From Oceanispirochaeta sp. (GTDB taxonomy: Bacteria > Spirochaetota > Spirochaetia > DSM-2461): 64,000 nucleotides of DNA. Of the stretch, positions 1 through 64,000 are shown piece after piece. The notes below the pieces were generated by a model, which worked only from the letters and a program-made list of their open reading frames with translations, was not told the DNA's origin and searched no databases. The stretch's first letter is position 1, and every line of letters begins with the position of its first letter. A program made the translations under genes and the position numbers. The DNA is taken from contig CAXXOA010000001.1 in the NCBI GenBank assembly GCA_963666275.2, forward strand, positions 192,001-256,000. Direction: 5' to 3'.

Positions 1-908
1 ATGACAAACTCTTGGTCCAGGATTCCCGCTTCTCTGTCCTTTTTGTAGAAAGGGTAGAGGTACTGATCCATCCGTCCCAGCGAGAGGGAGTGGCCGTTGC
101 TCTCAATCTGAAGTACCACCTGGAGGAAAAAGGTGAGCTGCAGGGCCTGGTAGAAGGTGTCCGGGGCATCTCCGGCCACAAGTGCACAGTTCCGGGAAAT
201 CAGTTCCAGCTCCTGTTTCCGGGGCGATCCTGTTTCCTTTTCCGCCGTCTGGGCTGCCAGGGCTGAATAGCGGCGTATATAGGTCTGCAGCGCTTTCACA
301 GAGATGACCACGGCTCTGTAGAAGTGCTGTTTCCGGATACCCACTTCGCTTATCACGTCCACTTCTGCCAGTTTCTTTTCCGTTTCGGCTATATACCAGT
401 TCAGTCCTTTGGTGAGAATCGTTCTGAAATCCACGGCTATATGGGCGTCTCCGGAGGTAAGATTGCCTTCGGCTTTGATAATGGCAGTTTCATGGATTGC
501 CAGGAGGTCTTCCGACATAAGGGCCCGGCCTTTGTCCAGGGTGGTAATGCCGTCCCAGTAATCACAGATTTCCAGGAGTTTCTTCTTGGTTGGCTGATCC
601 GGATAAAAGGCATCTCCCTGACGTTTTTCAAAGTCATCTATCTCCTTGCGGATCCACTCTACCGCATATTCGGGAAAGATCGGCGCCGCATAGATAGCCG
701 AGGAGTGGTTGCCCACGATCAGATCTTCCGGTTCTATCTTCTGTGTCATCCCCTCCAGGGTATCTTTCAGGGCATAGGCCCGTTTCATGATCACAGGTTC
801 GGCCCTGTGTTCCCTGTAGGCTCTGGTATAGAATTCAGCCCTTTCTGTGCATATGGTGGGGCGGGTTTTCAGTATCCTCTCTTTGTAGAGGGCAATCCTT
901 TCTGTCAT
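1..908 (-). CDS. ybiW: Glycyl-radical enzyme, YbiW/PflF type (5' part; runs off the window)
   Basis: Not in the ORF track. Manual translation from ATG at 908 gives MTERIALYKERILKTRPTICTERA...AAPIFPEYAVEWI...IIKAEGNLTSGDAHIAV...QIESNGHSLSLGRMDQYLYPFY, which are YbiW-like GRE motifs. Lies directly downstream of a GRE activase. Confidence 0.88.
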   Translation of the reverse strand, partial: MTERIALYKERILKTRPTICTERAEFYTRAYREHRAEPVIMKRAYALKDTLEGMTQKIEPEDLIVGNHSSAIYAAPIFPEYAVEWIRKEIDDFEKRQGDAFYPDQPTKKKLLEICDYWDGITTLDKGRALMSEDLLAIHETAIIKAEGNLTSGDAHIAVDFRTILTKGLNWYIAETEKKLAEVDVISEVGIRKQHFYRAVVISVKALQTYIRRYSALAAQTAEKETGSPRKQELELISRNCALVAGDAPDTFYQALQLTFFLQVVLQIESNGHSLSLGRMDQYLYPFYKKDREAGILDQEFV

Positions 909-910
909 AT

Positions 911-1798
911 TCAGCCTCCGGCAGTGACGATTAAATCTCTCTCCCGGGCCATGCGCACATAAGGTTCCAGTTCTTCCGCGGGCATGGCTGTTTCGGGATG
1001 GGTATATTCTCTTTTCAGATTTCGGTATTTTCCGGCTCCCAGGGGATGGTACGCCATAAAATCCACGGCATAAACCGCATCCAGGGGCGCCAGAAAATCC
1101 AGAATGGATCCGATGGTTTCCCTGTGGTGATTGAATCCGTCAATCACGGGAATCCGGGCTCTTATGGGAGTTCCTGCGCGGGAGAGCCCTTTCAGGTTTT
1201 CCAGGATCAGATTAAGATCTCCTCCGGTGTGACGGGCGAAGATTTCAGGATCCCTGTGTTTGACATCGCAGAGAAACTCATCTGTCAGGGGTATAAGCTT
1301 TTCAATATTTTCCCAGGGAACATGAAGGCAGGTCTCTATGGACAGGTGGATCTCCTGTTTTCTGACTCCCTCCGCGATTTCCCGGCAGAGGCTGCTCTGC
1401 ATCAGAGGTTCGCCTCCCGAAAGGGTGACGCCGCCCTTTCCTGTGTAGAAAACCCGATCCTTAAGAACCTCCCGGACAATCTCATCTGCCGCTTTTTTTT
1501 CGCCTATAACCTGGAGCGCCCGGGAAGGGCAAATGTCTCTATAGGCTTCAGGATTGCCCGTCTGCCCGGGGAGGAACCTGATTTGATCATTTGCTTTCTG
1601 CATGGGGCCGTCGGGAAAGACAGCGGTACAGTCGGCGCATCCTATACAGAGAGAGCTCTCCCAGGAGAGTTCACTTGTGTATTTCTGGCTTTCCGGATTG
1701 CTGCACCAGCTGCATCTGAGGGGACAGCCTTTCAGAAATACCGTGGTTCTCAACCCGCTTCCGTCATGGAGGGAGTATCTCTGGATATTGAAAATCAC
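911..1798 (-). CDS. ybiY: Glycyl-radical enzyme activating protein (radical SAM), YbiY/PflE type
   Basis: FNIQRYSLHDG, CPLRCSWC (CxxxCxxC), ferredoxin-like insert CIGCADC...C, GGVTLSGGEP, ETCLHVPW. GTG start. Confidence 0.9.
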   Translation of the reverse strand: MIFNIQRYSLHDGSGLRTTVFLKGCPLRCSWCSNPESQKYTSELSWESSLCIGCADCTAVFPDGPMQKANDQIRFLPGQTGNPEAYRDICPSRALQVIGEKKAADEIVREVLKDRVFYTGKGGVTLSGGEPLMQSSLCREIAEGVRKQEIHLSIETCLHVPWENIEKLIPLTDEFLCDVKHRDPEIFARHTGGDLNLILENLKGLSRAGTPIRARIPVIDGFNHHRETIGSILDFLAPLDAVYAVDFMAYHPLGAGKYRNLKREYTHPETAMPAEELEPYVRMARERDLIVTAGG

Positions 1799-1928
1799 TC
1801 TTATCTTATCTCCTTGACTCTTATCCTATATATATTTCGAACGAAAGTCAAAATGCTTTGTATCGAAAATAAAGGAAATCCCTAAAAATCCCTTTTGCAA
1901 GGGATAACCCTGCTTTATACTGATACCC

Positions 1929-2672
1929 ATGATTGAACGGCATGAAAAGATTCTTCAACTGATAGAGAGGGAAAAAGATGTTTCTGTGAATGATCTATCT
2001 GAGCAGTGCGGCGTCTCTCTTGTAACAATCAGGAGCGATCTGAGGGCTCTGGAAGAACAGAACCTGCTGATTCGCACCCATGGCGGAGCGTCCCTTCCTT
2101 CGGTGGATGATATCAGCAGGCGCATGGGGATCAATCATAAGGCAAAACAGCGGATTGCCGCTGCCGCCGCCTCCCTTGTGAAAAAAGGCGACACCATTCT
2201 TCTGGAAGCGGGATCCTCCATTGCCCTTATGGCCCGGGAACTGGCTGTAAGGGAGGATATCAATGTCATTACCAACAACGCCTTTGTGGCCAGGCAGTTC
2301 AACGGTTCAAAGGGTATCAATGTGATCCTCCTGGGGGGGAAGTTCCAGCAGGAGAGCGAAACCATGGTGGGCCCTATGATTGCCGAGTATCTGAAATATT
2401 ACAACTTTTCCAAAGTGTTTCTGGGGCTGGACGGATTTACCCTGGATAAGGGCGCCATGTGCCGGGATATGGAGCGGGGAGAGGTAATGAAAGAGTTTAT
2501 CCGGCAGGGCAGGGAGATCTGCTTTCTCTCGGACTCCTCCAAGTTCGGTAAGACCGCCGTGAAAACAGTGTGCCCCCCCGAAGGTATGGATTATCTGATC
2601 ACCGACAGGGATCTGGCTGTGGATTATCGGGAGTATTTCAGGAGTGGGAATGTAGAGCTGTTGTGTCTCTGA
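1929..2672 (+). CDS. DeoR/GlpR-family transcriptional regulator
   Basis: HTH VSLVTIRSDLRALE, RTHGGA, and C-terminal DSSKFG. Divergent from the GRE genes. Confidence 0.95.
   Translation: MIERHEKILQLIEREKDVSVNDLSEQCGVSLVTIRSDLRALEEQNLLIRTHGGASLPSVDDISRRMGINHKAKQRIAAAAASLVKKGDTILLEAGSSIALMARELAVREDINVITNNAFVARQFNGSKGINVILLGGKFQQESETMVGPMIAEYLKYYNFSKVFLGLDGFTLDKGAMCRDMERGEVMKEFIRQGREICFLSDSSKFGKTAVKTVCPPEGMDYLITDRDLAVDYREYFRSGNVELLCL
2538..2672 (+). repeat. Left copy of a ~135-bp direct repeat (deoR 3' end)
   Basis: 2538-2642 matches 11861-11965 at 103/105 nt. The last 30 nt are colinear but diverged. Confidence 0.95.
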
Positions 2673-2733
2673 TATAGTGTAATGATCCACTGGTAAATAT
2701 TCGTAAAATGGGTTTAAAAAAATAAGATTTCAA

Positions 2734-2781
2734 TTGACAAGTCTTGATATCTGACATATTATATGAATGTAAACGTTTTCA
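2734..2781 (+). promoter_or_regulatory. Sigma70-type promoter with a LacI-family operator
   Basis: TTGACA (2734-2739), 17 nt spacer, TATTAT (2757-2762), followed by TGTAAACGTTTTCA (2768-2781). Confidence 0.75.
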
Positions 2782-2948
2782 GTTTTTGTTTACATTTTCT
2801 TCTCAAAGTGTAGCTTGAGATTTTATTTATGGATATAAAATAATGAAATATTAACTGTAATATAATGCCTAAATGGTGTATAATTCAGAGATGATAGGGA
2901 TATTGAGAAATGAATCAGAATTTTCCCTACTTTTTATTTTAGTTAAAA

Positions 2949-2962
2949 TGTAAACGTTTACG
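2949..2962. promoter_or_regulatory. Second LacI-family operator
   Basis: Perfect palindrome GTAAACGTTTAC (2950-2961) just upstream of the LacI gene. Confidence 0.75.
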
Positions 2963-2979
2963 GTATTTCTGAGGGTTTT

Positions 2980-3981
2980 ATGGATAAAAAAAGGGTTGAT
3001 ATAAGGAATGTTGCCAAAGAAGCTGGAGTCTCGATAGCAACGGTTTCAAGAGTGTTGAACAACACAGAAAAAGTGCGGGAGTCTACCAGAAAAAAGGTTT
3101 TGGAAAGTGTTGAAAAACTTGGGTACAGGCAAAATGCTATTGCAAAGAGTCTGAGGAGTAAAACAACTCAGTATATTGGTATTATAGTTCCAGAAATTGA
3201 GCACGAGTATTTTACTATAATTGCAAAGTGGATAGAAAACCTACTTCAGCAGTATGATTATGGTGTTTTTATAGTTTCTATTGAAGGAAATAATGATAAG
3301 GCTATCTGGTATACGAAACTGTTTTTAGATCATGCGGTTCAGGGAATTGTTTCATTAGTAGATAATGCAGATGTTATCAAACTAATCCAGAAAGCCGGAA
3401 TTCCTCTGGTCATTGCAGACAGAATTGAAAAGGTTGAAGATCTTGGTCATGTCTCGTATGTAGGCAGTGACAACGCAGAGGGCGGTAAAATTGCGGGCTT
3501 TGAGATGGCAAGAAGAAAGGTTAACAAGATTGCAATAATGCGTGATAAGAGAGAAATCCTCAATGTGAATGAGCGGGTAGAGGGGATTCTTTCGGCGTTA
3601 AATGATTCCGGATATCAAAAAGGAAATATACGGATCCTGAATACAAAAATTGACAGGGAGTACATTTCAGAAGTATTGAATAAAAATTATGAACAGTGGC
3701 CTTTTGACGGTTTGATATGTACATCAGATTATATTGCACTCACCGCTATGGCCAGTCTGCTTCATCGGGGATTAAAAATTCCTGAGGATGTCCAAGTGAT
3801 AGGTTATGATGGAATACCTTCGGTTAATTATTTTTATCCAACTTTGTCGACAGTTACTCAAGATCTTCAGGCTATGGGAGAAAAAATTGGTCAGATTATG
3901 CATAAAATGCTGCTTAACAGTAGTTATACTGAGTACTGCAAAATACCGGTTGAGTTCGTGAAAGGCGGATCAATACTCTAA
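2980..3981 (+). CDS. LacI-family transcriptional regulator
   Basis: IRNVAKEAGVSIATVSRVLN HTH; IPEDVQVIGYDG. Confidence 0.96.
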   Translation: MDKKRVDIRNVAKEAGVSIATVSRVLNNTEKVRESTRKKVLESVEKLGYRQNAIAKSLRSKTTQYIGIIVPEIEHEYFTIIAKWIENLLQQYDYGVFIVSIEGNNDKAIWYTKLFLDHAVQGIVSLVDNADVIKLIQKAGIPLVIADRIEKVEDLGHVSYVGSDNAEGGKIAGFEMARRKVNKIAIMRDKREILNVNERVEGILSALNDSGYQKGNIRILNTKIDREYISEVLNKNYEQWPFDGLICTSDYIALTAMASLLHRGLKIPEDVQVIGYDGIPSVNYFYPTLSTVTQDLQAMGEKIGQIMHKMLLNSSYTEYCKIPVEFVKGGSIL

Positions 3982-4065
3982 TTTCAAGATATATCAGACA
4001 TAGTATCTCAATATCGTAATCAATGGTGCGTTATGCGCTATTAAATATTAAGGAGGAAGTTTAAG

Positions 4066-5100
4066 ATGAGTCTTAAAACTGCCAGAATTATTAAAAAACT
4101 AGTTGTTGTTAGTGTTGTCCTGTTGGCGTTTGGATGTACGAAACTTGAAACGGGTCAAAAGCAGGCTGCTTCTGCTGCTCCGGTAGCTGAAGGTGAAAAA
4201 GGTTCCCCTGAGGGGCTGGTAATTGGTGTATCCAACCGAGATATGAATGAGTATTTTGGTACAATTTCCAATGCGATTAAAGCAGAAGGAGAAAAAGCTG
4301 GATTTAAAGTTATTCTGACTGACGCTCAGAATGATTTGACAAAACAGCTTCAGGATTGTGAAGATCTTATGTCTTCAGGCATCGATTTCCTGGTATTCAA
4401 TCCTCAGGATCCTGCTGCGGGAACGCAGATAGTCAAGAAAGCAAATTCCCTTGGGATTCCGGTTATCACATTTGACAGTGGTCTTCAGGGAGAACCAGAA
4501 ATCCTTACTCAGGTGAGAGCTCAGAACTATGAGGGAAGTGTTCTGACTGGTGAATATGCCGGAGAGATTATGGGAGCAGAACCCGTGAAAATGGCTATTG
4601 TCAGCGGTTCTCAGGGAAATGTTGTTTCGCTGGATAGAAGAATGGGGTTTCTTGATGGACTTAATGAATATAGATTGAGAAACTATGGTTCTTCTGACGT
4701 TGAAATTGTTTCCCAGCTGTTTGGTGACTGGAATCAGGAAGGCGGCCGGAATGCCATGGAAGATATCCTCGTCGCCCATCCCGATATCAATATGGTGTAT
4801 GCAGAAAGTGATGCCATGGTTATCGGTATGATCAGAGCCATCAAGAGTGCAAATAAATTGGATCAGATTAAAACATTCAGCTTTGATGGAAATAAATTTG
4901 CCTATAAAGCGATTATGGACGAAGACCTTCTGGCAACAAGTGAAAATAGTCCTTACTTAATCGGTAAAAAAGCAGTTGATATACTGCAGGAGTATGTTGT
5001 TGATGGCAGACGTGCTTTCCCCGGCGTAACATATGTTAGAAAGCTGCTTGTCACCGAGGATAATGCTGCAGACGTGTACGATCCGGATTCTCCTTTCTGA
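4066..5100 (+). CDS. Sugar ABC transporter substrate-binding lipoprotein (RbsB-like)
   Basis: Lipobox-like LAFGC; TDAQND, GIPVITFD; first gene of an ABC cassette. Confidence 0.92.
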   Translation: MSLKTARIIKKLVVVSVVLLAFGCTKLETGQKQAASAAPVAEGEKGSPEGLVIGVSNRDMNEYFGTISNAIKAEGEKAGFKVILTDAQNDLTKQLQDCEDLMSSGIDFLVFNPQDPAAGTQIVKKANSLGIPVITFDSGLQGEPEILTQVRAQNYEGSVLTGEYAGEIMGAEPVKMAIVSGSQGNVVSLDRRMGFLDGLNEYRLRNYGSSDVEIVSQLFGDWNQEGGRNAMEDILVAHPDINMVYAESDAMVIGMIRAIKSANKLDQIKTFSFDGNKFAYKAIMDEDLLATSENSPYLIGKKAVDILQEYVVDGRRAFPGVTYVRKLLVTEDNAADVYDPDSPF

Positions 5101-5114
5101 TTGTATTCAATGAT

Positions 5115-5147
5115 ATATGCAGCGGTATGTTTTATATTGCTGCATAT
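5115..5147 (+). terminator. Intercistronic stem-loop after the SBP gene (stabiliser or attenuator)
   Basis: ATATGCAGC...GCTGCATAT inverted repeat. Confidence 0.55.
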
Positions 5148-5178
5148 GCTCTAATTTTGTCATGGAGAACATTAAGTA

Positions 5179-6702
5179 ATGATTCAGAATGCAATAGAAA
5201 TTGATAAAGTAAATAAGCACTTCGGCGGAATAAAAGCGTTAAACGGAATCACTCTTTCTGTAAGAGAAAATGAATTTCATTCTATTATTGGTGAGAATGG
5301 TGCTGGTAAATCGACACTGATGAAGATCCTTTCAGGGGCCTACAAAAAAGATTCTGGCTTAATCAAAATCTTCGGTAATGAAACTGATATCGGGAATCCG
5401 ATTCTCAGTAGAAAACTGGGTATCGGAATTATTTATCAGGAATTTTCTCTTGCCAATGATCTCAGCATTGCAGAGAATATCTTTCTTGGAAATCTCAGTA
5501 AAGATTCAAATCCTTTAACAATAAATTTCAAAGCTCTCTATAAAAAGTCAAAAGAACTTCTGAACTCACTGGGCTTTGACCTGAATCCTAAAAAACAGGT
5601 AGGCACTCTACCTGTGGCATATCAGCAGATTGTAGAAATTGCCAAGGCATTAAGCCAGGATGCGAAAATTCTTATTCTGGATGAACCGACAGCGGTTCTG
5701 ACAGATCCTGAAATTGACAAATTATTTGAGTTACTCAATCGTTTGAAAGAACAGGGTGTAACAATAATCTATATATCCCACAGACTGGACGAAGTATTCA
5801 AACTTTCAGATAGAGTTTCTGTCTTGAAAGATGGTAATTTCATTGCCACAAAAGAGATCAGTGATATTAACAAAGATATTGCCATCTCTTTAATGACAGG
5901 GCGGGATTTTTCTTCTCTATTTCCTCCTAAGTCTGAGAAAACTCTGGGAGATGAAATCCTTTCAGTAGTCAATCTCTCGGCCAGTAATGGTATCCACAAT
6001 ATTAATCTGAGCCTTCGGAAAGGTGAAATTATCGGACTATCAGGACTTGTGGGTGCTGGAAGAACAGAGTTTGCAAAAGCACTGTTCGGGATTGATAAAA
6101 TCACCTCAGGAACAATCAAAATTAATGGAAAAGAGGCTCTTATAAGGAATATCATTTCAGCCAAAAAATATGGGATTGGACTCATCCCGGAAGATAGAAA
6201 AAAACAGGGGCTTATTCTGGAGATGAGTACAGCAGAGAATATGACGATGGCAAAAATATTTGATGTCCTCAGATTCAAGTTGCTTCTCAATAGTCAAAGG
6301 GAATCCGCCATTACCAGAGAATATATTGAAAAGGTAAAAATAAAAGTTCCCAGTATTAAATCATCAGTGGGATCGTTGTCCGGTGGTAATCAGCAAAAGG
6401 TTGTTATCTCCAAATGGTTAAATACAAACAGCCAGATTCTGATATTGGATGAACCGACAAGAGGTGTGGATGTCGGAGCTAAATACGAAATCTATCAGCT
6501 TATCAACACTCTTGCAGAACAGGGGTTTGGTATCATCTTCATTTCTTCGGAATTACCGGAAATCATAGGTATTTCGGATAGAGTTCTTGTTTTCAATGAG
6601 GGAACAATTTCGGGAGAATTGAATGGTAGTGAAATAACAGAAAAGAGAATTATGGATCTTTCCATACCAACGAGCAGGAAATCAGGAGGAGTCGAAAAAT
6701 GA
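5179..6702 (+). CDS. Sugar ABC transporter ATP-binding protein (RbsA/MglA-like)
   Basis: GENGAGKST, LDEPT twice, LSGGNQQK. Confidence 0.97.
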   Translation: MIQNAIEIDKVNKHFGGIKALNGITLSVRENEFHSIIGENGAGKSTLMKILSGAYKKDSGLIKIFGNETDIGNPILSRKLGIGIIYQEFSLANDLSIAENIFLGNLSKDSNPLTINFKALYKKSKELLNSLGFDLNPKKQVGTLPVAYQQIVEIAKALSQDAKILILDEPTAVLTDPEIDKLFELLNRLKEQGVTIIYISHRLDEVFKLSDRVSVLKDGNFIATKEISDINKDIAISLMTGRDFSSLFPPKSEKTLGDEILSVVNLSASNGIHNINLSLRKGEIIGLSGLVGAGRTEFAKALFGIDKITSGTIKINGKEALIRNIISAKKYGIGLIPEDRKKQGLILEMSTAENMTMAKIFDVLRFKLLLNSQRESAITREYIEKVKIKVPSIKSSVGSLSGGNQQKVVISKWLNTNSQILILDEPTRGVDVGAKYEIYQLINTLAEQGFGIIFISSELPEIIGISDRVLVFNEGTISGELNGSEITEKRIMDLSIPTSRKSGGVEK

Positions 6703-7652
6703 CCGCTACATTAAAAAATACAAGGAACTTTCTGTTTAACAACATCGTTCTTGTTGTATTCTTTTTTATGATAATTTTTGCTGGATTTTCATCCAGAAAT
6801 TTTTACACTTACACGAATATTATTAACATTCTTAACCAGGTTTCCTATCTTGGGATTATTGCCTGTGGTATGCTCTTTGTCATCTTAACTTCAGGAATAG
6901 ATCTCTCTGTCGGTTCTATTTTGGCGTTAAGCTCCATAATTATAGCTGTGAATCTGGAAAATCTGGGACATAGTCTTCCTTACAGTATTCTTTTAGCTGT
7001 ATTTGCGGGTGCAGCAGCAGGACTCATTTCAGGGTTTCTTGTTGCAAAAGCCAATATCGCTCCTTTTGTCGTAACTCTAGCCATGATGACAATAGGAAGG
7101 GGTGTTGCATTGATCATTTCAAAGGGAAGACCAATACTTGTATCAAATGATTTCCTGGCCAATTTTGCACTTATGGGAGTTTTGGGGATACCTGCTCCGG
7201 TAATTGTGCTAGCTGTTTTTGTAGTCTTTTCCTGGTTTATCCTTCAGAAAACTGTTATCGGTAGAATCATTATTGCTATAGGCAGCAATGAAACGGCAAC
7301 TGAGTATGCGGGAATCAAGGTCTCACTGTATAAGATCTTTGTATATGTCTATTCGGGAATTGCCTGTGGTATCAGTTCTATCATACTGGTTTCGAGGACT
7401 GGTGTCGGATCCCCCATCCTGGGAGAGGGACTTGAATTGGACACCATTGCCGCCGTTGTCATTGGTGGTGCCAGTCTGGCCGGTGGAAAAGGTAAAGTTC
7501 TCAATACTGTTCTGGGAGCTCTTATTCTTGGAATTATATCAAATATCATGAACCTGCTCGGCATTCCCGGATATAACCAGAGGGTTGTGAAAGGATTAAT
7601 CATTCTTGCGGCAGTTCTTGCAGAAAGTCTGAAATCAAAAAAATCCAACTAG
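6699..7652 (+). CDS. Sugar ABC transporter permease (RbsC-like)
   Basis: GIDLSVGS, ELDTIAAVVIGGASLAGG; hydrophobic. Confidence 0.96.
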   Translation: MTATLKNTRNFLFNNIVLVVFFFMIIFAGFSSRNFYTYTNIINILNQVSYLGIIACGMLFVILTSGIDLSVGSILALSSIIIAVNLENLGHSLPYSILLAVFAGAAAGLISGFLVAKANIAPFVVTLAMMTIGRGVALIISKGRPILVSNDFLANFALMGVLGIPAPVIVLAVFVVFSWFILQKTVIGRIIIAIGSNETATEYAGIKVSLYKIFVYVYSGIACGISSIILVSRTGVGSPILGEGLELDTIAAVVIGGASLAGGKGKVLNTVLGALILGIISNIMNLLGIPGYNQRVVKGLIILAAVLAESLKSKKSN

Positions 7653-7676
7653 ATAAAAAAGTAAGGAGTCTAAATT

Positions 7677-8450
7677 ATGAATAATTTTTTGAATAACCTT
7701 TATAAACTTGAAGGCAAAACTGCCTATATCACCGGGGGAGCCCAGGGAATCGGCTATACCGTAGCAAAAGGTTTTGCCAACTGCGGTGTTAATATTGCCA
7801 TAGTTGATCAGAATCTTGAAAAGGCTGAGACAGTTGCCCAGGAGATTGAAAAACTCGGTGTTTCTTCAATTGCTGTGAAGGCAGATGTCACTTCCCAATC
7901 AGATGTCGATAAAATGATTGACACAATTGTAAAGAAATTCGGAAGTCTGGATATAGCGGTTAATAATGCAGGGATCGGGAAAAATGTAGAAAGTGAAAGC
8001 ATCGAATATGAGGACTGGCAGAAAGTTATTGATGTCAATCTGGCCGGTGTTTTTCTGACCGCAAGAGCAGCAGGCCGCTATATGATTTCCAAGGGTAAAG
8101 GTTCCATAATCAACACAGCTTCTATGTCAGGCCATATCGTTAATCGCCCTCAGCCTCAGAGTGCCTATAATGCGTCAAAAGCGGGCGTTATTATGCTGAC
8201 TAAATCTCTTGCCGTAGAATGGGCGTCAAAGGGTGTGAGGGTAAATTGTATCAGTCCCGGATATATTGAAACAGAATTGACTGTCCATCAGAAAAAAGAG
8301 TGGATTGATTCCTGGATGGATCAGAGTGTTATGCCAAGACTGGGACAGACTGAAGATCTGGTCGGTGCCTATCTTTATCTGGCAGGAGAGGCGTCTCTCT
8401 TTACTACAGGAACAGATATTGTTGTTGATGGCGGATTTACCTCTGTCTGA
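7677..8450 (+). CDS. SDR-family polyol dehydrogenase / ketose reductase
   Basis: TGGAQGIG, NNAG, and IVNRPQPQSAYNASK (YxxxK), typical of the arabitol/sorbose-reductase-like subgroup. Confidence 0.88.
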   Translation: MNNFLNNLYKLEGKTAYITGGAQGIGYTVAKGFANCGVNIAIVDQNLEKAETVAQEIEKLGVSSIAVKADVTSQSDVDKMIDTIVKKFGSLDIAVNNAGIGKNVESESIEYEDWQKVIDVNLAGVFLTARAAGRYMISKGKGSIINTASMSGHIVNRPQPQSAYNASKAGVIMLTKSLAVEWASKGVRVNCISPGYIETELTVHQKKEWIDSWMDQSVMPRLGQTEDLVGAYLYLAGEASLFTTGTDIVVDGGFTSV

Positions 8451-8470
8451 CAGTTACCCGGGAGTTCTAA

Positions 8471-9505
8471 ATGAAAGCTTTATATTTACTTGAAAAAGGA
8501 AAACTATCCATTGACGAATATTCAGAAGAATCTATCTTGGGTACTGATGATGTAAAAATCAGAATTGAGAAGGTTGGTATCTGTGGTAGTGATATCCACT
8601 ATTATAAGAACGGGCGTATTGGACAATACATTGTCAATCAGCCCATGATATTGGGGCATGAAGCATCAGGAACAGTGATTGAGGTTGGGAAAAATGTATC
8701 AAATCTAGCTGTCGGCGACAGAGTTTGTATGGAACCGGGAATCCCTGACTTTAAGTCACGGTCCACTCTCATCGGCGCCTATAATCTTGATCCTGCATTA
8801 ACTTTCTGGGCAACACCGCCGGTTCATGGATGTCTGAGAGAAACTGTTATTCATCCGGCTTCTCTGACATTTAAGCTGCCCGATCATATGAGTTTTGAAG
8901 AGGGCGCAATGGTAGAACCTCTTGCTATCGGTATGCAGGCATCTGTTAAAGCTGAAATCAAGCCTGGTGATATTGCGCTTGTAACAGGAGCAGGGACAAT
9001 TGGACTTATGTCTGCGCTGTCTCTTCTGGCAGGCGGATGTTCTCAGGTTGTTATCACGGATATCTCAGAGAAGAAGCTTAAAATCGCTGGCGCTTTTGAA
9101 GGTTTGATACCGGTTAACAGTAATGAAAAAAATCTTTCAGAAATAAAAAATGAGTTTACAGATAACTGGGGATTTGATGTTGTTGTTGAAGCCAGTGGTT
9201 CCAAATCCCTGTATCCATCGGTGATCCGGGTCTGTGCTCCTCTTGGAAGATTTGTCATGGTAGGAATTCCTTCTGAAGCAGTACCTATTGACGTCTCGGA
9301 CGCTCAGGTTCGGGAAGTTGAGATAAGGGCGGTGAACAGATACTGCAACGTCTATAACCGGGCAATAAATCTGATTGCATCTGGAAAAATTGATGTAAAG
9401 AAAATGATTGGAAAAACTTTTTCCTTAGATGAAGCGATACAGGCCTATGAGTACGTTTCATCCGGTGGAGAGGGAGAAGTTAAAGTAATGATCAGTTTAA
9501 GCTGA
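8471..9505 (+). CDS. Zn-dependent polyol (xylitol/sorbitol-type) dehydrogenase
   Basis: [20 protein letters not shown]; the structural-Zn Cys cluster is absent. Confidence 0.9.
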
Positions 9506-9559
9506 CATTGAATCAATATTATTGAAATAAGTTATTAAAATATTGGGGAGAAAAGTTAA

Positions 9560-10426
9560 ATGAAGCATGGAATATATTACGCATTCTGGGAACAGGAATG
9601 GGATGGCGATTATATACACTATATAAAAAAAGTATCAAAAATCGGATTTGATATTCTGGAAATAGCAGCACACCAGATCCTGAACTATTCTGATAGTCAG
9701 CTTTCAGATATAAGGAAATGTGCTGAAGATCATAATATACAGCTTACTGCTGGAATTGGTCCGACTATAGATAGAAATCTTTCATCAGCGGATGATTCTG
9801 TGAGAGAAGCAGGAAGAGAGTACTTTAAAAATACTCTGCAGCAGATTGCAAAGTTAGATATAAGTATAATTGGAGGAGCTCTGTATTCCTATTGGCCGAT
9901 TGATTATACAAAACCTGTAGACAAAGAGGGTGATCGGGCCCGTGGAATTAAAGAGATTCGGGAGCTGGCAGATTATGCCAAAGGTTTGGGAATAAACCTC
10001 TGTTTGGAAGTTCTAAACCGCTTTGAAAATCATATTCTTAACACCGCAGAAGAAGGTGTCGCCTATGTCAAGGAAGTGGGAAAAGACAATGTGAAAGTGA
10101 TGCTTGATACATTTCACATGAACATTGAAGAGGATAGTATTTCCGGTGCCATACGGACTGCCGGTTCTCTTTTGGGACATTTCCATACAGGTGAGTGCAA
10201 TAGAAAAGTCCCCGGGAAAGGAAGAACTCCCTGGAGAGAAATCGGAGAAGCCTTAAGGGATATAAACTATGATGGTGGGGTTGTGATGGAACCTTTTGTT
10301 AAGATGGGGGGCACCGTCGGAAATGACATCAAGGTTTGGAGAGACCTCAGCAATGGCGCTGATGAAAGTGTTCTGGATAAAGCAGCCTCGGATGCCTTGA
10401 TCTTTTCCCGGTATATGATGGACTAG
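9560..10426 (+). CDS. dpe: D-psicose (allulose)/D-tagatose 3-epimerase family
   Basis: MKHGIYYAFWEQEW N-terminus; metal/catalytic motifs LEVLNRFE, LDTFHMN, HFHTGE, VMEPF. Confidence 0.9.
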   Translation: MKHGIYYAFWEQEWDGDYIHYIKKVSKIGFDILEIAAHQILNYSDSQLSDIRKCAEDHNIQLTAGIGPTIDRNLSSADDSVREAGREYFKNTLQQIAKLDISIIGGALYSYWPIDYTKPVDKEGDRARGIKEIRELADYAKGLGINLCLEVLNRFENHILNTAEEGVAYVKEVGKDNVKVMLDTFHMNIEEDSISGAIRTAGSLLGHFHTGECNRKVPGKGRTPWREIGEALRDINYDGGVVMEPFVKMGGTVGNDIKVWRDLSNGADESVLDKAASDALIFSRYMMD

Positions 10427-10497
10427 CTCCGGAACAAATCCACAACTAACATTAGATTGCCCTGTTCCGGAAGGAAAAAAATGACAATGAGGAAATT

Positions 10498-11823
10498 ATG
10501 TATATTCTCGGTATAGATATAGGTACGACAAAAATTGCCGGAGTCTTGCTTGAGGTTCCAGAAAGCAGAATTGTAAAAGTAATCTCAATGAATACTGATG
10601 CGAATCTTTCTTCACAGTTTGAATGGGAGAAAACTCAGGATCCATCTCTGATTATTAAACATGCTCACTCGATAATTTCTGAACTCAAAGAATCTGTTAA
10701 TGAGAAAGTGGCCTGTATTGGAATTAGCAGCCAGATGCATGGTTTCCTTTATGTCAGTAATGAAGGCGGGTCTTTGAGTCCGCTTTATACCTGGCAGGAT
10801 AACAGAGCTGCAATTCCAACTGGTGATTCGGGAGAATCTGTTCAGAGAATTATAAAGAGTAAAACTGGAAAGGAAATCTATTCCGGTTATGCCCTGGCAA
10901 CTCACTATTATAATACTATTAACGGGAAAGACCCGGATCAGCCCTATCAGATTGTATCCATAGGGGGATTTCTGGGTATGCAGCTCTGTGGGTTGAAGAC
11001 TGCTTTCATTGATCCGAGTGAAGCAGCCAGTTTCGGGTTGTATGATCTGGAGAAGAAAGATTTTTTTCTTGATGATCTGAAGGCTCTTTGGGGGAATGTT
11101 GATTTTCTTCCCCAGAGAGTTCCTTTTTTTGCTCGGATCGGATTTGATGGGGACGGCATCCCTGTATTTCAGTCAATGGGAGATAATCAGGCCAGTTTTT
11201 ACGGGGCCATGCAGGGTAGGGATGAAAAGCTATTATTAAACCTGGGGACAGGAGGGCAGGTTTCTCTATTATCAGATCAGATCCCTTCCAGCTTAAAAGG
11301 ATTGGAAGTAAGGCCTTATCCTGAAAAAAATCTTATCGTAGGGTCTACTCTGGCAGGGGGGAAGTCTTTCGATCTTCTTGTAGATTTTTTCAGTGAAGTG
11401 CTGTCTTTTTTTGGAAAACCCATGGCTAAAAGCGATATGTTCCGTATTATCGACTCACTGGAATCTACTGATCCGGTTAATCCTTTAATTGTTAACCCCT
11501 ATTTTAACGGAACGAGACTGGATCCTGCAATCAGAGGATCTATTACAAACATTGATCTTGATAATCTTACAACCAGTAATCTTCTTTCAGGTTTTGCTGT
11601 AGCTATGGTAAAAGAGCTTAAAGATCTTCTCCATGTGAACAATCTGGATCAGGCTGCTACGATATCCCGTATTGTAGGTTCAGGGAATGGTATTAGAAGG
11701 AATCCTTTAGTTTGTCGGACAATTGAAGACTTTTTTCAATGCGAACTTTATAAATCCGATCTTAAAGAAGAAGCTGCCTGCGGTGCTGCATTCTATGCAT
11801 TCTATAGTTTGGAGAAACTTTGA
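10498..11823 (+). CDS. FGGY carbohydrate kinase, sedoheptulokinase-like
   Basis: LGIDIGTT, SSQMHG, LYTWQD, GDNQAS, LNLGTGGQVS, GSGNG. Confidence 0.82.
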   Translation: MYILGIDIGTTKIAGVLLEVPESRIVKVISMNTDANLSSQFEWEKTQDPSLIIKHAHSIISELKESVNEKVACIGISSQMHGFLYVSNEGGSLSPLYTWQDNRAAIPTGDSGESVQRIIKSKTGKEIYSGYALATHYYNTINGKDPDQPYQIVSIGGFLGMQLCGLKTAFIDPSEAASFGLYDLEKKDFFLDDLKALWGNVDFLPQRVPFFARIGFDGDGIPVFQSMGDNQASFYGAMQGRDEKLLLNLGTGGQVSLLSDQIPSSLKGLEVRPYPEKNLIVGSTLAGGKSFDLLVDFFSEVLSFFGKPMAKSDMFRIIDSLESTDPVNPLIVNPYFNGTRLDPAIRGSITNIDLDNLTTSNLLSGFAVAMVKELKDLLHVNNLDQAATISRIVGSGNGIRRNPLVCRTIEDFFQCELYKSDLKEEAACGAAFYAFYSLEKL

Positions 11824-11860
11824 TGCTTTCCGGATGTGACCTTTAGTCCATAGTATTCAT

Positions 11861-11995
11861 TCCAAATTCGGTAAGACCGCCGTGAAAACAGTGTGCCCCC
11901 CCGACGGTATGGATTATCTGATCACCGACAGGGATCTGGCTGTGGATTATCGGGAGTATTTCAGGGGGGCAGGGACTGAGCTGGTGTGTACGTGA
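11861..11995 (+). pseudogene. Stranded deoR 3'-end copy (right repeat of the island)
   Basis: Translates SKFGKTAVKTVCPPDGMDYLITDRDLAVDYREYFRGAGTELVCT*, against the intact ...CPPEGMDYLITDRDLAVDYREYFRSGNVELLCL*. Confidence 0.93.
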
Positions 11996-11999
11996 TTAC

Positions 12000-14408
12000 C
12001 TATCTTTCATTCTTCTCCTTTTCATTTTGAGGAAAATTATCGGTTTTTACCTCTCTGAAAACCTGCAGGGCCTTATCAATTTCTTGCCGGGTGTGAGTCG
12101 CCATAAGCGTTATGCGCAGAAGTTCGCTTCCTTTGGGGACAGCCGGGGATACCACAGGATTCACAAAGACACCCCGGTCGAAAAGTTTCCTGTACAGAGC
12201 GAAGGTGAGTAGTTCATCCCTACAGTAAAGAGGTATGATCGCTCCTTCGCTGCGGGTCACTTCATAGCCCAGGGATGCCAGCGAGTCCGCCATATAGGCT
12301 GTGTTCTGGATCAGTATTAGTCTCTGTTCTTCCTCTCTGCCTATAATTTCAAGAGCTTTGGATACAGCTCCGATAAGGGGAGGTGCCAGACTGGCTGAAA
12401 AGATATGGCCCCGGGACTCATGTTTCAGAGTGGCAATGAGGCTGTTGTCAGAGGCTATAAATCCCCCCTGGGCAGCCAGTGATTTACTGAAGGTTCCCAT
12501 AAGAACATCAATCCTTTCAGAAAGCCCTTCCCTGGCAGCCAGACCTGCTCCCCGCGGGCCTATGACTCCGATTGCATGGGATTCATCAATCATCAACCGG
12601 GCATGGTACTCTTCTTTCAGTGATACAAGTTTTTTCAGGGGCACAGTTGTTCCTTCCATGCTGAAAAGACTGTCTGTGACAATTAAGAGAGAGCTTCCCC
12701 GGTGCTCCCTGAGTTTTTTCTCCAGAGAGGCCATGTCTGTATGTTTATAGCGTATCAGCCTTGCACGGGACAGCAGAACCCCATCGATCAGGCTGGCATG
12801 GCATCTTTCGTCCATCAGAACAACAACCCCCGGCTTCGCCAGGGTAGACAGGGCTCCCAGATTGGCCTGGTAGCCCGTACTGTATAGAAGAGCATCTTCC
12901 TTGCCTGTATACTCTGCCAGAGCTCCCGCCAGTTTCTGATGAATATCCAATGTTCCGTTCAGAAGGGGAGAGCCTGAACATCCCGTACCGTATCTGCTTA
13001 TGGCTTCCCGGGCAGCATCCCGGACTTCTTTTCTTGCGGCCAGACCTCTGTAGGAGTTTGATCCCATCATGAGGATCCTTCTGCCCTTATAGAAAACCTC
13101 TGGAGTCTGGGCACTTTCAAATTCAGGGAAAAAGGTATAGAGATTCAGAAATTTCAGAATATGGGAGCGGCTGAAACTGTAGAGTCTCTCAAAAGGATCA
13201 GGTCGGGAGGGCTCGGGGCTTGGAGAGGAGGCTTCCTTTTCCAGGTCAGTTCCCGGGTATGCCACTTCTTTGAAGCTGCTGTGACTAGTGATGGTCCGGG
13301 GAATAGAATCTTCCAGATATTTCTGAATCCCCCGGGTTGTTTCCGGATCTCTCCAGCTTTTGACATAGTAGGTCTGAGGAATCAGACGGCATCCCATGAG
13401 CTGTTTGAAATCGTAGGAGGTAATTCCCAGGTTTATCCTCTCCTTTCCCCGTCTGAATCCCTCCTCCAGTATTTTCAGATTCAGGATAAAATAGCTGTTT
13501 CTGCTCTGAGAGTACTCATAGTCCAGACCGACATAGGAACAGAAAAGTTCTTCCGGTGTTTCGTGGATCAGTGAGAAGCCGAGCAGCTTTTCTTTTTCAA
13601 ACAGACCCAGAATGAAAGAATCGGTGCCGGGGGTGTCCTGGAGCCGGGCAAAATAGGGAGCTGTCAGTTTTTCATGGTGATAGTCGCTGCGCGATTCCAC
13701 TTCATTCCATTGCTCCAGGAGCTGGGGAATATAGTGGTCCCACCGGGTAAGGAGACGAACCTCCATACCGTAGGTATCCAGTTTCCTGAGTTTTTTCCGG
13801 AATTCCTTCCGCCGCCCGGGTTTCAGTGTGTCATAGTATTCTTCAAAACTCCCCCAATGGAGATCGAGTACCGCCAGGGGATAACCCCGGAGGGGCAGGA
13901 AGCCCCTCTTTTTCATCTCCCTCATCTGCTCTGCTGCTGATTCGGGTACGTCCCTCACAAGAATAATGTCTGCTCCATTGTCCAGGGCAAGCTCTTCCAG
14001 CGCCCGGGTGAGATTCGTCATGAATGTGTGAGGTTCTCCTCCGGATCTATGGAACCCTTTACCCAGAGCGGTTAGAAAACCGCATTCCAGTACTTTGATC
14101 TGCATGATTCCGGGATACCACTGGTTCAGAACTTTATAGACCGATTCCGGATGGTCCCGGTCAAAATGGGAAAAATCCATGGTCAGAGTGTAGGCCACGG
14201 CCAGCCCTGCCAGGTCTTTCCCGTTGGTATGGAATATCAGGTAATAGGGATCCTCTTCATAGAGGGATGAGTCTTCCAATGCCTGTAGAAAGGACCGGTT
14301 GAATCCGAAGATTGCGGGATCTGAAAGTTTGTTCCATACTTCCGGAGGGATTTGGGATATCTTCCTGCAAATACTGAATGTGAGTTTTTTCTGTTCTAAG
14401 GTTTTCAT
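12000..14408 (-). CDS. Fusion of an N-terminal GNAT/FemAB-like domain with a C-terminal alpha-oxoamine synthase (serine palmitoyltransferase-like)
   Basis: C-terminal GSNSY, GTGCSGSPLLNGT, STGYQANLG, HASLIDG, FSMEG, DESH, GTFSKS (PLP Lys). N-terminal FEEYYDTLKPGRRKEFRKKLRK and INLGITSYDFKQLMG are GNAT-like. Confidence 0.85.
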   Translation of the reverse strand: MKTLEQKKLTFSICRKISQIPPEVWNKLSDPAIFGFNRSFLQALEDSSLYEEDPYYLIFHTNGKDLAGLAVAYTLTMDFSHFDRDHPESVYKVLNQWYPGIMQIKVLECGFLTALGKGFHRSGGEPHTFMTNLTRALEELALDNGADIILVRDVPESAAEQMREMKKRGFLPLRGYPLAVLDLHWGSFEEYYDTLKPGRRKEFRKKLRKLDTYGMEVRLLTRWDHYIPQLLEQWNEVESRSDYHHEKLTAPYFARLQDTPGTDSFILGLFEKEKLLGFSLIHETPEELFCSYVGLDYEYSQSRNSYFILNLKILEEGFRRGKERINLGITSYDFKQLMGCRLIPQTYYVKSWRDPETTRGIQKYLEDSIPRTITSHSSFKEVAYPGTDLEKEASSPSPEPSRPDPFERLYSFSRSHILKFLNLYTFFPEFESAQTPEVFYKGRRILMMGSNSYRGLAARKEVRDAAREAISRYGTGCSGSPLLNGTLDIHQKLAGALAEYTGKEDALLYSTGYQANLGALSTLAKPGVVVLMDERCHASLIDGVLLSRARLIRYKHTDMASLEKKLREHRGSSLLIVTDSLFSMEGTTVPLKKLVSLKEEYHARLMIDESHAIGVIGPRGAGLAAREGLSERIDVLMGTFSKSLAAQGGFIASDNSLIATLKHESRGHIFSASLAPPLIGAVSKALEIIGREEEQRLILIQNTAYMADSLASLGYEVTRSEGAIIPLYCRDELLTFALYRKLFDRGVFVNPVVSPAVPKGSELLRITLMATHTRQEIDKALQVFREVKTDNFPQNEKEKNER

Positions 14409-14756
14409 TCTATACTCTCCTTATAGTAAATGAAAGTATATCATTAAGATGCGTCAGGGCTGTTCTGTCCGATAAGCTGGAACCGTATATCATGTTCCCA
14501 TCCTGTCCCCGTAGAGTCAGACTGCCCCAGCAGGTCATTTTCTTGAAGACTGTCAAAAAAGAGATTCTGCCGGAAATTCTGATCTTGAAGTTCCCGGGAC
14601 AGTACGCAGAAGACCAGATTGCATGCTTTTACCAGACATCTTTTTGTTCATTTAAAAAAACCATACAACTTAGTTGCAAGATTGGGTAAATATGTATTGA
14701 TTTCTCCTTTATGAATGCTAAAGTAGATTAACTTTCAAACCTATTAGGAGGGATCT

Positions 14757-15722
14757 ATGAAGAAAGTAATCTGGTATCTGCTGATTTTAGTTTTTGTTAT
14801 TGAAGGAGTTTCTGCCAACGGGCAGTCGGATAGCGTCAATGTAGAGGACTGGCCGGAAAATCCAGTAACCGTCATCTGCCCCTGGGCTGTAGGAGGGGTT
14901 GCGGACATGGTTAACAGAAAAGCGGCCACTTTTGGCGAAGAGTATCTGGGAGTTCCGATTCTGGCTACCAATGAGTTAGGGGCCGGAGGAAATGTGGCCT
15001 TAACAAATTACCTGAAAAACGGGCCGAATTCTGAAAATCTGATTTTCGGAGGGGAAGGAGCCTTCTCTATTGCCCCCAATCTTGATGGATCCGATGCCAT
15101 CCGTTTCACCTATGATGATTACGAACCTGTGATCAATCTCTACTCTTCCATATTTGTTCTGACAGCGGATGTTTCCTTAGGCATTCAGGATCTGGATTCT
15201 CTCAAAGAATACGGCAAAGGGAAAAAAGTGAAAGTGGCTGTTAACGGGATTGCCGGCTCCGAAGCGTTCCTGGCAAAGGCTCTGTTCAAAGAACTGGGTG
15301 TAGAACTGGAACTTGTAAGTTACAACGGGGCGAACCTGGCTCTGGATGCGGCTGCCAAAGGGGAAACCAGTTTTGCCATTTCCCATCAGTCTCAGGCAAA
15401 GGGGAGTGTTGAGGGAGGAATCCTGACTCCTGTGGTTATGTTCGACCAGGAAGGGGTGAACAATGCCATTTTCAAAAATGTAAAAGGCGTTGGTGAATAC
15501 GGCTATAATACCTATTTCAGAAACAGGTGCTTTATCATGGCCAGGAAAGGAACGGATCCCCAGGTGATCTCAAAAGTCAAAAATGCCTATCTGACCATTC
15601 TCAATGAACCGGAGATTATCGATTTCTATAAATCGCTCATGATTGAAATTGATCCTCTGGATCAGACTGCCATGGACAAGCATGTCTCTGATGTAGCTGA
15701 TATCGTAAAAAATAATCTTTAA
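14757..15722 (+). CDS. tctC: Tripartite tricarboxylate transporter substrate-binding protein (TctC/Bug)
   Basis: WPENPVTVICPWAVGGVAD, N..GAGG; signal peptide. Confidence 0.88.
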   Translation: MKKVIWYLLILVFVIEGVSANGQSDSVNVEDWPENPVTVICPWAVGGVADMVNRKAATFGEEYLGVPILATNELGAGGNVALTNYLKNGPNSENLIFGGEGAFSIAPNLDGSDAIRFTYDDYEPVINLYSSIFVLTADVSLGIQDLDSLKEYGKGKKVKVAVNGIAGSEAFLAKALFKELGVELELVSYNGANLALDAAAKGETSFAISHQSQAKGSVEGGILTPVVMFDQEGVNNAIFKNVKGVGEYGYNTYFRNRCFIMARKGTDPQVISKVKNAYLTILNEPEIIDFYKSLMIEIDPLDQTAMDKHVSDVADIVKNNL

Positions 15723-15785
15723 ATATGTTCATCCGATGCAGCCTGGATTTTATTCCGGGCTGTATCCGGAAAAAGAGGTAATTGC

Positions 15786-16328
15786 ATGAACCTGAAAAGC
15801 TCCGGAAAGAGAGAGTTGGGGCTCTTTGTCAAACTGGACCGGATTTATGAAAGGATTGAATACAAACTGCAGAAAAGGATATTGCGGATCTATCCATCCA
15901 TTGCGGGCCCGCTTTTATTTGTGATCCTTTCTCTGCTTATCATTTTTCTGATGCCCTCCCAGATCAGGATTGTGGATGGACAGATGATTACCGCCAGAAC
16001 TTTTCCGTTCTCTCTGGCTGTGGTGATGCTGGGAGGATCGGTTCTCATCCTTTTGAGGGAACTTGTCAAAGTGTTCAGAAAGGTTCCCCTCGAAACAGTT
16101 GAGTTCCATCTTCTGACAGAGCTTCGCGCTTTCATACTGCTTCTGGATCTGATTGTCTATGCCCTTTTAATGCCCCTCATCGGATTTATTGCCAGTTCTG
16201 TGGTTTTCGGGGTTCTGATGCTTCTCTATTTCAGGATTAAAAACTGGAAATATTATGCCCTGGTATCAGGTTCCGCCATTTTGATAGGAGCTCTTTTTAA
16301 ATACCTCCTGCATGTCAGATTACCCTAA
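15786..16328 (+). CDS. tctB: Tripartite tricarboxylate transporter small subunit
   Basis: About 4-5 TM segments, ARTFP, C-terminal VRLP; sits between tctC and tctA. Confidence 0.85.
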   Translation: MNLKSSGKRELGLFVKLDRIYERIEYKLQKRILRIYPSIAGPLLFVILSLLIIFLMPSQIRIVDGQMITARTFPFSLAVVMLGGSVLILLRELVKVFRKVPLETVEFHLLTELRAFILLLDLIVYALLMPLIGFIASSVVFGVLMLLYFRIKNWKYYALVSGSAILIGALFKYLLHVRLP

Positions 16329-16341
16329 TGAAGGAATGTTT

Positions 16342-17847
16342 ATGAATCTTTTTCTGGAAGGCTTTTCCCAGCTGTTTCATCTTTCAAATTTTATAGCCAT
16401 GAATATCGGACTTCTTCTGGGGATGATATTCGGTGCCGTGCCCGGGCTGACGGTCATACTCTGTATTGTGCTGTTTCTGCCTTTTACCTATTCCATGGGA
16501 GCCATACAGTCTTTTATGTTCCTTCTGGGAATGTACTGTGCGGGCAGTTACGGAGGATCGATTTCCGCGATCCTCATTAAAACCCCCGGAACGCCCCATG
16601 CCACAGCCACCATGCTGGACGGCTATCCCCTCTCCCGGAAAGGACAGGCTCACAAGGCTTTGAAACTGGCCCTGCAGGCTTCAACTTTCGGCGGCATCGT
16701 CAGTGCTCTCATTCTTCTTTTTCTGGCGCCTCAGGTCAGCTCTTTTGCCCAGAAGATGGGAACACCTGAATATTTTCTGGTTTGTCTTTTCGGGCTGACC
16801 ATCATTGCGGGTGTATCGGGAAAAACACTGGTCCACGGCCTTGTCTCGGGAGCTCTGGGTCTTTTCATAGCAACCATCGGGCTGGATCCCATGACAAGCA
16901 ATACACGATTTATTTTCAACAATATCAATCTGTATTCCGGTTTCGATCTGGTTATCTGTCTCATCGGTCTATTTGCTCTCAGCGAAATTCTGAATAAGAG
17001 CACTTATACGGGCAAAATCGGTGACTCCAGGCTGCATGAGGAGAGTAAAGAGAGCAATGCCATTACAAAAGCGGACTATAAACGGCTGATAAAGCCCGGG
17101 ATACTATCTTCTCTCATCGGTGTCATCATCGGCATTATCCCTGGAACAGGCGCGTCCATGGCATCCTTTGTCAGTTATGACCGGGCCAGAAAGATGAGCC
17201 GCTTTCCGGAGGAGTTCGGAAAAGGTTCCATAGAAGGCATCGTGGCGGCGGAGACTGCCAATAATGCTGTGACCGGAGCGACCCTCATTCCGCTTCTGAC
17301 TCTGGGGATTCCCGGTGACGGATCGGTTGCCATCATGCTGGGAGCCTTGATGATTAATGGGCTGACTCCCGGTCCGAAACTTTTTGTGGACCATGGAACG
17401 ACAATGTATGCCATCATGCTGGGACTGATTTTTGTGAATCTCTTTATGTTTCTCCAGGGAAAATATCTGACAAGGCTTTTTGCCAGAATTATTAAGATTC
17501 CCATTGCGATCCTGACGCCTTTGATTGTCATGTTCTGTTTTGCAGGAGCCTTTTCTGTTAAAAGCTCCATGTTCGATATCTCTGTCGCTATTGTGTTCGC
17601 CGTCTTTGCCTATGTACTGAACAAGCTGAATTTTCCCACGATTCCTGTTCTGCTGGGACTGGTTTTAGGTCCGATCACAGAAGAGAATTTCCGCAGATCC
17701 CTCATCCTTTCCGACGGCAGCTGGAGCATCTTTTTCGGCTCTCCTATTGCCATCGTCTTATGGATCCTTGTGGCTGCATCCGTCTTTGTCATCGTCAAAG
17801 GAAGAACCGGAGAAAAAGAATTGGGAGAGATCAATGAGCAGGCCTAA
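16342..17847 (+). CDS. tctA: Tripartite tricarboxylate transporter large subunit
   Basis: GAVPGLT, YGGSISAILIKTPGTP, AETANNA, LTLGIPG. Start moved to the ATG after the AAGGA RBS. Confidence 0.93.
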   Translation: MNLFLEGFSQLFHLSNFIAMNIGLLLGMIFGAVPGLTVILCIVLFLPFTYSMGAIQSFMFLLGMYCAGSYGGSISAILIKTPGTPHATATMLDGYPLSRKGQAHKALKLALQASTFGGIVSALILLFLAPQVSSFAQKMGTPEYFLVCLFGLTIIAGVSGKTLVHGLVSGALGLFIATIGLDPMTSNTRFIFNNINLYSGFDLVICLIGLFALSEILNKSTYTGKIGDSRLHEESKESNAITKADYKRLIKPGILSSLIGVIIGIIPGTGASMASFVSYDRARKMSRFPEEFGKGSIEGIVAAETANNAVTGATLIPLLTLGIPGDGSVAIMLGALMINGLTPGPKLFVDHGTTMYAIMLGLIFVNLFMFLQGKYLTRLFARIIKIPIAILTPLIVMFCFAGAFSVKSSMFDISVAIVFAVFAYVLNKLNFPTIPVLLGLVLGPITEENFRRSLILSDGSWSIFFGSPIAIVLWILVAASVFVIVKGRTGEKELGEINEQA

Positions 17848-19195
17848 TATTGTTTTCTACTTTTCCGACCAGCAGAGGGCGGATACATGCGGATGCTATG
17901 GCCAGGAACTGGATATCACACCCGCACTGGATGCCCTGGCCGACCAAGGGATCCGGTTTGAGAATGCTTTCACGCCCCAGCCTGTCTGCGGACCCTGCCG
18001 GGCGATATTCCAGACTGGTTTATACGCCACCACTTCCGGGTGTTTCAGAAACAACATAGCCCTACCGGCGGACGTGCCCACCCTGGGGGAATACTTTACG
18101 GAAAAGGGCTATGAAACCGCCTATGTCGGGAAATGGCATCTTGCTTCAGAGGGCGATCTGGAGTCGAAGCCTACCGTGGATTATCACAGGAAGGCTGTAC
18201 CACTGGAAAGGAGGGGAGGATATCGGGGGTTCTGGAGAGCCGCTGATGTGCTGGAGTTCACTTCGGATGGATACGGAGGCTATGTTTTTGATGAAAACAT
18301 GGAAAAGAGATCTTTCCAAGGGTACCGAACCGACTGTATTACAGATTTTGCCCTGGAATTTCTGGATACCAGGAATCGGGAAAAGCCTTTTTTTCTGACA
18401 GTTTCCCATATAGAGCCCCATCATCAGAATGACGCCGGCCACTATCAGGGGCCTCCCGGTTCGAAAGAACGGTTCCGGGACTGTGCTCTGCCCGAGGATC
18501 TTCAGGCCCTTGCCGGGGACTCTCTGGAGGAGTATCCCGATTATCTGGGGGCCTGTGAAAAAATTGACTGGAACCTGGGGAGGCTGATTCAAAAGCTGAA
18601 GGATCAGGGCATCTATGAGGATACGGTGATCCTTTTCACATCCGATCATGGTTCCCATTTCAGAACAAGAAACAGGGACGGTCATTTACACGGCTATGAC
18701 GATTACAAAAGAACCGGTCATGATGCGGCCCTGCGGGTTCCCCTTGTGATCAGAGGAGGCCGATATCTGGGAGGGCAGGTCGTAGATGATCTTGTCAGTA
18801 CCGGGAGCATTCCCAGGACCCTGATGGCTGTTGCGGGCATAAAGGAAAAATCCCCTATGATCGGGGAGGATCTGATCGATGTGGTTCAGGGACAAGGGCA
18901 GAGGGATAATGCGGTTTTTGCCCAGATTTCTGAGAGCCGCGTCGGAAGAGTTGTACGGACAGCAGACTACACCTATGCGGTTTATGCTCCGGATAAACAG
19001 GGGGGGCTGCACAAAGACAGTGATGTCTATGCTGATGACTATATGTATGATCTGCGTAAGGATCCCGGTCAGCTGACAAATATTGTCGATCATCCGGATT
19101 ATGCTGAAGCGAAAGAAGCACTCCGGGAGAAACTGCTGAACTGGATTCATGAGGCGGAATACCAGGGCCGGCACAATATTGTCCGCATTGTCTGA
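17834..19195 (+). CDS. Cys-type sulfatase
   Basis: RPNIVFYFSDQQRAD, CGPCR (CxPxR), GKWHL, SDHG. Start at ATG 17834, overlapping the tctA end. Confidence 0.93.
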   Translation: MSRPNIVFYFSDQQRADTCGCYGQELDITPALDALADQGIRFENAFTPQPVCGPCRAIFQTGLYATTSGCFRNNIALPADVPTLGEYFTEKGYETAYVGKWHLASEGDLESKPTVDYHRKAVPLERRGGYRGFWRAADVLEFTSDGYGGYVFDENMEKRSFQGYRTDCITDFALEFLDTRNREKPFFLTVSHIEPHHQNDAGHYQGPPGSKERFRDCALPEDLQALAGDSLEEYPDYLGACEKIDWNLGRLIQKLKDQGIYEDTVILFTSDHGSHFRTRNRDGHLHGYDDYKRTGHDAALRVPLVIRGGRYLGGQVVDDLVSTGSIPRTLMAVAGIKEKSPMIGEDLIDVVQGQGQRDNAVFAQISESRVGRVVRTADYTYAVYAPDKQGGLHKDSDVYADDYMYDLRKDPGQLTNIVDHPDYAEAKEALREKLLNWIHEAEYQGRHNIVRIV

Positions 19196-19263
19196 AAGAA
19201 GCTTTGATTTGCCGTGTCAGTTTTGTTTGACCGGCAAATATGACTCTGTTATTCTGAATCATC

Positions 19264-20403
19264 GTGGAAGAACTGGAACAGTCCATCAGTAATATGAACC
19301 AGCGTAAGAAATATCTCAGGATCTATGATTATCTGAAAATTTTTATTGATCAGAATAAATTCACTCTGAACAATAAGCTCCCTTCAGAAAATTTTCTCTG
19401 CGGGAAATTTTCAGTCAGCCGCGAAACAGTCCGAATGGCGATGAAGCTGCTTATGGATGAAGGTCTTGTTTACTCCCGGAAGGGAAGCGGGACCTATTTT
19501 GACAAATATGCAGCAATTTCCGCTCCTGATATAGGGGATACCGATAAGACAAGAATCGCTTTTATAACACAGGGAAGGGACTATAACACAAGCTCCAATC
19601 TTGTGCGGGGGATTAAACAGGCTCTGGACAGAGACTCGGTTGAATTGAAGATCTTTATGACTGACAACAAACTGTCCAATGAGCGGAAGTGCCTGGAATC
19701 CTGCTATTCCGGGTATGACGGATTGATCGTGGATGGAGTGAAAGCCAGCATCATGAATCCCAATCTTGACTGCTATTCCTATATAGATAAAAAAAACATT
19801 CCCATTATTTTTTTCAATAACTACTACATGGGAACCCATTACCCCAGGGTCATCATCGATGATGCCGCCTGCGCCGACGGTCTGATAAGGCGATTGACAG
19901 AAAAAGGTCATAAACATATTGCCGGAATATTTATGTACGATAATTATCAGGGTCAGGAGAAATACAACGGGTTTATGAAATCCCTCATAAAATACGGGGC
20001 GGAATTCAGGGATGATTATGTGAAGTGGTGTATTTCCGATGAGAGCTATGATAAAAAAAGCTTCCCCCTGAGCTTATGGCACTTCCTTAAAAAGCTTCCG
20101 AAAGTCACAGCTGTCGTTTGCTGCAATTATATGATCCTGAATATGATGCTGGAGCTTTTTGAAGAAAAAGGCATCTCTGTTCCCCGTGACTACTCTATTG
20201 TGGGGTTTGACTATTCCTGTTCGGACTGGCCGAACAGGGGGATCACCGCATCCATTCACCCGGGGTTTGATATGGGAGTGTACGTGGGGGATACCATCCT
20301 GCAAATGGTAGAAGACAATAACTTTAGAAAGAGAGATTATTCCTATGTCTTCCCTCCCAACATTTTTGACGGGACCTCTGTGAAGGATCTTAATCGTCAG
20401 TGA
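19264..20403 (+). CDS. GntR-HTH / LacI-type sensor regulator (AraR-like)
   Basis: KLPSENFLCGKFSVSRETVR...GSGTY, plus a periplasmic-binding-fold C-terminus (VPRDYSIVGFD). The start may be 19294. Confidence 0.92.
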   Translation: MEELEQSISNMNQRKKYLRIYDYLKIFIDQNKFTLNNKLPSENFLCGKFSVSRETVRMAMKLLMDEGLVYSRKGSGTYFDKYAAISAPDIGDTDKTRIAFITQGRDYNTSSNLVRGIKQALDRDSVELKIFMTDNKLSNERKCLESCYSGYDGLIVDGVKASIMNPNLDCYSYIDKKNIPIIFFNNYYMGTHYPRVIIDDAACADGLIRRLTEKGHKHIAGIFMYDNYQGQEKYNGFMKSLIKYGAEFRDDYVKWCISDESYDKKSFPLSLWHFLKKLPKVTAVVCCNYMILNMMLELFEEKGISVPRDYSIVGFDYSCSDWPNRGITASIHPGFDMGVYVGDTILQMVEDNNFRKRDYSYVFPPNIFDGTSVKDLNRQ

Positions 20404-20415
20404 GATCCGGAAAGT

Positions 20416-20958
20416 TCATTCATAGGCGAAGATATTAAAATATTTAATGATCTCCGTTACGGGGGTAATTTTATGGGGTATGGAAGATTTAAAATAGAGG
20501 CCCTCACCGGATTTCACTATATAGGTGCTAGTGCCTATTGAGCACTGGGCTTCTCCCTCCAGTATGTATATGAATTCCTCGCCGTCATGCTGAAGGACTT
20601 TTTCTATGAATTCTTCCCTTCTGACTTCGTAGTAGAACGGTTGGAGTTTTTTGCTGTAGAAGTTGGCCGCAATAGGGACGTAAGAGTAACCTCTTTCAGT
20701 AGGAACAAGCATATTCTTGAGCTTATCCAGTTCAAAAGTCACAATATCCTGTTTGTTACTGGGTTCTTCCAGTAGTTCTGTTACCGTGCTTTCGAGTACT
20801 GTCGCTATTTTGTAGAGCGTGGATATCGGAGGCGTGACTTTCCCGTTTTCTATTTTTGAAAGTAGACTTTTTGAAAATCCCGCGAGATCCGCTGTTTCCT
20901 GCAGGGTATATCCTTTATTTGATCTTGCTCTTTTTATCCGTATTCCCAATTCTTTCAT
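20416..20958 (-). CDS. XRE-HTH + cupin regulator, copy 1
   Basis: LQETADLAGFSKSLLSKIENG...PPISTL; cupin HDGEEFIYILEG...PH. Confidence 0.93.
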   Translation of the reverse strand: MKELGIRIKRARSNKGYTLQETADLAGFSKSLLSKIENGKVTPPISTLYKIATVLESTVTELLEEPSNKQDIVTFELDKLKNMLVPTERGYSYVPIAANFYSKKLQPFYYEVRREEFIEKVLQHDGEEFIYILEGEAQCSIGTSTYIVKSGEGLYFKSSIPHKITPVTEIIKYFNIFAYE

Positions 20959-21147
20959 TACTATAAATATACGTGTGTGTTGAATTTTGCTCAACAACTA
21001 TTTTAATATATTGAAACATTTTTTGTTATATCAAACGCCTGGTACACTTTTTTGTGCTGTTGGTTGAATTCAGATCTACTTTTTCAAGGTCTGGTGCAAC
21101 TGCATAACCTCCTGATCTTCTCGGATGATCAGGAGCGGACCGGAGGT

Positions 21148-22428
21148 TTAACCCGCAAGAAGGCCGGGAAGCCACAGGGACAGTTCAGGAATATAGGTAA
21201 TCAGCATAAGCAATAGGAACATGCCGATAAAGAAGGGTATAAATCCCCGGAATGCCTGCTTCATATTAATTCCCGCAATTGAGCAGCTCACAAACAGACA
21301 GGATCCCACCGGTGGTGTGAATAGTCCTATCCCCAGGTTTGTTACCACAATAACCCCGAAATGGATTGGATCCACACCAAGATGAAATGCTATGGGTGCA
21401 AGGACAGGGACAAATATGATCATAGCCGGAGTCAGGTCAAGGATGGCTCCTGCCACCAGAAGGATCACGTTGAAAAACAACAGAATCAGAACCTTGCTGC
21501 TTGTAATGCTCAGAAGAAATTCAGATATGATTATGGGAAGTCTCTGACTGGTAATGATCCAGCTGAATACATTTGCCGTACCTACCATCAGCATGACCAT
21601 GCCTGTGATTTTTATGGTTTCCACGAACATCGCCGGGAGATCTTTCAGTTTAATTTTCTTGTAGACGAAAAAACCGACGATAAAGGAATAGATTACAGCC
21701 AGTACCGCAGCTTCTGTAGGTGTTACTATCCCCGAAATAATCCCGCCCAGAACAATGACAATCGACATTAACGGGATAATACTGTCAAGTGTAATGAGTA
21801 CCGCTTCTTTGAACGTGTAGGCTTTATCCCGCGGATAATCTCTTTTCTGGGAAATGAGACCGCTGATAAACATCAGAACGAGTCCCACCAGCAGGCCGGG
21901 AATGGCTCCGGCAATGAAAAGGGTTCCTACGGATTGATTCATGAGTATTCCGTAAATAACCATGGGAATGCTGGGGGGAATCAGTATTCCTATGACAGAT
22001 GAAGTGGCAGTTACAGATACCGAGAAATCTTTATCGTATCCTTTCTTTGTCATGGAAGGAATCAGTATCGAGCCGATGGATGAGGAATCTGCTGTGGCTG
22101 ATCCTGTTATTCCCGCAAACAGCATGCTGACAACGATGTTTATGTAGGCAAGCCCCCCTTTGAAACGCCCGACCACTATAGAGGAGGCTTTGATCATTCT
22201 GTTGGAGATCCCGCCGCTGGCCATGATTTTTCCAGCCAGGATAAAAAACGGTATAGCTAACAGGGTGAATGAGTCCAGGCCTGAATAAAGCCTCTGCGGG
22301 ATCATTATGAGAGGTGTTATATTGGTTGCTTTCAGCCAGATGGCAGATGAAATACCCAGGACGAATCCCACCGGGACAGAAAGAATGACAAAAAGCAGAA
22401 AGCAGATGAAAAGCAATCCGAGCATCAT
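21148..22428 (-). CDS. dctM: TRAP transporter large permease
   Basis: LLAIPFF, GSATAD, IPPSIP, TPTEA, TPPVG. Confidence 0.95.
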   Translation of the reverse strand: MMLGLLFICFLLFVILSVPVGFVLGISSAIWLKATNITPLIMIPQRLYSGLDSFTLLAIPFFILAGKIMASGGISNRMIKASSIVVGRFKGGLAYINIVVSMLFAGITGSATADSSSIGSILIPSMTKKGYDKDFSVSVTATSSVIGILIPPSIPMVIYGILMNQSVGTLFIAGAIPGLLVGLVLMFISGLISQKRDYPRDKAYTFKEAVLITLDSIIPLMSIVIVLGGIISGIVTPTEAAVLAVIYSFIVGFFVYKKIKLKDLPAMFVETIKITGMVMLMVGTANVFSWIITSQRLPIIISEFLLSITSSKVLILLFFNVILLVAGAILDLTPAMIIFVPVLAPIAFHLGVDPIHFGVIVVTNLGIGLFTPPVGSCLFVSCSIAGINMKQAFRGFIPFFIGMFLLLMLITYIPELSLWLPGLLAG

Positions 22429-22931
22429 GATTGAGTTTCTCCTATCTGGTAATCGAGTACAGCAAAGACAATATGGAACAGAGAATAGACGGCCATAAGA
22501 AAAAAGGCAAAGGGGATAACCGAATAGACCACGCCCATGGATATTCTTGAAACCGGGGCGACCTGCTTAGCTGCAATTCCCAGCAGTTTAAGTCCCTGTG
22601 CGGTAACAACAATACTGAAAACGAAAATGAGAACTTGTATAAAGATATTCAGTATCAGAACCCCAAGGGGGCTCAGTTTTTCCGAAATGATATCAAGGCG
22701 TATATGGCTGTTGTCTTTCATGACCATGGCTGCCCCCAGGAAGGATATCCAGATGAACAGAAAACGGCTGATTTCATCGCTGAAGGCGATGGGGAACTGA
22801 AAGACATATCTGGATAGAATCTGTATTGTCGTAAATAGTATGACTATCAGGAACAGGAATACGGCAACAATATTTACCGTAACATCCATTATATCCCTGA
22901 CTCTTTTTATGATGGGTCGAATCCTTTCCAT
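22425..22931 (-). CDS. dctQ: TRAP transporter small permease
   Basis: SRY...EISRFLFIWISFLGAA...HIRLD. Confidence 0.93.
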   Translation of the reverse strand: MERIRPIIKRVRDIMDVTVNIVAVFLFLIVILFTTIQILSRYVFQFPIAFSDEISRFLFIWISFLGAAMVMKDNSHIRLDIISEKLSPLGVLILNIFIQVLIFVFSIVVTAQGLKLLGIAAKQVAPVSRISMGVVYSVIPFAFFLMAVYSLFHIVFAVLDYQIGETQS

Positions 22932-22985
22932 TTTTACTCCTTGAAAAGCTGGACGGGAGCCTGTTGAGGCTCCCTTTCGGTTGTA

Positions 22986-23978
22986 TTATTGAGTAACTTT
23001 CATTGCCGCATCAATAATTTCCTTCCCAACCAGATCGGCATTCTCATAGATAATATCCTTTACTGCCATTCTGAAATCTGAAAGGTCCAGATCATTTATT
23101 TTCATACCTTCCGCTGTAAGATCTCCCAGGACACTTTCTTCGAGTTCATTCCAGAGCTCCCATTCGTATTTCTGAGTCTCCTGTGCTGCGGCTTTTACTG
23201 TTTTTTTCTGATCATCCGTAAGGGAATCAAAAACCGGTTTGCTGATGATGACCACATTCAAGTCATAGAAATGGTTTGTCATGGAATAGTAATCGGATAC
23301 TTCGTAAAATTTCTGGGCAAACAGGGCAACGGGAGGTTGTTCTGCTCCGTCGACAACCCCCTGTTTCAGGGCGGAATACAGTTCGCTGTAGGCAATGGGG
23401 GTAGCCAGGGCGCCCAGGGTGTTTATCGCTTCAATCATGATGGGATCATTCATAACCCGGATTTTCAGACCTGAAAGATCTTCCAGGGATTCTATCGGTC
23501 TTTTTCCGTTGAAGATACTTCGGAATCCCGTATCGTAATAGGCCAGAAGTTCAAATCCCGCATCATTAAGGCTGGACTGCAGTATTTCGCCGACTTCTCC
23601 CTCCAGAGCGGCTTTTACTTCGTCTTTGGAGACAAATACATAGGGGAGGCTGAAAATGCTGAATTCCGGACAGAAGGAACTCAGGGCTGCGGCTGATACT
23701 TTTGCAATTTCTATAGTACCGCTCTGCATACCTTCAAGAGATTCCCGTGCTCCTCCCAGCTGGCTGTTGGGGAAAACCTGAACTTCTAGATCTGATGACT
23801 CGTTCTGGTTTATCAGATCCGCAAAATAATTGTCTGCCTGTACATGGGGATTGTCTTCGGATACCTGGTCCGAGAACTTCAACAGCACTTTGCTCTGTTC
23901 TGATGACCCGTTGGCAAACAGCCCGGTTGCGACTAATGCCATTACCAAAAGGACGCCAAAAAAAAATTTCCTATTCAT
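22986..23978 (-). CDS. dctP: TRAP transporter substrate-binding protein
   Basis: FPNSQLG, GLKIRV (carboxylate-binding Arg), LKQGVVDGAE. Confidence 0.95.
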   Translation of the reverse strand: MNRKFFFGVLLVMALVATGLFANGSSEQSKVLLKFSDQVSEDNPHVQADNYFADLINQNESSDLEVQVFPNSQLGGARESLEGMQSGTIEIAKVSAAALSSFCPEFSIFSLPYVFVSKDEVKAALEGEVGEILQSSLNDAGFELLAYYDTGFRSIFNGKRPIESLEDLSGLKIRVMNDPIMIEAINTLGALATPIAYSELYSALKQGVVDGAEQPPVALFAQKFYEVSDYYSMTNHFYDLNVVIISKPVFDSLTDDQKKTVKAAAQETQKYEWELWNELEESVLGDLTAEGMKINDLDLSDFRMAVKDIIYENADLVGKEIIDAAMKVTQ

Positions 23979-24402
23979 CAATATCTCCTTTTTTAGTGGT
24001 CCAACCACTTTGATTGTATATTAATTTCCCTTTTTGTATTTACCAGGTTATCCAGTTTCAATCACTGTAAGCATTCGCCCGGGATCTTCTAAAGGAATCC
24101 CATCTATCACCGGTGAAACTGTTATTGAGAATCTCTTCTCAACTTCCCGCAACCGCCTGTCATATTTGGATGAAAAAAATCGTAATATTCGGTACTTTAA
24201 GGTTTCATGTGCGGTTGAATTATGGTTTATTTAATTGATTTTATTTCAACAACAGGAAGATAGTCAAACCTAATTATGAAAAAATATTTGAGTATAAAAT
24301 TATAAATATATTTCCTGTGAAATTAAATTAGTTTTATATAAATACTTATATTAAAATAATATAGAATTTTTATTTTGAGAGGGTTTTAATTGTTTCAATA
24401 TA

Positions 24403-24419
24403 ATTCAACAATGTTGAAT
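24403..24419. promoter_or_regulatory. Palindromic operator ATTCAACA-A-TGTTGAAT
   Basis: Perfect 8-1-8 inverted repeat upstream of the TRAP1 operon; the core recurs at 31956 and 31799. Confidence 0.7.
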
Positions 24420-24466
24420 AGTAAGAATCTTTTGGTCTGTTTGGTTTAGTGGTTTATCCTGTTCTT

Positions 24467-25009
24467 TTACTCATAGGCAAAAATATTGAAATATTTTATG
24501 AGATCCGTAAGAGGGGTAATTTTGTGAGGTATCAGGGAATTGAAGAACAGACCTTCTCCAGATTTCACGATATATGTATTGCTGCCGATAGAGCACCTGG
24601 CTTTACCGTCCAGAATGAATATGAACTCCTCTCCTTCATGCTGAAGCACTTTCTCAATGAATTCCTCACGGCGGACCTCGTAGTAGAAGGGCTGAAGCTT
24701 TTTACTGTAGAAATTGGCGGCGATCGGTACAAAAGAGTATCCCCGCTCTGTGGGGACAAGGAGGCTTTCGAGTTGATCGAGCTTGAAGGATACAATGTCC
24801 TGTTTGCTGCTCGGTTCCTCCAGAAGTTCTGTAAGAGTGCTATCCAGGACTGCGGCAATCTTATGGAGTGTTGAAATCGGGGGAGTGACTTTTCCGTTTT
24901 CAATTTTAGAGATAAGGCTTTTGGAATACCCAGCCAGATCTGCTGTCTCCTGCAGGGTATATCCCTTTTTTGATCTTGCTTTTTTTATGCGTATGCCGAT
25001 TTTCTTCAT
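24467..25009 (-). CDS. XRE-HTH + cupin regulator, copy 2
   Basis: Close paralogue of 20416-20958, with shared strings such as PIAANFYSKKLQPFYYEVRREEFIEKVLQH and IKYFNIFAYE. Confidence 0.93.
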   Translation of the reverse strand: MKKIGIRIKKARSKKGYTLQETADLAGYSKSLISKIENGKVTPPISTLHKIAAVLDSTLTELLEEPSSKQDIVSFKLDQLESLLVPTERGYSFVPIAANFYSKKLQPFYYEVRREEFIEKVLQHEGEEFIFILDGKARCSIGSNTYIVKSGEGLFFNSLIPHKITPLTDLIKYFNIFAYE

Positions 25010-25120
25010 AGTTTTCCGGAATGTATTTTGCCGATAGGGAGCCTGCAGCCCGATTGATTCCAATAGAGTCTGTTCTCCCGTCGGATGAATATCAGTCCGA
25101 CGGAAGAATGCTGTATCTCT

Positions 25121-26404
25121 CTATTTCCAGTGCTTTTCCATTCTTTTTCTGAGGTCTTTTTTATACTCTTCCCAGTCGGATATAGGCTCTTTTGCCAGTC
25201 CTTCATCACAGGCTGCTTTGGCAACAGCAACAGCTTCCCATTCGATGACTCTGGGATCGAAGGGTTTGGGCACTACGTAGTCTCTGCCGAATGTAAAATC
25301 CCGGCCGTAGGCTTTTCTGACTTCATCCGGTACAGGTTGTTTCGCCAGCTCCGCCAGGGCCCTGGCGGCTGCCATTTTCATTCCTTCGGATATCTTTTTT
25401 GCCTTTACATCCATAGCTCCCCTGAAGATAAAGGGAAATCCCAGGACATTGTTTACCTGGTTGGGGAAGTCGCTTCTTCCTGTTCCCATTATGATGTCAT
25501 CCCGTGTGGCATGAGCCAGGGCCGGATCGATTTCGGGATTGGGGTTTGCCATAGCGAAAATAATAGGTTTGGGTGCCATGGATTTGATCATGCTTTCGGT
25601 CAGGCAGTCAGCTACGGACAGTCCGATAAAGACATCCGCTCCTTCGATGGCTTCTTCTAGGGTTCTCTTTTCAGTTTCCGCAGTAAATTCTTCCTTTTCC
25701 GGAGTCATTTTTCTGGTTCGTCCCTTATAGATCACCCCGGCTGAGTCCAGTAGGAGCATGTTTTCTTTTTTGATCCCTGCGGCTAAGAACATTTTTGAAC
25801 AGCTGATACCGGCAGCACCGGCTCCGTTTACCACAATTTTCAGCTCGTCCAGTTTTTTACCCTGCACTTCTGCTGCATTGATCAGCCCAGCCGTCGCAAT
25901 GATCGCCGTTCCATGCTGATCGTCATGAAATACGGGGATATTGCATTTCTCAATGAGAGCCTGTTCTATTTCAAAGCATTCGGGAGAACCAATATCCTCC
26001 AGATTGACTCCCCCGAAAGTGGGCTCCATGGTTTTTACTATTTCAATAATTTTTTCCGGATCTTTCGTGTCCAGTTCTATATCAAAGACATCAATATCGG
26101 CAAATCTTTTAAAAAGGACACCTTTGCCCTCCATGACAGGTTTGCTGGCCAGGGCTCCTCTGTTCCCCAGTCCGAGGATAGCAGTTCCGTTGGACACGAC
26201 GGCCACGAGATTGCCCTTGTTGGTATAACGGAAGGCATCGCTGGGATTTTCCGCTATTTCAAGAACGGGATGTGCCACTCCGGGAGAATAGGCCAGTGTC
26301 AGGTCGTCGGAAGTTCTGCATGGCTTGGAAGCTATGACTTCCAGTTTTCCCGGCTGGTTGTTCTGGTTGTGGTATTCCAGTGCCTTCTTTTTCATGTCGT
26401 TCAT
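25121..26404 (-). CDS. Malic enzyme (MaeB N-terminal type, no PTA domain)
   Basis: AYSPGVA, NGTAILGLG, PVMEGKGVLFK, FHDDQHGTA, GRSDFPNQVNN. Confidence 0.95.
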   Translation of the reverse strand: MNDMKKKALEYHNQNNQPGKLEVIASKPCRTSDDLTLAYSPGVAHPVLEIAENPSDAFRYTNKGNLVAVVSNGTAILGLGNRGALASKPVMEGKGVLFKRFADIDVFDIELDTKDPEKIIEIVKTMEPTFGGVNLEDIGSPECFEIEQALIEKCNIPVFHDDQHGTAIIATAGLINAAEVQGKKLDELKIVVNGAGAAGISCSKMFLAAGIKKENMLLLDSAGVIYKGRTRKMTPEKEEFTAETEKRTLEEAIEGADVFIGLSVADCLTESMIKSMAPKPIIFAMANPNPEIDPALAHATRDDIIMGTGRSDFPNQVNNVLGFPFIFRGAMDVKAKKISEGMKMAAARALAELAKQPVPDEVRKAYGRDFTFGRDYVVPKPFDPRVIEWEAVAVAKAACDEGLAKEPISDWEEYKKDLRKRMEKHWK

Positions 26405-26491
26405 ATTTTATTCCTTTGAGTCTTGTTTCTTATTGTCTGTTCAATTTGATTTTAAGTTCAGATTTCAGAGTCCTGTGAACTCCGTATAAAA

Positions 26492-27262
26492 TTACAGAGC
26501 CGTCATTCCTCCGTCTATAACCAGTTCCGATCCTGTCATGAAAGAAGATTCCTCCGATGCCAGAAACAGAATCCCTGCTGCAATTTCAACCGGCCGAGCA
26601 AATCTGTTTAAAGGGGTCTGGCTGAGTCTTTTTTCTCTGATTTCCGGATCGGAATGGATGTCTTTTGTCATCGGAGTGTCCGTAAAGCCGGGAAAAACGG
26701 CATTTATCCTGATATTAGATGAGGCATACTGTATAGCCGCTGTACGGGAAAGGGCTCGGCAAGCCCCTTTACTCGCCGAATAGGAGGTCGTTTTCTGGGT
26801 TCCCACCAGGCCGTATACGGATGAGACATTGACGATAGAACCTCCTCCCGTTCTGACCATTTCGGGGATGACATGCTTCATCCCCAGAAAAACCCCGGTA
26901 CTGTTGATGCTGAATACTTTATCCCAGGCATCCAGGGTTGTCTCCGTAAGAGCTGGTCTTACCAGCGGGCCGCCCACGCCGAAAGCGTTCACCAGTACAT
27001 CGATCCGTCCGAATCTTTTTACCGATTTTTCCACGGCCTGAATCCAGTTCTGTTCCGCAGAAGCGTCGCAGTCAAAGAATTCTGAAGGAATTCCGGTTTC
27101 CGTAAGTTCTTCCGCTACCTTCGTCCCTTCAGGTCTTTTGATATCCAGAATCGCTATCCCGTCAGGATTCTCTGTGGAAAAGAGGCGGCATGTTTCGGCG
27201 CCAATGCCTGTAGCCCCTCCCGCGACAAGAATGATTTTGCCAGTTAATCTTCCGTTCTTCAC
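26492..27262 (-). CDS. SDR-family oxidoreductase
   Basis: GGATGIG, NVSS, YSASK; GTG start. Confidence 0.9.
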   Translation of the reverse strand: MKNGRLTGKIILVAGGATGIGAETCRLFSTENPDGIAILDIKRPEGTKVAEELTETGIPSEFFDCDASAEQNWIQAVEKSVKRFGRIDVLVNAFGVGGPLVRPALTETTLDAWDKVFSINSTGVFLGMKHVIPEMVRTGGGSIVNVSSVYGLVGTQKTTSYSASKGACRALSRTAAIQYASSNIRINAVFPGFTDTPMTKDIHSDPEIREKRLSQTPLNRFARPVEIAAGILFLASEESSFMTGSELVIDGGMTAL

Positions 27263-27276
27263 ACTCTTCTCCCTTG

Positions 27277-28101
27277 TCAGTTCATTTCGTATCCGCCGTC
27301 TACATTCATGGTCTGCCCGGTAATGAAGTCGGCTTCGCCTGAACAGAGGAATGAAACGGCCGCTGCAATATCTTCGACGGATCCCGCACGCTTCAGGGGA
27401 ATCTTCTCTATCATCTGCTCTGTTGCTTCTTCGATGGAGATCCCCATTGTTCTGGCTTTTTCTCTAATGCTTTTTTCCCACATGGGGGTAACCACCACGC
27501 TGGGGGATACGGCGTTCACATTGATCCCGTAAGGAGCCAGAGCCATGGCTGCAGACTGGGTGATGCTGATTATGGCCGCCTTACTTGCTGCGTAATGGAC
27601 CTGGAAAGAGCGTCCTCTTCGTCCTGCAATAGACGAGAAATTGACAATTTTTCCGTAACATCTGTCGGCTCTTCCTCTGGCTTCCACGTCATCCGGGATA
27701 TTCCGGATCATTAGTCTGCCCGCAGCCTGGTTTGTGAAGGCTGTCCCTTTCTGATTGATGTCTATGATTCTGTCCCACTCGCTGTGATCGACTTCCAGGA
27801 AGTCCTTGGATTGGACTATTCCGGCTGCATTGACCAGTATGTCCAGGGCTTTCCGCTCCCGGTAAATAGTTTCAGCGGCATCTTCAATGGAATCGGGATC
27901 AGAAACATCGCATCTAAGGGGGATCGCCATGCCTCCGCAGGTTTCTTTCAATTCTTCTGCGGTTTTCTGCAGTTCTGAAGTGTTGATGTCGCTTATATAG
28001 ACGAGGGCTCCGTCCTGTATCAGCCTTCGGGCCGAGGCTTTTCCTATACCCGACGCCGCTCCTGTTACCCAGGCTGTTTTACCTTCAAGTTTCAATGACA
28101 C
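27277..28101 (-). CDS. SDR-family oxidoreductase, sorbitol/L-iditol 2-dehydrogenase-like
   Basis: TGAASGIG; SSIAGRRG...HYAASKAAIISITQSAAMALAPYGINVNAV...TPMW. Confidence 0.85.
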   Translation of the reverse strand: MSLKLEGKTAWVTGAASGIGKASARRLIQDGALVYISDINTSELQKTAEELKETCGGMAIPLRCDVSDPDSIEDAAETIYRERKALDILVNAAGIVQSKDFLEVDHSEWDRIIDINQKGTAFTNQAAGRLMIRNIPDDVEARGRADRCYGKIVNFSSIAGRRGRSFQVHYAASKAAIISITQSAAMALAPYGINVNAVSPSVVVTPMWEKSIREKARTMGISIEEATEQMIEKIPLKRAGSVEDIAAAVSFLCSGEADFITGQTMNVDGGYEMN

Positions 28102-28163
28102 TGATCCTTTCTCCTTTTGCTGATAAACCGGAGCTCCTCCCGCAGAAGAAGCTCCTTATGTAT

Positions 28164-29171
28164 TTAGTTGGAGCTGTTTGCTACAGCTTTGACCTTCTCG
28201 ATAAACTCTTTACCGATCTGATCTTCATACTGGGCGTAAACCGGCTGCACTCCTTCCTGAAACAGTTTGTGCTGGGCGGGAGTCAGTTTTGTTACGGTCA
28301 TTCCGGATTCCTCCAGTTCGGATACGTACTGATCTGTCAGATTTCTGGTCAGGTCTCTCTGGTAGAGGGTGGCTTCCTTTCCGGCTTCCAGAACGATTTT
28401 CTGTTCTTCGGGGGTGAACTTATCAAAAGTAGCTTTGCTCATAAGAAGCATATGGGGCTGCCAGACATGGCTTGTGAGGGTCATGTAATCCTGAACCTCG
28501 AAAAATTTCTGACTGGAAATGATGGAAACCGGGTTTTCCTGGCCGTCAATGGTTTCCTGCTGCATGGCGGTGAAGACTTCACTGAAGGGCATGGGGGTCG
28601 GGTTTGCTCCCAGAGACTTCCAGGCTGCAAGATGAACCTCGTTTTCCATGGTTCTGATTTTCAGTCCATCCAGATCTGAAGGAGAAATAACGGGTTTGAC
28701 GCTGTTGGTCAGCTGTCTGAATCCTCCGTCGAAGTAGGCAATTACGATAATGCCTTTCTCTTCAAGGCTTTTAGAAAGTTCCGCACCGATCTCTCCGTCG
28801 AGTACTTTGTCTGAAGATTCCGCATTCTGGAACAGAAAAGGCAGGTCGAGAACCTGGAATTTGGGAGCCAGTCCTACGATGGGAGAAGAAGATGTCGTAC
28901 ACATCTCCAGAACGCCCATGCTCACCTGCTCGGTTACGCGGACATCATCCCCGAGCTGAGCATTGCCGTACATCTGCACATCCACGGGAAGTTTTGCCTC
29001 CAGAAGTTCTCCGAACTTCACACATCCCAGATAGGTGGGGTTGGATTCATTGACACCTGTAGCCACTTTCAGGACCCTTGTCCCTGATTCCTGCTGACCG
29101 CTGGTGTATGCATTGGTGATTACCAGAAGCATAGCCAATCCTAAAATAAGTGATCTCATTTGCTTTTTCAT
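28164..29171 (-). CDS. dctP: TRAP transporter substrate-binding protein
   Basis: NAQLG, GLKIRTM, PTPMPFSEVFTAMQQ..IDGQENP. Confidence 0.95.
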   Translation of the reverse strand: MKKQMRSLILGLAMLLVITNAYTSGQQESGTRVLKVATGVNESNPTYLGCVKFGELLEAKLPVDVQMYGNAQLGDDVRVTEQVSMGVLEMCTTSSSPIVGLAPKFQVLDLPFLFQNAESSDKVLDGEIGAELSKSLEEKGIIVIAYFDGGFRQLTNSVKPVISPSDLDGLKIRTMENEVHLAAWKSLGANPTPMPFSEVFTAMQQETIDGQENPVSIISSQKFFEVQDYMTLTSHVWQPHMLLMSKATFDKFTPEEQKIVLEAGKEATLYQRDLTRNLTDQYVSELEESGMTVTKLTPAQHKLFQEGVQPVYAQYEDQIGKEFIEKVKAVANSSN

Positions 29172-29210
29172 AAAGTCTCCTCCTGACATTTATTAACAAC
29201 TAAAACTCGT

Positions 29211-30491
29211 TTAGTTAGAAACCAGATTGGGGATGAACGTAACGATACCCGGTATGTAGGTTATGATGAACAGGGTTACGATCATGATGATAATGTTGGG
29301 CAGTATGGCTTTGCTGATCTGGGCGACCGAAAGTTTGGATATACTGCATCCCACATATAGGATATTGCCCACGGGGGGGGTGATCAGGCCTATACAGAGG
29401 TTGACGATCATGACAACTCCGAAATAGACAGGGTCCAGACCGAACTGGGTCGTTATCTTGATAAGAATCGGTCCCATGATCAGGAGAGCCGGAGTCAGAT
29501 CGAGAACGCAGCCGATCATCAGCAGAAGTATGTTGATGAAGAACATGAGCAGGATAGGACTGTCTCCTGCCAGAGACAGAAGAGATCTGGACATGAGAGC
29601 GGGAATCTGGGCTGTGGTGATGCTGTAGGCTACGGCCGTGGCGGCGCCGCAAACCAGCATAACCACAGCTGAGTTTTTGGCCGTTTTTACAAGAATGGAT
29701 CTCAGCATGCTGATCTTCAGGTCCTTGTAAACAAACAGTCCGATGAAAAAAGCGTACATCACAGCGATAACCGCTGCTTCGGTCGGCGTGTAAGCTCCTC
29801 CGATAATGCCTCCCAGGATTATCAGCGGAAGCAGAAGAGCCCAGAATGCGCTTTTGGCGGCTTTTCCGAGCTGTCTTAAGTTCAGCTTTCCTTCGGCTTT
29901 GTAATTTTTCTTTTTAGCATGAAAAAACCATCCGAGCATCAATCCGAATCCGATGAGTATTCCCGGGACGATTCCTCCCAGAAAGAGCTTTACAATGGAG
30001 ACGTTGGCAATAACGCCAAAGAGGATCATGGGGATGCTAGGGGGAATTATCGGTCCGATCGTCCCGGCGGCGCAGAAAAGGGCTGTCGCCTTTTCCGGGT
30101 CGTAATCTTCTTTTTCCATAACCGGATAAAGGATAGAGCCGATGGCGGAAGTGTCTGCAACAGCTGAACCGGAGACTCCGGCGAAAAGCATGCTGGCCAT
30201 GACCGTGACATAGCCCAGGCCGCCTCTGATATGGCCAAGCATGGCTCTTGCAAAGTCGACGATTCTTCTGGATATTCCACCGGCGTTCATGAGTTCTCCT
30301 GCCAGCAGGAAGAATGGGACAGCCATCAATGGAAAATTGTCGATCCCTCTGACCACGCTCTGTGTGAGCAGTATGGGAGACAGGTTTCCCATGGCATTCA
30401 TGAGGACACCTCCCGTCAGAATCAGAGAAAACGAAATAGGGATGGATAATGCGATTAATGCGAAAAGGGTCACCAGGAAGAGCGCTAGCAT
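29211..30491 (-). CDS. dctM: TRAP transporter large permease
   Basis: FPLMAVPFF, SGSAVAD, IPPSIP, TPPVG. Confidence 0.95.
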   Translation of the reverse strand: MLALFLVTLFALIALSIPISFSLILTGGVLMNAMGNLSPILLTQSVVRGIDNFPLMAVPFFLLAGELMNAGGISRRIVDFARAMLGHIRGGLGYVTVMASMLFAGVSGSAVADTSAIGSILYPVMEKEDYDPEKATALFCAAGTIGPIIPPSIPMILFGVIANVSIVKLFLGGIVPGILIGFGLMLGWFFHAKKKNYKAEGKLNLRQLGKAAKSAFWALLLPLIILGGIIGGAYTPTEAAVIAVMYAFFIGLFVYKDLKISMLRSILVKTAKNSAVVMLVCGAATAVAYSITTAQIPALMSRSLLSLAGDSPILLMFFINILLLMIGCVLDLTPALLIMGPILIKITTQFGLDPVYFGVVMIVNLCIGLITPPVGNILYVGCSISKLSVAQISKAILPNIIIMIVTLFIITYIPGIVTFIPNLVSN

Positions 30492-30985
30492 AGGACGGCC
30501 TCCTTCCGGGCGGAGATGATGTCGGTAAATGAGTTGGCTATCTTTCCAAGGGCCATGATGACCAGGCAGACCCCTGTAATAGGAACAATCATATAGATTA
30601 TGCCGTAGGGTATGCCGCTGGCGGGAGCTGTCCAGCCGCTCCGGAGAGTGTTTCCTGTAAGAAGGATCCCTCCGTAGGTGAGCAGGGAAAGCGCTGCCGC
30701 AGACAGGATGTAGGAAAGCAGTACAATGTAGCGGCTGGCTTTTTCGGGAAGAGCCTTGACCAGTACGTCCAGGCCCAGGTGGCCGTCATCCGTATAGGCC
30801 AGAACAGCTCCGATAAATACCACGAATATCAGGAGAAACCTGGATCCTTCTTCTGTCCAGGGAATGGAAATGTTTAAAAAATAGCGGGAAAGGACATTCA
30901 GAAAAACAATGAGTGTCATCCCGGTCATGAGAACAGCCAGAACAGTTTCCAGGAAAAATTCGAGTTTCCGGATTATCTGTTTCAT
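30485..30985 (-). CDS. dctQ: TRAP transporter small permease
   Basis: NVLSRY...WTEEGSRF...HLGLD. Confidence 0.93.
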   Translation of the reverse strand: MKQIIRKLEFFLETVLAVLMTGMTLIVFLNVLSRYFLNISIPWTEEGSRFLLIFVVFIGAVLAYTDDGHLGLDVLVKALPEKASRYIVLLSYILSAAALSLLTYGGILLTGNTLRSGWTAPASGIPYGIIYMIVPITGVCLVIMALGKIANSFTDIISARKEAVLC

Positions 30986-31022
30986 AAAATTATCCCCCTT
31001 TTTGTCTGTCAGATTTTTTTAA

Positions 31023-31691
31023 TCACCCTGAGATCCAGTTTCTGTCTCCATAGGAAGCGCTCCAGGCTTTCTGGAAGGAGTCCCAGCGGTCCTGAGTAAA
31101 GTTGTTGTTGAGAAACTGTTTCCATAGTCCGTAGGCGCAGGTGGATTCATCTGCTCCGTAGATGTATCCGTCCACTATCTGGCTGATGCTCCTGGCTGCG
31201 GTCATTACTTTGGTATTGAGTCCTCTTTTTTTGTATACCTCAACAGTGTTCTGCAGCAGATCTCCTACGGGTTGTTCGCTTACCTCTCCCAGCAGACCGA
31301 CGAATATGGCTACATGGTCTACGCCCACTGCGCCGACGGCAATTGCCTCAATGACCGAATGAACACAGGTTGCACAGACCGGAATTCCTGCCTGTTTCAG
31401 CAGTTTCATACCTCCGATTCCGTTTTCATTGGTGATGACTTTTACGGTGATATTGTCAGATACGGAAGCCAGGGCTTTCCCTTCCTCCAGGATTTCCCGG
31501 GGGGAGTCTGATATCACCTGAGCGAATACGGGAAGGTCGGGCACCATGCGGCATATTTCGGTTAATGCATCCTTGAAATTGTATTTTTCTTTTGCGACCA
31601 TCGCAGGATTCATTGTTATACCGCCCAGATGGGCCCACTCTTTTGCTTCTTCGATTTCGGATAAATTGCAGGAATTTAAAAACAGCCTCAT
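31023..31691 (-). CDS. Transaldolase/fructose-6-phosphate aldolase family protein with an atypical active site
   Basis: 222 aa; GITMNP, VFAQV, and Schiff-base Lys in NITVKV. Several canonical residues are substituted. Confidence 0.85.
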   Translation of the reverse strand: MRLFLNSCNLSEIEEAKEWAHLGGITMNPAMVAKEKYNFKDALTEICRMVPDLPVFAQVISDSPREILEEGKALASVSDNITVKVITNENGIGGMKLLKQAGIPVCATCVHSVIEAIAVGAVGVDHVAIFVGLLGEVSEQPVGDLLQNTVEVYKKRGLNTKVMTAARSISQIVDGYIYGADESTCAYGLWKQFLNNNFTQDRWDSFQKAWSASYGDRNWISG

Positions 31692-31791
31692 TTTATTACC
31701 TCTTCTCTTCTTTTTTTTGGATTTACAGGAAATTGCAGATAACCCTTTTTTTATAGTTGCATGAAGGTTTCATATTGGTTTATCTAATTTG

Positions 31792-31821
31792 ATTATATTT
31801 CAACAAAATTGAATCTGTCAA
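31792..31821 (-). promoter_or_regulatory. Leftward promoter with the operator in the spacer
   Basis: On the minus strand, TTGACA (31816-31821) and TATAAT (31792-31797) bracket TTCAACAAAATTGAA (31799-31813). Confidence 0.72.
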
Positions 31822-31948
31822 ACTATATTTTCAAAAATAATTTTTGTTTTATATCAGATCTCTTATTCTGATACATTATGATTGTATTTTATATAGTATT
31901 ATATTGTAGATAATTAAAGTTGTTTTCGATTGGGATGGCTAAAAAACG

Positions 31949-31977
31949 TTGACAGTTCAACAATGTTGAATCAAAAT
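31949..31977 (+). promoter_or_regulatory. Rightward promoter with the operator in the spacer
   Basis: TTGACA (31949-31954), palindrome TTCAACAATGTTGAA (31956-31970), CAAAAT (31972-31977). Confidence 0.72.
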
Positions 31978-32032
31978 ATATCTCATAGATTTGTTATATG
32001 AATGATCCACAATAAAAGGGAGATAGGAACCA

Positions 32033-33382
32033 ATGGATATTGAAAAAATGATTGCCAATGCGAGAACTGCCCAGGCTCAGCTGGAAACATACAGCCAGGA
32101 GGAACTGGATCTGCTGGTAAAAAGGATTGCCAAGGTTGTTTTTGATAATGCGGAAGTCTTTGCAAAGATGGCTGTAGAGGAATCGGGAATGGGCACCTAT
32201 GAATCCAAGGTGCTTAAGAAAAAGGGCAAATCGAGAATCCTCTGGCATAGTCTGAAAGGAAAAAAGTCGGTGGGTGTTTTATCGGATGATCCAGAAACAG
32301 GGATTATCGAGATTGCAAAACCGGTGGGGATAATCGGTGCTATTCAGCCCTGTACCAATCCTATTGTAACTCCCATGGCCAATGCCATGAATGCTGTGAA
32401 ATGCGGCAATGCCATCATTATTGCTCCCCATCCCCGGACTGTTAACTGCACTCAGGTCTATGTGGACATGATCTATAAAGCCTGGGAAGGTCTGAAATAT
32501 CCGGAAAATATCATACAGTGTTTTGTTCCCCGTAATGTTGAGGAAACCCAGACCCTGATGAAAGCGGTCGATGTTATTGTTGCCACAGGTGGACCGGGAA
32601 TGGTGAAAGCTGCCTATTCCAGCGGTAAACCTTCATTCGGAGTGGGACCTGGAAATGTACAGTGCATTCTGGATCGGGACATCTCAATTCCCGAGGCGGT
32701 GGAAAAAATTATTACAGGCCGTACTTTTGACAACGGCATTATCTGCTCGGGAGAGCAGACTATTATCTATCCCGGGGAATTAAAAGATTCACTTTATGAG
32801 GAACTGGGCAAGGCGAACTGCATAATCCTTACAGAGCAGGCAGATATCACAAAGCTGGAAAGGGTTCTGTTTGCTGATGGGCATATCCATAAGGATGCTG
32901 TTGGAAAAAGCCCGGTCTATCTGGCAGAGAAAGCGGGAATTTCCGTAGATCCCGCCACGAAAATTCTCATGATCCCTGTGGATAAGGAAAATACATCCAG
33001 CCTGTTCCGGAAAGAGAAGATGTTTCCGGTCATTGCTCTTTTCGAATACGACGATTTTCAGGAGGCAGTTGATACAGCGGTTTACAATCTGAATATAGAA
33101 GGAAAAGGCCATTCGGTTTCCATTCATTCCCATAACCCGGAAAATATAACTCTTTTTGGAAAACAGGCTCCGGTGAGCAGAGTCGTGGTAAATGCCGTCG
33201 CGGCAACTACGGCCGGTGGAGCTTTTACCAACGGACTGAATCCCACCAGTACTCTCGGATGCGGCTCCTGGGGAAATAACAGCATTTCGGAAAACTTTTA
33301 TTACAAACACTGCATGAACGTCACAAGGATTGCCAGACCCATCGACGGGAATATCCCGTCAGATGATGAACTCTGGTCTTAA
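32033..33382 (+). CDS. CoA-acylating aldehyde dehydrogenase (succinate-semialdehyde dehydrogenase / succinyl-CoA reductase type)
   Basis: PCTNP, ATGGPGMVKAAYSSGKP.FGVGPGN, DNGIICSGEQ (catalytic Cys), TLGCGSWGNNSISEN. Confidence 0.9.
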   Translation: MDIEKMIANARTAQAQLETYSQEELDLLVKRIAKVVFDNAEVFAKMAVEESGMGTYESKVLKKKGKSRILWHSLKGKKSVGVLSDDPETGIIEIAKPVGIIGAIQPCTNPIVTPMANAMNAVKCGNAIIIAPHPRTVNCTQVYVDMIYKAWEGLKYPENIIQCFVPRNVEETQTLMKAVDVIVATGGPGMVKAAYSSGKPSFGVGPGNVQCILDRDISIPEAVEKIITGRTFDNGIICSGEQTIIYPGELKDSLYEELGKANCIILTEQADITKLERVLFADGHIHKDAVGKSPVYLAEKAGISVDPATKILMIPVDKENTSSLFRKEKMFPVIALFEYDDFQEAVDTAVYNLNIEGKGHSVSIHSHNPENITLFGKQAPVSRVVVNAVAATTAGGAFTNGLNPTSTLGCGSWGNNSISENFYYKHCMNVTRIARPIDGNIPSDDELWS

Positions 33383-33391
33383 GGAGTTTCT

Positions 33392-34549
33392 ATGAATTTG
33401 ATGGAATACAAAGCTCAGGAGCTTTTTGGAAGATTCGGTCTTCCCGCCAATAGGGGAGTCCTGGTTCAATCAGTGGAAGAGCTGGCAAAGACCATGAACA
33501 GCCTGACTTACCCCCTTGTTCTGAAGGCCCAGGTGGAGACGGGAGGCCGGGGAAAGGCAGGCGGTGTCAGGATTGTAAAAAACAAGGACAAACTGCTTGA
33601 AGAAGCGGATGCCATTCTGAATCTCAATATAAACGGCTTTGATGTAAAAAAGCTTTATGTTGTGGAAGCTCTGAATTTTCAGAGGGAAATGTATGTCAGT
33701 ATCATTTTCGACCGGGCCGAGAAGGTGCCTCTTCTGATCTTCTGCGGAAACGGCGGGGTGGATATCAATGAGATCGCCGAAGAGCACCCGGAAGATATTA
33801 TCCGCTATCACCTGATGCCGGGCATGGGAATCCGGGGATACATGACCGATTATATTCTGGATAAAAGCGGTATGAGCCGCAATTTGAAGGAGTCTCTTCA
33901 GGATATTCTGGAAAAACTCTACGCGCTCTTTCTGGAAAAAAATGCCCTCCTTGTGGAAGTGAATCCTCTGGTTCTGACAGATAAGGGTGAACTTGTGCTT
34001 CTGGACGGAAAAATCACGGTCGATGACAACGCCCTTTTCAGGCATGAAGATCTCCTGGCGTATCGGGACGAAATGGAGGACAATCCTCTGATCCTCGATG
34101 CACGGGCTAACAGGTTCCTTTATATACCCATTGAAGACGCTGGTACGATCGGTGTCATCAGTAATGGTTCAGGTATGATTATGTCCAGTATCGATCTGAT
34201 CAGCCGGAAGAATCTGACTGTGAAGTGCGCCCTTGATCTTGGCGGCGGCGCCACGGCGGAAAGGATCAAGGAAGCCGTCAGGATTGTATTAAGCAACCCC
34301 GATGTGAAACTTCTTTTTATCAATATTTTCGGCGGCATAACCAGATGTGATGAAATCGCCAGGGGAGTCAAACTGGCATATGCGGAGGCCGACTATACGA
34401 TCCCCCTCGTTCTGCGTCTGGAAGGGACCAACAAGGAAGCCGGCCTTGAGATTATAGAATCTCTCCCTGTCAGTTTTCAACTTTCTGACGATCTGGTAGA
34501 CGGCGTAGAGAAAATTGTGGAAATAAGCGCAGTGGGGGAACAGCTATGA
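33392..34549 (+). CDS. ADP-forming succinate/malate-CoA ligase family, beta subunit
   Basis: [47 protein letters not shown]. Confidence 0.93.
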
Positions 34550-35421
34550 GTGTACTGGTAGATGAAAAAACGCGTCTGATCGTTCAGGGCATCACAGGAA
34601 GGGAAGGCCGTTTCCATACGGAGCAGATGCTGGAATACGGAGTTGCTGTTGTTGCGGGCGTGACCCCCGGCAAAGGCGGTACTTCCGTTGAGGGAGTACC
34701 TGTCTACAATACGGTCCGGGAAGCTATGGAACAGCATGATGCCAATGCCGTGGTGGTGTTTGTTCCTCCGAAGGCAATGAAAACGGCGGCGCAGGAGTCT
34801 ATAGAAACGGGCGTCCCTCTTGTTATTACCATTGCAGAGGGTGTTCCTGTTCTGGATATGTATTATCTGTCCCATCTGGCTAAGCAGAGGGGGGTAAGGC
34901 TCATCGGGCCGAACTCTTTCGGGATTATTTCTCCGGGAAAATCCAAAGCGGGATTTATGTCCCATCGGATCTTTTCTCCCGGCAGAGTGGGGATCCTTTC
35001 CAGAAGCGCCACCAATGCATATGAAACCGTATTCAGGATGACCAATAACGGTATAGGTCAGTCCACGGTTATCGGTGTCGGCGGGGATATGATCCCGGGG
35101 AGTACTTTTTCTGATCTTCTGCCTCTGCTTGAGGAGGATGACCAGACCGACCTTATTGTCATTATCGGTGAGATCGGCGGCAGTGAGGAAGAAAAGGCCG
35201 CAGAGTATATCAAATCTCATGTAACCAAGCCGGTGGTGGCTCTTATAGCCGGAAAAAATGCCCCGAAAGGGAGAAGTATGGGACATGCGGGAGCTATCGT
35301 TTCTCCCAATGGAGAAGGAAGCGCCGAAATGAAAGAGGCGAAACTGACAGAGGCAGGAGTCAGGATCGCAGAAAGTACGACGCATATTACGGATCTTGTG
35401 AAAGAGATCCTGGCCGGCTGA
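34546..35421 (+). CDS. ADP-forming succinate/malate-CoA ligase family, alpha subunit
   Basis: [30 protein letters not shown] (phospho-His). Confidence 0.94.
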
Positions 35422-35460
35422 ATAAGCCGGTATTGAACACAGTAAATTAAGGAAGGTTCC

Positions 35461-36708
35461 ATGACGATTGATATCCCTTACAAAAAAACGGTTTTACCCA
35501 TAACTCTCCCGGATAGTATTGATTTTCAATGTCTGGAGCCTTCCTTTTTTCCTCTCGAGACCAGCCTTGAGCAGATGATCGAAGATTCTCTTGAATCTCC
35601 TGTTTCCAGCGTTCCGTTCAGGGAATTCCTGAGAGGTTCGGGAGACCTACTGGTCATAGTCAATGACGGAACCAGACCGACTCCGACAAGGCTTATACTT
35701 GAAGAGATTGCGGATGATCTGGAAAAGTATGGTGCACAGTTCATTATCGCCACGGGAGTGCACAGAGCTCCTACGGATCAGGAGTTCCGGTATATCTTTG
35801 GTAATACCTATGAGCGGTTCCGGGAAAGGATCCTTGTTCATGATGCCAGAAAAACAGAAGATCTGGAGTATTATGGCGAATCAAAGCAGGGAACACCGAT
35901 TTATCTCAATAAACATTGCGGTCTTTCCGGAAAAATCCTGGTAATAGGATCGGTGGAACCCCACTATTTTGCGGGATATACAGGAGGGAGGAAAGGTTTT
36001 TTCCCGGGGATAGCCGGTTTCGAAACCATCGAAGCCAATCACAAACTCGCCCTTGATCCCTCTGCAAAAACCCTGAAACTGAAAGGGAATCCCGTCCATG
36101 AGGATATGATGGACTGCCTGAAATGCCTTGAAGGCAAAGAGGTTTTCGGCATTATGACAGTGCTGGATAAATTCCATCAGATATATGCAGTCTCATCAGG
36201 TGACCTGATAGAGTCCTTTTACGGGGCAATAGATAAGGCAGATGAAATTTTTGTTACTCCTGTAGAGAAAAAAGCGGATATTGTGATTTCCTGTGCAAAG
36301 TACCCTATGGATGTGGATCTTTATCAGTCTCAGAAAGCAATCGATAACGGGAAACTGGCATTGAAGGAGGGAGGGATCCTCTATGTGGTATCCTCATGCA
36401 ATGACGGTTTGGGAGAGAAAGCTTTCTCCCGTCTTCTCAGCTCTTCTGATTCTCCTCAGGGAGTTTTGGAGCATATCGAAAAGGAGTATCGTCTCGGGTA
36501 TCACAAAGCTGCCAAAATGGCTGAAGTGTTCACCTGGGCGGATGTCCGCCTGTATTCCGATTTGGATGATCAGACAGTCCGGGATCTGTTTATGACTCCC
36601 CTGGAAGATCTTCAGAGGGATATTCTGAAATCCATAGAAGACTCAGGTGAAAATGTTTCAGTTATTTTCATTCCTGACGGATGCGTGACTGTTCCATACA
36701 GCAATTAG
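35461..36708 (+). CDS. larA: LarA-family nickel-pincer 2-hydroxyacid racemase/epimerase
   Basis: NDGTRPTP, ATGVHR, EPHYFAGYTGGRK, DLYQSQKA. Confidence 0.9.
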   Translation: MTIDIPYKKTVLPITLPDSIDFQCLEPSFFPLETSLEQMIEDSLESPVSSVPFREFLRGSGDLLVIVNDGTRPTPTRLILEEIADDLEKYGAQFIIATGVHRAPTDQEFRYIFGNTYERFRERILVHDARKTEDLEYYGESKQGTPIYLNKHCGLSGKILVIGSVEPHYFAGYTGGRKGFFPGIAGFETIEANHKLALDPSAKTLKLKGNPVHEDMMDCLKCLEGKEVFGIMTVLDKFHQIYAVSSGDLIESFYGAIDKADEIFVTPVEKKADIVISCAKYPMDVDLYQSQKAIDNGKLALKEGGILYVVSSCNDGLGEKAFSRLLSSSDSPQGVLEHIEKEYRLGYHKAAKMAEVFTWADVRLYSDLDDQTVRDLFMTPLEDLQRDILKSIEDSGENVSVIFIPDGCVTVPYSN

Positions 36709-36743
36709 GGTTTTCCTGTTATCCTTGCAGCGGCAGGGAATCC

Positions 36744-36926
36744 CTAAAACGGCCCGAACCCGATCCCCACAGCTCCCATCAGAAACAGCAGGGACAGCCC
36801 CGCTATGCCCACCTGTATCTTCCAGGTCCTCCAGAGGCACTATGATGGGCATAACAAGAAAGGCTTTGGCTGAGACGCTGCTTATAAAGATATTCAGTGC
36901 TGGAGTCAGAAAGTATATGTAGAAAG
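36744..36926 (-). pseudogene. Relic of the yfcC 3' end with an internal deletion
   Basis: 36744-36829 aligns to 40780-40865 (TWKIQVGIAGLSLLFLMGAVGIGFGPF* vs TWKMQVGIAGLSLLFLMGAVAIGFGPY*), and 36831-36926 aligns to 41010-41105. Confidence 0.92.
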
Positions 36927-37036
36927 AACCGGTTGAGATCGAAGATTGCGGGACCTGTCAATTCATTCCATAATTCCGGAGGGGTTTGGGATATGTTGGG
37001 AAAGATTGTAATATTCTCACAATTGGGACTACTCAT
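36918..37036 (-). pseudogene. Relic of the 5' end of the GNAT-SPT gene
   Basis: MSSPNCENITIFPNISQTPPELWNELTGPAIFDLNRFFL vs MKTLEQKKLTFSICRKISQIPPEVWNKLSDPAIFGFNRSFL (14284-14408). Confidence 0.85.
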
Positions 37037-37237
37037 AATTGATTTTAAGGTAAACGAGAGATCCTTATAGGTGGTTAGGATAAAGAAATCTATTTTTTTA
37101 ACCAGATGAGCAGTGTGAGGTTGTATAGATGAGTACTGATCGCCCAAAGTTCTTCTAAAAGATGAAACGACATAAATATCAGAGCTGGCTTATTATAAAC
37201 CAGCCCGATTAGGGTGTAATGTCTGGTTGAGCAAGAA

Positions 37238-38179
37238 TCACCGGCTTATGGTCTGCTCCAGAGCATCAATCGAAGTCCTTATTCCCGCTTCCACACTCAT
37301 TGTCAGGTCTTCCATCTCCAGAGAGATAATGCCATTGTACCCGGTCATCCGGACCACTGAAAAGAACTCTTTCCACCACTGAAGATCCTGTCCGCATCCG
37401 ACGGCAACATAGTTCCAGGTCCGGTTCAGCGTATCAGTAACAGGCTTGTATTCCATCAGACCGTTTACATCACAAAGTCCCCGTTCAATCCGGGCATCTT
37501 TTCCGTGTATATGGTAGATCGCTTCTCCTGTCGCTCTTGCAGCGGCGATGGGATCGGCTCCCATGGCTATCAGATGTGAGGGGTCCAGGTTCATTCCGAT
37601 AAGCGGGCCAACGGCATTCCGTAGTTTCATCAGTGTTTCGGTATTATAAACCAGCTGGCAGGGAAATTCCTCCAGAGCAATTTGTTCCACCCCGTGTTTT
37701 TCCGCATGTTTAACAAAATCTTTCCACCAGGGGATAGCAATATCTTCCCACTGGTAGCGGACCGTTTCTACCATATAATCCGGCCAGGATACGGTAGAGG
37801 TGATCCAGTTGGGGGTTGCATCTCCCGGTGCTCCGCCAGGAAGACCGGACATCATTACAATTTTTTTTACCCCGAGTCTGCCGGCCAGCTCAACGGTCTG
37901 ATAGGAAGTCGCTGTATGCTCTTCTCCTATTTTACCCGGAGCCAGAGGGTTGCCCGAGCAGTTCAGGGCGGCAATTTCCATACCCCGTTTGTCCAGTTCC
38001 TGCCGGAATGCCTTAAGTTTATTTTCATCCTTCAGCAGTTCTGTGGTTTTTACATGAGGGCAGGCCGCCCAGCCGCCCGCTGTCATTTCCACATAGTTCA
38101 GTCCATAGCTTTTTACTTTATCCAGCATTTCCGGAAATGAAAGATCTCCCAGAACATCGGTACATAAAGACAGTTCCAT
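37238..38179 (-). CDS. Sugar-phosphate isomerase/epimerase (xylose-isomerase-like TIM barrel), copy 1
   Basis: LNCSGNPL, IALEE, NLDPSHL, HIHGKD, SLEMED. Confidence 0.88.
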   Translation of the reverse strand: MELSLCTDVLGDLSFPEMLDKVKSYGLNYVEMTAGGWAACPHVKTTELLKDENKLKAFRQELDKRGMEIAALNCSGNPLAPGKIGEEHTATSYQTVELAGRLGVKKIVMMSGLPGGAPGDATPNWITSTVSWPDYMVETVRYQWEDIAIPWWKDFVKHAEKHGVEQIALEEFPCQLVYNTETLMKLRNAVGPLIGMNLDPSHLIAMGADPIAAARATGEAIYHIHGKDARIERGLCDVNGLMEYKPVTDTLNRTWNYVAVGCGQDLQWWKEFFSVVRMTGYNGIISLEMEDLTMSVEAGIRTSIDALEQTISR

Positions 38180-38261
38180 TCTTCTCTCCCTTACTTAGCA
38201 TTTTTTTACTTTTTATCAGCCCTGTCTCCTCCCGTTCCCACCGGTCCCGGGAGGGGCTCAA

Positions 38262-39422
38262 TTACTCAAAATCCACCCAGGCGCTGTCCGCATCAGCTGA
38301 CCTGACACAGTTCTCCACCCACTTGATTCCTTCTATACCATCATCAATCCCCGGATAGATCAGATTGTTCAGGGTTACTTCATCGGCCCGTTTTTTTGCA
38401 TCTATGGCAATGGCAAACTTCAGATAGATATTGGCCCAGGATTCCAGGAGTCCTTCTGCATGGAGGGCTCCCAGACGTTCATCCGCATTGCACTGGTCGT
38501 ACAGATAGGGCATGGCGCGGATCATGGTCTGTACAGGTTTACCCTGCTCCTCAAGTATCAGTTCATTGGGCTGGTTATCCCGCCATTCAATGCTGGCTTT
38601 GGAGCCCACAATTCTGATCCGGTGTCCATTCATGCATCCCGCATTCACAGCAGATGTCCATAAACGTCCTACTGCTCCATTATCATATTTCATCATCACA
38701 TACGCGTTATCTTCCAGAGGGGCCCTGTTTGCAATAAAACTCTGTCTGTCGCACATGAGTTTTTTTATTTTTATATGAGGGCAGATCAGATGAGACATAT
38801 AGTAAGTATGAGTCGAGAGATCGCCGATCACAAAGGTAGGTCCCGAGACTTCCGGGTTCATACGCCATATTTTCCCGTTGTCTTCATTAAAAAAACCGTG
38901 GGTGTACTGGAGTTCCACCATCCTAACTTCTCCGATATCACCGTTCAGAACCATCTGACGCATCTGGAGCATCAGGGGATGACCGCTGAATCCGTAGGTA
39001 ACACCGATAATCAGACCCTTTTTGCTGGCCAGTTCTTTTGCGGCATAGCCCTCTTCTCTTTTAAAAAACAGCGGTTTTTCACAGATAACATGAATTCCCG
39101 CTTCAAGAGCGGCCATTGTAATTTCAAAATGGGTGCTGTTAGGAGTGGCTATGGATACCACTTCAATACCGTCTTCCCGTTCCGACTCCCGGGCAAACAT
39201 GGTTTTATAGTCAGGGTAGCATCGTTGAGGATCAACTCCCAGGTTTGTACCGAAATCCCTGCCTCTTTCAGCATCTATATCGAAAGCACCGGCAACAAGA
39301 CTATAGGCAGTATTATCCTTGAGAGCACCTGATCTGTGCTTGTATCCCACTGCACCTGTCCTGCCTCCTCCTACCATTCCCCATCTGAGGGGTGTGTTTA
39401 TTTTCCTTTCACCATTCAACAT
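38262..39422 (-). CDS. Gfo/Idh/MocA-family oxidoreductase
   Basis: WGMVGGG, IATPNSTH, HVICEKP, GDLSTH. Confidence 0.92.
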   Translation of the reverse strand: MLNGERKINTPLRWGMVGGGRTGAVGYKHRSGALKDNTAYSLVAGAFDIDAERGRDFGTNLGVDPQRCYPDYKTMFARESEREDGIEVVSIATPNSTHFEITMAALEAGIHVICEKPLFFKREEGYAAKELASKKGLIIGVTYGFSGHPLMLQMRQMVLNGDIGEVRMVELQYTHGFFNEDNGKIWRMNPEVSGPTFVIGDLSTHTYYMSHLICPHIKIKKLMCDRQSFIANRAPLEDNAYVMMKYDNGAVGRLWTSAVNAGCMNGHRIRIVGSKASIEWRDNQPNELILEEQGKPVQTMIRAMPYLYDQCNADERLGALHAEGLLESWANIYLKFAIAIDAKKRADEVTLNNLIYPGIDDGIEGIKWVENCVRSADADSAWVDFE

Positions 39423-39577
39423 ATTGATTCTCCTTGATCTGAATAATCCTTGATAACTGGTATCTCTTGTAGCATCTGAATAAAGGATAGACCTGTCTTT
39501 TAGTTAATTGAATGCTCTTCCTTGCTGTGTTTTATATTGATCTTGCTCTCAATGTCAGGCCGTTTTATACTTGAGTT

Positions 39578-40417
39578 ATGATTAGTAAAGAGCCGGGTGT
39601 CATGCCGGGATCCCATTACTTTTTTCTCACTGCAGCGGACACAGTAAGAGAGTTTTATTATTACCTGGTCTGGTGCGGGCATTATTTCTGTAAAAGAGGG
39701 TATTCCATTAAAAGGGAATTCTTCCCGCATCTCCTTCTGGCCTATGTACAGAAAGGGATAATGAAACTGGTTTACCAGGAGGAATCCTATCAGGCAGAAG
39801 AGGGCACTGTTATGCTTATAGACTGTCAGCTTCCTCATCACTATTATTCCACCCCCGGACTGGAGTTCTCCTATTTCCATTTTGACGGAGCCAACTCCCA
39901 TGAGTTCTGCAGGCATCTGATCAGTGAAAACGGATCGCCCGTATTCAGAACATCTGCCAATACGGGGATTGGGATCAGTGTGAATGAAACTGTTGAGAGA
40001 CTCATAGAAAAAGAGGAGATACCTTCAGCGGAAACATCCCGCATTATCTATGAAATTTTGATGCGCATAGCCCAGGGCAATGAAAGCCCGGAGGAGCACT
40101 CCCATTTAGTGAATACTGCTGTCAAATTCATAAATGAGAACGTCCAGGCCAATCTGACTCTGGATGAGATAGCAGAAAAGGTGAATCTCAGCGCCTATTA
40201 TTTTTCCAGGCTTTTTAAAAAACACACAGGCTTTTCTCCTCTGGATTATGCATTGAAATGTAAAATGGACAGAGCTATATTTTTCCTGAAAACCTCAGAC
40301 CTTTCTGTTGGAGAGATCGCCTACCGTTTGGGGTACAGCTCGGAAGCGGCTTTCGGGAACGCTTTTAAAAGAAAAGTGGGGCTGCCGCCGGGAAGATTCA
40401 GGAAAATGACAATTTAA
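39578..40417 (+). CDS. AraC-family transcriptional regulator
   Basis: LSAYYFSRLFKKHTG; SVGEIAYRLGYSSEAAFGNAFKRKVG. Confidence 0.95.
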   Translation: MISKEPGVMPGSHYFFLTAADTVREFYYYLVWCGHYFCKRGYSIKREFFPHLLLAYVQKGIMKLVYQEESYQAEEGTVMLIDCQLPHHYYSTPGLEFSYFHFDGANSHEFCRHLISENGSPVFRTSANTGIGISVNETVERLIEKEEIPSAETSRIIYEILMRIAQGNESPEEHSHLVNTAVKFINENVQANLTLDEIAEKVNLSAYYFSRLFKKHTGFSPLDYALKCKMDRAIFFLKTSDLSVGEIAYRLGYSSEAAFGNAFKRKVGLPPGRFRKMTI

Positions 40418-40506
40418 GAACTCAGGATAGTTGTAAATCTCTCCAATATCCCGGAAAGAGCTCAAAATAGAGCCTATCCATATTGATTTCTTCAAATCGC
40501 TGGAGA

Positions 40507-40731
40507 AATAGGTACTATTCAAATTGGAATAGGCATTTTAAATATCCCCGAATATTGAGTATCGTATGGGAAAGCATTGCCGGGATATTCATGTACGACA
40601 ACTACCTGGGGCAAGAGAAATACAATCCTGAGAATTGTGGAAGATCAAAATTTCAGAAAGTGAGATTATTCTTTTGTTTTTCCCCCAATATTTTTGACGG
40701 GACCTTTTTGAAGGATCTTAAAAAATCTTGA
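40507..40731 (+). pseudogene. Relic of the 3' part of the GntR/AraR-like regulator
   Basis: IAGIFMYDNYLGQEKYN (from 40576) vs IAGIFMYDNYQGQEKYN (from 19918). 40625-40731 aligns to 20296-20403 with a premature stop and a frameshift. Confidence 0.9.
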
Positions 40732-40779
40732 CGTGTGAGATTTTCATTGGTCTGTAGACTGCCTGTCAGTAGCATCTCA

Positions 40780-42279
40780 CTAATAAGGTCCGAACCCGAT
40801 CGCCACAGCCCCCATCAGAAACAGCAGGGACAGCCCCGCTATGCCCACCTGCATCTTCCAGGTCCACTTCATCCACTGGGGATAGCTCACCACGGTAAAG
40901 CTCAGCCCGATCAGAAGCAGTGCATTGGTGGGGAAGATCATATTGCTGAATCCGTCTCCCAGGTCGAAGGCCAGGACGGCGGTCTGCCGGGTCAGGCCCA
41001 CAAGATCCGCCAGGGGGGCTATGATGGGCATCACAAGAAAGGCCTTGGCGGAAGCGCTGCTTATGAAGAAGTTCAGGGCCAGAGTCAGAAGGTAGATGTA
41101 GAAAGCCGCAATATAGGGATTGGTCCCTTTGATTGCTTCAGAGGCATAAAAGAGGATGGTATCCATCACCTTGCCCCTGGTCATAATATGGGGAACGCTC
41201 ATGGCCATCAGGATCAGCAGGATTCCGGGGAACATATTAGCCGCTCCTGAGCCTAGGACTTTCAGAAGCTCCTTCCAGGAGTAACCGATGATACGCCCCG
41301 CACCGGCTCCGCCGATGAGAAAGAGCAGGGCTACCGCCGGGAACGCCGCGTCCGAGGGGAGGGCTGGAATGAGCCCTGCCAGGATCATAAAGACGATGGC
41401 CACTCCCAGGCAGGAGCCGAACCATAGGGCGGCTTTGCTCTTCCGGGGATCAGCCGTTCCGGCGCTGTCTATCAGGTTATCCTCCTGAAACCGGCTGCGG
41501 ATTTTTTCATCCGCCTCAAACACCGGAGAGAGGGTAGGATCCTTTTCTATTTTCCGGGCATATTTTTTCACTGCCAGAAAGGAAAAGAGGTAGATCACCA
41601 TAAAAAAAAGGATCCGGAACCAGGTGCCTGAAAAGAGGGGCAGATCCGACAGTTTCTGGGCCACCGCAATGGTAAAAGGGTTGGTCACAGCTGCGGCGAA
41701 ACCGAAGCTCAGGGCCAGCAGGCTCATGCCCAGGCCTGTGAGGGAGTCCCATCCCAGAGCCAGAGACAGGGGAACAATGATCACAATCAGGGGGACCAGC
41801 CCCTCATAAACCCCCACAAAGGCGGCCAGAAACATCATGACAAACATAATCACCCCCAGGAGCCTGTATTTATTCTTTTTAAACCGGGCGGCTGTGACTG
41901 TCAGGAGCTCCTGCATGACGCCCCCTTTTTCAAGGACCGAAAAGGATCCTCCCAGAAAAATCATAAACAGGGAAAGAACCAGAACCATCAGCCAGTTGTC
42001 TCCCCATATTACTTCTACAGGAGCGCTGAACCATCGCCAGGCGGGATAGCCCGAGTCCTGTATATATTCAAACGAATTGGCAACCACTGCCATCCGTCCT
42101 TCCGTAAAGGTGCGTTCGTAGGCTCCTGCGGGGATCCATATGGTGAGGAAACCTGAAAAGATTATAAGGAGAAAGAGGATGGAAAAAGCTGTCAGAAAGG
42201 GTTTTACACCGATCTTCAGCATGGAGTTGTTTTCTTCTTTCTCTATGGCTGGCTGTTTAAGAATTTCTTCGCTCTGCAT
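40780..42279 (-). CDS. YfcC/AbgT-like membrane transporter
   Basis: LTIWIPAGAYER, NPFTIAVAQKLSDLPLFSG, AFDLGDGFSNMIFPTN. Confidence 0.88.
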   Translation of the reverse strand: MQSEEILKQPAIEKEENNSMLKIGVKPFLTAFSILFLLIIFSGFLTIWIPAGAYERTFTEGRMAVVANSFEYIQDSGYPAWRWFSAPVEVIWGDNWLMVLVLSLFMIFLGGSFSVLEKGGVMQELLTVTAARFKKNKYRLLGVIMFVMMFLAAFVGVYEGLVPLIVIIVPLSLALGWDSLTGLGMSLLALSFGFAAAVTNPFTIAVAQKLSDLPLFSGTWFRILFFMVIYLFSFLAVKKYARKIEKDPTLSPVFEADEKIRSRFQEDNLIDSAGTADPRKSKAALWFGSCLGVAIVFMILAGLIPALPSDAAFPAVALLFLIGGAGAGRIIGYSWKELLKVLGSGAANMFPGILLILMAMSVPHIMTRGKVMDTILFYASEAIKGTNPYIAAFYIYLLTLALNFFISSASAKAFLVMPIIAPLADLVGLTRQTAVLAFDLGDGFSNMIFPTNALLLIGLSFTVVSYPQWMKWTWKMQVGIAGLSLLFLMGAVAIGFGPY

Positions 42280-42303
42280 GGGGGCTCCTTGTCTGTGTTC
42301 TGT

Positions 42304-43785
42304 TTATAGCCGGGAGAATAATCGGCAGTAGAAATCCAGACCGCGGTCCAGATTTTTGAGGGATACTCGTTCGTTGATCCCATGTATGGTTTTCAGATCC
42401 TGCGGTGTCAGCTCCAGAGGGGTGAAACGCAGGATCTGGTCCGACAGGTCTCTATAGTACTTGGAATCGGTCGAGCCGTTCACCAGAAAGGGAACTGCCA
42501 CTGCTTCGGGATGGGACTCCTCCAGGACCTCCCTGAGCAGAGTGAAACCCGTTCCCGAAGGATTGGTCGCCTCTATGGGGTCATTGGAGGGCCAGTTTCC
42601 GGCGTCTTCGACTTTCAGGGATCTGTCCCGTAGAGTCCGTTTATGCCGTTTGTGCATGCGGGAGATCGAATCTCCCGGCAGGATCCGGTGATTCACCATA
42701 CAGGCCGCTTCGCCGGGAAGGATATTCTCCTGCTCGCCGCTGTTGAAGACGGTGACAGCCTGGGTTGTCCGGATAAGACTGTCGGTGGTCGGGTTTCGGG
42801 AGAAGACAAAGCGGATCAGGGGCGCGCTGATCCAGAGGTTGGCAAAGAGAAAACCCAGAGCGGGGTTTACCCAGGGAACAAATCGCTCCAGCATATTCCT
42901 CATAACCGGTACCAGACGGGAGGGGAAAAGTTTCCGCTCCAGCCGGACAATCCCCCGGGAGAGCCGTCCGATGGCCGTGCCTTTCTTTACGGGCATCGAG
43001 GAGTGGCCGCTTGTGCCGGGGCTTGATATCTTAAAGGTGACAAAGCCCTTTTCTGCCATCCCGATCAGAGCGGCAGGTTTTCCTTTCAGAAAAGCGAGCT
43101 GATCTCTGGCGATAATGCCCCCTTCGTCCATAATAAACTCAAACTTCAGGTTCCGGGAGGTCAGCTCCTTTGACAGGACGCCGGCACCTTCCAGCCCGGC
43201 AATCTCCTCATCTCCTCCAAAGGCGAACCAGATATCCCTTTCGGGCTGAAAGTTCTGCTCCAGCAGTGCTTCGGCGGTTTCCATCAGTAGGGCAAGCTGT
43301 ACCTTTATGTCCAGAGTTCCCCGGCCCCAGAGTTCTTCCTCTTCGATCTCTCCGCTGAAAGGTGGCTTCAGCCAGACTTCCTCCCCGTTCTCCTCGGCGG
43401 GAACCACATCGTAATGGGCCAGAAAGAGTACAGGCTTCAGGGAGGGATCCGAACCCTTCCAGTGATAGAGCAGGGCGAAGTCGCTGAGTTTCTCCACAGC
43501 CATATTTTTATGTACCACAGGGAAAAGTGTTTCCAGCTCTTTCTGAAACTCCCTGAACGAGGAAAGATCCCTTTTGGTCCTGTCGGTCCAGGATACTGTG
43601 GGAATCCTGATGAGCCGGGCCAGTTTTCCGGGAAACTCTTTCCTCTCCTCTTCTGGAATGGTCTGAACCTGTTCTGTATCCCTGATCTGCTCAAATTCCC
43701 CTCCGGGAGAGTACTTTCTCCGGATAAAGTGGTAGCGTGTGATCAGTATCAGCAAAAAGAGGATAAAGAGGGGGAATAGAGCCAT
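42304..43785 (-). CDS. M20 metallopeptidase (carboxypeptidase S / PM20D1-like) with an N-terminal anchor
   Basis: AHYDVVP, WGRGTLDIK, GGDEE, DEGG, GHSSMP, GSTDS, IHGINE. Confidence 0.92.
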   Translation of the reverse strand: MALFPLFILFLLILITRYHFIRRKYSPGGEFEQIRDTEQVQTIPEEERKEFPGKLARLIRIPTVSWTDRTKRDLSSFREFQKELETLFPVVHKNMAVEKLSDFALLYHWKGSDPSLKPVLFLAHYDVVPAEENGEEVWLKPPFSGEIEEEELWGRGTLDIKVQLALLMETAEALLEQNFQPERDIWFAFGGDEEIAGLEGAGVLSKELTSRNLKFEFIMDEGGIIARDQLAFLKGKPAALIGMAEKGFVTFKISSPGTSGHSSMPVKKGTAIGRLSRGIVRLERKLFPSRLVPVMRNMLERFVPWVNPALGFLFANLWISAPLIRFVFSRNPTTDSLIRTTQAVTVFNSGEQENILPGEAACMVNHRILPGDSISRMHKRHKRTLRDRSLKVEDAGNWPSNDPIEATNPSGTGFTLLREVLEESHPEAVAVPFLVNGSTDSKYYRDLSDQILRFTPLELTPQDLKTIHGINERVSLKNLDRGLDFYCRLFSRL

Positions 43786-43879
43786 TTATGAAGTCTCCCG
43801 ATTGTGTTAACCTTAAGGGTAAAGTATCTATGGATGTAAGGGCACCGTCAAGAAAAACCGGAAAGCCCTGTAGGATTTT

Positions 43880-44989
43880 ATGACAGACGAACAATTACAC
43901 AAACTGGACCACTATCTTCAGGAACTGGAGCTTCCCTTCAGATCCTCTGTGGTGATCGCTCTCATTCGAGACGCCCTGGCCGGAACAGGTGATCCTCCGG
44001 ATATAATCTCCCGGAGAATCTATCAGATCGCCGGTGTTATCCTTCCCGGGGAGGAAGCGCCCCTTCTTTTCGAACAGCTTATTTTCGATCTCTACAAGGA
44101 TGTGGAAAAAGGGTTCGATAAGGATGAAGACAGTACGTTTTCACCTATGAGAAGCCGTATACTGGACCTGCTAGATAAATGGATGCAGCTTTCCGACTTC
44201 CTCTATGAGGAAGAGCAGAACCAGCTCAGCGGAAGGGATGAGATTCAGCTTGAAATGAATGAACTTCTCAAATTCCTCCACTCCCTGCTGGACCGCCTGA
44301 ATGATCCCGAACATGAAACTCCCGATTCGGCCAAGGAACTGAGCTTTCTGCTGGACCAGAGCGAAGAGGTTTTTACCCGCTTTATGCACCAGGTGGAAGA
44401 GCTTCTCAATCCCCATACCTCGGTAACCCCCGTGGAGGACGGTTCTGAAAAAATCCTTCATCTGCGGGTGGAACTCAAAGATGCGGGACATCCTGTGTGG
44501 CGGGAGTTTACTGTATCGGGTTTACTGCCCCTTTCCCGGTTTCATCTGGTTCTGCAGAAAGTCATGGGATGGTGGGACCTGTACGATCACAGCTTTGAGC
44601 AGGGAGGTTCCTTCTGGGGGACCTCGGCGGAAGACGATGACTCTGTTATCTATCAGGACGAAGAGGAGTGTCCGGTTCAGTCTCTTCTGACCGAAGAGGA
44701 TGATATGCTCCACTACTGCTATGACCTTCCCGAGGGATGGCATCATGTCGTTCTGGTTCAGGATGCTCTGGACGCGAGTGCCGGGGCTGCTCCCCGCTGC
44801 CTCAAGGGCCGGGGAGCCTGTCCTCCCGAAGACTGCGGCGGTCCCGAAGGGTTCCGTATGCTCCTGGCTTCTCTGAAACCGGATGCCCCGGCGGACCTGA
44901 AAGAGGACTTTGCCTGGGTGGGAGATTACGATCCCGATGAATTTGATGCGGATGCAGTCAATGAGGAGCTGGGGAATCTGATCCTTTAG
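43880..44989 (+). CDS. pRiA4b ORF-3 family protein with an acidic helical N-terminal extension
   Basis: PVWREF...FHLVLQKVMGW...HSF, YCYD...WHH, GACPPEDCGG, YDPDEFD. Confidence 0.85.
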   Translation: MTDEQLHKLDHYLQELELPFRSSVVIALIRDALAGTGDPPDIISRRIYQIAGVILPGEEAPLLFEQLIFDLYKDVEKGFDKDEDSTFSPMRSRILDLLDKWMQLSDFLYEEEQNQLSGRDEIQLEMNELLKFLHSLLDRLNDPEHETPDSAKELSFLLDQSEEVFTRFMHQVEELLNPHTSVTPVEDGSEKILHLRVELKDAGHPVWREFTVSGLLPLSRFHLVLQKVMGWWDLYDHSFEQGGSFWGTSAEDDDSVIYQDEEECPVQSLLTEEDDMLHYCYDLPEGWHHVVLVQDALDASAGAAPRCLKGRGACPPEDCGGPEGFRMLLASLKPDAPADLKEDFAWVGDYDPDEFDADAVNEELGNLIL

Positions 44990-45002
44990 GGTGTTGAAAT
45001 CA

Positions 45003-45029
45003 ACTCTCCGGAACTTTTTTCCGGAGAGT
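45003..45029. terminator. Hairpin between convergent genes
   Basis: ACTCTCCGGAA / TTCCGGAGAGT, an 11-bp stem. Confidence 0.7.
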
Positions 45030-45056
45030 GATTGTCATTTTCAGAAAAAAAGAGGA

Positions 45057-46343
45057 TCAGCCTGTTACCTCCCGGGCCAGTTTCACCCATTTTTTTACAT
45101 TTTCCGAATTGTTTCCGATTGTATGGTTGTCTTTCATAATAATCTCAACGCAATTCCTGTCTTTTGCCACAGCGAATTTTTCCTCTAATTCTTTCCGGGC
45201 TGTTTCCACATCCATTTCATGGGTTGCCAGAGGGGAAGGTGTCGGTTTCAGTGAGAATATATAGTCTTTTTTCAGAGCATCGCTCATTTTTTCGACATCT
45301 GCCCAATGCGATACAGAAACTCTTCTGAGGTTTTTGCTCTGTTTAACAGTTTCAATCCGAGATTCCAGGCCTTCACAGCATCCGTAACACCCCAGTCCGA
45401 ACTTTTCAAGAATCTCTTTCTGATAGGGCCAGATGAATTCGGCAAACATATCGGGAGATACTCCTACTGTAATCTGGCTTTCCGTGAGGCCCCACATTTC
45501 ACTGAGCATTGACGGTTCTCTGCCGGGCAGCTGATCTGTATATCCCAGTCCGCCGGATCCTACAAAGGTATAATTGTTATTGGGGTAGTAGAGATTTTGT
45601 TTTTCAAGAAATTCCATTCTCTCTATTGTTCCCTGCTGAAGCTTTTGCATCAGGGCATGGACACCATCGGGATCGTCATAGAAATCCATCATCATTTTAT
45701 CCATGCCCCGTAGCTGGGAAAATTCATCCGTCAGGCCCACCGACCAGTACCATACTGTCCTGTTCTGAACAGTAAGAATACCGTCGAAAATGGACTGGGC
45801 CAGGTCCATAACCTTTTGTGATGTGTCTTTGTCTACAACGATCTCCTGAGGCAGAATTGATTCAATCTCTTCATATGAGTCCATGACCGAATCAATATGG
45901 TAGGCACCGCCGTCAAGCTGTGTGGTAAAGGCATGGCTTTTCTCTTCTTTCCCTTTGATCCGCCAGGGCATTTCCCTGTATACATGAGCTATGTCAATTA
46001 CAGGCTCAATCACATAATCATCTCCCATTTCCCTGCCCCAGAAAATCTGTTTCTTCATGGACAGTTCCCAGTGCCTTGCCAGGTCATTGGTACATTTCAG
46101 GTCAGTTTCCGGAATAATTTCATGCCACCCGTTTTCGGGATCACAAAAAATCATGGGTCTTTCTCCTTCCAGGTTGTTGTGTTTGACCCAGAGCCGCTTT
46201 TTCTCTGCCATTTCGGGAGACTCTCCCATTTCCCGAACCTCCTTTGCCAGCGACTGGAGCTGCTTTTTATCATCCCCGGAAATCCTAAGGTCGGAATAAT
46301 CTGTATCCGTTGAGTCCACCCTTACATTCAAGTGTTTATACAT
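45057..46343 (-). CDS. Uroporphyrinogen decarboxylase / methyltransferase-like (URO-D fold) protein of unknown function
   Basis: LRGMDKMMMDFYDDPDGVHALM, VSPDMFAEFIWPYQKEI, YGCCE. Confidence 0.7.
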   Translation of the reverse strand: MYKHLNVRVDSTDTDYSDLRISGDDKKQLQSLAKEVREMGESPEMAEKKRLWVKHNNLEGERPMIFCDPENGWHEIIPETDLKCTNDLARHWELSMKKQIFWGREMGDDYVIEPVIDIAHVYREMPWRIKGKEEKSHAFTTQLDGGAYHIDSVMDSYEEIESILPQEIVVDKDTSQKVMDLAQSIFDGILTVQNRTVWYWSVGLTDEFSQLRGMDKMMMDFYDDPDGVHALMQKLQQGTIERMEFLEKQNLYYPNNNYTFVGSGGLGYTDQLPGREPSMLSEMWGLTESQITVGVSPDMFAEFIWPYQKEILEKFGLGCYGCCEGLESRIETVKQSKNLRRVSVSHWADVEKMSDALKKDYIFSLKPTPSPLATHEMDVETARKELEEKFAVAKDRNCVEIIMKDNHTIGNNSENVKKWVKLAREVTG

Positions 46344-46358
46344 ACTCTCTCTCCTTTT

Positions 46359-47396
46359 TCAAATTTTTGAACCGCAGCTTTCCCGGATAATCAGGGAAGG
46401 CTGTAACTTTAAGTCCTTTGGTTTCAGAAAACTTTTGGAATGGATTTTTTCAATGAGATGCTGACAGGCCAATTCGGTCATTTTTGCCAAAGGCTGATGG
46501 ACAGATGTGAGATGGGGTTTGAAGTAGGTGCAGAACTGAATGTCATCAAAACCGACAAGAGCCATATCCTGAGGCACTCCGATGCCTAATTCATTAAGAG
46601 CCTCTTTTGCCCCCAGAGCGATCATATCGTTCTGAGCAAAAATGGCAGAAATCTCTTTCAGGCCCTTTTTATGGTTCATAACAGCATGGTAGCCCGATTC
46701 AAAATAGCTGGTGCCGCCTTGAAAAATCAGCTTGTCATTTCTCTCAATTCCGAAATGGTTCAATGCGGTCCGATAGCCTTCGGTTCTTAACTCATACTCC
46801 TTTCCCTCATAGTTTTTAACCGTTATGGTGGCAATCTTTTTGTGACCGAGTTTCAATAAATGTTCCGTTGCCATATACCCCCCCGCCAGGTGGTCTGTAT
46901 AAAATTTATCCGCCTCGGCAAAATCCGGATCATCCAGGAAATGGTGCAGAAACACATAGGGAAGCTTTGTGGATTTCAGAAATAGTTTTGCTTCCCGGGG
47001 CAGAGTGGGCCGGGCAATAAGAAGTCCATCGACTTTTTTGCCAATGATGAGTTTTTTTATATTGCTCACATTGGAAAATCTGTTATTGGCAAAAGCAACG
47101 ATCAGATCCAGGCCGGCTTTTTCCATGCTTTTCTGAAGCTGGCCATGGAAGGCTCCAAAATAAAGGTTGGCATTAAAATCCATAAAGTCTTCCGGATATA
47201 TGATACCGACAGTATTGCTCCGGTTTGTGATAAGGCTCCTGGCGTTGGCATTGAATTCAAAACCCTGTTCTTCTGCAATCTTCCAAATCCGATTTCTTGT
47301 CGCTTCTGAGATTAGAGGGCTGTTGTTGAGGCTACGCGAAACTGTAGACTGACTGACCCCTGCCAGAAGGGCAAGGTCTTTTGTCGTTATTGACAA
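46359..47396 (-). CDS. LacI-family transcriptional regulator
   Basis: TTKDLALLAGVSQSTVSRSLN; VPQDMALVGFDD; RESC. Confidence 0.95.
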   Translation of the reverse strand: MSITTKDLALLAGVSQSTVSRSLNNSPLISEATRNRIWKIAEEQGFEFNANARSLITNRSNTVGIIYPEDFMDFNANLYFGAFHGQLQKSMEKAGLDLIVAFANNRFSNVSNIKKLIIGKKVDGLLIARPTLPREAKLFLKSTKLPYVFLHHFLDDPDFAEADKFYTDHLAGGYMATEHLLKLGHKKIATITVKNYEGKEYELRTEGYRTALNHFGIERNDKLIFQGGTSYFESGYHAVMNHKKGLKEISAIFAQNDMIALGAKEALNELGIGVPQDMALVGFDDIQFCTYFKPHLTSVHQPLAKMTELACQHLIEKIHSKSFLKPKDLKLQPSLIIRESCGSKI

Positions 47397-47418
47397 TATC
47401 TCTCTCCGGAATGGAAAA

Positions 47419-47450
47419 AATTGTTAATGCAATCGTATGCATTAGCAATT
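47419..47450. promoter_or_regulatory. LacI-type operator
   Basis: AATTGtTAATGCAatCGtaTGCATTAgCAATT, an inverted repeat centred on CG upstream of the LacI gene. A weaker copy lies at about 47610-47625. Confidence 0.7.
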
Positions 47451-47625
47451 ATACAAGCTGATGGTTTAATCGTAAAGTTTTTTCTGCATTTCAGAAAAAA
47501 TGGACCTGAACCTTCTTCTTTCCCTTTTTTTCAGAAGGAGAGAGTCCAAAACTGAGAATTTTCTTTTACGTTGAGTAAGATTTTGAGACTATTGATACAC
47601 TATTGGGTTTATGCAACCGTATGTT

Positions 47626-48102
47626 TTAAGAGGGCTGCTGCATTTGTCTGATCGATTCTACAATACAGGCGTGATCCTCCAGATCATCTGGTAGGCCGGA
47701 AACGCAAATGGATCCGATCATCCCCGTGCCTTCCAGGAGAAGGGGAAAACCGCCTCCGAAAGTGGCATAATCCTGAGGGTTCAGCAGTCTTTCTTTCAGG
47801 GTCTGTCCGAAAACGGCAAGCCAGGACCGGAAGCGGAGGGAGGACATTCCCATGAGTTCCACGCTGTTCCTCTTTCTCTCCAGCCAGTACTCGCTGTCAG
47901 CCATTGAACCGTCTGTAAAATGCCGGAATACTACCAGTCCGTTAATAGTTATTTCCACAGCAATGGGATCGCTGAATTTTTTGGAATAGTCCAGTATGGT
48001 CAGACCCAGTGAAAGAGCATCAGCCCTTGAGAAACTTTGGAATGTCAGATTCTTCTCCTCCTGGCCCAGCCTTTCAAATTCCTGTCTGTCTGATTTACTC
48101 AT
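47626..48102 (-). CDS. UPF0303 / GlcG-HbpS heme-binding-domain protein
   Basis: WLERKRNSV...SS, GGGFP, ICVSGLP...DH. Confidence 0.85.
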   Translation of the reverse strand: MSKSDRQEFERLGQEEKNLTFQSFSRADALSLGLTILDYSKKFSDPIAVEITINGLVVFRHFTDGSMADSEYWLERKRNSVELMGMSSLRFRSWLAVFGQTLKERLLNPQDYATFGGGFPLLLEGTGMIGSICVSGLPDDLEDHACIVESIRQMQQPS

Positions 48103-48122
48103 ATCCTGTCTCCTTTAGAATT

Positions 48123-49094
48123 TTATCTGTCTTTCAGTATGCGGTATACCTTATAGTTGTAGTGAATTATATCCGGTTCCACCAGATCTCCGACAAACTG
48201 TTCCAGAATCATGGAAGATTCTCTTTTTCTGTTCCGGGAATTCCGGGAATAGGGAACAATGACGAAGTCATAAAGATCCAGTGTTCCGTAGGATTCCATA
48301 TTCTGGATATGGGTGGATATAAACTCATGCTTGGTCAGGATCAGGACTTTCTGTCCTTTTGTCAGTTTCAGAATATCTTTTTTCTGGGCATTCTCTTTCG
48401 GAGAATCTACATAGAGTTTTCTATCCGCAATATAGGTGGCCGCCTGAATGATATAGTCAAATGTCTCTGCCAGATAGTGATCTCTGCCTGTGGCTATGAG
48501 AATATTGTTTACAGGATCAACCCATTCGTGACGGGTGAACAGTTCAAGTCCTTCCAGATGGGGAAGCTCTTCCATCAGATAATTGAGGACTCCCAGGTTG
48601 TGGGTATAAATCTCGAACCTCAGCCCATGATCCCTGATTCCAGTCACCAGAGATCTGGCAACATAATATACTTCCGTTCCCGCTCCCAGCAGAACCTTTA
48701 ATGGCCTGGAGGGCGTATTTTCTTTTTCATTGAGTATTTTGTCGAGGACGGCATTAGCGATTTTAAGTTTCTGGGTGATGTATAAAAGCTGTTTCTGTTT
48801 AAAACTATCCAGTTTATCCTGGAGGGTAATGGAGAAGTCCTCCGAATCGCTGCCGGGTTTTATTTTCCGGAAAAGGGGTGCTCCCAGTTCGTCTTCATAA
48901 CTCCGCAGCTGATTGTATATATGCTGGTTGCTGGTATAGGAAATAGCATATTTCTCATTGAGAAAGGAACGGATTTCTTCCAGGGGTACGATTATATGGT
49001 TTATAGATACTGCATCACTGAGCTCAAATTTCTGAGAAAAGTAGAGAAATACCTCAGTCACAAGATCCTTCATTCTGAGTCTCTGCTTAGCCAT
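48123..49094 (-). CDS. Putative regulator with a divergent DeoR-C sensor domain
   Basis: QKLKIA...VLLGAGTEVYYVA...IYTHNL resembles the DeoR C-domain. Divergent from iolG. Confidence 0.55.
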   Translation of the reverse strand: MAKQRLRMKDLVTEVFLYFSQKFELSDAVSINHIIVPLEEIRSFLNEKYAISYTSNQHIYNQLRSYEDELGAPLFRKIKPGSDSEDFSITLQDKLDSFKQKQLLYITQKLKIANAVLDKILNEKENTPSRPLKVLLGAGTEVYYVARSLVTGIRDHGLRFEIYTHNLGVLNYLMEELPHLEGLELFTRHEWVDPVNNILIATGRDHYLAETFDYIIQAATYIADRKLYVDSPKENAQKKDILKLTKGQKVLILTKHEFISTHIQNMESYGTLDLYDFVIVPYSRNSRNRKRESSMILEQFVGDLVEPDIIHYNYKVYRILKDR

Positions 49095-49256
49095 TGCCTA
49101 CCCCGCGATTTTTTTATCTTAATATGCTGTTTCAGCCTAATATCCTATTTTCAGGCTAAAATCATTTTCTACTATCTTAAGTGGGAGAGCAAAAAAAATC
49201 GACAACTTTCAGTGCGGGTGATACTGTTTTTTCAGAAATCAGAAAAGGAGGCTGTT

Positions 49257-50276
49257 ATGTCACAACCCTTAAATGTCGGTGTCATCGGAACAGGCCGTAT
49301 CGGGGCGTTCCATGTGGAAACTCTGACAAAAAGAATTGATGGAGTGAATGTCAAAGCTGTCTGCGATGCCTATCTTCCCGCTGCGGAAGAGTGTGCAAAG
49401 AAGTTTAATGTTCCTCTGGCATCATCGAAAATTGAAGATATTATTGATGACCCAGAAATAGAAGCGGTCATTATTTGTTCCAGTACAGATACTCATGCGG
49501 ATTATATTCAGGCTGCCGCAAAAGCGGGAAAGCATATTTTCTGCGAAAAGCCAATAGACCTGGATCTGGACAAAATCGATAAAACTCTGGCGGTAGTAAA
49601 AGAGTGCGGTGTGAAATTGCAGGTTGGATTCAACCGCAGGTTTGATCCCAATTTTGCCCGGGTCCGGGAAGGTATCGAGAAAGGGGAAATCGGAGACCTT
49701 CACTTTCTCAGAGTGGCCAGCCGGGATCCCGCTCCACCCCCCGCAGAGTATGTTGCCAGGTCCGGCGGTCTGTTCAGAGATATGACCATTCACGATTTTG
49801 ATATGGTCCGTTTTATTTCGGGCAGCGAAGTTGAAGAGGTCTATGCTTCCGGAGCAGTCCTTGTGGATCCTGCAATCGGTGAAGCTGGTGATATTGATAC
49901 AGCTGTGATCAACCTTAAGTTTGCCAATGGTGCCCTGGGTATCATAGATAACAGCCGGAAAGCCGTATACGGCTATGATCAGAGGATTGAAGCCTTCGGT
50001 TCGGGGGGAATGCTGGAAGCAAAAAACGTTGACTCCAACACTGTTGTCCTCAGCAGCGACAAAGCCATTCAGACAGATCTGATTCCTCTGTTCTTTGTGG
50101 AACGGTATACAACAGCCTATGTGAATGAGTTTAAAGCATTTGTTACAGCCATAGCCGAAGACAAACCTGTTCCTGTCACTGGAAACGATGGAAGGATGCC
50201 TGTTATCATCGCCCTGGCAGCCATGAAATCTCTGAAGGAGAACAGGCCCGTCAAGCTGTCCGAGGTTGCCGGATGA
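49257..50276 (+). CDS. iolG: myo-Inositol 2-dehydrogenase
   Basis: GTGRIG, CSSTDTH, CEKP, VGFNRRFD, SRDP, DMTIHDFD, YGYDQR. Start follows the AAGGAGG RBS. Confidence 0.9.
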   Translation: MSQPLNVGVIGTGRIGAFHVETLTKRIDGVNVKAVCDAYLPAAEECAKKFNVPLASSKIEDIIDDPEIEAVIICSSTDTHADYIQAAAKAGKHIFCEKPIDLDLDKIDKTLAVVKECGVKLQVGFNRRFDPNFARVREGIEKGEIGDLHFLRVASRDPAPPPAEYVARSGGLFRDMTIHDFDMVRFISGSEVEEVYASGAVLVDPAIGEAGDIDTAVINLKFANGALGIIDNSRKAVYGYDQRIEAFGSGGMLEAKNVDSNTVVLSSDKAIQTDLIPLFFVERYTTAYVNEFKAFVTAIAEDKPVPVTGNDGRMPVIIALAAMKSLKENRPVKLSEVAG

Positions 50277-51055
50277 AAACGACAGCCTGTATAGAAACTC
50301 TGTATACAGAGCTTCCCTGGGAAGAAAGGTTTCTGGCGGCAAAAAAAGACGGATTCGACTATGTGGAGTTCTGGAGCTGGACTGATAAGGACATTGATCA
50401 GATCAAAGAGCTTGCGGAAAAGGCGGGGATCGGTATCAGTGGTTACAATGGCGATGCTGATTACTCCCTGGTTGATCCTTCCCATAAAGAAAAATACCTT
50501 GAATTTCTGAGGCAGTCTCTGGAGACAGCTGTAAAGTTGGGTGCTCTGAGTGTTACCATTCACTCCAATGCTCTTGGCGATGGAGGTATTGTTGTGGATC
50601 ACTACACCGAACTTTCCCATACAGTGAAAATCTGCTCCATGTATGACATGCTGAAAGAGGTTGCTGTTATGGCCGAAAAGTTTGGGGTCAACTGCAATCT
50701 GGAAGGTCTGAATATAACAACAGATCATGTGGGCAACTTTCTGGAAAACACCCGTATGGCCGCGGAAATGGTTCGACTGATAGGTTCTCCCAGGTTGAAA
50801 ATCCTTTATGATGTGTATCATATGCAGCTCAATGAGGGGAAAATCTGTGATACCATTACTGAGTTTGTGGATACTTTCGGGCATGTGCATATTGCCGATG
50901 CTCCCGGACGCCATGAACCAGGTACAGGAGAGATCAATTATCCCAATGTGATAAAACACCTGAAAAAAGCAGGCTATGACGGTACAGTGGGTTCTGAACT
51001 CTTTCCTGCAAAAGATACTCCTACTGCTGTGAAAGCCATAATGGGAATCTTCTGA
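50273..51055 (+). CDS. Hydroxypyruvate isomerase (Hyi)-family TIM-barrel protein
   Basis: GFDYVEFW, LEGLN, LYDVYHMQ, HIADAPGRHEPGTGEINY. Confidence 0.87.
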   Translation: MKTTACIETLYTELPWEERFLAAKKDGFDYVEFWSWTDKDIDQIKELAEKAGIGISGYNGDADYSLVDPSHKEKYLEFLRQSLETAVKLGALSVTIHSNALGDGGIVVDHYTELSHTVKICSMYDMLKEVAVMAEKFGVNCNLEGLNITTDHVGNFLENTRMAAEMVRLIGSPRLKILYDVYHMQLNEGKICDTITEFVDTFGHVHIADAPGRHEPGTGEINYPNVIKHLKKAGYDGTVGSELFPAKDTPTAVKAIMGIF

Positions 51056-51060
51056 AGGTT

Positions 51061-51095
51061 TAACCGGCCGGTAGATACTGCCGTCCGGCCGGTTA
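51061..51095 (+). terminator. Stem-loop after the iolG-hyi operon
   Basis: TAACCGGCCGG...CCGGCCGGTTA. Confidence 0.65.
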
Positions 51096-51271
51096 TCATG
51101 AAATTTAAATCTTTTCCCGGCTGTCAATAGAATTTATTAATCTTACAGGGAAAAATAAAAGTAAATATTATAGAAAGTTATTGTGGAATCTTCTTCGGTT
51201 AGGGGAAGTATGTAAACTTATTTGACTAACTCCTGGGCCGAATGATATACTCCTGAAAACAGGAGTTAGGT

Positions 51272-52507
51272 ATGAAAGCAAAAACCAATGGTCACAATCA
51301 GTCTTCCGTGCGGATCAGTAATCGTTCTCTGGTGCTGGATTTGCTGCGGAAGAACGATGCCATGACTGTCAGTCAGATTTCTAAAGAGGTCAGGTTAAGC
51401 AAAACAACCATATGGAAGATCATTGACTATTTTCTCTCCCTGAATCTTGTTACCCTCATTGGAAAAGCGGAAGCTTCGGATGAAGGGGGAAAAAAGCCGG
51501 AACTGTACAGATTTAATGAAAACTGCGGGTATGTCATAACAGCCAGTTTTCTGGGAGATGCCATTCATCTTGCCCTGACTGATGCCCGGGCAAGCATCTT
51601 TTATAAAGAGATAGTCCATATTACAAACGATGAAAAGCTCGAAAATATCATTATAATCATTTCGGATTTTATACGGAAATGGCAAGAACCGGGCTCCCTG
51701 GTAAAAAAAGAAGCAAAACTTGTCGGGATTGCCATAGCGGCTTCCGGTGTTGTAGACCCTGAATCCGGAATGAGTATCACGGCGTCCCGGTTCAACTCCT
51801 GGAGAACCTTCTCGCCCATTCAGAAAATGATTGAGGAAAAGGTGGAACTTCAAGCGCCTTTTTATATAGACAACTACAATAGATTCCACATTTATGCTGA
51901 AAAAAGTATCGGTCAGGTTAAGGATAAGGACAATATCATCCTTGTGAACCTTAATGCCGACGGAGTGGGCGGGGCTATTATCGCCGACAGCAAGTTGAAG
52001 AGGGGGCCCCGTTTTCTGACAGGGGAGCTGGGGCATATGTGCCTGAATCCGGAAGATACAGAGATCTGCCACTGTGGAGGCAGGGGGTGTTTTGAGCAGC
52101 TTGTTTCCATTCCCCGGTTTCTGAATACCGCCAGGAAGGAAATCTCCGAACATCCAGAGACCGGTTTATCTGAAAAAGGTCTGACCCTGAAAAGAATTTT
52201 CCAGGCGTCTAATGAGGGCGATACCCTGGCTCAGGATCTTCTTGATTCAATTTTAAAATGGTTTTCCATTGCTCTGTACAATGCCAATCTTGTGTTCAAT
52301 GCGGAGACAATTATTATATCCGGCGATTACAGGGTGGCAGGAGACTATTTCTACTCCAGGCTGTCAGATCTTGTTGAAAATAGAGGTTTTTTAAAAATCG
52401 CTAAAAATTTTGACATCAGATACTCCGTCTTTGATGAGGAAGGTTCTCTCCGAGGGGGAGCATGTTATGCCCTCAATGACTATTTTGCAAAAAATTCTGA
52501 CTACTGA
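51272..52507 (+). CDS. ROK-family transcriptional regulator
   Basis: N-terminal HTH, GGKKP, GELGHM...CHCGGRGCFE. Confidence 0.94.
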   Translation: MKAKTNGHNQSSVRISNRSLVLDLLRKNDAMTVSQISKEVRLSKTTIWKIIDYFLSLNLVTLIGKAEASDEGGKKPELYRFNENCGYVITASFLGDAIHLALTDARASIFYKEIVHITNDEKLENIIIIISDFIRKWQEPGSLVKKEAKLVGIAIAASGVVDPESGMSITASRFNSWRTFSPIQKMIEEKVELQAPFYIDNYNRFHIYAEKSIGQVKDKDNIILVNLNADGVGGAIIADSKLKRGPRFLTGELGHMCLNPEDTEICHCGGRGCFEQLVSIPRFLNTARKEISEHPETGLSEKGLTLKRIFQASNEGDTLAQDLLDSILKWFSIALYNANLVFNAETIIISGDYRVAGDYFYSRLSDLVENRGFLKIAKNFDIRYSVFDEEGSLRGGACYALNDYFAKNSDY

Positions 52508-52779
52508 CTTTTCTTAAATGGAATTGCGTTGTTTGTTTCTTAAGTGAATATAGTGTCAGTTTTGTCTGGCAATATTGAAAAAAAGCACTTTAAGATGTAA
52601 AAAATAAACCCATATTGGATAATAATATATCTATATAACCCAGCAAGTAAACTTAGTTAATAAATTAACTTGACATACCGGGGGAGGGTGCTATAATTGA
52701 ATTTATCAAACGGTTTGAGATGAGCAAATCATCAGACAAACTGACTTAAACCAGCAGCATTCATAAATAGGAGGATTCA

Positions 52780-53712
52780 ATGAAGAAAGCGGTATTGGTA
52801 ATTTTAATGGTTCTTATGGTAATAGGAGGGATTTTTGCCGAAGGACAAAAAGATGACGGTAAGATAACAATAGGTTATACTTTTCATAGTGCACAGGATG
52901 TATTTCAGAATCAGCTGAAAGAAGAGTTTGTGAAAGCAGCAGAAGCTAAAGGCTGGGAAGTGAAAGTAATCGATCCACTTCTGGACATTGAAAAACAGGT
53001 TGCCGCAGTAGAGACTTTTATTTCTCTTGGCGTAGATGCCATCGGAATTAGTCCTCTGGACTCTCAAGGCTGTATTCCTGCGGTTAAGATGGCCAATGAC
53101 GCGGGAATCCCCATTGTTTCTGTTAATGCCAGAATAGATCCTTCTGCGGGAGAATTTGTCTATGTCGGTTCTGACAACTATGATGCCGGTAAAATGGAAG
53201 GAGAATATATAGCTTCAATTCTTCCCCAGGGAGCCAATGTTATCTATCTCCAGGGAACACCCGGAATGGACCATTCTATAAAAAGACGGCAGGCTATTAT
53301 GGATACTGTTATCGATGCAAGACCTGATGTGACATTGCTTGCGGACCAGACAGCCAACTATGACAGAGCGGAAGGTATGATGGTTATGGAAGACCTGATT
53401 CAGGCTTTCCCCCAGTTTGGAGAAGGGGATGCTTTAATCACAGCAAATGACCAGATGTCTCTGGGAGGGCTGGAGGCTCTGAAAGGTGCAGGAATCTCAG
53501 GTGTGATTATCGGAGGTATTGATGGAACTGACGAAGCCAAACAGAATGTTAAAAACGGTACTTTTGCTATTACTGTTCTTCAGGACAAAGCCGGACAGGC
53601 TCAGACTTCCATTGATACAATCGAAAAGATTCTAAATGGTGAAACAGTAGATGGTGATGTAATGGTTCCCTTCGTTCCTATTACAAAAGAAAACATTGAC
53701 GAGTTCATGTAA
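52780..53712 (+). CDS. Sugar (inositol-type) ABC transporter substrate-binding protein
   Basis: Signal peptide; YVGSDNYDAG, ANDQM, GIDG. Confidence 0.92.
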   Translation: MKKAVLVILMVLMVIGGIFAEGQKDDGKITIGYTFHSAQDVFQNQLKEEFVKAAEAKGWEVKVIDPLLDIEKQVAAVETFISLGVDAIGISPLDSQGCIPAVKMANDAGIPIVSVNARIDPSAGEFVYVGSDNYDAGKMEGEYIASILPQGANVIYLQGTPGMDHSIKRRQAIMDTVIDARPDVTLLADQTANYDRAEGMMVMEDLIQAFPQFGEGDALITANDQMSLGGLEALKGAGISGVIIGGIDGTDEAKQNVKNGTFAITVLQDKAGQAQTSIDTIEKILNGETVDGDVMVPFVPITKENIDEFM

Positions 53713-53803
53713 TCATTTCTTTTAAGTAATTTTTATCGACTGGAGCGTGTGCGCTCCGGTCGATTCGCCCAAAACCCCTTGTATTTTAAAAAAGGAGGAC
53801 ACC

Positions 53804-55315
53804 ATGAGCAGTAATAGTGAGTTTTTGCTTGAAATGCGGAATATAGTGAAAACTTTTCCCGGTGTGAAAGCTGTCGATAATGTCACTCTGCGCGTTCGTC
53901 CGGGTACTGTTCACGCCCTTGTCGGAGAGAATGGAGCGGGGAAGTCGACCATGATGAAGATTCTGGCTGGAGAACACAGCCCGAATGCCGGTGAAATATG
54001 GTTTGACGGAGAAAAAGTCGAAATCAAAACAACTCAGGATGCATTTGATGTGGGAGTCTCCACAGTCTATCAGGAGCTCAACCTGGTAAATGAAATGACA
54101 ATTGCCGAGAATATGTTTCTCGGAAGGGAGCCCAGGCAGAAGAATAAACTGTTTGTTGATTCCCATTATATAAACAGCGAAACAGCAAAATATCTGGAAG
54201 GTATAGGACTCGGGAGTTTTACTCCCAAAACAAAACTGAATAAACTGAGCGTGTCCCAGCAGCAGATGGTGGAAATTGCCAAAGGAATCCATAGAGGGTC
54301 CAGTCTGATTGTTCTGGATGAACCTACTTCTGCCATTACAGATGCCGAGGTAGCCACGCTGTTTAAATTGATTAACGAACTGAAAGCAAAAGGGATTACC
54401 TTTATATATATCTCTCATAAGCTGGATGAGATTTTTGAAATCACCGATGAGGTAACCGTTATGCGTGATGGACAGTATGTAGATACTGTTGCAACAAGTG
54501 ATCTTACAGAAAAATCTCTGGTTTCCCTAATGGTTGGTCGGGAGCTCACGCATCTTTTTCCCAAGACAGAAGTTGAAATCGGTGATGTGGTCTTTGAGGC
54601 TAAAAACCTGACACGGAAAGGGGCTTTCGAGAATGTCTCTTTTCAGATCCGTCAGGGAGAAATTGTAGGTCTTTCCGGTCTGATGGGTGCAGGGCGAACG
54701 GAAGTGGCTCGGGCCATTTTCGGACTGGATCCTCTGGATGGGGGAGAGATGTTTCTTGACGGGCTTCCCTATGAAGTGAAAAAGCCGATTGATGCTATCC
54801 GTCATGGGATTGCCTATGTTCCGGAAGATCGAAAGGAAGTTGGACTGTGTCTGGGGCGCCCTATACTTGAAAACATTTCCCTGGCAAGTCTGGAGATGTT
54901 TACAAATAAAGGATTTCTGGATCTCAAGTACGAAAGACAGGAGGCTGAGGAGATATCGAAACAGCTTCAGACAAAGACTCATAGTCTTGATGTCAATGTA
55001 AATACCCTATCCGGTGGAAATCAGCAGAAAGTTGTTCTCAGTAAATGGCTGATCAGGCCTCTGAAGGTCCTCATTCTGGATGAACCGACCAGGGGGATCG
55101 ATGTGGGAGCCAAGTCAGAGATCCATAAGCTTATGTGTAAGTTTGCAGCCAAAGGTATGGCGGTGATTATGATCTCTTCGGAGTTGCCGGAAATTCTCGG
55201 AATGAGCGACAGAATTCTGGTTATGCATGAAGGTGAGTTTAAAGGAGAACTGAGCCGTGAAGAAGCGACTCAGGAAAGTGTCATGACTTTGGCAACAGGA
55301 GGAAAAAATGAGTAA
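53804..55315 (+). CDS. Sugar ABC transporter ATP-binding protein
   Basis: GENGAGKST, LSGGNQQK. Start follows the GGAGG RBS. Confidence 0.96.
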   Translation: MSSNSEFLLEMRNIVKTFPGVKAVDNVTLRVRPGTVHALVGENGAGKSTMMKILAGEHSPNAGEIWFDGEKVEIKTTQDAFDVGVSTVYQELNLVNEMTIAENMFLGREPRQKNKLFVDSHYINSETAKYLEGIGLGSFTPKTKLNKLSVSQQQMVEIAKGIHRGSSLIVLDEPTSAITDAEVATLFKLINELKAKGITFIYISHKLDEIFEITDEVTVMRDGQYVDTVATSDLTEKSLVSLMVGRELTHLFPKTEVEIGDVVFEAKNLTRKGAFENVSFQIRQGEIVGLSGLMGAGRTEVARAIFGLDPLDGGEMFLDGLPYEVKKPIDAIRHGIAYVPEDRKEVGLCLGRPILENISLASLEMFTNKGFLDLKYERQEAEEISKQLQTKTHSLDVNVNTLSGGNQQKVVLSKWLIRPLKVLILDEPTRGIDVGAKSEIHKLMCKFAAKGMAVIMISSELPEILGMSDRILVMHEGEFKGELSREEATQESVMTLATGGKNE

Positions 55316-56276
55316 TGAAGCTGCTCTTTCTAGAAAATTTGATGCAAAAGCTTTTTTAGCTAAATACGGGTTTCTTGTGATTCTTGCGGTAATGGTTATC
55401 GCTTCCACAATTTTGAGCCCTGCTTTTCTGACAGGACGGAACATTATGAATGTTCTGAGGCAGATGTCCATTATTACGATTATCGGTTTTGGTGTAACAA
55501 TGATTATCATCAGCGGTGGTATTGACCTGTCTTCCGGTTCCGTTGTAGCTCTTACCGGTGTGCTTGCTACCAGTATGTATGTTGCAACAGGGAGCATCCT
55601 GCTGGGGCTGCTGACCGGTTTGGTCGCTGGTGCTGCAGTGGGTTTTTTTAACGGATTTTTTATTACCTATTTTGATCTTCCACCGTTTATTGTTACGCTG
55701 GCCATGATGACCGGCGCCCGTGGGCTCGCTCTTCTTTATACTGGAGGTTATCCGATTATCAATATCGGCGACTTCACAGTTTTCGGCCAGGGCTATACCT
55801 TTGGTATTCCCAATCCGATCCTGATTATGCTTCTGGTTATGTTTATCCTGCTGGTTCTTGTGAAAAGGACCCGTTATGGACGGTATATCTATGCGATTGG
55901 TGGGAATGAAACAGCCGCTATGGCTTCCGGTGTTAATGTTAAAGGGATTAAGATCATGACTTATACCCTGGCAAGTTCTCTGGTGGGACTTTCAGGAGTG
56001 CTTCTTATGTCCCGTATCAATTCCGGTCAGCCCGCTGCAGGACTTATGTTTGAGCTGGATGCCATTACCTGTGCGGTTATCGGTGGTACCTCCCTTTCTG
56101 GAGGTGTGGGAACTATCGCGGGGACTCTTGTTGGTGGTCTGATAGTCGGAATCCTTCAGAATATTCTGAATCTGACCAATGTTTCCCCCTACTGGCAGCA
56201 GATTCTTAAAGGTGTTGTTATTATGATTGCCGTGATTATGGATATCAAAACCAAAAGTGTTAAAACTTCAAACTAG
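55308..56276 (+). CDS. Sugar ABC transporter permease
   Basis: GGIDLSSGS, YAIGGN, ELDAI..AVIGGTSLSGG. Confidence 0.96.
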   Translation: MSNEAALSRKFDAKAFLAKYGFLVILAVMVIASTILSPAFLTGRNIMNVLRQMSIITIIGFGVTMIIISGGIDLSSGSVVALTGVLATSMYVATGSILLGLLTGLVAGAAVGFFNGFFITYFDLPPFIVTLAMMTGARGLALLYTGGYPIINIGDFTVFGQGYTFGIPNPILIMLLVMFILLVLVKRTRYGRYIYAIGGNETAAMASGVNVKGIKIMTYTLASSLVGLSGVLLMSRINSGQPAAGLMFELDAITCAVIGGTSLSGGVGTIAGTLVGGLIVGILQNILNLTNVSPYWQQILKGVVIMIAVIMDIKTKSVKTSN

Positions 56277-56306
56277 TTTTTTATTAGGATTTATACTATT
56301 TCCGAA

Positions 56307-56332
56307 AAAGGTCCCTCCGGGGGCCTTTCTTT
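56307..56332 (+). terminator. Rho-independent terminator
   Basis: AAAGGTCCC...GGGCCTTT followed by a T-rich tail. Confidence 0.65.
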
Positions 56333-56881
56333 AGTTATAAGCCGATAGAAAAGGTTTTATCCGGTATCTGAAGAGTTTTGGTACAGGAACTGAGATTTCT
56401 GTTTGCAGAGGAGTCTCTTCGTGAAAAACCAGGTTCTCTTTGTTTTCGATATAGAGATCTTTTAAATAGAGGAGTTGCAGCCGGCTGGTATAGGTCCTAT
56501 ATGTAGACTTGTTTGATACGATTAGTATATCCATTATGTTTTTCTTGCTGATATTCTGGGCTGATATTCTGGCTTTACTGGAAAATGTTGCGAAAGCAGA
56601 CTTCGGTATTTGCAGTGCCTGAAGGTGGTTCTTTTTATATGGGACGGGGCTGGGTCAAACAGAAGGAAAGGTCGTTTTGTAATGCCGGGAATCAGTGGGC
56701 GGGGTATGTTTCTTTTGTTTGATGGTAAAGTTCTACAAGAGTACTATCAATTGGTTTTTTAATATCAGAGAGGGGAAGGGGGGGGAAGACCCCTGAACCG
56801 GTTTGCGAGCAGTTCAGGGGGAGGTGATGGGGGTGTTTAGTCCCGGAGGAAAACCTGAAGACTACACAACCCATGCATTTG

Positions 56882-58120
56882 TCAGTATGTAAGAGAGTTG
56901 ACGACCTCATACATGGCGGTGATGTTTTCAGGCGGAATTCCTGGCAGCATGTTGTGGATGGTTGTAAACACGAAACCGCCGTCTTTCATGAATATTTCAC
57001 AATTTTTTTTCACTTCATCTCTTACTGCCTGTTCATCTCCGAAGGCCAGGAGGTTCTGTGTGTCTACTCCGCCTCCCCAGAAAACCAGATCTTTACCGAA
57101 CTCATCTTTCAGCTGCTGAGGATCCATATGGTCGCATTGGGTCTGAACTGGATTGAGGATATCCAGGCCGGCATCAATCAGATGAGGAATCATGTCTTTG
57201 ATAGAGCCGCAGCTGTGGATAAAAGTCTTAAGATTGGAGTTTTTGTGGACATAGTCAAAAACAGCTTTGTGATAGGGGAAGATAAGTTCTTTGTACATAT
57301 CGGGTGAGATGAGTGGAGCCGATTGCATGCCCAGATCGTCTGACATTATCAGTACATCCGCGAACCCGTCGACGGCTTTCAGATATTTGTCCAGTTTTTC
57401 GTAATGCCTTTCCAGCATTGTATCGAAGAGTTTTTTCACTTCTTCAGGTTCGGCAAACATTTTCATAAAGAATTCATCATTCCGGTAGAGCCACTGTCCC
57501 GGCTCAAAAACGATATTGCTGTAATTGGCTGTGATGCAGTAATCAGTCGTTTCATACAGGTTCTTTGCTGCTTCATTGACTCTCTTGTAGAAATCGGGCT
57601 TATCCGCAAGGTGAAACATGGGATCCGGCAGGGAGAGCCAGCTTACCTTTTTCATTGCTTCTTCAAGGTCTTCAAAACTCTCTTTGGATTGGCCGTAGTA
57701 TGGGTAGATCTGCTGGTCAAAGTAAAAAGCCCCTTCGACCATGGATGTCAGAATCTCTCCCTCTTTATCCTTTACCACCCATTCAGTTCCCTTTTTTTCT
57801 AGTGTCATCCACCCGGGAAACTTGGCTTTAGACCCATCGGGGAGTGTCCAGTCCTGCCAGTCCGATTTTTCTGTTCCGAAGGTTCTTGCCAGATCAACAA
57901 CGTCTACCTTGAACCTGTCCAGATACCACTGTTCCGGCTGAGCCAGCTGTTGATTAACATCGTAAATCTTTGTTACGCCCTCTGTGATTCCTAGGTACTT
58001 TTTTAAGTCATTGTACAACATGGCGCTGACTCCGGATGAGTGCATGCCTCCGCAGTCAACAGCAATTTTATCTGCTTCCCTGTGATTTAAGACGGCTCTG
58101 ACCCGTTCTCTACTTGTCAT
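56882..58120 (-). CDS. Uroporphyrinogen decarboxylase / MtaA-CmuA-like family protein
   Basis: MTSRERV, SDDLGMQ, HSCG, LNPVQ, FWGGGVDTQ, GGFVF..IHN. Confidence 0.88.
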   Translation of the reverse strand: MTSRERVRAVLNHREADKIAVDCGGMHSSGVSAMLYNDLKKYLGITEGVTKIYDVNQQLAQPEQWYLDRFKVDVVDLARTFGTEKSDWQDWTLPDGSKAKFPGWMTLEKKGTEWVVKDKEGEILTSMVEGAFYFDQQIYPYYGQSKESFEDLEEAMKKVSWLSLPDPMFHLADKPDFYKRVNEAAKNLYETTDYCITANYSNIVFEPGQWLYRNDEFFMKMFAEPEEVKKLFDTMLERHYEKLDKYLKAVDGFADVLIMSDDLGMQSAPLISPDMYKELIFPYHKAVFDYVHKNSNLKTFIHSCGSIKDMIPHLIDAGLDILNPVQTQCDHMDPQQLKDEFGKDLVFWGGGVDTQNLLAFGDEQAVRDEVKKNCEIFMKDGGFVFTTIHNMLPGIPPENITAMYEVVNSLTY

Positions 58121-58367
58121 CCTTTTTGTCTCCTTTGAAAAAACAGTATCAACTGTGTGATTATTTAGGATCTATAAAAATAATAGCATTGTATGTTTTA
58201 TAAGTCAATAAAGTTTACAAAATGGTAATAAATTGTGGTTGTATCTAATTAAAGTGTTTTAATGTAATGTAATAAAGCTTGTCAATAAAGTGATTGTAAG
58301 TTATTATAATAAGGTAATTATTCCTTGAATATTTTAAATGTAATTATAGTTTAAAAAGGAGACATCT

Positions 58368-59612
58368 TTGTCTTATAATGCCGGGCACAAACAGTCGTCT
58401 ATTAGAAAGCACAACCGTCAGAAGGTTCTGGATATTATCCGAGCCTGTGAGGTTAGGACTGTCCCGCAGCTGTCAAAAGAGATGCATTTGAGTAAAACAA
58501 CAGTTATGAAGATTGTTGAGCATCTTCAGGCAGAGGGGGTGGTGATCAGTGCCGGGAAAGATCCGTCTGTAGAGGAGCGGGGAAAGCCGCCTGAGTTGTA
58601 CAGGTTTAACAGTTCCTGTGGTTATGTCATAAGCATTACGATTTTCGGCACCTTTATTCTAGCGGGGTTGTATGATGCGGGAGGTCGTATTTTCTATAAG
58701 GAAAAAATCACTTTTCCACCTAATGAGTCTCTGGATACTGTTGTCGAGCTGATTGCCGGTTTTATCGACACCTGGCAGGATCCTCAGGATTCGCACAACC
58801 CTAAACTGGAGACTCTGCTTGGTATTGTGCTGGCTTCAACGGGGGTTACTGATTGTGAAAACGGGGTATGTTTTACTGCCTCTCTTTTTAACTCATGGCC
58901 GACAAATGCCCCCATTAAGAAAATGATCTCTGACAGGGTGAATCTGAAAGGGACCTTTTATATAGATAATTACAACAGGTATTTTGCTTTTGCGGAGAAA
59001 CATTTTGGCGGGTTTGAAGAGTATGAGAATCTTGTGGATATTGTAGCCAATGATGACGGGCTGGGGAGCGGTGTTATCGTGGGGGGTGAAATTCTCAGGG
59101 GGGATATGTATCTTGCCGGAGAGATCGGGCATATGGTTCTTGATCCTTATTTCGATAGGGTCTGCGGCTGCGGCGGCAGGGGGTGCTTTCATCAGTTGAT
59201 CAATACCCGGCGGGTTTTAGATTGTGTTATAGAGTACAAGGATTTTTATCCGGATTCTCTTTTGTTTTCTTCCGTTTCAGGAGATTTGTCGATAGAGAAG
59301 GTTTTTAGTTGTGCTGATAGAGGAGATCTCCTTTCCAGGAAGGCTTTGGGTGAGGTCTTGAAGTGGTTCTCTCTGGGAATTCAGAACATAAGTCTTATGT
59401 TCAACCCCGGCGTCATTGTTATTTCAGGAATCTACAGGAATGCGGGAGACTATTTTCTTGAGGAACTTCGCCGGCAGGTGGAGCAGGTAAGTCTGGCACG
59501 AATGAAGAAAGACGTGAATATCCACTACTCCCTATTGGATGAAGAGGCTCCTTTGAGAGGAGCGGCCTGTTATGTTATTGAAGACTATTTTTCCCGTAAG
59601 CGGGATTATTAA
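58368..59612 (+). CDS. ROK-family transcriptional regulator
   Basis: RGKPP, GEIGHM...CGCGGRGCF; paralogue of the gene at 51272; TTG start. Confidence 0.93.
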   Translation: MSYNAGHKQSSIRKHNRQKVLDIIRACEVRTVPQLSKEMHLSKTTVMKIVEHLQAEGVVISAGKDPSVEERGKPPELYRFNSSCGYVISITIFGTFILAGLYDAGGRIFYKEKITFPPNESLDTVVELIAGFIDTWQDPQDSHNPKLETLLGIVLASTGVTDCENGVCFTASLFNSWPTNAPIKKMISDRVNLKGTFYIDNYNRYFAFAEKHFGGFEEYENLVDIVANDDGLGSGVIVGGEILRGDMYLAGEIGHMVLDPYFDRVCGCGGRGCFHQLINTRRVLDCVIEYKDFYPDSLLFSSVSGDLSIEKVFSCADRGDLLSRKALGEVLKWFSLGIQNISLMFNPGVIVISGIYRNAGDYFLEELRRQVEQVSLARMKKDVNIHYSLLDEEAPLRGAACYVIEDYFSRKRDY

Positions 59613-59686
59613 TAAGCCGGAAATGTGTTTTTTCATGTGAAAAATTTTAAACACAGGAATCTGATTTTCATATAAAGGAGAAAGTT

Positions 59687-59971
59687 ATGTATAAATTTCT
59701 GATTACAATTACGCTTCAGCCGGGAAGTCTGGGGAAGATTCTGGAGAAAGTCCCGCTGGTGCAGGAGAAAACCAGGGCGGAAGAGGGGTGTATTTCTTAT
59801 GATTTTTTTACCTGTACAGATGATGCTGACAAGCTCGTTTTTATTGAATGCTTTAAGAGCAGGGAAGCTCATGAATGGCATGTGAAGCAGGATTATACTC
59901 AGGAATTTATTCAGTTCCATGAGCAGTTTCATGAAAGTCTGGTTTTTGAAACTGTAAATATCGAAAGTTAG
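59687..59971 (+). CDS. ABM-domain (LsrG / quinol monooxygenase-like) protein
   Basis: TRAEEGCISYDF...FIE.F..REAH..H. Confidence 0.85.
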   Translation: MYKFLITITLQPGSLGKILEKVPLVQEKTRAEEGCISYDFFTCTDDADKLVFIECFKSREAHEWHVKQDYTQEFIQFHEQFHESLVFETVNIES

Positions 59972-60266
59972 TTTATGATCTAAACAATGTTCATGTTTTA
60001 AGTTTGATTAAAGAGCTTAAAGATCTTTATATTGTCAGTTGTTTAAAATTATGTAAAACTATAATATATAATAAAATATAATTTATTGTCATTTTGAATT
60101 GCCTATTGTTTTTATCTAGTAAGAAAACTTAGTTGACATACCGAATTCAAAGTGATACAATTTTTACAATGATCAAGTAAGAAATAACCTGTAAAAAAGA
60201 ATAATGTCATCCGGTGAGGTTCGTCCGGCCGGAGTTTTTCAGGGGATAATTTAAAGAAGGAGAGGC

Positions 60267-61286
60267 ATGATGGATAAAGAGTTAAGAGTCGGGCTTATCG
60301 GTACCGGTGCTATTGGAAGGACTCATATAGAAAGGATCAACGGGAAACTGCAGGGAGCGAAAGTTGTAGCCGCTGCGGATGTTAATACCGATTTCGGAAG
60401 AAAGGTTGCCGGGGAATATAGCCTGATGTCTTTTGATTCTCCCGAAGATCTGATCACATCTCCCGATGTGGACGCCGTGGTCATCTGTACTTCCGACGAA
60501 CATCATGAGCCTTTGACAGTCTCAGCCGTAAAAGCGGGAAAATTCGTGTTTTGTGAAAAACCGCTGGCTCCTACTGCGGAAGGGGCCAGACGAGTTGTGG
60601 ATGCCGAAGTTGCCGGAGGCAGAAAGCTGGTTCAGGTAGGATTCATGAGGCGCTATGACCCGGGATATGTTCAGCTGAAAGAGATGATTGACAGCGGGAA
60701 GATCGGAGAGGCCCTGATGCTTCACTGTGCACACAGGAATCCTGAAATACCCGGTAGTCTCGGTTGGGATGATTCCATGGCTGTGGAAAACTCTATGATC
60801 CATGAGATAGATGTTCTCAGGTGGCTGCTCGGGGAAGATTATGCCACAGCGGAAGTGGTATTTTCTAAAAAATCAAAAAATGCAGGTGAAGGCTACCAGG
60901 ACCCGCAGATCATGATTCTTACAACGAAATCCGGTGTCCGGATAGATGTGGAATCATTTGTGAACTGCAGATATGCCTATGATATTCAGTGTGAAGTGGT
61001 GTGTGAAGAAGGGGTAATACGTCTTCCTGAGCCGAATAATGCCCCTGTTCGTATGAATGCTTCTATTGTGAGTCCCATTTGTGAAAGCTGGTCTCAAAGG
61101 TTTGTCGATGCCTATAACCTGGAGTTTCAAGCCTGGATCAATGCTTCAAAGGCCGGTGTTGTTGACGGTCCGACTGCCTGGGACGGTTATGTCGCTGCTA
61201 TAACAGCAACGGCAGCCTCCAAAGCCCGGGTAGTACAGAAGCGGGTAGGTATTGAAATGGACGAGACTCCGGAATTCTATAAATAA
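60267..61286 (+). CDS. iolG: Inositol 2-dehydrogenase / D-chiro-inositol dehydrogenase (Bacillus IolG type)
   Basis: GTGAIG, CEKP, VGFMRRYD, HCAHRN, HEIDV, YDIQCE, GPTAWDGY. Confidence 0.9.
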   Translation: MMDKELRVGLIGTGAIGRTHIERINGKLQGAKVVAAADVNTDFGRKVAGEYSLMSFDSPEDLITSPDVDAVVICTSDEHHEPLTVSAVKAGKFVFCEKPLAPTAEGARRVVDAEVAGGRKLVQVGFMRRYDPGYVQLKEMIDSGKIGEALMLHCAHRNPEIPGSLGWDDSMAVENSMIHEIDVLRWLLGEDYATAEVVFSKKSKNAGEGYQDPQIMILTTKSGVRIDVESFVNCRYAYDIQCEVVCEEGVIRLPEPNNAPVRMNASIVSPICESWSQRFVDAYNLEFQAWINASKAGVVDGPTAWDGYVAAITATAASKARVVQKRVGIEMDETPEFYK

Positions 61287-61315
61287 CAATTCCCAGGAAC
61301 TTTAGGAGGTTTGAA

Positions 61316-62257
61316 ATGGAATTATCTATTTGTACAGATGTTTTCGGGGAGCTTTCTTTCCCGGATATGCTGGATAAAGTTAAAAGCTACGGCGTAAATT
61401 ATGTTGAAATGACTGCAGGAGGATGGTCTTCCTGCCCTCATGTTCGAACCCGGGAACTTCTGGAAGACCAGGAAAAATTGAATGCTTTCAAGGCTGAGCT
61501 TGAAAAACGGGACATGAAAATCGCCGCACTGAACTGTTCGGGAAATCCCTTGGTCAATAATGATATGGGAGAGGCTCATAGTCAAAGCGCCTATATGACG
61601 GCTGAACTGGCGGGAAAACTGGGTGTGCAAAAAATTGTCATGATGTCCGGCCTCCCTGAAGGGGCTCCCGGCGATAAGACTCCCAACTGGATTACATCTA
61701 CTGTTTCCTGGCCGGACTACATGGTGGAAACTGTCCGTTATCAATGGGAGGATGTGGCCTTCCCCTGGTGGAATAAGTTTGTAAAACATGCCGCAGCCCA
61801 TGGGGTGGAGCAGATCGCTCTGGAAGAGTTCCCCTGCCAGCTTGTCTACAACACCGAAACTCTTTTTCGCTTGCGGGATGAAGTGGGTTCCATGATTGGA
61901 ATGAACCTGGATCCGTCCCATCTTATTGCCATGGGTGCCGACCCTATCGCCGCTGCCAGAGCAACCGGAGATGCTATTTATCATATCCACGGTAAAGATG
62001 CCCGCATTGAGCGCGGGCTCTGCGATGTGAATGGATTGATGGAATACAAGCCTGTAACAGACACCGCTGAAAGGACCTGGAACTATGTGGCTGTGGGATG
62101 CGGCCAGGATCTGCAGTGGTGGAAGGAGTTCTTTTCTGTAGTCAGAATGACTGGTTACAACGGAATTGTCTCTCTGGAAATGGAAGATCTGACTATGAGC
62201 GTGGAAGCGGGAATGGCCACTTCCGTGGATGCCTTGAAACAGACTATTAGCCAATAG
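61316..62257 (+). CDS. Sugar-phosphate isomerase/epimerase TIM barrel, copy 2
   Basis: Close paralogue of 37238-38179. Confidence 0.88.
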   Translation: MELSICTDVFGELSFPDMLDKVKSYGVNYVEMTAGGWSSCPHVRTRELLEDQEKLNAFKAELEKRDMKIAALNCSGNPLVNNDMGEAHSQSAYMTAELAGKLGVQKIVMMSGLPEGAPGDKTPNWITSTVSWPDYMVETVRYQWEDVAFPWWNKFVKHAAAHGVEQIALEEFPCQLVYNTETLFRLRDEVGSMIGMNLDPSHLIAMGADPIAAARATGDAIYHIHGKDARIERGLCDVNGLMEYKPVTDTAERTWNYVAVGCGQDLQWWKEFFSVVRMTGYNGIVSLEMEDLTMSVEAGMATSVDALKQTISQ

Positions 62258-62276
62258 AAAATCTTAGGAGGATATT

Positions 62277-63170
62277 ATGAAAATTGCATTTGATGTGGAT
62301 ACTCTTGCCAGAGCGATGAATATTACCGATATGGTTCATCAGGTAGCCGACTGGGGATATAAATATATTGAACAGTCCCCCCATCCTCAGATTAATCCGT
62401 TTTACAAACACCCCCTTTTTTTCAGAGAGGTGGAAGCGGAGTATAAAAAAGCCCTGAATAAAACGGGAGTCGAACTCTCTTCGTTTATTGTTGTTTACAG
62501 ATGGTCCGGTCCGACGGAGGTGCAGAGACAGCATGCTGTAGCCAACTGGAAGAGGATTCTGGAAATTGCCGATTCCATGGGAGTCCGGGTTATTAATACG
62601 GAACTGTCGGGAGATCCCAATCAGCAGGAAATCTGCAATGGTATGTGGTTTCGGTCGATGGAAGAACTTCTTCCTCTGTTTGAAAAGTATGATATCAGAG
62701 TGGAGATTCAGTCTCATCCCTACGATTTCTGTGAATTGAATAATGAAACATGTGATATGGTGAAATCCTTCCGTTCCGATTATGTGAAGTATGTGTATTC
62801 GGCATCGCACGGCTTTTTTTATGATGAAGGAGACGGTGACGTCAGGAAGATGCTCAAATATGCCGGAGACGATCTCTCCCATGTGCTATTGGCAGATACC
62901 TATAATCAGACAGCAAAAGCCGGTGCCGGTTTAAGGTATATTGTGAATCCTCCCGGTGTAGATGCCACTATCCATCAGCACACACCCATGGGGTATGGCG
63001 ATGTGGACTTCGATGGGATTTTTGAAACTCTCAGAGGAATGGACTTCGCCAACAGAAAATTCAAAGTAGGAGGGGATTCTATTATCTGTGTTTCCTATTT
63101 CGGTTATCCAGAATTGATGGCAAAAGAAGCTCCGGCTGCCAGAGAGAGGATTGAGAAGGAACTTCTGTAG
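62277..63170 (+). CDS. iolH: IolH-like TIM-barrel protein
   Basis: PFYKHP, AVANWKR, HPYDF, FFYDEG, LRYIVNPP...HQH. Confidence 0.88.
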   Translation: MKIAFDVDTLARAMNITDMVHQVADWGYKYIEQSPHPQINPFYKHPLFFREVEAEYKKALNKTGVELSSFIVVYRWSGPTEVQRQHAVANWKRILEIADSMGVRVINTELSGDPNQQEICNGMWFRSMEELLPLFEKYDIRVEIQSHPYDFCELNNETCDMVKSFRSDYVKYVYSASHGFFYDEGDGDVRKMLKYAGDDLSHVLLADTYNQTAKAGAGLRYIVNPPGVDATIHQHTPMGYGDVDFDGIFETLRGMDFANRKFKVGGDSIICVSYFGYPELMAKEAPAARERIEKELL

Positions 63171-63229
63171 CACTTGCGTATTTATGAAATGATTTAACTC
63201 CTCTTGCCTAAATTATTTCTATCCGATTT

Positions 63230-63264
63230 CAGGTCAGGATCCATGGATTCTGACCTGTTTTTTT
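63230..63264 (+). terminator. Rho-independent terminator
   Basis: CAGGTCAGGATCC-AT-GGATTCTGACCTG followed by a run of Ts. Confidence 0.8.
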
Positions 63265-63502
63265 ATCCTCCCCTTTTTTTTCACAGGTCCTGGGTGCTAT
63301 TGCTGTATCAGTCAATAGTGTGTCATACAGGAAATATGATTGTTACGTTTAAGTAGGTTTTGATTTATTGCTCTGAGAAAATTGCCAAAAGTCTCTTATA
63401 AAATTCCTTTGAAAAGTAATATGGAAGAGTTTCAGATCTGAAGGTTCGGATCCTGACGAAAAAAGGATTGTCTTTTTCCCTTCTATCTCCGATGCTTATG
63501 CT

Positions 63503-64000
63503 ATGTTTCTTTCACGTTCGGACAAACAGAAAGGGCAGAAAAACTATCTGACCTATACCTTCATAAATGGGCTTGGTTACAGCTTTATGGCTGAAACTAT
63601 TATATATCTGATGGCGATGAATTTCGGGGCCGGGAACATGGCTCTGGGGTATATCTCCTCCGCTGTGTATCTGACCGGTGTTGTGATCTTTTTTGTTCCC
63701 CTGTTTTTTCCGGGGGTGAAAATCGTAAACCTGTTTTTTACAGCCTGGATGTTCAGAGGGGTCGTTGGCCTGTTCTATGGATTCACCCCTCTTGTGTCCC
63801 CTCACCTGGCTGTTTTCCTGATTGTACTGATCTATACTCTCTACTGTCTGCTCAGGAATGTGGCCTATCCCCTGAATCCAGTTATTCAGGGCATCATTAC
63901 AAAGCCTTCCGAGAGGGGGCATTTCGCCTCCCGGGTTATGATCTTCCTCTACAGTTCCATGACCCTTTCCCGGTTTATCAGTTTCAGTGTTCTCAGTTCC
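63503..64000 (+). CDS. MFS-like membrane protein (5' part; runs off the window)
   Basis: Manual translation MFLSRSDKQKGQKNYLTYTFINGLGYSF...IITKPSERGHFASR is open to the window end and has several TM segments. Confidence 0.75.
   Translation, partial: MFLSRSDKQKGQKNYLTYTFINGLGYSFMAETIIYLMAMNFGAGNMALGYISSAVYLTGVVIFFVPLFFPGVKIVNLFFTAWMFRGVVGLFYGFTPLVSPHLAVFLIVLIYTLYCLLRNVAYPLNPVIQGIITKPSERGHFASRVMIFLYSSMTLSRFISFSVLSS

Follow-up and report, generated by a model that had tools for sequence, protein, structure and literature searches.

What could a spirochaete gain from a cluster that combines a transaldolase-like enzyme with an acyl-CoA module, a LarA-family racemase and a malic enzyme? The genes lie in the window, a 64,000-nucleotide stretch of DNA from Oceanispirochaeta sp., and the cluster probably imports a sugar acid, cleaves it with an unusual aldolase and converts the four-carbon piece to malate and then pyruvate, with formation of ATP. 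The specific route that we favour, at a probability of about 0.55, would split a C7 deoxy keto-acid into a C3 ketone and D-malic semialdehyde, the latter passing through malyl-CoA to D-malate plus ATP, then to L-malate and pyruvate. Its reactions, their directions, the chain length and the isomer are inferred from which genes are present, how they are conserved, the clades they belong to and their site residues. The route would break down a seven-carbon deoxy sugar acid without a kinase and, if true, would be an undescribed carboxylate counterpart of the known sulfosugar pathways.

The genes named in a preliminary description of this interval are all in place, on the minus strand in the left arm and the plus strand in the right, and no kinase family matched among the 16 genes, in agreement with its statement that the cluster lacks a sugar kinase:

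20416..20997, minus strand: XRE-cupin (PuuR-like) regulator 1, 83% identical to regulator 2
21148..22428, minus strand: TRAP large permease M1 (TIGR00786, over cut-off)
22425..22931, minus strand: TRAP small permease Q1 (PF04290)
22986..24008, minus strand: TRAP binding protein P1 (TIGR00787)
24467..25063, minus strand: XRE-cupin regulator 2, final gene of the aldolase operon
25121..26404, minus strand: malic enzyme, a dedicated third copy (PF00390/PF03949)
26492..27262, minus strand: SDR2, with orthologues (58-60%) in two of the 21 long aldolase loci described below
27277..28101, minus strand: SDR1, polyol-dehydrogenase-like (best model L-iditol 2-dehydrogenase, 235 bits, cut-off 338)
28164..30985, minus strand: second TRAP system P2-M2-Q2, not conserved with the aldolase
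31023..31691, minus strand: divergent TAL/FSA class I aldolase, TAL* (PF00923)
32033..33382, plus strand: CoA-acylating aldehyde dehydrogenase (ALDH) of SucD (succinyl-CoA reductase) type, with Cys238, Lys66, Ser239 and Thr392
33392..34549, plus strand: ADP-forming acyl-CoA ligase beta subunit, SucC (TIGR01016, 403 bits, cut-off 376)
34546..35421, plus strand: ADP-forming acyl-CoA ligase alpha subunit, SucD (TIGR01019, 369 bits, cut-off 353)
35461..36708, plus strand: LarA-family racemase (best model LarAH6/MAR, 365 bits, cut-off 500)

A sulfatase operon adjoins the cluster at 14757-19195. The earlier picture of two divergent operons with one shared operator, one TRAP transporter and one XRE regulator has to be revised, as the interval contains two TRAP systems, two XRE regulators and three operator copies. 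Regulator 2 starts 57 nt past the malic enzyme gene, and the TRAP system at 21148-24008 sits with the other XRE gene behind its own predicted promoter. The control elements are:

24238..24267, minus strand: promoter-like site of the P1-Q1-M1 unit (TTGACT-18-TAAAAT), a consensus match only, aligning with the aldolase promoter
24404..24418, no strand: operator palindrome copy 1, exact match
31792..31821, minus strand: predicted consensus promoter of the left operon (TTGACA-18-TATAAT), its spacer holding operator copy 2
31799..31813, in the left promoter spacer: operator copy 2, two mismatches
31949..31977, plus strand: promoter-like site of the right operon, its spacer holding operator copy 3
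31956..31970, in the right promoter spacer: operator copy 3, exact

The palindrome, TTCAACAnTGTTGAA, is exact at 24404 and 31956 and has two mismatches at 31799; the window holds four matches against 0.33 expected, a number reached in 0 of 100 shuffles, and the fourth, at position 3045, is not part of the cluster. An alignment of region 24010-24460 to the divergent region 31692-32032 gives 69% column identity and places both promoters and operators in register. Judged by this alignment, the control region is duplicated, giving the cluster its three operators; together with the separate promoter, this argues for at least three transcription units.

TAL* was found at 47 loci, of which 21 extend over 10 kb or more (the long set). 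The aldolase is conserved together with ALDH, SucC and SucD in six of these 21, in varying gene order and with orthologue identities of 52-60% (ALDH), 50-56% (SucC) and 71-81% (SucD). As the genes are real and co-conserved, the outline of the preliminary description holds, and the lack of joint conservation that it named as a refutation is not seen; the four-carbon dicarboxylate residues and racemase signature discussed below also support its interpretation. ALDH/SucCD are absent from the other 15 long loci, and in three of the 21 an aldehyde:ferredoxin oxidoreductase near TAL* replaces them, as expected if the product of TAL* is an aldehyde for oxidation. Malic enzyme occurs in three long loci and MAR-type LarA in two, the pair jointly in only one, and L014 is the only other locus with all five parts (TAL*, ALDH/SucCD, SDR1, malic enzyme and MAR-type LarA). 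Both LarA and malic enzyme stand with ALDH+SucCD in the window cluster, in L014 and in L081, L082 and L083. In six more loci, which lack TAL*, an E1 complex (E1/E2) comes after ALDH-SucC-SucD; three of the six also encode a malic enzyme and a malate racemase over the curated cut-off (543-555 bits against 500). From these gene arrangements, the ALDH-SucC-SucD back end is a module usable behind different front ends.

Import of the acid would be the task of P1-Q1-M1. This distal TRAP system at 21148-24008 is the one conserved with the aldolase, and not the system adjoining it, a point missing from the preliminary description. Orthologues of P1 (50-67%) occur in 18 of the 47 loci and those of M1 (66-75%) adjoin TAL* in 15, frequently in the order P1-aldolase-Q1-M1; one or the other flanks TAL* in 20, and Q1 orthologues (42-48%) are found in loci having M1 orthologues. 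XRE-cupin regulator 1 has one orthologue (62%), adjoining TAL* in L003. For P2-M2-Q2, the top identities in related loci are 36% (P2) and 44% (M2). Both DctP proteins keep the KIR arginine noted earlier (KIR at residues 182 and 177), and their solved relatives presumably bind sugar-acid-type ligands. No solved relative of P1 is near enough to name its ligand, which is most likely the aldolase substrate or a reduced precursor of it. SDR1 has sorbitol dehydrogenases and acetoin reductases among its nearest solved relatives and would then oxidise the carbon beside the terminal CH2OH, producing a 6-keto acid, the ketose for the aldolase. Its orthologues (60-62%) are in five of the 21 long loci, every one with ALDH+SucCD, and in none of the six E1-type loci.

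TAL* scores 138 bits, short of the FSA/TalC cut-off of 246, and its predicted structure has the TAL fold (pLDDT 91.5, TM 0.85-0.90). Its site residues, conserved across 42 homologue rows, are Lys84 (Schiff base), Asn6, Gln58, Cys106, His111, Ala128, Phe130, Leu133, Arg167, Arg202 and Trp203. The phosphate-binding Arg135 is missing (Leu in 40 of 42 rows), Arg167 is kept in 40 of 42, and position 6 is Asn in 39 of 40 aligned rows. By these residues (Asn6, Gln58, Phe130 and no Arg135), TAL* defines a small uncharacterised subfamily of TAL/FSA. Gln58 and Phe130 occupy what we take to be the positions of the usual acid/base residues, so TAL* has neither, and its chemistry may differ from that of both TAL and FSA. 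Cleavage through the Lys84 Schiff base would release dihydroxyacetone or hydroxyacetone and malate semialdehyde. With 2,4-dihydroxybutyrate as the entry substrate, as once suggested, the aldolase would have nothing to do.

The donor pocket (Cys106/Ala128) is FSA-like, and FSA accepts hydroxyacetone and glycolaldehyde; its Asp6, which binds the 3-OH and 5-OH of fructose 6-phosphate and whose replacement abolishes cleavage of that sugar, is Asn in TAL*. These features would suit another entry to the same back end via malate 4-semialdehyde, in which TAL* either cleaves a six-carbon deoxy-uronate to free glycolaldehyde or cleaves 3,7-dideoxy-6-keto-heptonate (ring-opened dehydroquinate) to free hydroxyacetone. 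A glycyl radical enzyme (L025), a glyoxalase (L003) and aldo-keto reductases near TAL* agree with it; yet quinate- and shikimate-pathway families had no match among the scanned neighbours, 5-deoxy-D-glucuronate presumably has the wrong C2/C3 geometry for FSA, and DhaKL in one locus favours dihydroxyacetone. We regard such an entry as quite unlikely, and lean towards D-malic (1-)semialdehyde (3-hydroxy-4-oxobutanoate) over the 4-semialdehyde implied earlier.

For our preferred seven-carbon route, the substrate with D-fructose geometry would be 2-deoxy-6-keto-heptonate, a carboxylate look-alike of sulfofructose. Such a substrate would necessarily give D-malate, which would account for a racemase acting after the ligase and before a malic enzyme of ordinary type. 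A natural source such as 2-deoxy-D-manno-heptonate, which is KDO minus C1, is a guess, and against the route, no abundant natural C7 deoxy acid was identified. In addition, the inositol route to D-malic semialdehyde in E1-type loci requires IolD, which is over cut-off in only one of the six genomes, and several TAL* neighbours point to fully hydroxylated six-carbon 5-keto acids, which would give tartronate semialdehyde instead. TAL* would in that case split 5-keto-D-gluconate or D-fructuronate into dihydroxyacetone and tartronate semialdehyde, leading to tartronyl-CoA and then tartronate plus ATP, with LarA and malic enzyme serving a side substrate. The neighbours in question come from L012, L014, L019, L028 and L033: IolO-like epimerases adjoining TAL* in L019 and L028 (239-248 bits, cut-off 300), a gluconate-5-dehydrogenase-like SDR (307, cut-off 369) and Zn-dehydrogenase genes in L033, GarL/HpaI-like aldolases in both L028 and L033, and ketose 3-epimerase-like genes. 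Six-carbon keto acids are abundant, and the many solved relatives of both DctP proteins that we take to bind sugar acids would fit them. However, tartronate is achiral and unfit for a racemase or for malic-enzyme decarboxylation, yet both enzymes accompany ALDH+SucCD, and the C4-dicarboxylate contacts are kept in ALDH and ligase, making this proposal an unlikely one.

The acylating dehydrogenase would convert the semialdehyde to malyl-CoA plus NAD(P)H, and the SucCD-like ligase would free malate while forming ATP from ADP and Pi. The best solved match of ALDH is C. kluyveri SucD (8CEI, 441 bits, against 300 for AdhE), and it retains the equivalents of Lys70, Ser243 and Thr395, the first two of which hold the distal carboxylate in that enzyme; Lys66 and Ser239 equivalents are present in 11 of 11 cluster ALDHs. 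In the ligase, the alpha subunit (His247, Tyr159; motifs GPNSFG and SRSATN) is 71-81% identical to cluster orthologues and 48-53% to TCA copies, while the beta clade (GIT; SNGSG in place of VNGAG) splits from TCA SucC with support of 100/100. By clade and site residues, ALDH and ligase are thus a group apart from TCA-cycle SucCD with succinate-type rather than sulfonate-type residues, and the specificity proposed earlier is borne out in part: the prediction favours a four-carbon dicarboxylate and not a sulfonate. The clade-specific ligase changes adjoin residues binding phosphate and the C1 carboxylate, and would fit a hydroxyl near the activated end. SucD and MtkAB are weakly active on malate/malyl-CoA, the sequence aldehyde to acyl-CoA to acid plus ATP has precedent in SqwD/SqwKL and HpfX/HpfYZ, and carnitine catabolism proceeds from malic semialdehyde to D-malate and pyruvate.

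This architecture matches sulfo-TAL/HpfXYZ and sulfo-TK/SqwDKL, the latter reported in Spirochaetes, and with the adjoining sulfatase operon it could indicate that TAL* is a sulfofructose transaldolase, that ALDH and ligase yield sulfolactate plus ATP and that LarA racemises sulfolactate. We consider this the most improbable reading: TAL* scores 81 bits with BmSF-TAL and 100 bits with ordinary transaldolases and is thus no nearer to the former, the ligase has the succinate C4-binding Tyr and GI(T) motif and lacks the His/GIN signature of HpfYZ, ALDH is under the SauS cut-off (397 against 600 bits), sulfoquinovosidase, SQ isomerase, TauE and SuyAB families had no match among the scanned TAL* neighbours, and malic enzyme would be left without a role. 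It is also very improbable that the right arm is a stand-alone succinate-semialdehyde/succinyl-CoA module beside an unrelated left arm. The genome has no other SucC/SucD match, both subunits exceed the succinate-CoA ligase cut-offs and succinyl-CoA reductase is nearest to ALDH; but the TCA-type SucCD of relatives form a separate clade beside sdhAB, sucAB and citrate synthase, one operator motif is common to both arms, and TAL* recurs with right-arm genes in varying order.

In the favoured route LarA would convert D-malate to L-malate. Its best solved match is Mar2 (6D6Z), it has all NPN-binding and catalytic residues (Arg72, His101, His168, Lys178, His194), and the published malate-racemase (MAR) signature, His348/Lys349, is present, as predicted for the malate racemase proposed earlier. 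With a score of 365, however, LarA stays under the MAR cut-off of 500, and it shares only 31-36% identity with the E1-linked MARs. In the 97% complete genome, larB, larC and larE had no family match over cut-off, nor did spirochaete LarC/E/B queries give a tblastn match at E<1e-4; larB is found in only two of five searchable genomes with a MAR-type LarA in such a cluster. The racemase step may therefore be without its cofactor. The last step would be conversion of L-malate to pyruvate and CO2 by malic enzyme, which shares 84-85% identity with two further copies in the genome and is therefore probably a standard L-malate enzyme.

Tartrate, too, is epimerised by characterised MARs, at about 0.5-4% of the rate with malate. 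LarA could accordingly be a tartrate epimerase acting after tartrate semialdehyde, with malic enzyme taking meso- or D-tartrate to hydroxypyruvate. The aldehyde would arise either when TAL* cleaves a non-deoxy 6-keto-heptonate or when the E1 complex acts on a 5-keto-hexonate. We judge this version rather unlikely, because the MARs tested show only minor activity on tartrate, the window malic enzyme nearly duplicates the two other copies in the genome and the window cluster has no hydroxypyruvate-reductase-like gene. On the other side, no deoxy substrate would be needed, IolG, IolN-like and IolM-like genes are present with no match to IolE in the E1-type loci, and D-2-hydroxyacid dehydrogenases are common neighbours. 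A separate malic-enzyme clade, which would also suit tartrate, takes this place in six related loci (L006, L012, L014 and L081-L083); its members are 35-42% identical to the window copy and 67-86% identical to one another.

The 16 genes at 20416-36708 of the window constitute a real, conserved and rare candidate pathway, and we put the probability that cleavage is followed by acyl-CoA-linked ATP formation at about 0.8. All of the genes are intact, and they belong to the families named for them in the preliminary description. Those that carry the argument are the following.

21148-24008, distal TRAP system (P1-Q1-M1)
25121-26404, minus strand, malic enzyme
28164-30985, second TRAP system (P2-M2-Q2), next to the aldolase gene
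31023-31691, minus strand, divergent class I aldolase of the TAL/FSA superfamily ("the aldolase"), heading the left operon
32033-33382, plus strand, acylating aldehyde dehydrogenase (ALDH), followed on the same strand by SucC and SucD
35461-36708, plus strand, LarA

The minus-strand run from the aldolase to the regulator gene XRE2 has intergenic gaps of -7 to 87 nt, and the plus-strand run from ALDH to LarA has gaps of -4 to 39 nt. P1-Q1-M1, followed by XRE1, forms a separate unit 458 nt away from XRE2, and the XRE1 and XRE2 proteins are 83% identical. The palindrome TTCAACAnTGTTGAA occurs in three copies within the cluster; at up to two mismatches it has four matches in the window against 0.33 expected, a number reached in 0/100 shuffles. 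Two of the copies lie in the spacers of divergent promoter-like sites (31821-31792 and 31949-31977), found in a scan whose overall yield was not above chance (29 sites vs 24 +/- 5). The region upstream of P1 can be aligned with the entire divergent region. The earlier proposal of a single shared operator was not borne out, being ruled out by the three operator copies and the duplicated control region. Based on the shared palindrome, the aligned upstream regions, the similarity of the XRE proteins and the gap layout, we infer that the cluster is a single regulon with three or more units that arose partly through duplication. The duplicated control region also keeps a rightward promoter-like site with an exact operator (24375-24418) facing the 3' end of XRE2; no plus-strand gene lies behind this site, which may be a vestige or may give rise to antisense RNA.

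The aldolase belongs to the TAL/FSA class I superfamily by its PF00923 score (85 bits, cut-off 27), its modeled transaldolase fold (pLDDT 91.5) and Lys84, present in 42/42 rows of the family alignment. It shares the fold (TM 0.85-0.90), the Schiff-base lysine, Thr26, Asn28 and Thr108 with the small transaldolases of T. maritima and T. acidophilum and with E. coli FSA, but differs from them in its low identity (20-31%), in the changes of Asp6 to Asn and Arg135 to Leu, in the combination of Gln58 with Phe130, and in the invariance of Cys106, His111, Arg202 and Trp203. True transaldolases carry Glu60 and Phe132 with a phosphate site at Arg135, the arginine of the FVGR motif being the phosphate binder; the usual pairs are Glu/Phe in TAL, with Glu as the acid/base, and Gln59/Tyr131 in FSA. 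Gln58 and Phe130 of the aldolase match neither pair. Among 42 near-complete rows, counted without two frameshifted rows of locus L046, Lys84, Gln58, Cys106, Thr108, His111, Ala128 and Phe130 are invariant, with the search patterns having covered positions 26-31 and 126-130, so that conservation there, including the Phe130 count, is biased. Phe130 is also found in 18/18 rows of a further alignment, Asn6 in 39/40 aligned rows, Leu133 in 40/42, Arg167 in 40/41 and Arg202/Trp203 in 40/40.

Gln58 and Leu133 set the aldolase apart from true transaldolases, as Phe130 and Asn6 do from FSA with its tyrosine acid/base and Asp6, and its score on the FSA/TalC model TIGR00875 is 138 bits, under the cut-off of 246. 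Judged by these sequence features, the aldolase belongs with neither the housekeeping TALs nor the FSAs. Leu133 aligns at the place of the FVGR arginine, and the substrate is therefore probably not phosphorylated, which agrees with the lack of a kinase gene. In FSA, Asp6 binds fructose 6-phosphate at its 3-OH and 5-OH groups, and Asp6 variants lose cleavage of this compound (PMC6099348). An E60Q/F132Y switch is named in a PDB title, and Cys106 and Leu133 resemble the engineered FSA changes L107C and R134V, likewise named in PDB titles.

The aldolase subfamily comprises 18 proteins at 47-91% identity; a 50%-representative library held three clusters above 200 bits, the next scoring 163, and an ESM Atlas search returned generic TAL/FSA clusters only. 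We recovered 47 distinct loci (15 genomes, 31 metagenomes and one relative), a count made without L031 (a duplicate of L011), L048 (a generic TAL, 29%) and L001/L002 (the locus of the cluster itself and one contained within L051). Among the named hosts are spirochaetes, KSB3/Vecturithrix, NC10, Eisenbacteria and Nitrospirota MAGs. The subfamily occurs in 1/60 relatives and 0/10 congeners. A phylum-wide search for the ligase clade was positive in 0/400 genomes beyond the source genome (1/401 with it), order-level searches were positive in 3/7 and 2/13 cases, and plasmid searches gave generic SucD and FSA only.

The best match of the ALDH is C. kluyveri SucD (441 bits; AdhE 300), whose Lys70 and Ser243 hold the distal carboxylate of the C4-dicarboxyl-CoA (PMC10249356). 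The cluster enzyme shares the fold of that protein (8CEI), its catalytic cysteine (Cys238) and its distal-carboxylate residues (Lys66, Ser239), placing it with the SucD-type acylating semialdehyde dehydrogenases; the Lys70/Ser243 equivalents are kept in 11/11 cluster ALDHs. On the SauS/SqwD sulfoacetaldehyde dehydrogenase model NF047625 (cut-off 600) it reaches 397 bits, and two other ALDHs of the source genome reach 519-520 bits.

SucC (403 bits, cut-off 376) and SucD (369 bits, cut-off 353) pass the succinyl-CoA synthetase cut-offs. The ligase nevertheless departs from the TCA enzyme, whose copies adjoin sdhAB/sucAB/gltA: GPNCPG, SRSGTLTYE and VNGAG are absent along with the TCA context, and its clade has its own motifs GPNSFG, SRSATN and SNGSG. 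These border phosphate- and C1-carboxylate-binding residues, a placement suggestive of a substituent close to the activated end of the substrate. Succinyl-CoA synthetase holds the C4 carboxylate with Tyr and GIV, and the sulfonate ligase HpfYZ uses His and GIN (PMC11489063). The cluster ligase has Tyr159 and GIT, in contrast to the alpha His and beta GIN of the 3-sulfopropionate-CoA ligase, and scores 281 bits against the cut-off of 604 on the malate-CoA ligase model NF010647 (MtkAB).

His348/Lys349 of LarA align with Trp358 of lactate racemases and the residue that follows it, and are identical in Mar2; His/Gln with Lys at LarA1 positions 358/359 is the malate racemase (MAR) signature (PMC11770544). 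Arg72, His101, His168, Lys178 and His194, expected of a MAR dependent on the nickel-pincer (NPN) cofactor, are all present; on the MAR model NF052593 (cut-off 500) LarA scores 365 bits. Two other malic enzymes of the source genome are 84-85% paralogues of the one in the cluster, and six related loci carry a malic enzyme of another clade. Because the sequences thus indicate two independent recruitments, they argue for malate as the acid formed. Against this reading, MARs also act on tartrate.

In a search of relatives, SucC had five matches in the 49-56% range and a larger set in the range 29-40%. The six loci taken from the 36-40% group adjoin genes of the TCA cycle, with sdhAB, sucAB and citrate synthase confirmed in L086 and sucA in L089, and in a tree of 16 SucC proteins they part from the ten cluster proteins with support of 100/100. 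In six further loci (L081-L084, L098/99 and the short L096) ALDH-SucC-SucD is followed by a conserved E1 alpha (68-74%), then, contig permitting, by E1 beta and E2, and the aldolase is absent. L081-L083 carry, further along, a malic enzyme and a MAR over the cut-off (543-555 bits vs 500). Their upstream genes vary: inositol dehydrogenase, TIM barrel and M24 hydrolase in L082 and L084, an IolN-like hydrolase and an isomerase in L083, and a UxuA-like dehydratase with an RraA-like aldolase in L098. We read this as one aldehyde-oxidizing back end with interchangeable C-C cleaving front ends, of which the E1/E2 clade is probably one; alternatively, the E1 complex may act as a 2-oxoacid or pyruvate dehydrogenase. 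The clade is PDH/acetoin-dehydrogenase-like and always lies directly after ALDH-SucC-SucD, with genes for inositol or sugar acids upstream. IolD is over the cut-off in only 1/6 genomes with E1-type loci, which makes inositol-derived 2-deoxy-5-keto-gluconate no more than a possible common substrate for them and also weighs against the malate route.

Returning to cleavage followed by acyl-CoA-linked ATP formation, a C4 acid semialdehyde and a C3 donor would require a C7 keto acid. Worked out from Fischer projections, 2-deoxy-6-keto-heptonate with D-fructose geometry, a carboxylate look-alike of sulfofructose, would yield dihydroxyacetone and D-malic semialdehyde, and from the latter D-malate; a racemase would therefore be needed ahead of the L-specific malic enzyme. 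Exactly this geometry would result from KDO minus C1 (2-deoxy-D-manno-heptonate) oxidized at C6, one hypothetical source. A second is 3-deoxy-D-arabino-heptulosonate (the preliminary description guessed at a 3-deoxy-heptonate or -heptulosonate), which would fit too and give the 4-semialdehyde if the two SDRs reduced C2 and oxidized C6. The C3 ketone might be phosphorylated by DhaK homologues elsewhere in the source genome (48-49%). Malate is probably the acid formed, at slightly better than even odds by the C7/C3 route and only with a small chance by other entry chemistry. For any single named substrate the case is at best doubtful.

The fullest version of the scheme, taken jointly, we consider unlikely: the aldolase would be a new class I enzyme with an acid/base other than Glu/Tyr (invariant candidates His111, Cys106 and Glu182), opening a "carboxy-TAL" pathway that degrades a C7 compound derived from keto-deoxy acids of bacterial or plant cell walls (e.g. 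decarboxylated KDO) and feeding a mobile D-malic-semialdehyde-to-pyruvate module with substrate-level ATP, in which the racemase is active without LarBCE through a scavenged or other cofactor.

MARs need LarB, LarC and LarE for synthesis of their cofactor, and in the source genome (97% complete, 3 contigs) none was over the cut-off; tblastn with confirmed spirochaete LarC, LarE and LarB gave no match at E<1e-4. Among five MAR-bearing genomes larB is present in two, being found in G051 and G058 and not in G039 and G061. The racemase could lie idle, rely on scavenged cofactor or work with a different one. The source genome has two LarA genes, and homologues with intact NPN-binding residues where larB was not found comprise the LarA of the window, that at L091:9899-11227, and those of G039 and G061.

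Gene neighborhoods bear on both transport and the route. P1 orthologues (50-67%) adjoin the aldolase in 18/47 loci, P1 or M1 orthologues do so in 20/47, and the aldolase is frequently inserted between P1 and Q1. No orthologue of P2 or M2 accompanies it in the 47 loci (best 36% and 44%), leaving the adjoining P2-M2-Q2 unsupported as cognate importer. Neither DctP protein has a close solved relative, and ligand assignment on that basis was dropped; SDR1, SDR2, E1 alpha and a DHDPS-like neighbor had generic solved matches only.

With genes in related loci called by a simple script that short or overlapping genes can escape, ALDH, SucC and SucD orthologues lie in 6/21 aldolase loci of at least 10 kb (L006, L010, L011, L014, L033 and G045, L010 and G045 being one genus). 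The same 21 loci hold SDR1 in five cases, malic enzyme in three, aldehyde:ferredoxin oxidoreductase in three, MAR-type LarA in two, SDR2 in two, and DhaKL inside the cluster in one. L014 has the aldolase, TRAP1, SDR1, ALDH, SucCD, LarA and malic enzyme in one run. A further four pairings of aldolase and ALDH agree in the length of their longest contig, which supports co-occurrence only indirectly. All named hosts of the ALDH/ligase pair are spirochaetes, as are those of the closest named homologous clusters. Against one common route, 15/21 long loci are without the back end, and several loci have neighbors suiting hydroxylated C6 5-keto acids, which would yield tartronate semialdehyde; the aldolase orthologues (43-58%) may not all share one substrate. 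Extending six flanks revealed no diagnostic gene among 45 scanned proteins, 38 of them from 76 unassigned flank ORFs. A HIT-family hydrolase near the aldolase in 16/47 loci (L006, L008, L014, L033 and 12 more) gave no substrate clue and is missing from the window cluster; the source genome's 39% homologue lies elsewhere, adjoining a D-lactate-dehydrogenase-like gene. At L025:4682-10623 a PflD-like glycyl radical enzyme and its activase sit directly upstream of the aldolase and an aldehyde:ferredoxin oxidoreductase downstream, and four NC10-type loci (L008, L017, L020, L032) have a Group-22 NPN-dependent isomerase (490 bits in L020, cut-off 400) and an aldo-keto reductase upstream.

In its proposed design the cluster parallels the ATP-yielding variants of sulfo-TAL and sulfo-TK (PMC12890257), with the individual proteins distinct from SqvA, SauS, HpfYZ, MtkAB, true TAL and FSA. 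Both the sulfo-TAL pathway of Enterococcus gilvus (SqvA; HpfX/HpfYZ; PMC11489063) and sulfo-TK (SqwD/SqwKL; PMC12890257) combine a CoA-acylating aldehyde dehydrogenase with an ADP-forming SCS-family ligase for substrate-level ATP, and sulfo-TAL also begins with TAL-family cleavage of a non-phosphorylated anionic ketose. The window cluster differs in its succinate-type Tyr/GIT in place of His/GIN, its SucD-like ALDH and its separate aldolase subfamily; its acid is apparently metabolized on by racemase and malic enzyme rather than excreted. The aldolase scores 81 bits to the sulfofructose transaldolase SqvA, against 100 for T. maritima TAL, and is set apart from it by sequence closeness and gene context. 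No sulfoquinovose entry genes were seen among scanned aldolase neighbors, nor any such entry or sulfonate export genes in the cluster comparison.

Carnitine breakdown supplies malic semialdehyde and D-malate as natural intermediates (PMC11353897). The lower L-carnitine pathway of Acinetobacter baumannii likewise runs from malic semialdehyde through D-malate to pyruvate and CO2; there, however, a monooxygenase supplies the aldehyde, malic semialdehyde dehydrogenase is non-acylating without any gain of ATP, and a decarboxylating D-malate dehydrogenase acts on D-malate directly, where the window cluster would combine aldol cleavage, an ATP-forming CoA-ester step, and a racemase with malic enzyme. 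SucD and malate thiokinase accept malyl-CoA/malate in the synthetic MtkAB/SucD route (PMC7341569, PMC5481828); SucD works reductively on succinate and the engineered route has residual activity only, whereas the window cluster would run oxidatively on natural malate semialdehyde. LarA resembles LarAH5, LarAH6/Mar2 and LarAH62 (PMC7583248, PMC11770544) in catalytic and NPN-binding residues, His/Lys signature and malic enzyme neighbor; unlike them it falls below the family cut-off, lacks a detected larBCE in its genome, and would receive its D-malate from an internal source instead of serving D-malate uptake. The literature searched, with most subscription papers outside it, held no account of a TAL-initiated route via malyl-CoA and a malate racemase.

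If true, this reading extends the "aldehyde to acyl-CoA to acid plus ATP" design of sulfosugar breakdown to ordinary carboxylates, gives malate racemases, whose in vivo role is named an open question in PMC7583248, an internal D-malate source, and offers a testable job for an uncharacterized TAL/FSA subfamily of spirochaetes, KSB3 and NC10-class bacteria. Engineering of 2,4-dihydroxybutyrate has lacked both natural malyl-CoA reductase/ligase activities and a natural aldolase that acts on unphosphorylated substrates.

Elsewhere in the source genome (G000), an inositol cluster (L104:9781-19845 and L109:851-5685; G000:C2, about 1887780-1902700) encodes a long transaldolase, a SauS-like acylating ALDH, an MmdA-like carboxyltransferase, IolG, an IolB-like protein, IolD and IolE; iolC was not found in the genome. 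It is a candidate kinase-free route from 2-deoxy-5-keto-gluconate through malonate semialdehyde and malonyl-CoA to acetyl-CoA, for which the literature searched gave no description, and looks like an internal analogy to the aldolase route in cleaving the C6 homologue without a kinase. A 43% homologue of its transaldolase lies inside the aldolase cluster of L010/L051. At L105:5094-12678 (G000:C2, about 848000-855700) a second SauS-like ALDH and MmdA-like pair stands behind GlcD-like FAD and Fe-S oxidoreductase genes and looks like another malonate-semialdehyde-producing route.

Several further features were seen in the window.

2980-11823, plus strand, LacI, sugar ABC transporter, SDR, Zn-dehydrogenase, D-psicose 3-epimerase (over cut-off) and FGGY kinase
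12000-14408, minus strand, 802-aa ORF
14757-20403, plus strand, TctCBA transporter, sulfatase and GntR/LacI hybrid regulator, a separate unit without an operator copy
37238-39422, minus strand, and 60267-62257, plus strand, two Gfo/Idh/MocA and TIM-barrel pairs, the TIM-barrel proteins 82% identical
about 49270-50276, a further IolG over cut-off

By its gene content the first is a rare-ketose or polyol operon; the operator match at 3045 (1 mismatch), inside its LacI gene, is probably due to chance. From its translation, the 802-aa ORF is an apparent fusion of a GNAT-like N-terminal half with a PLP-dependent 8-amino-7-oxononanoate/serine-palmitoyltransferase-like half.
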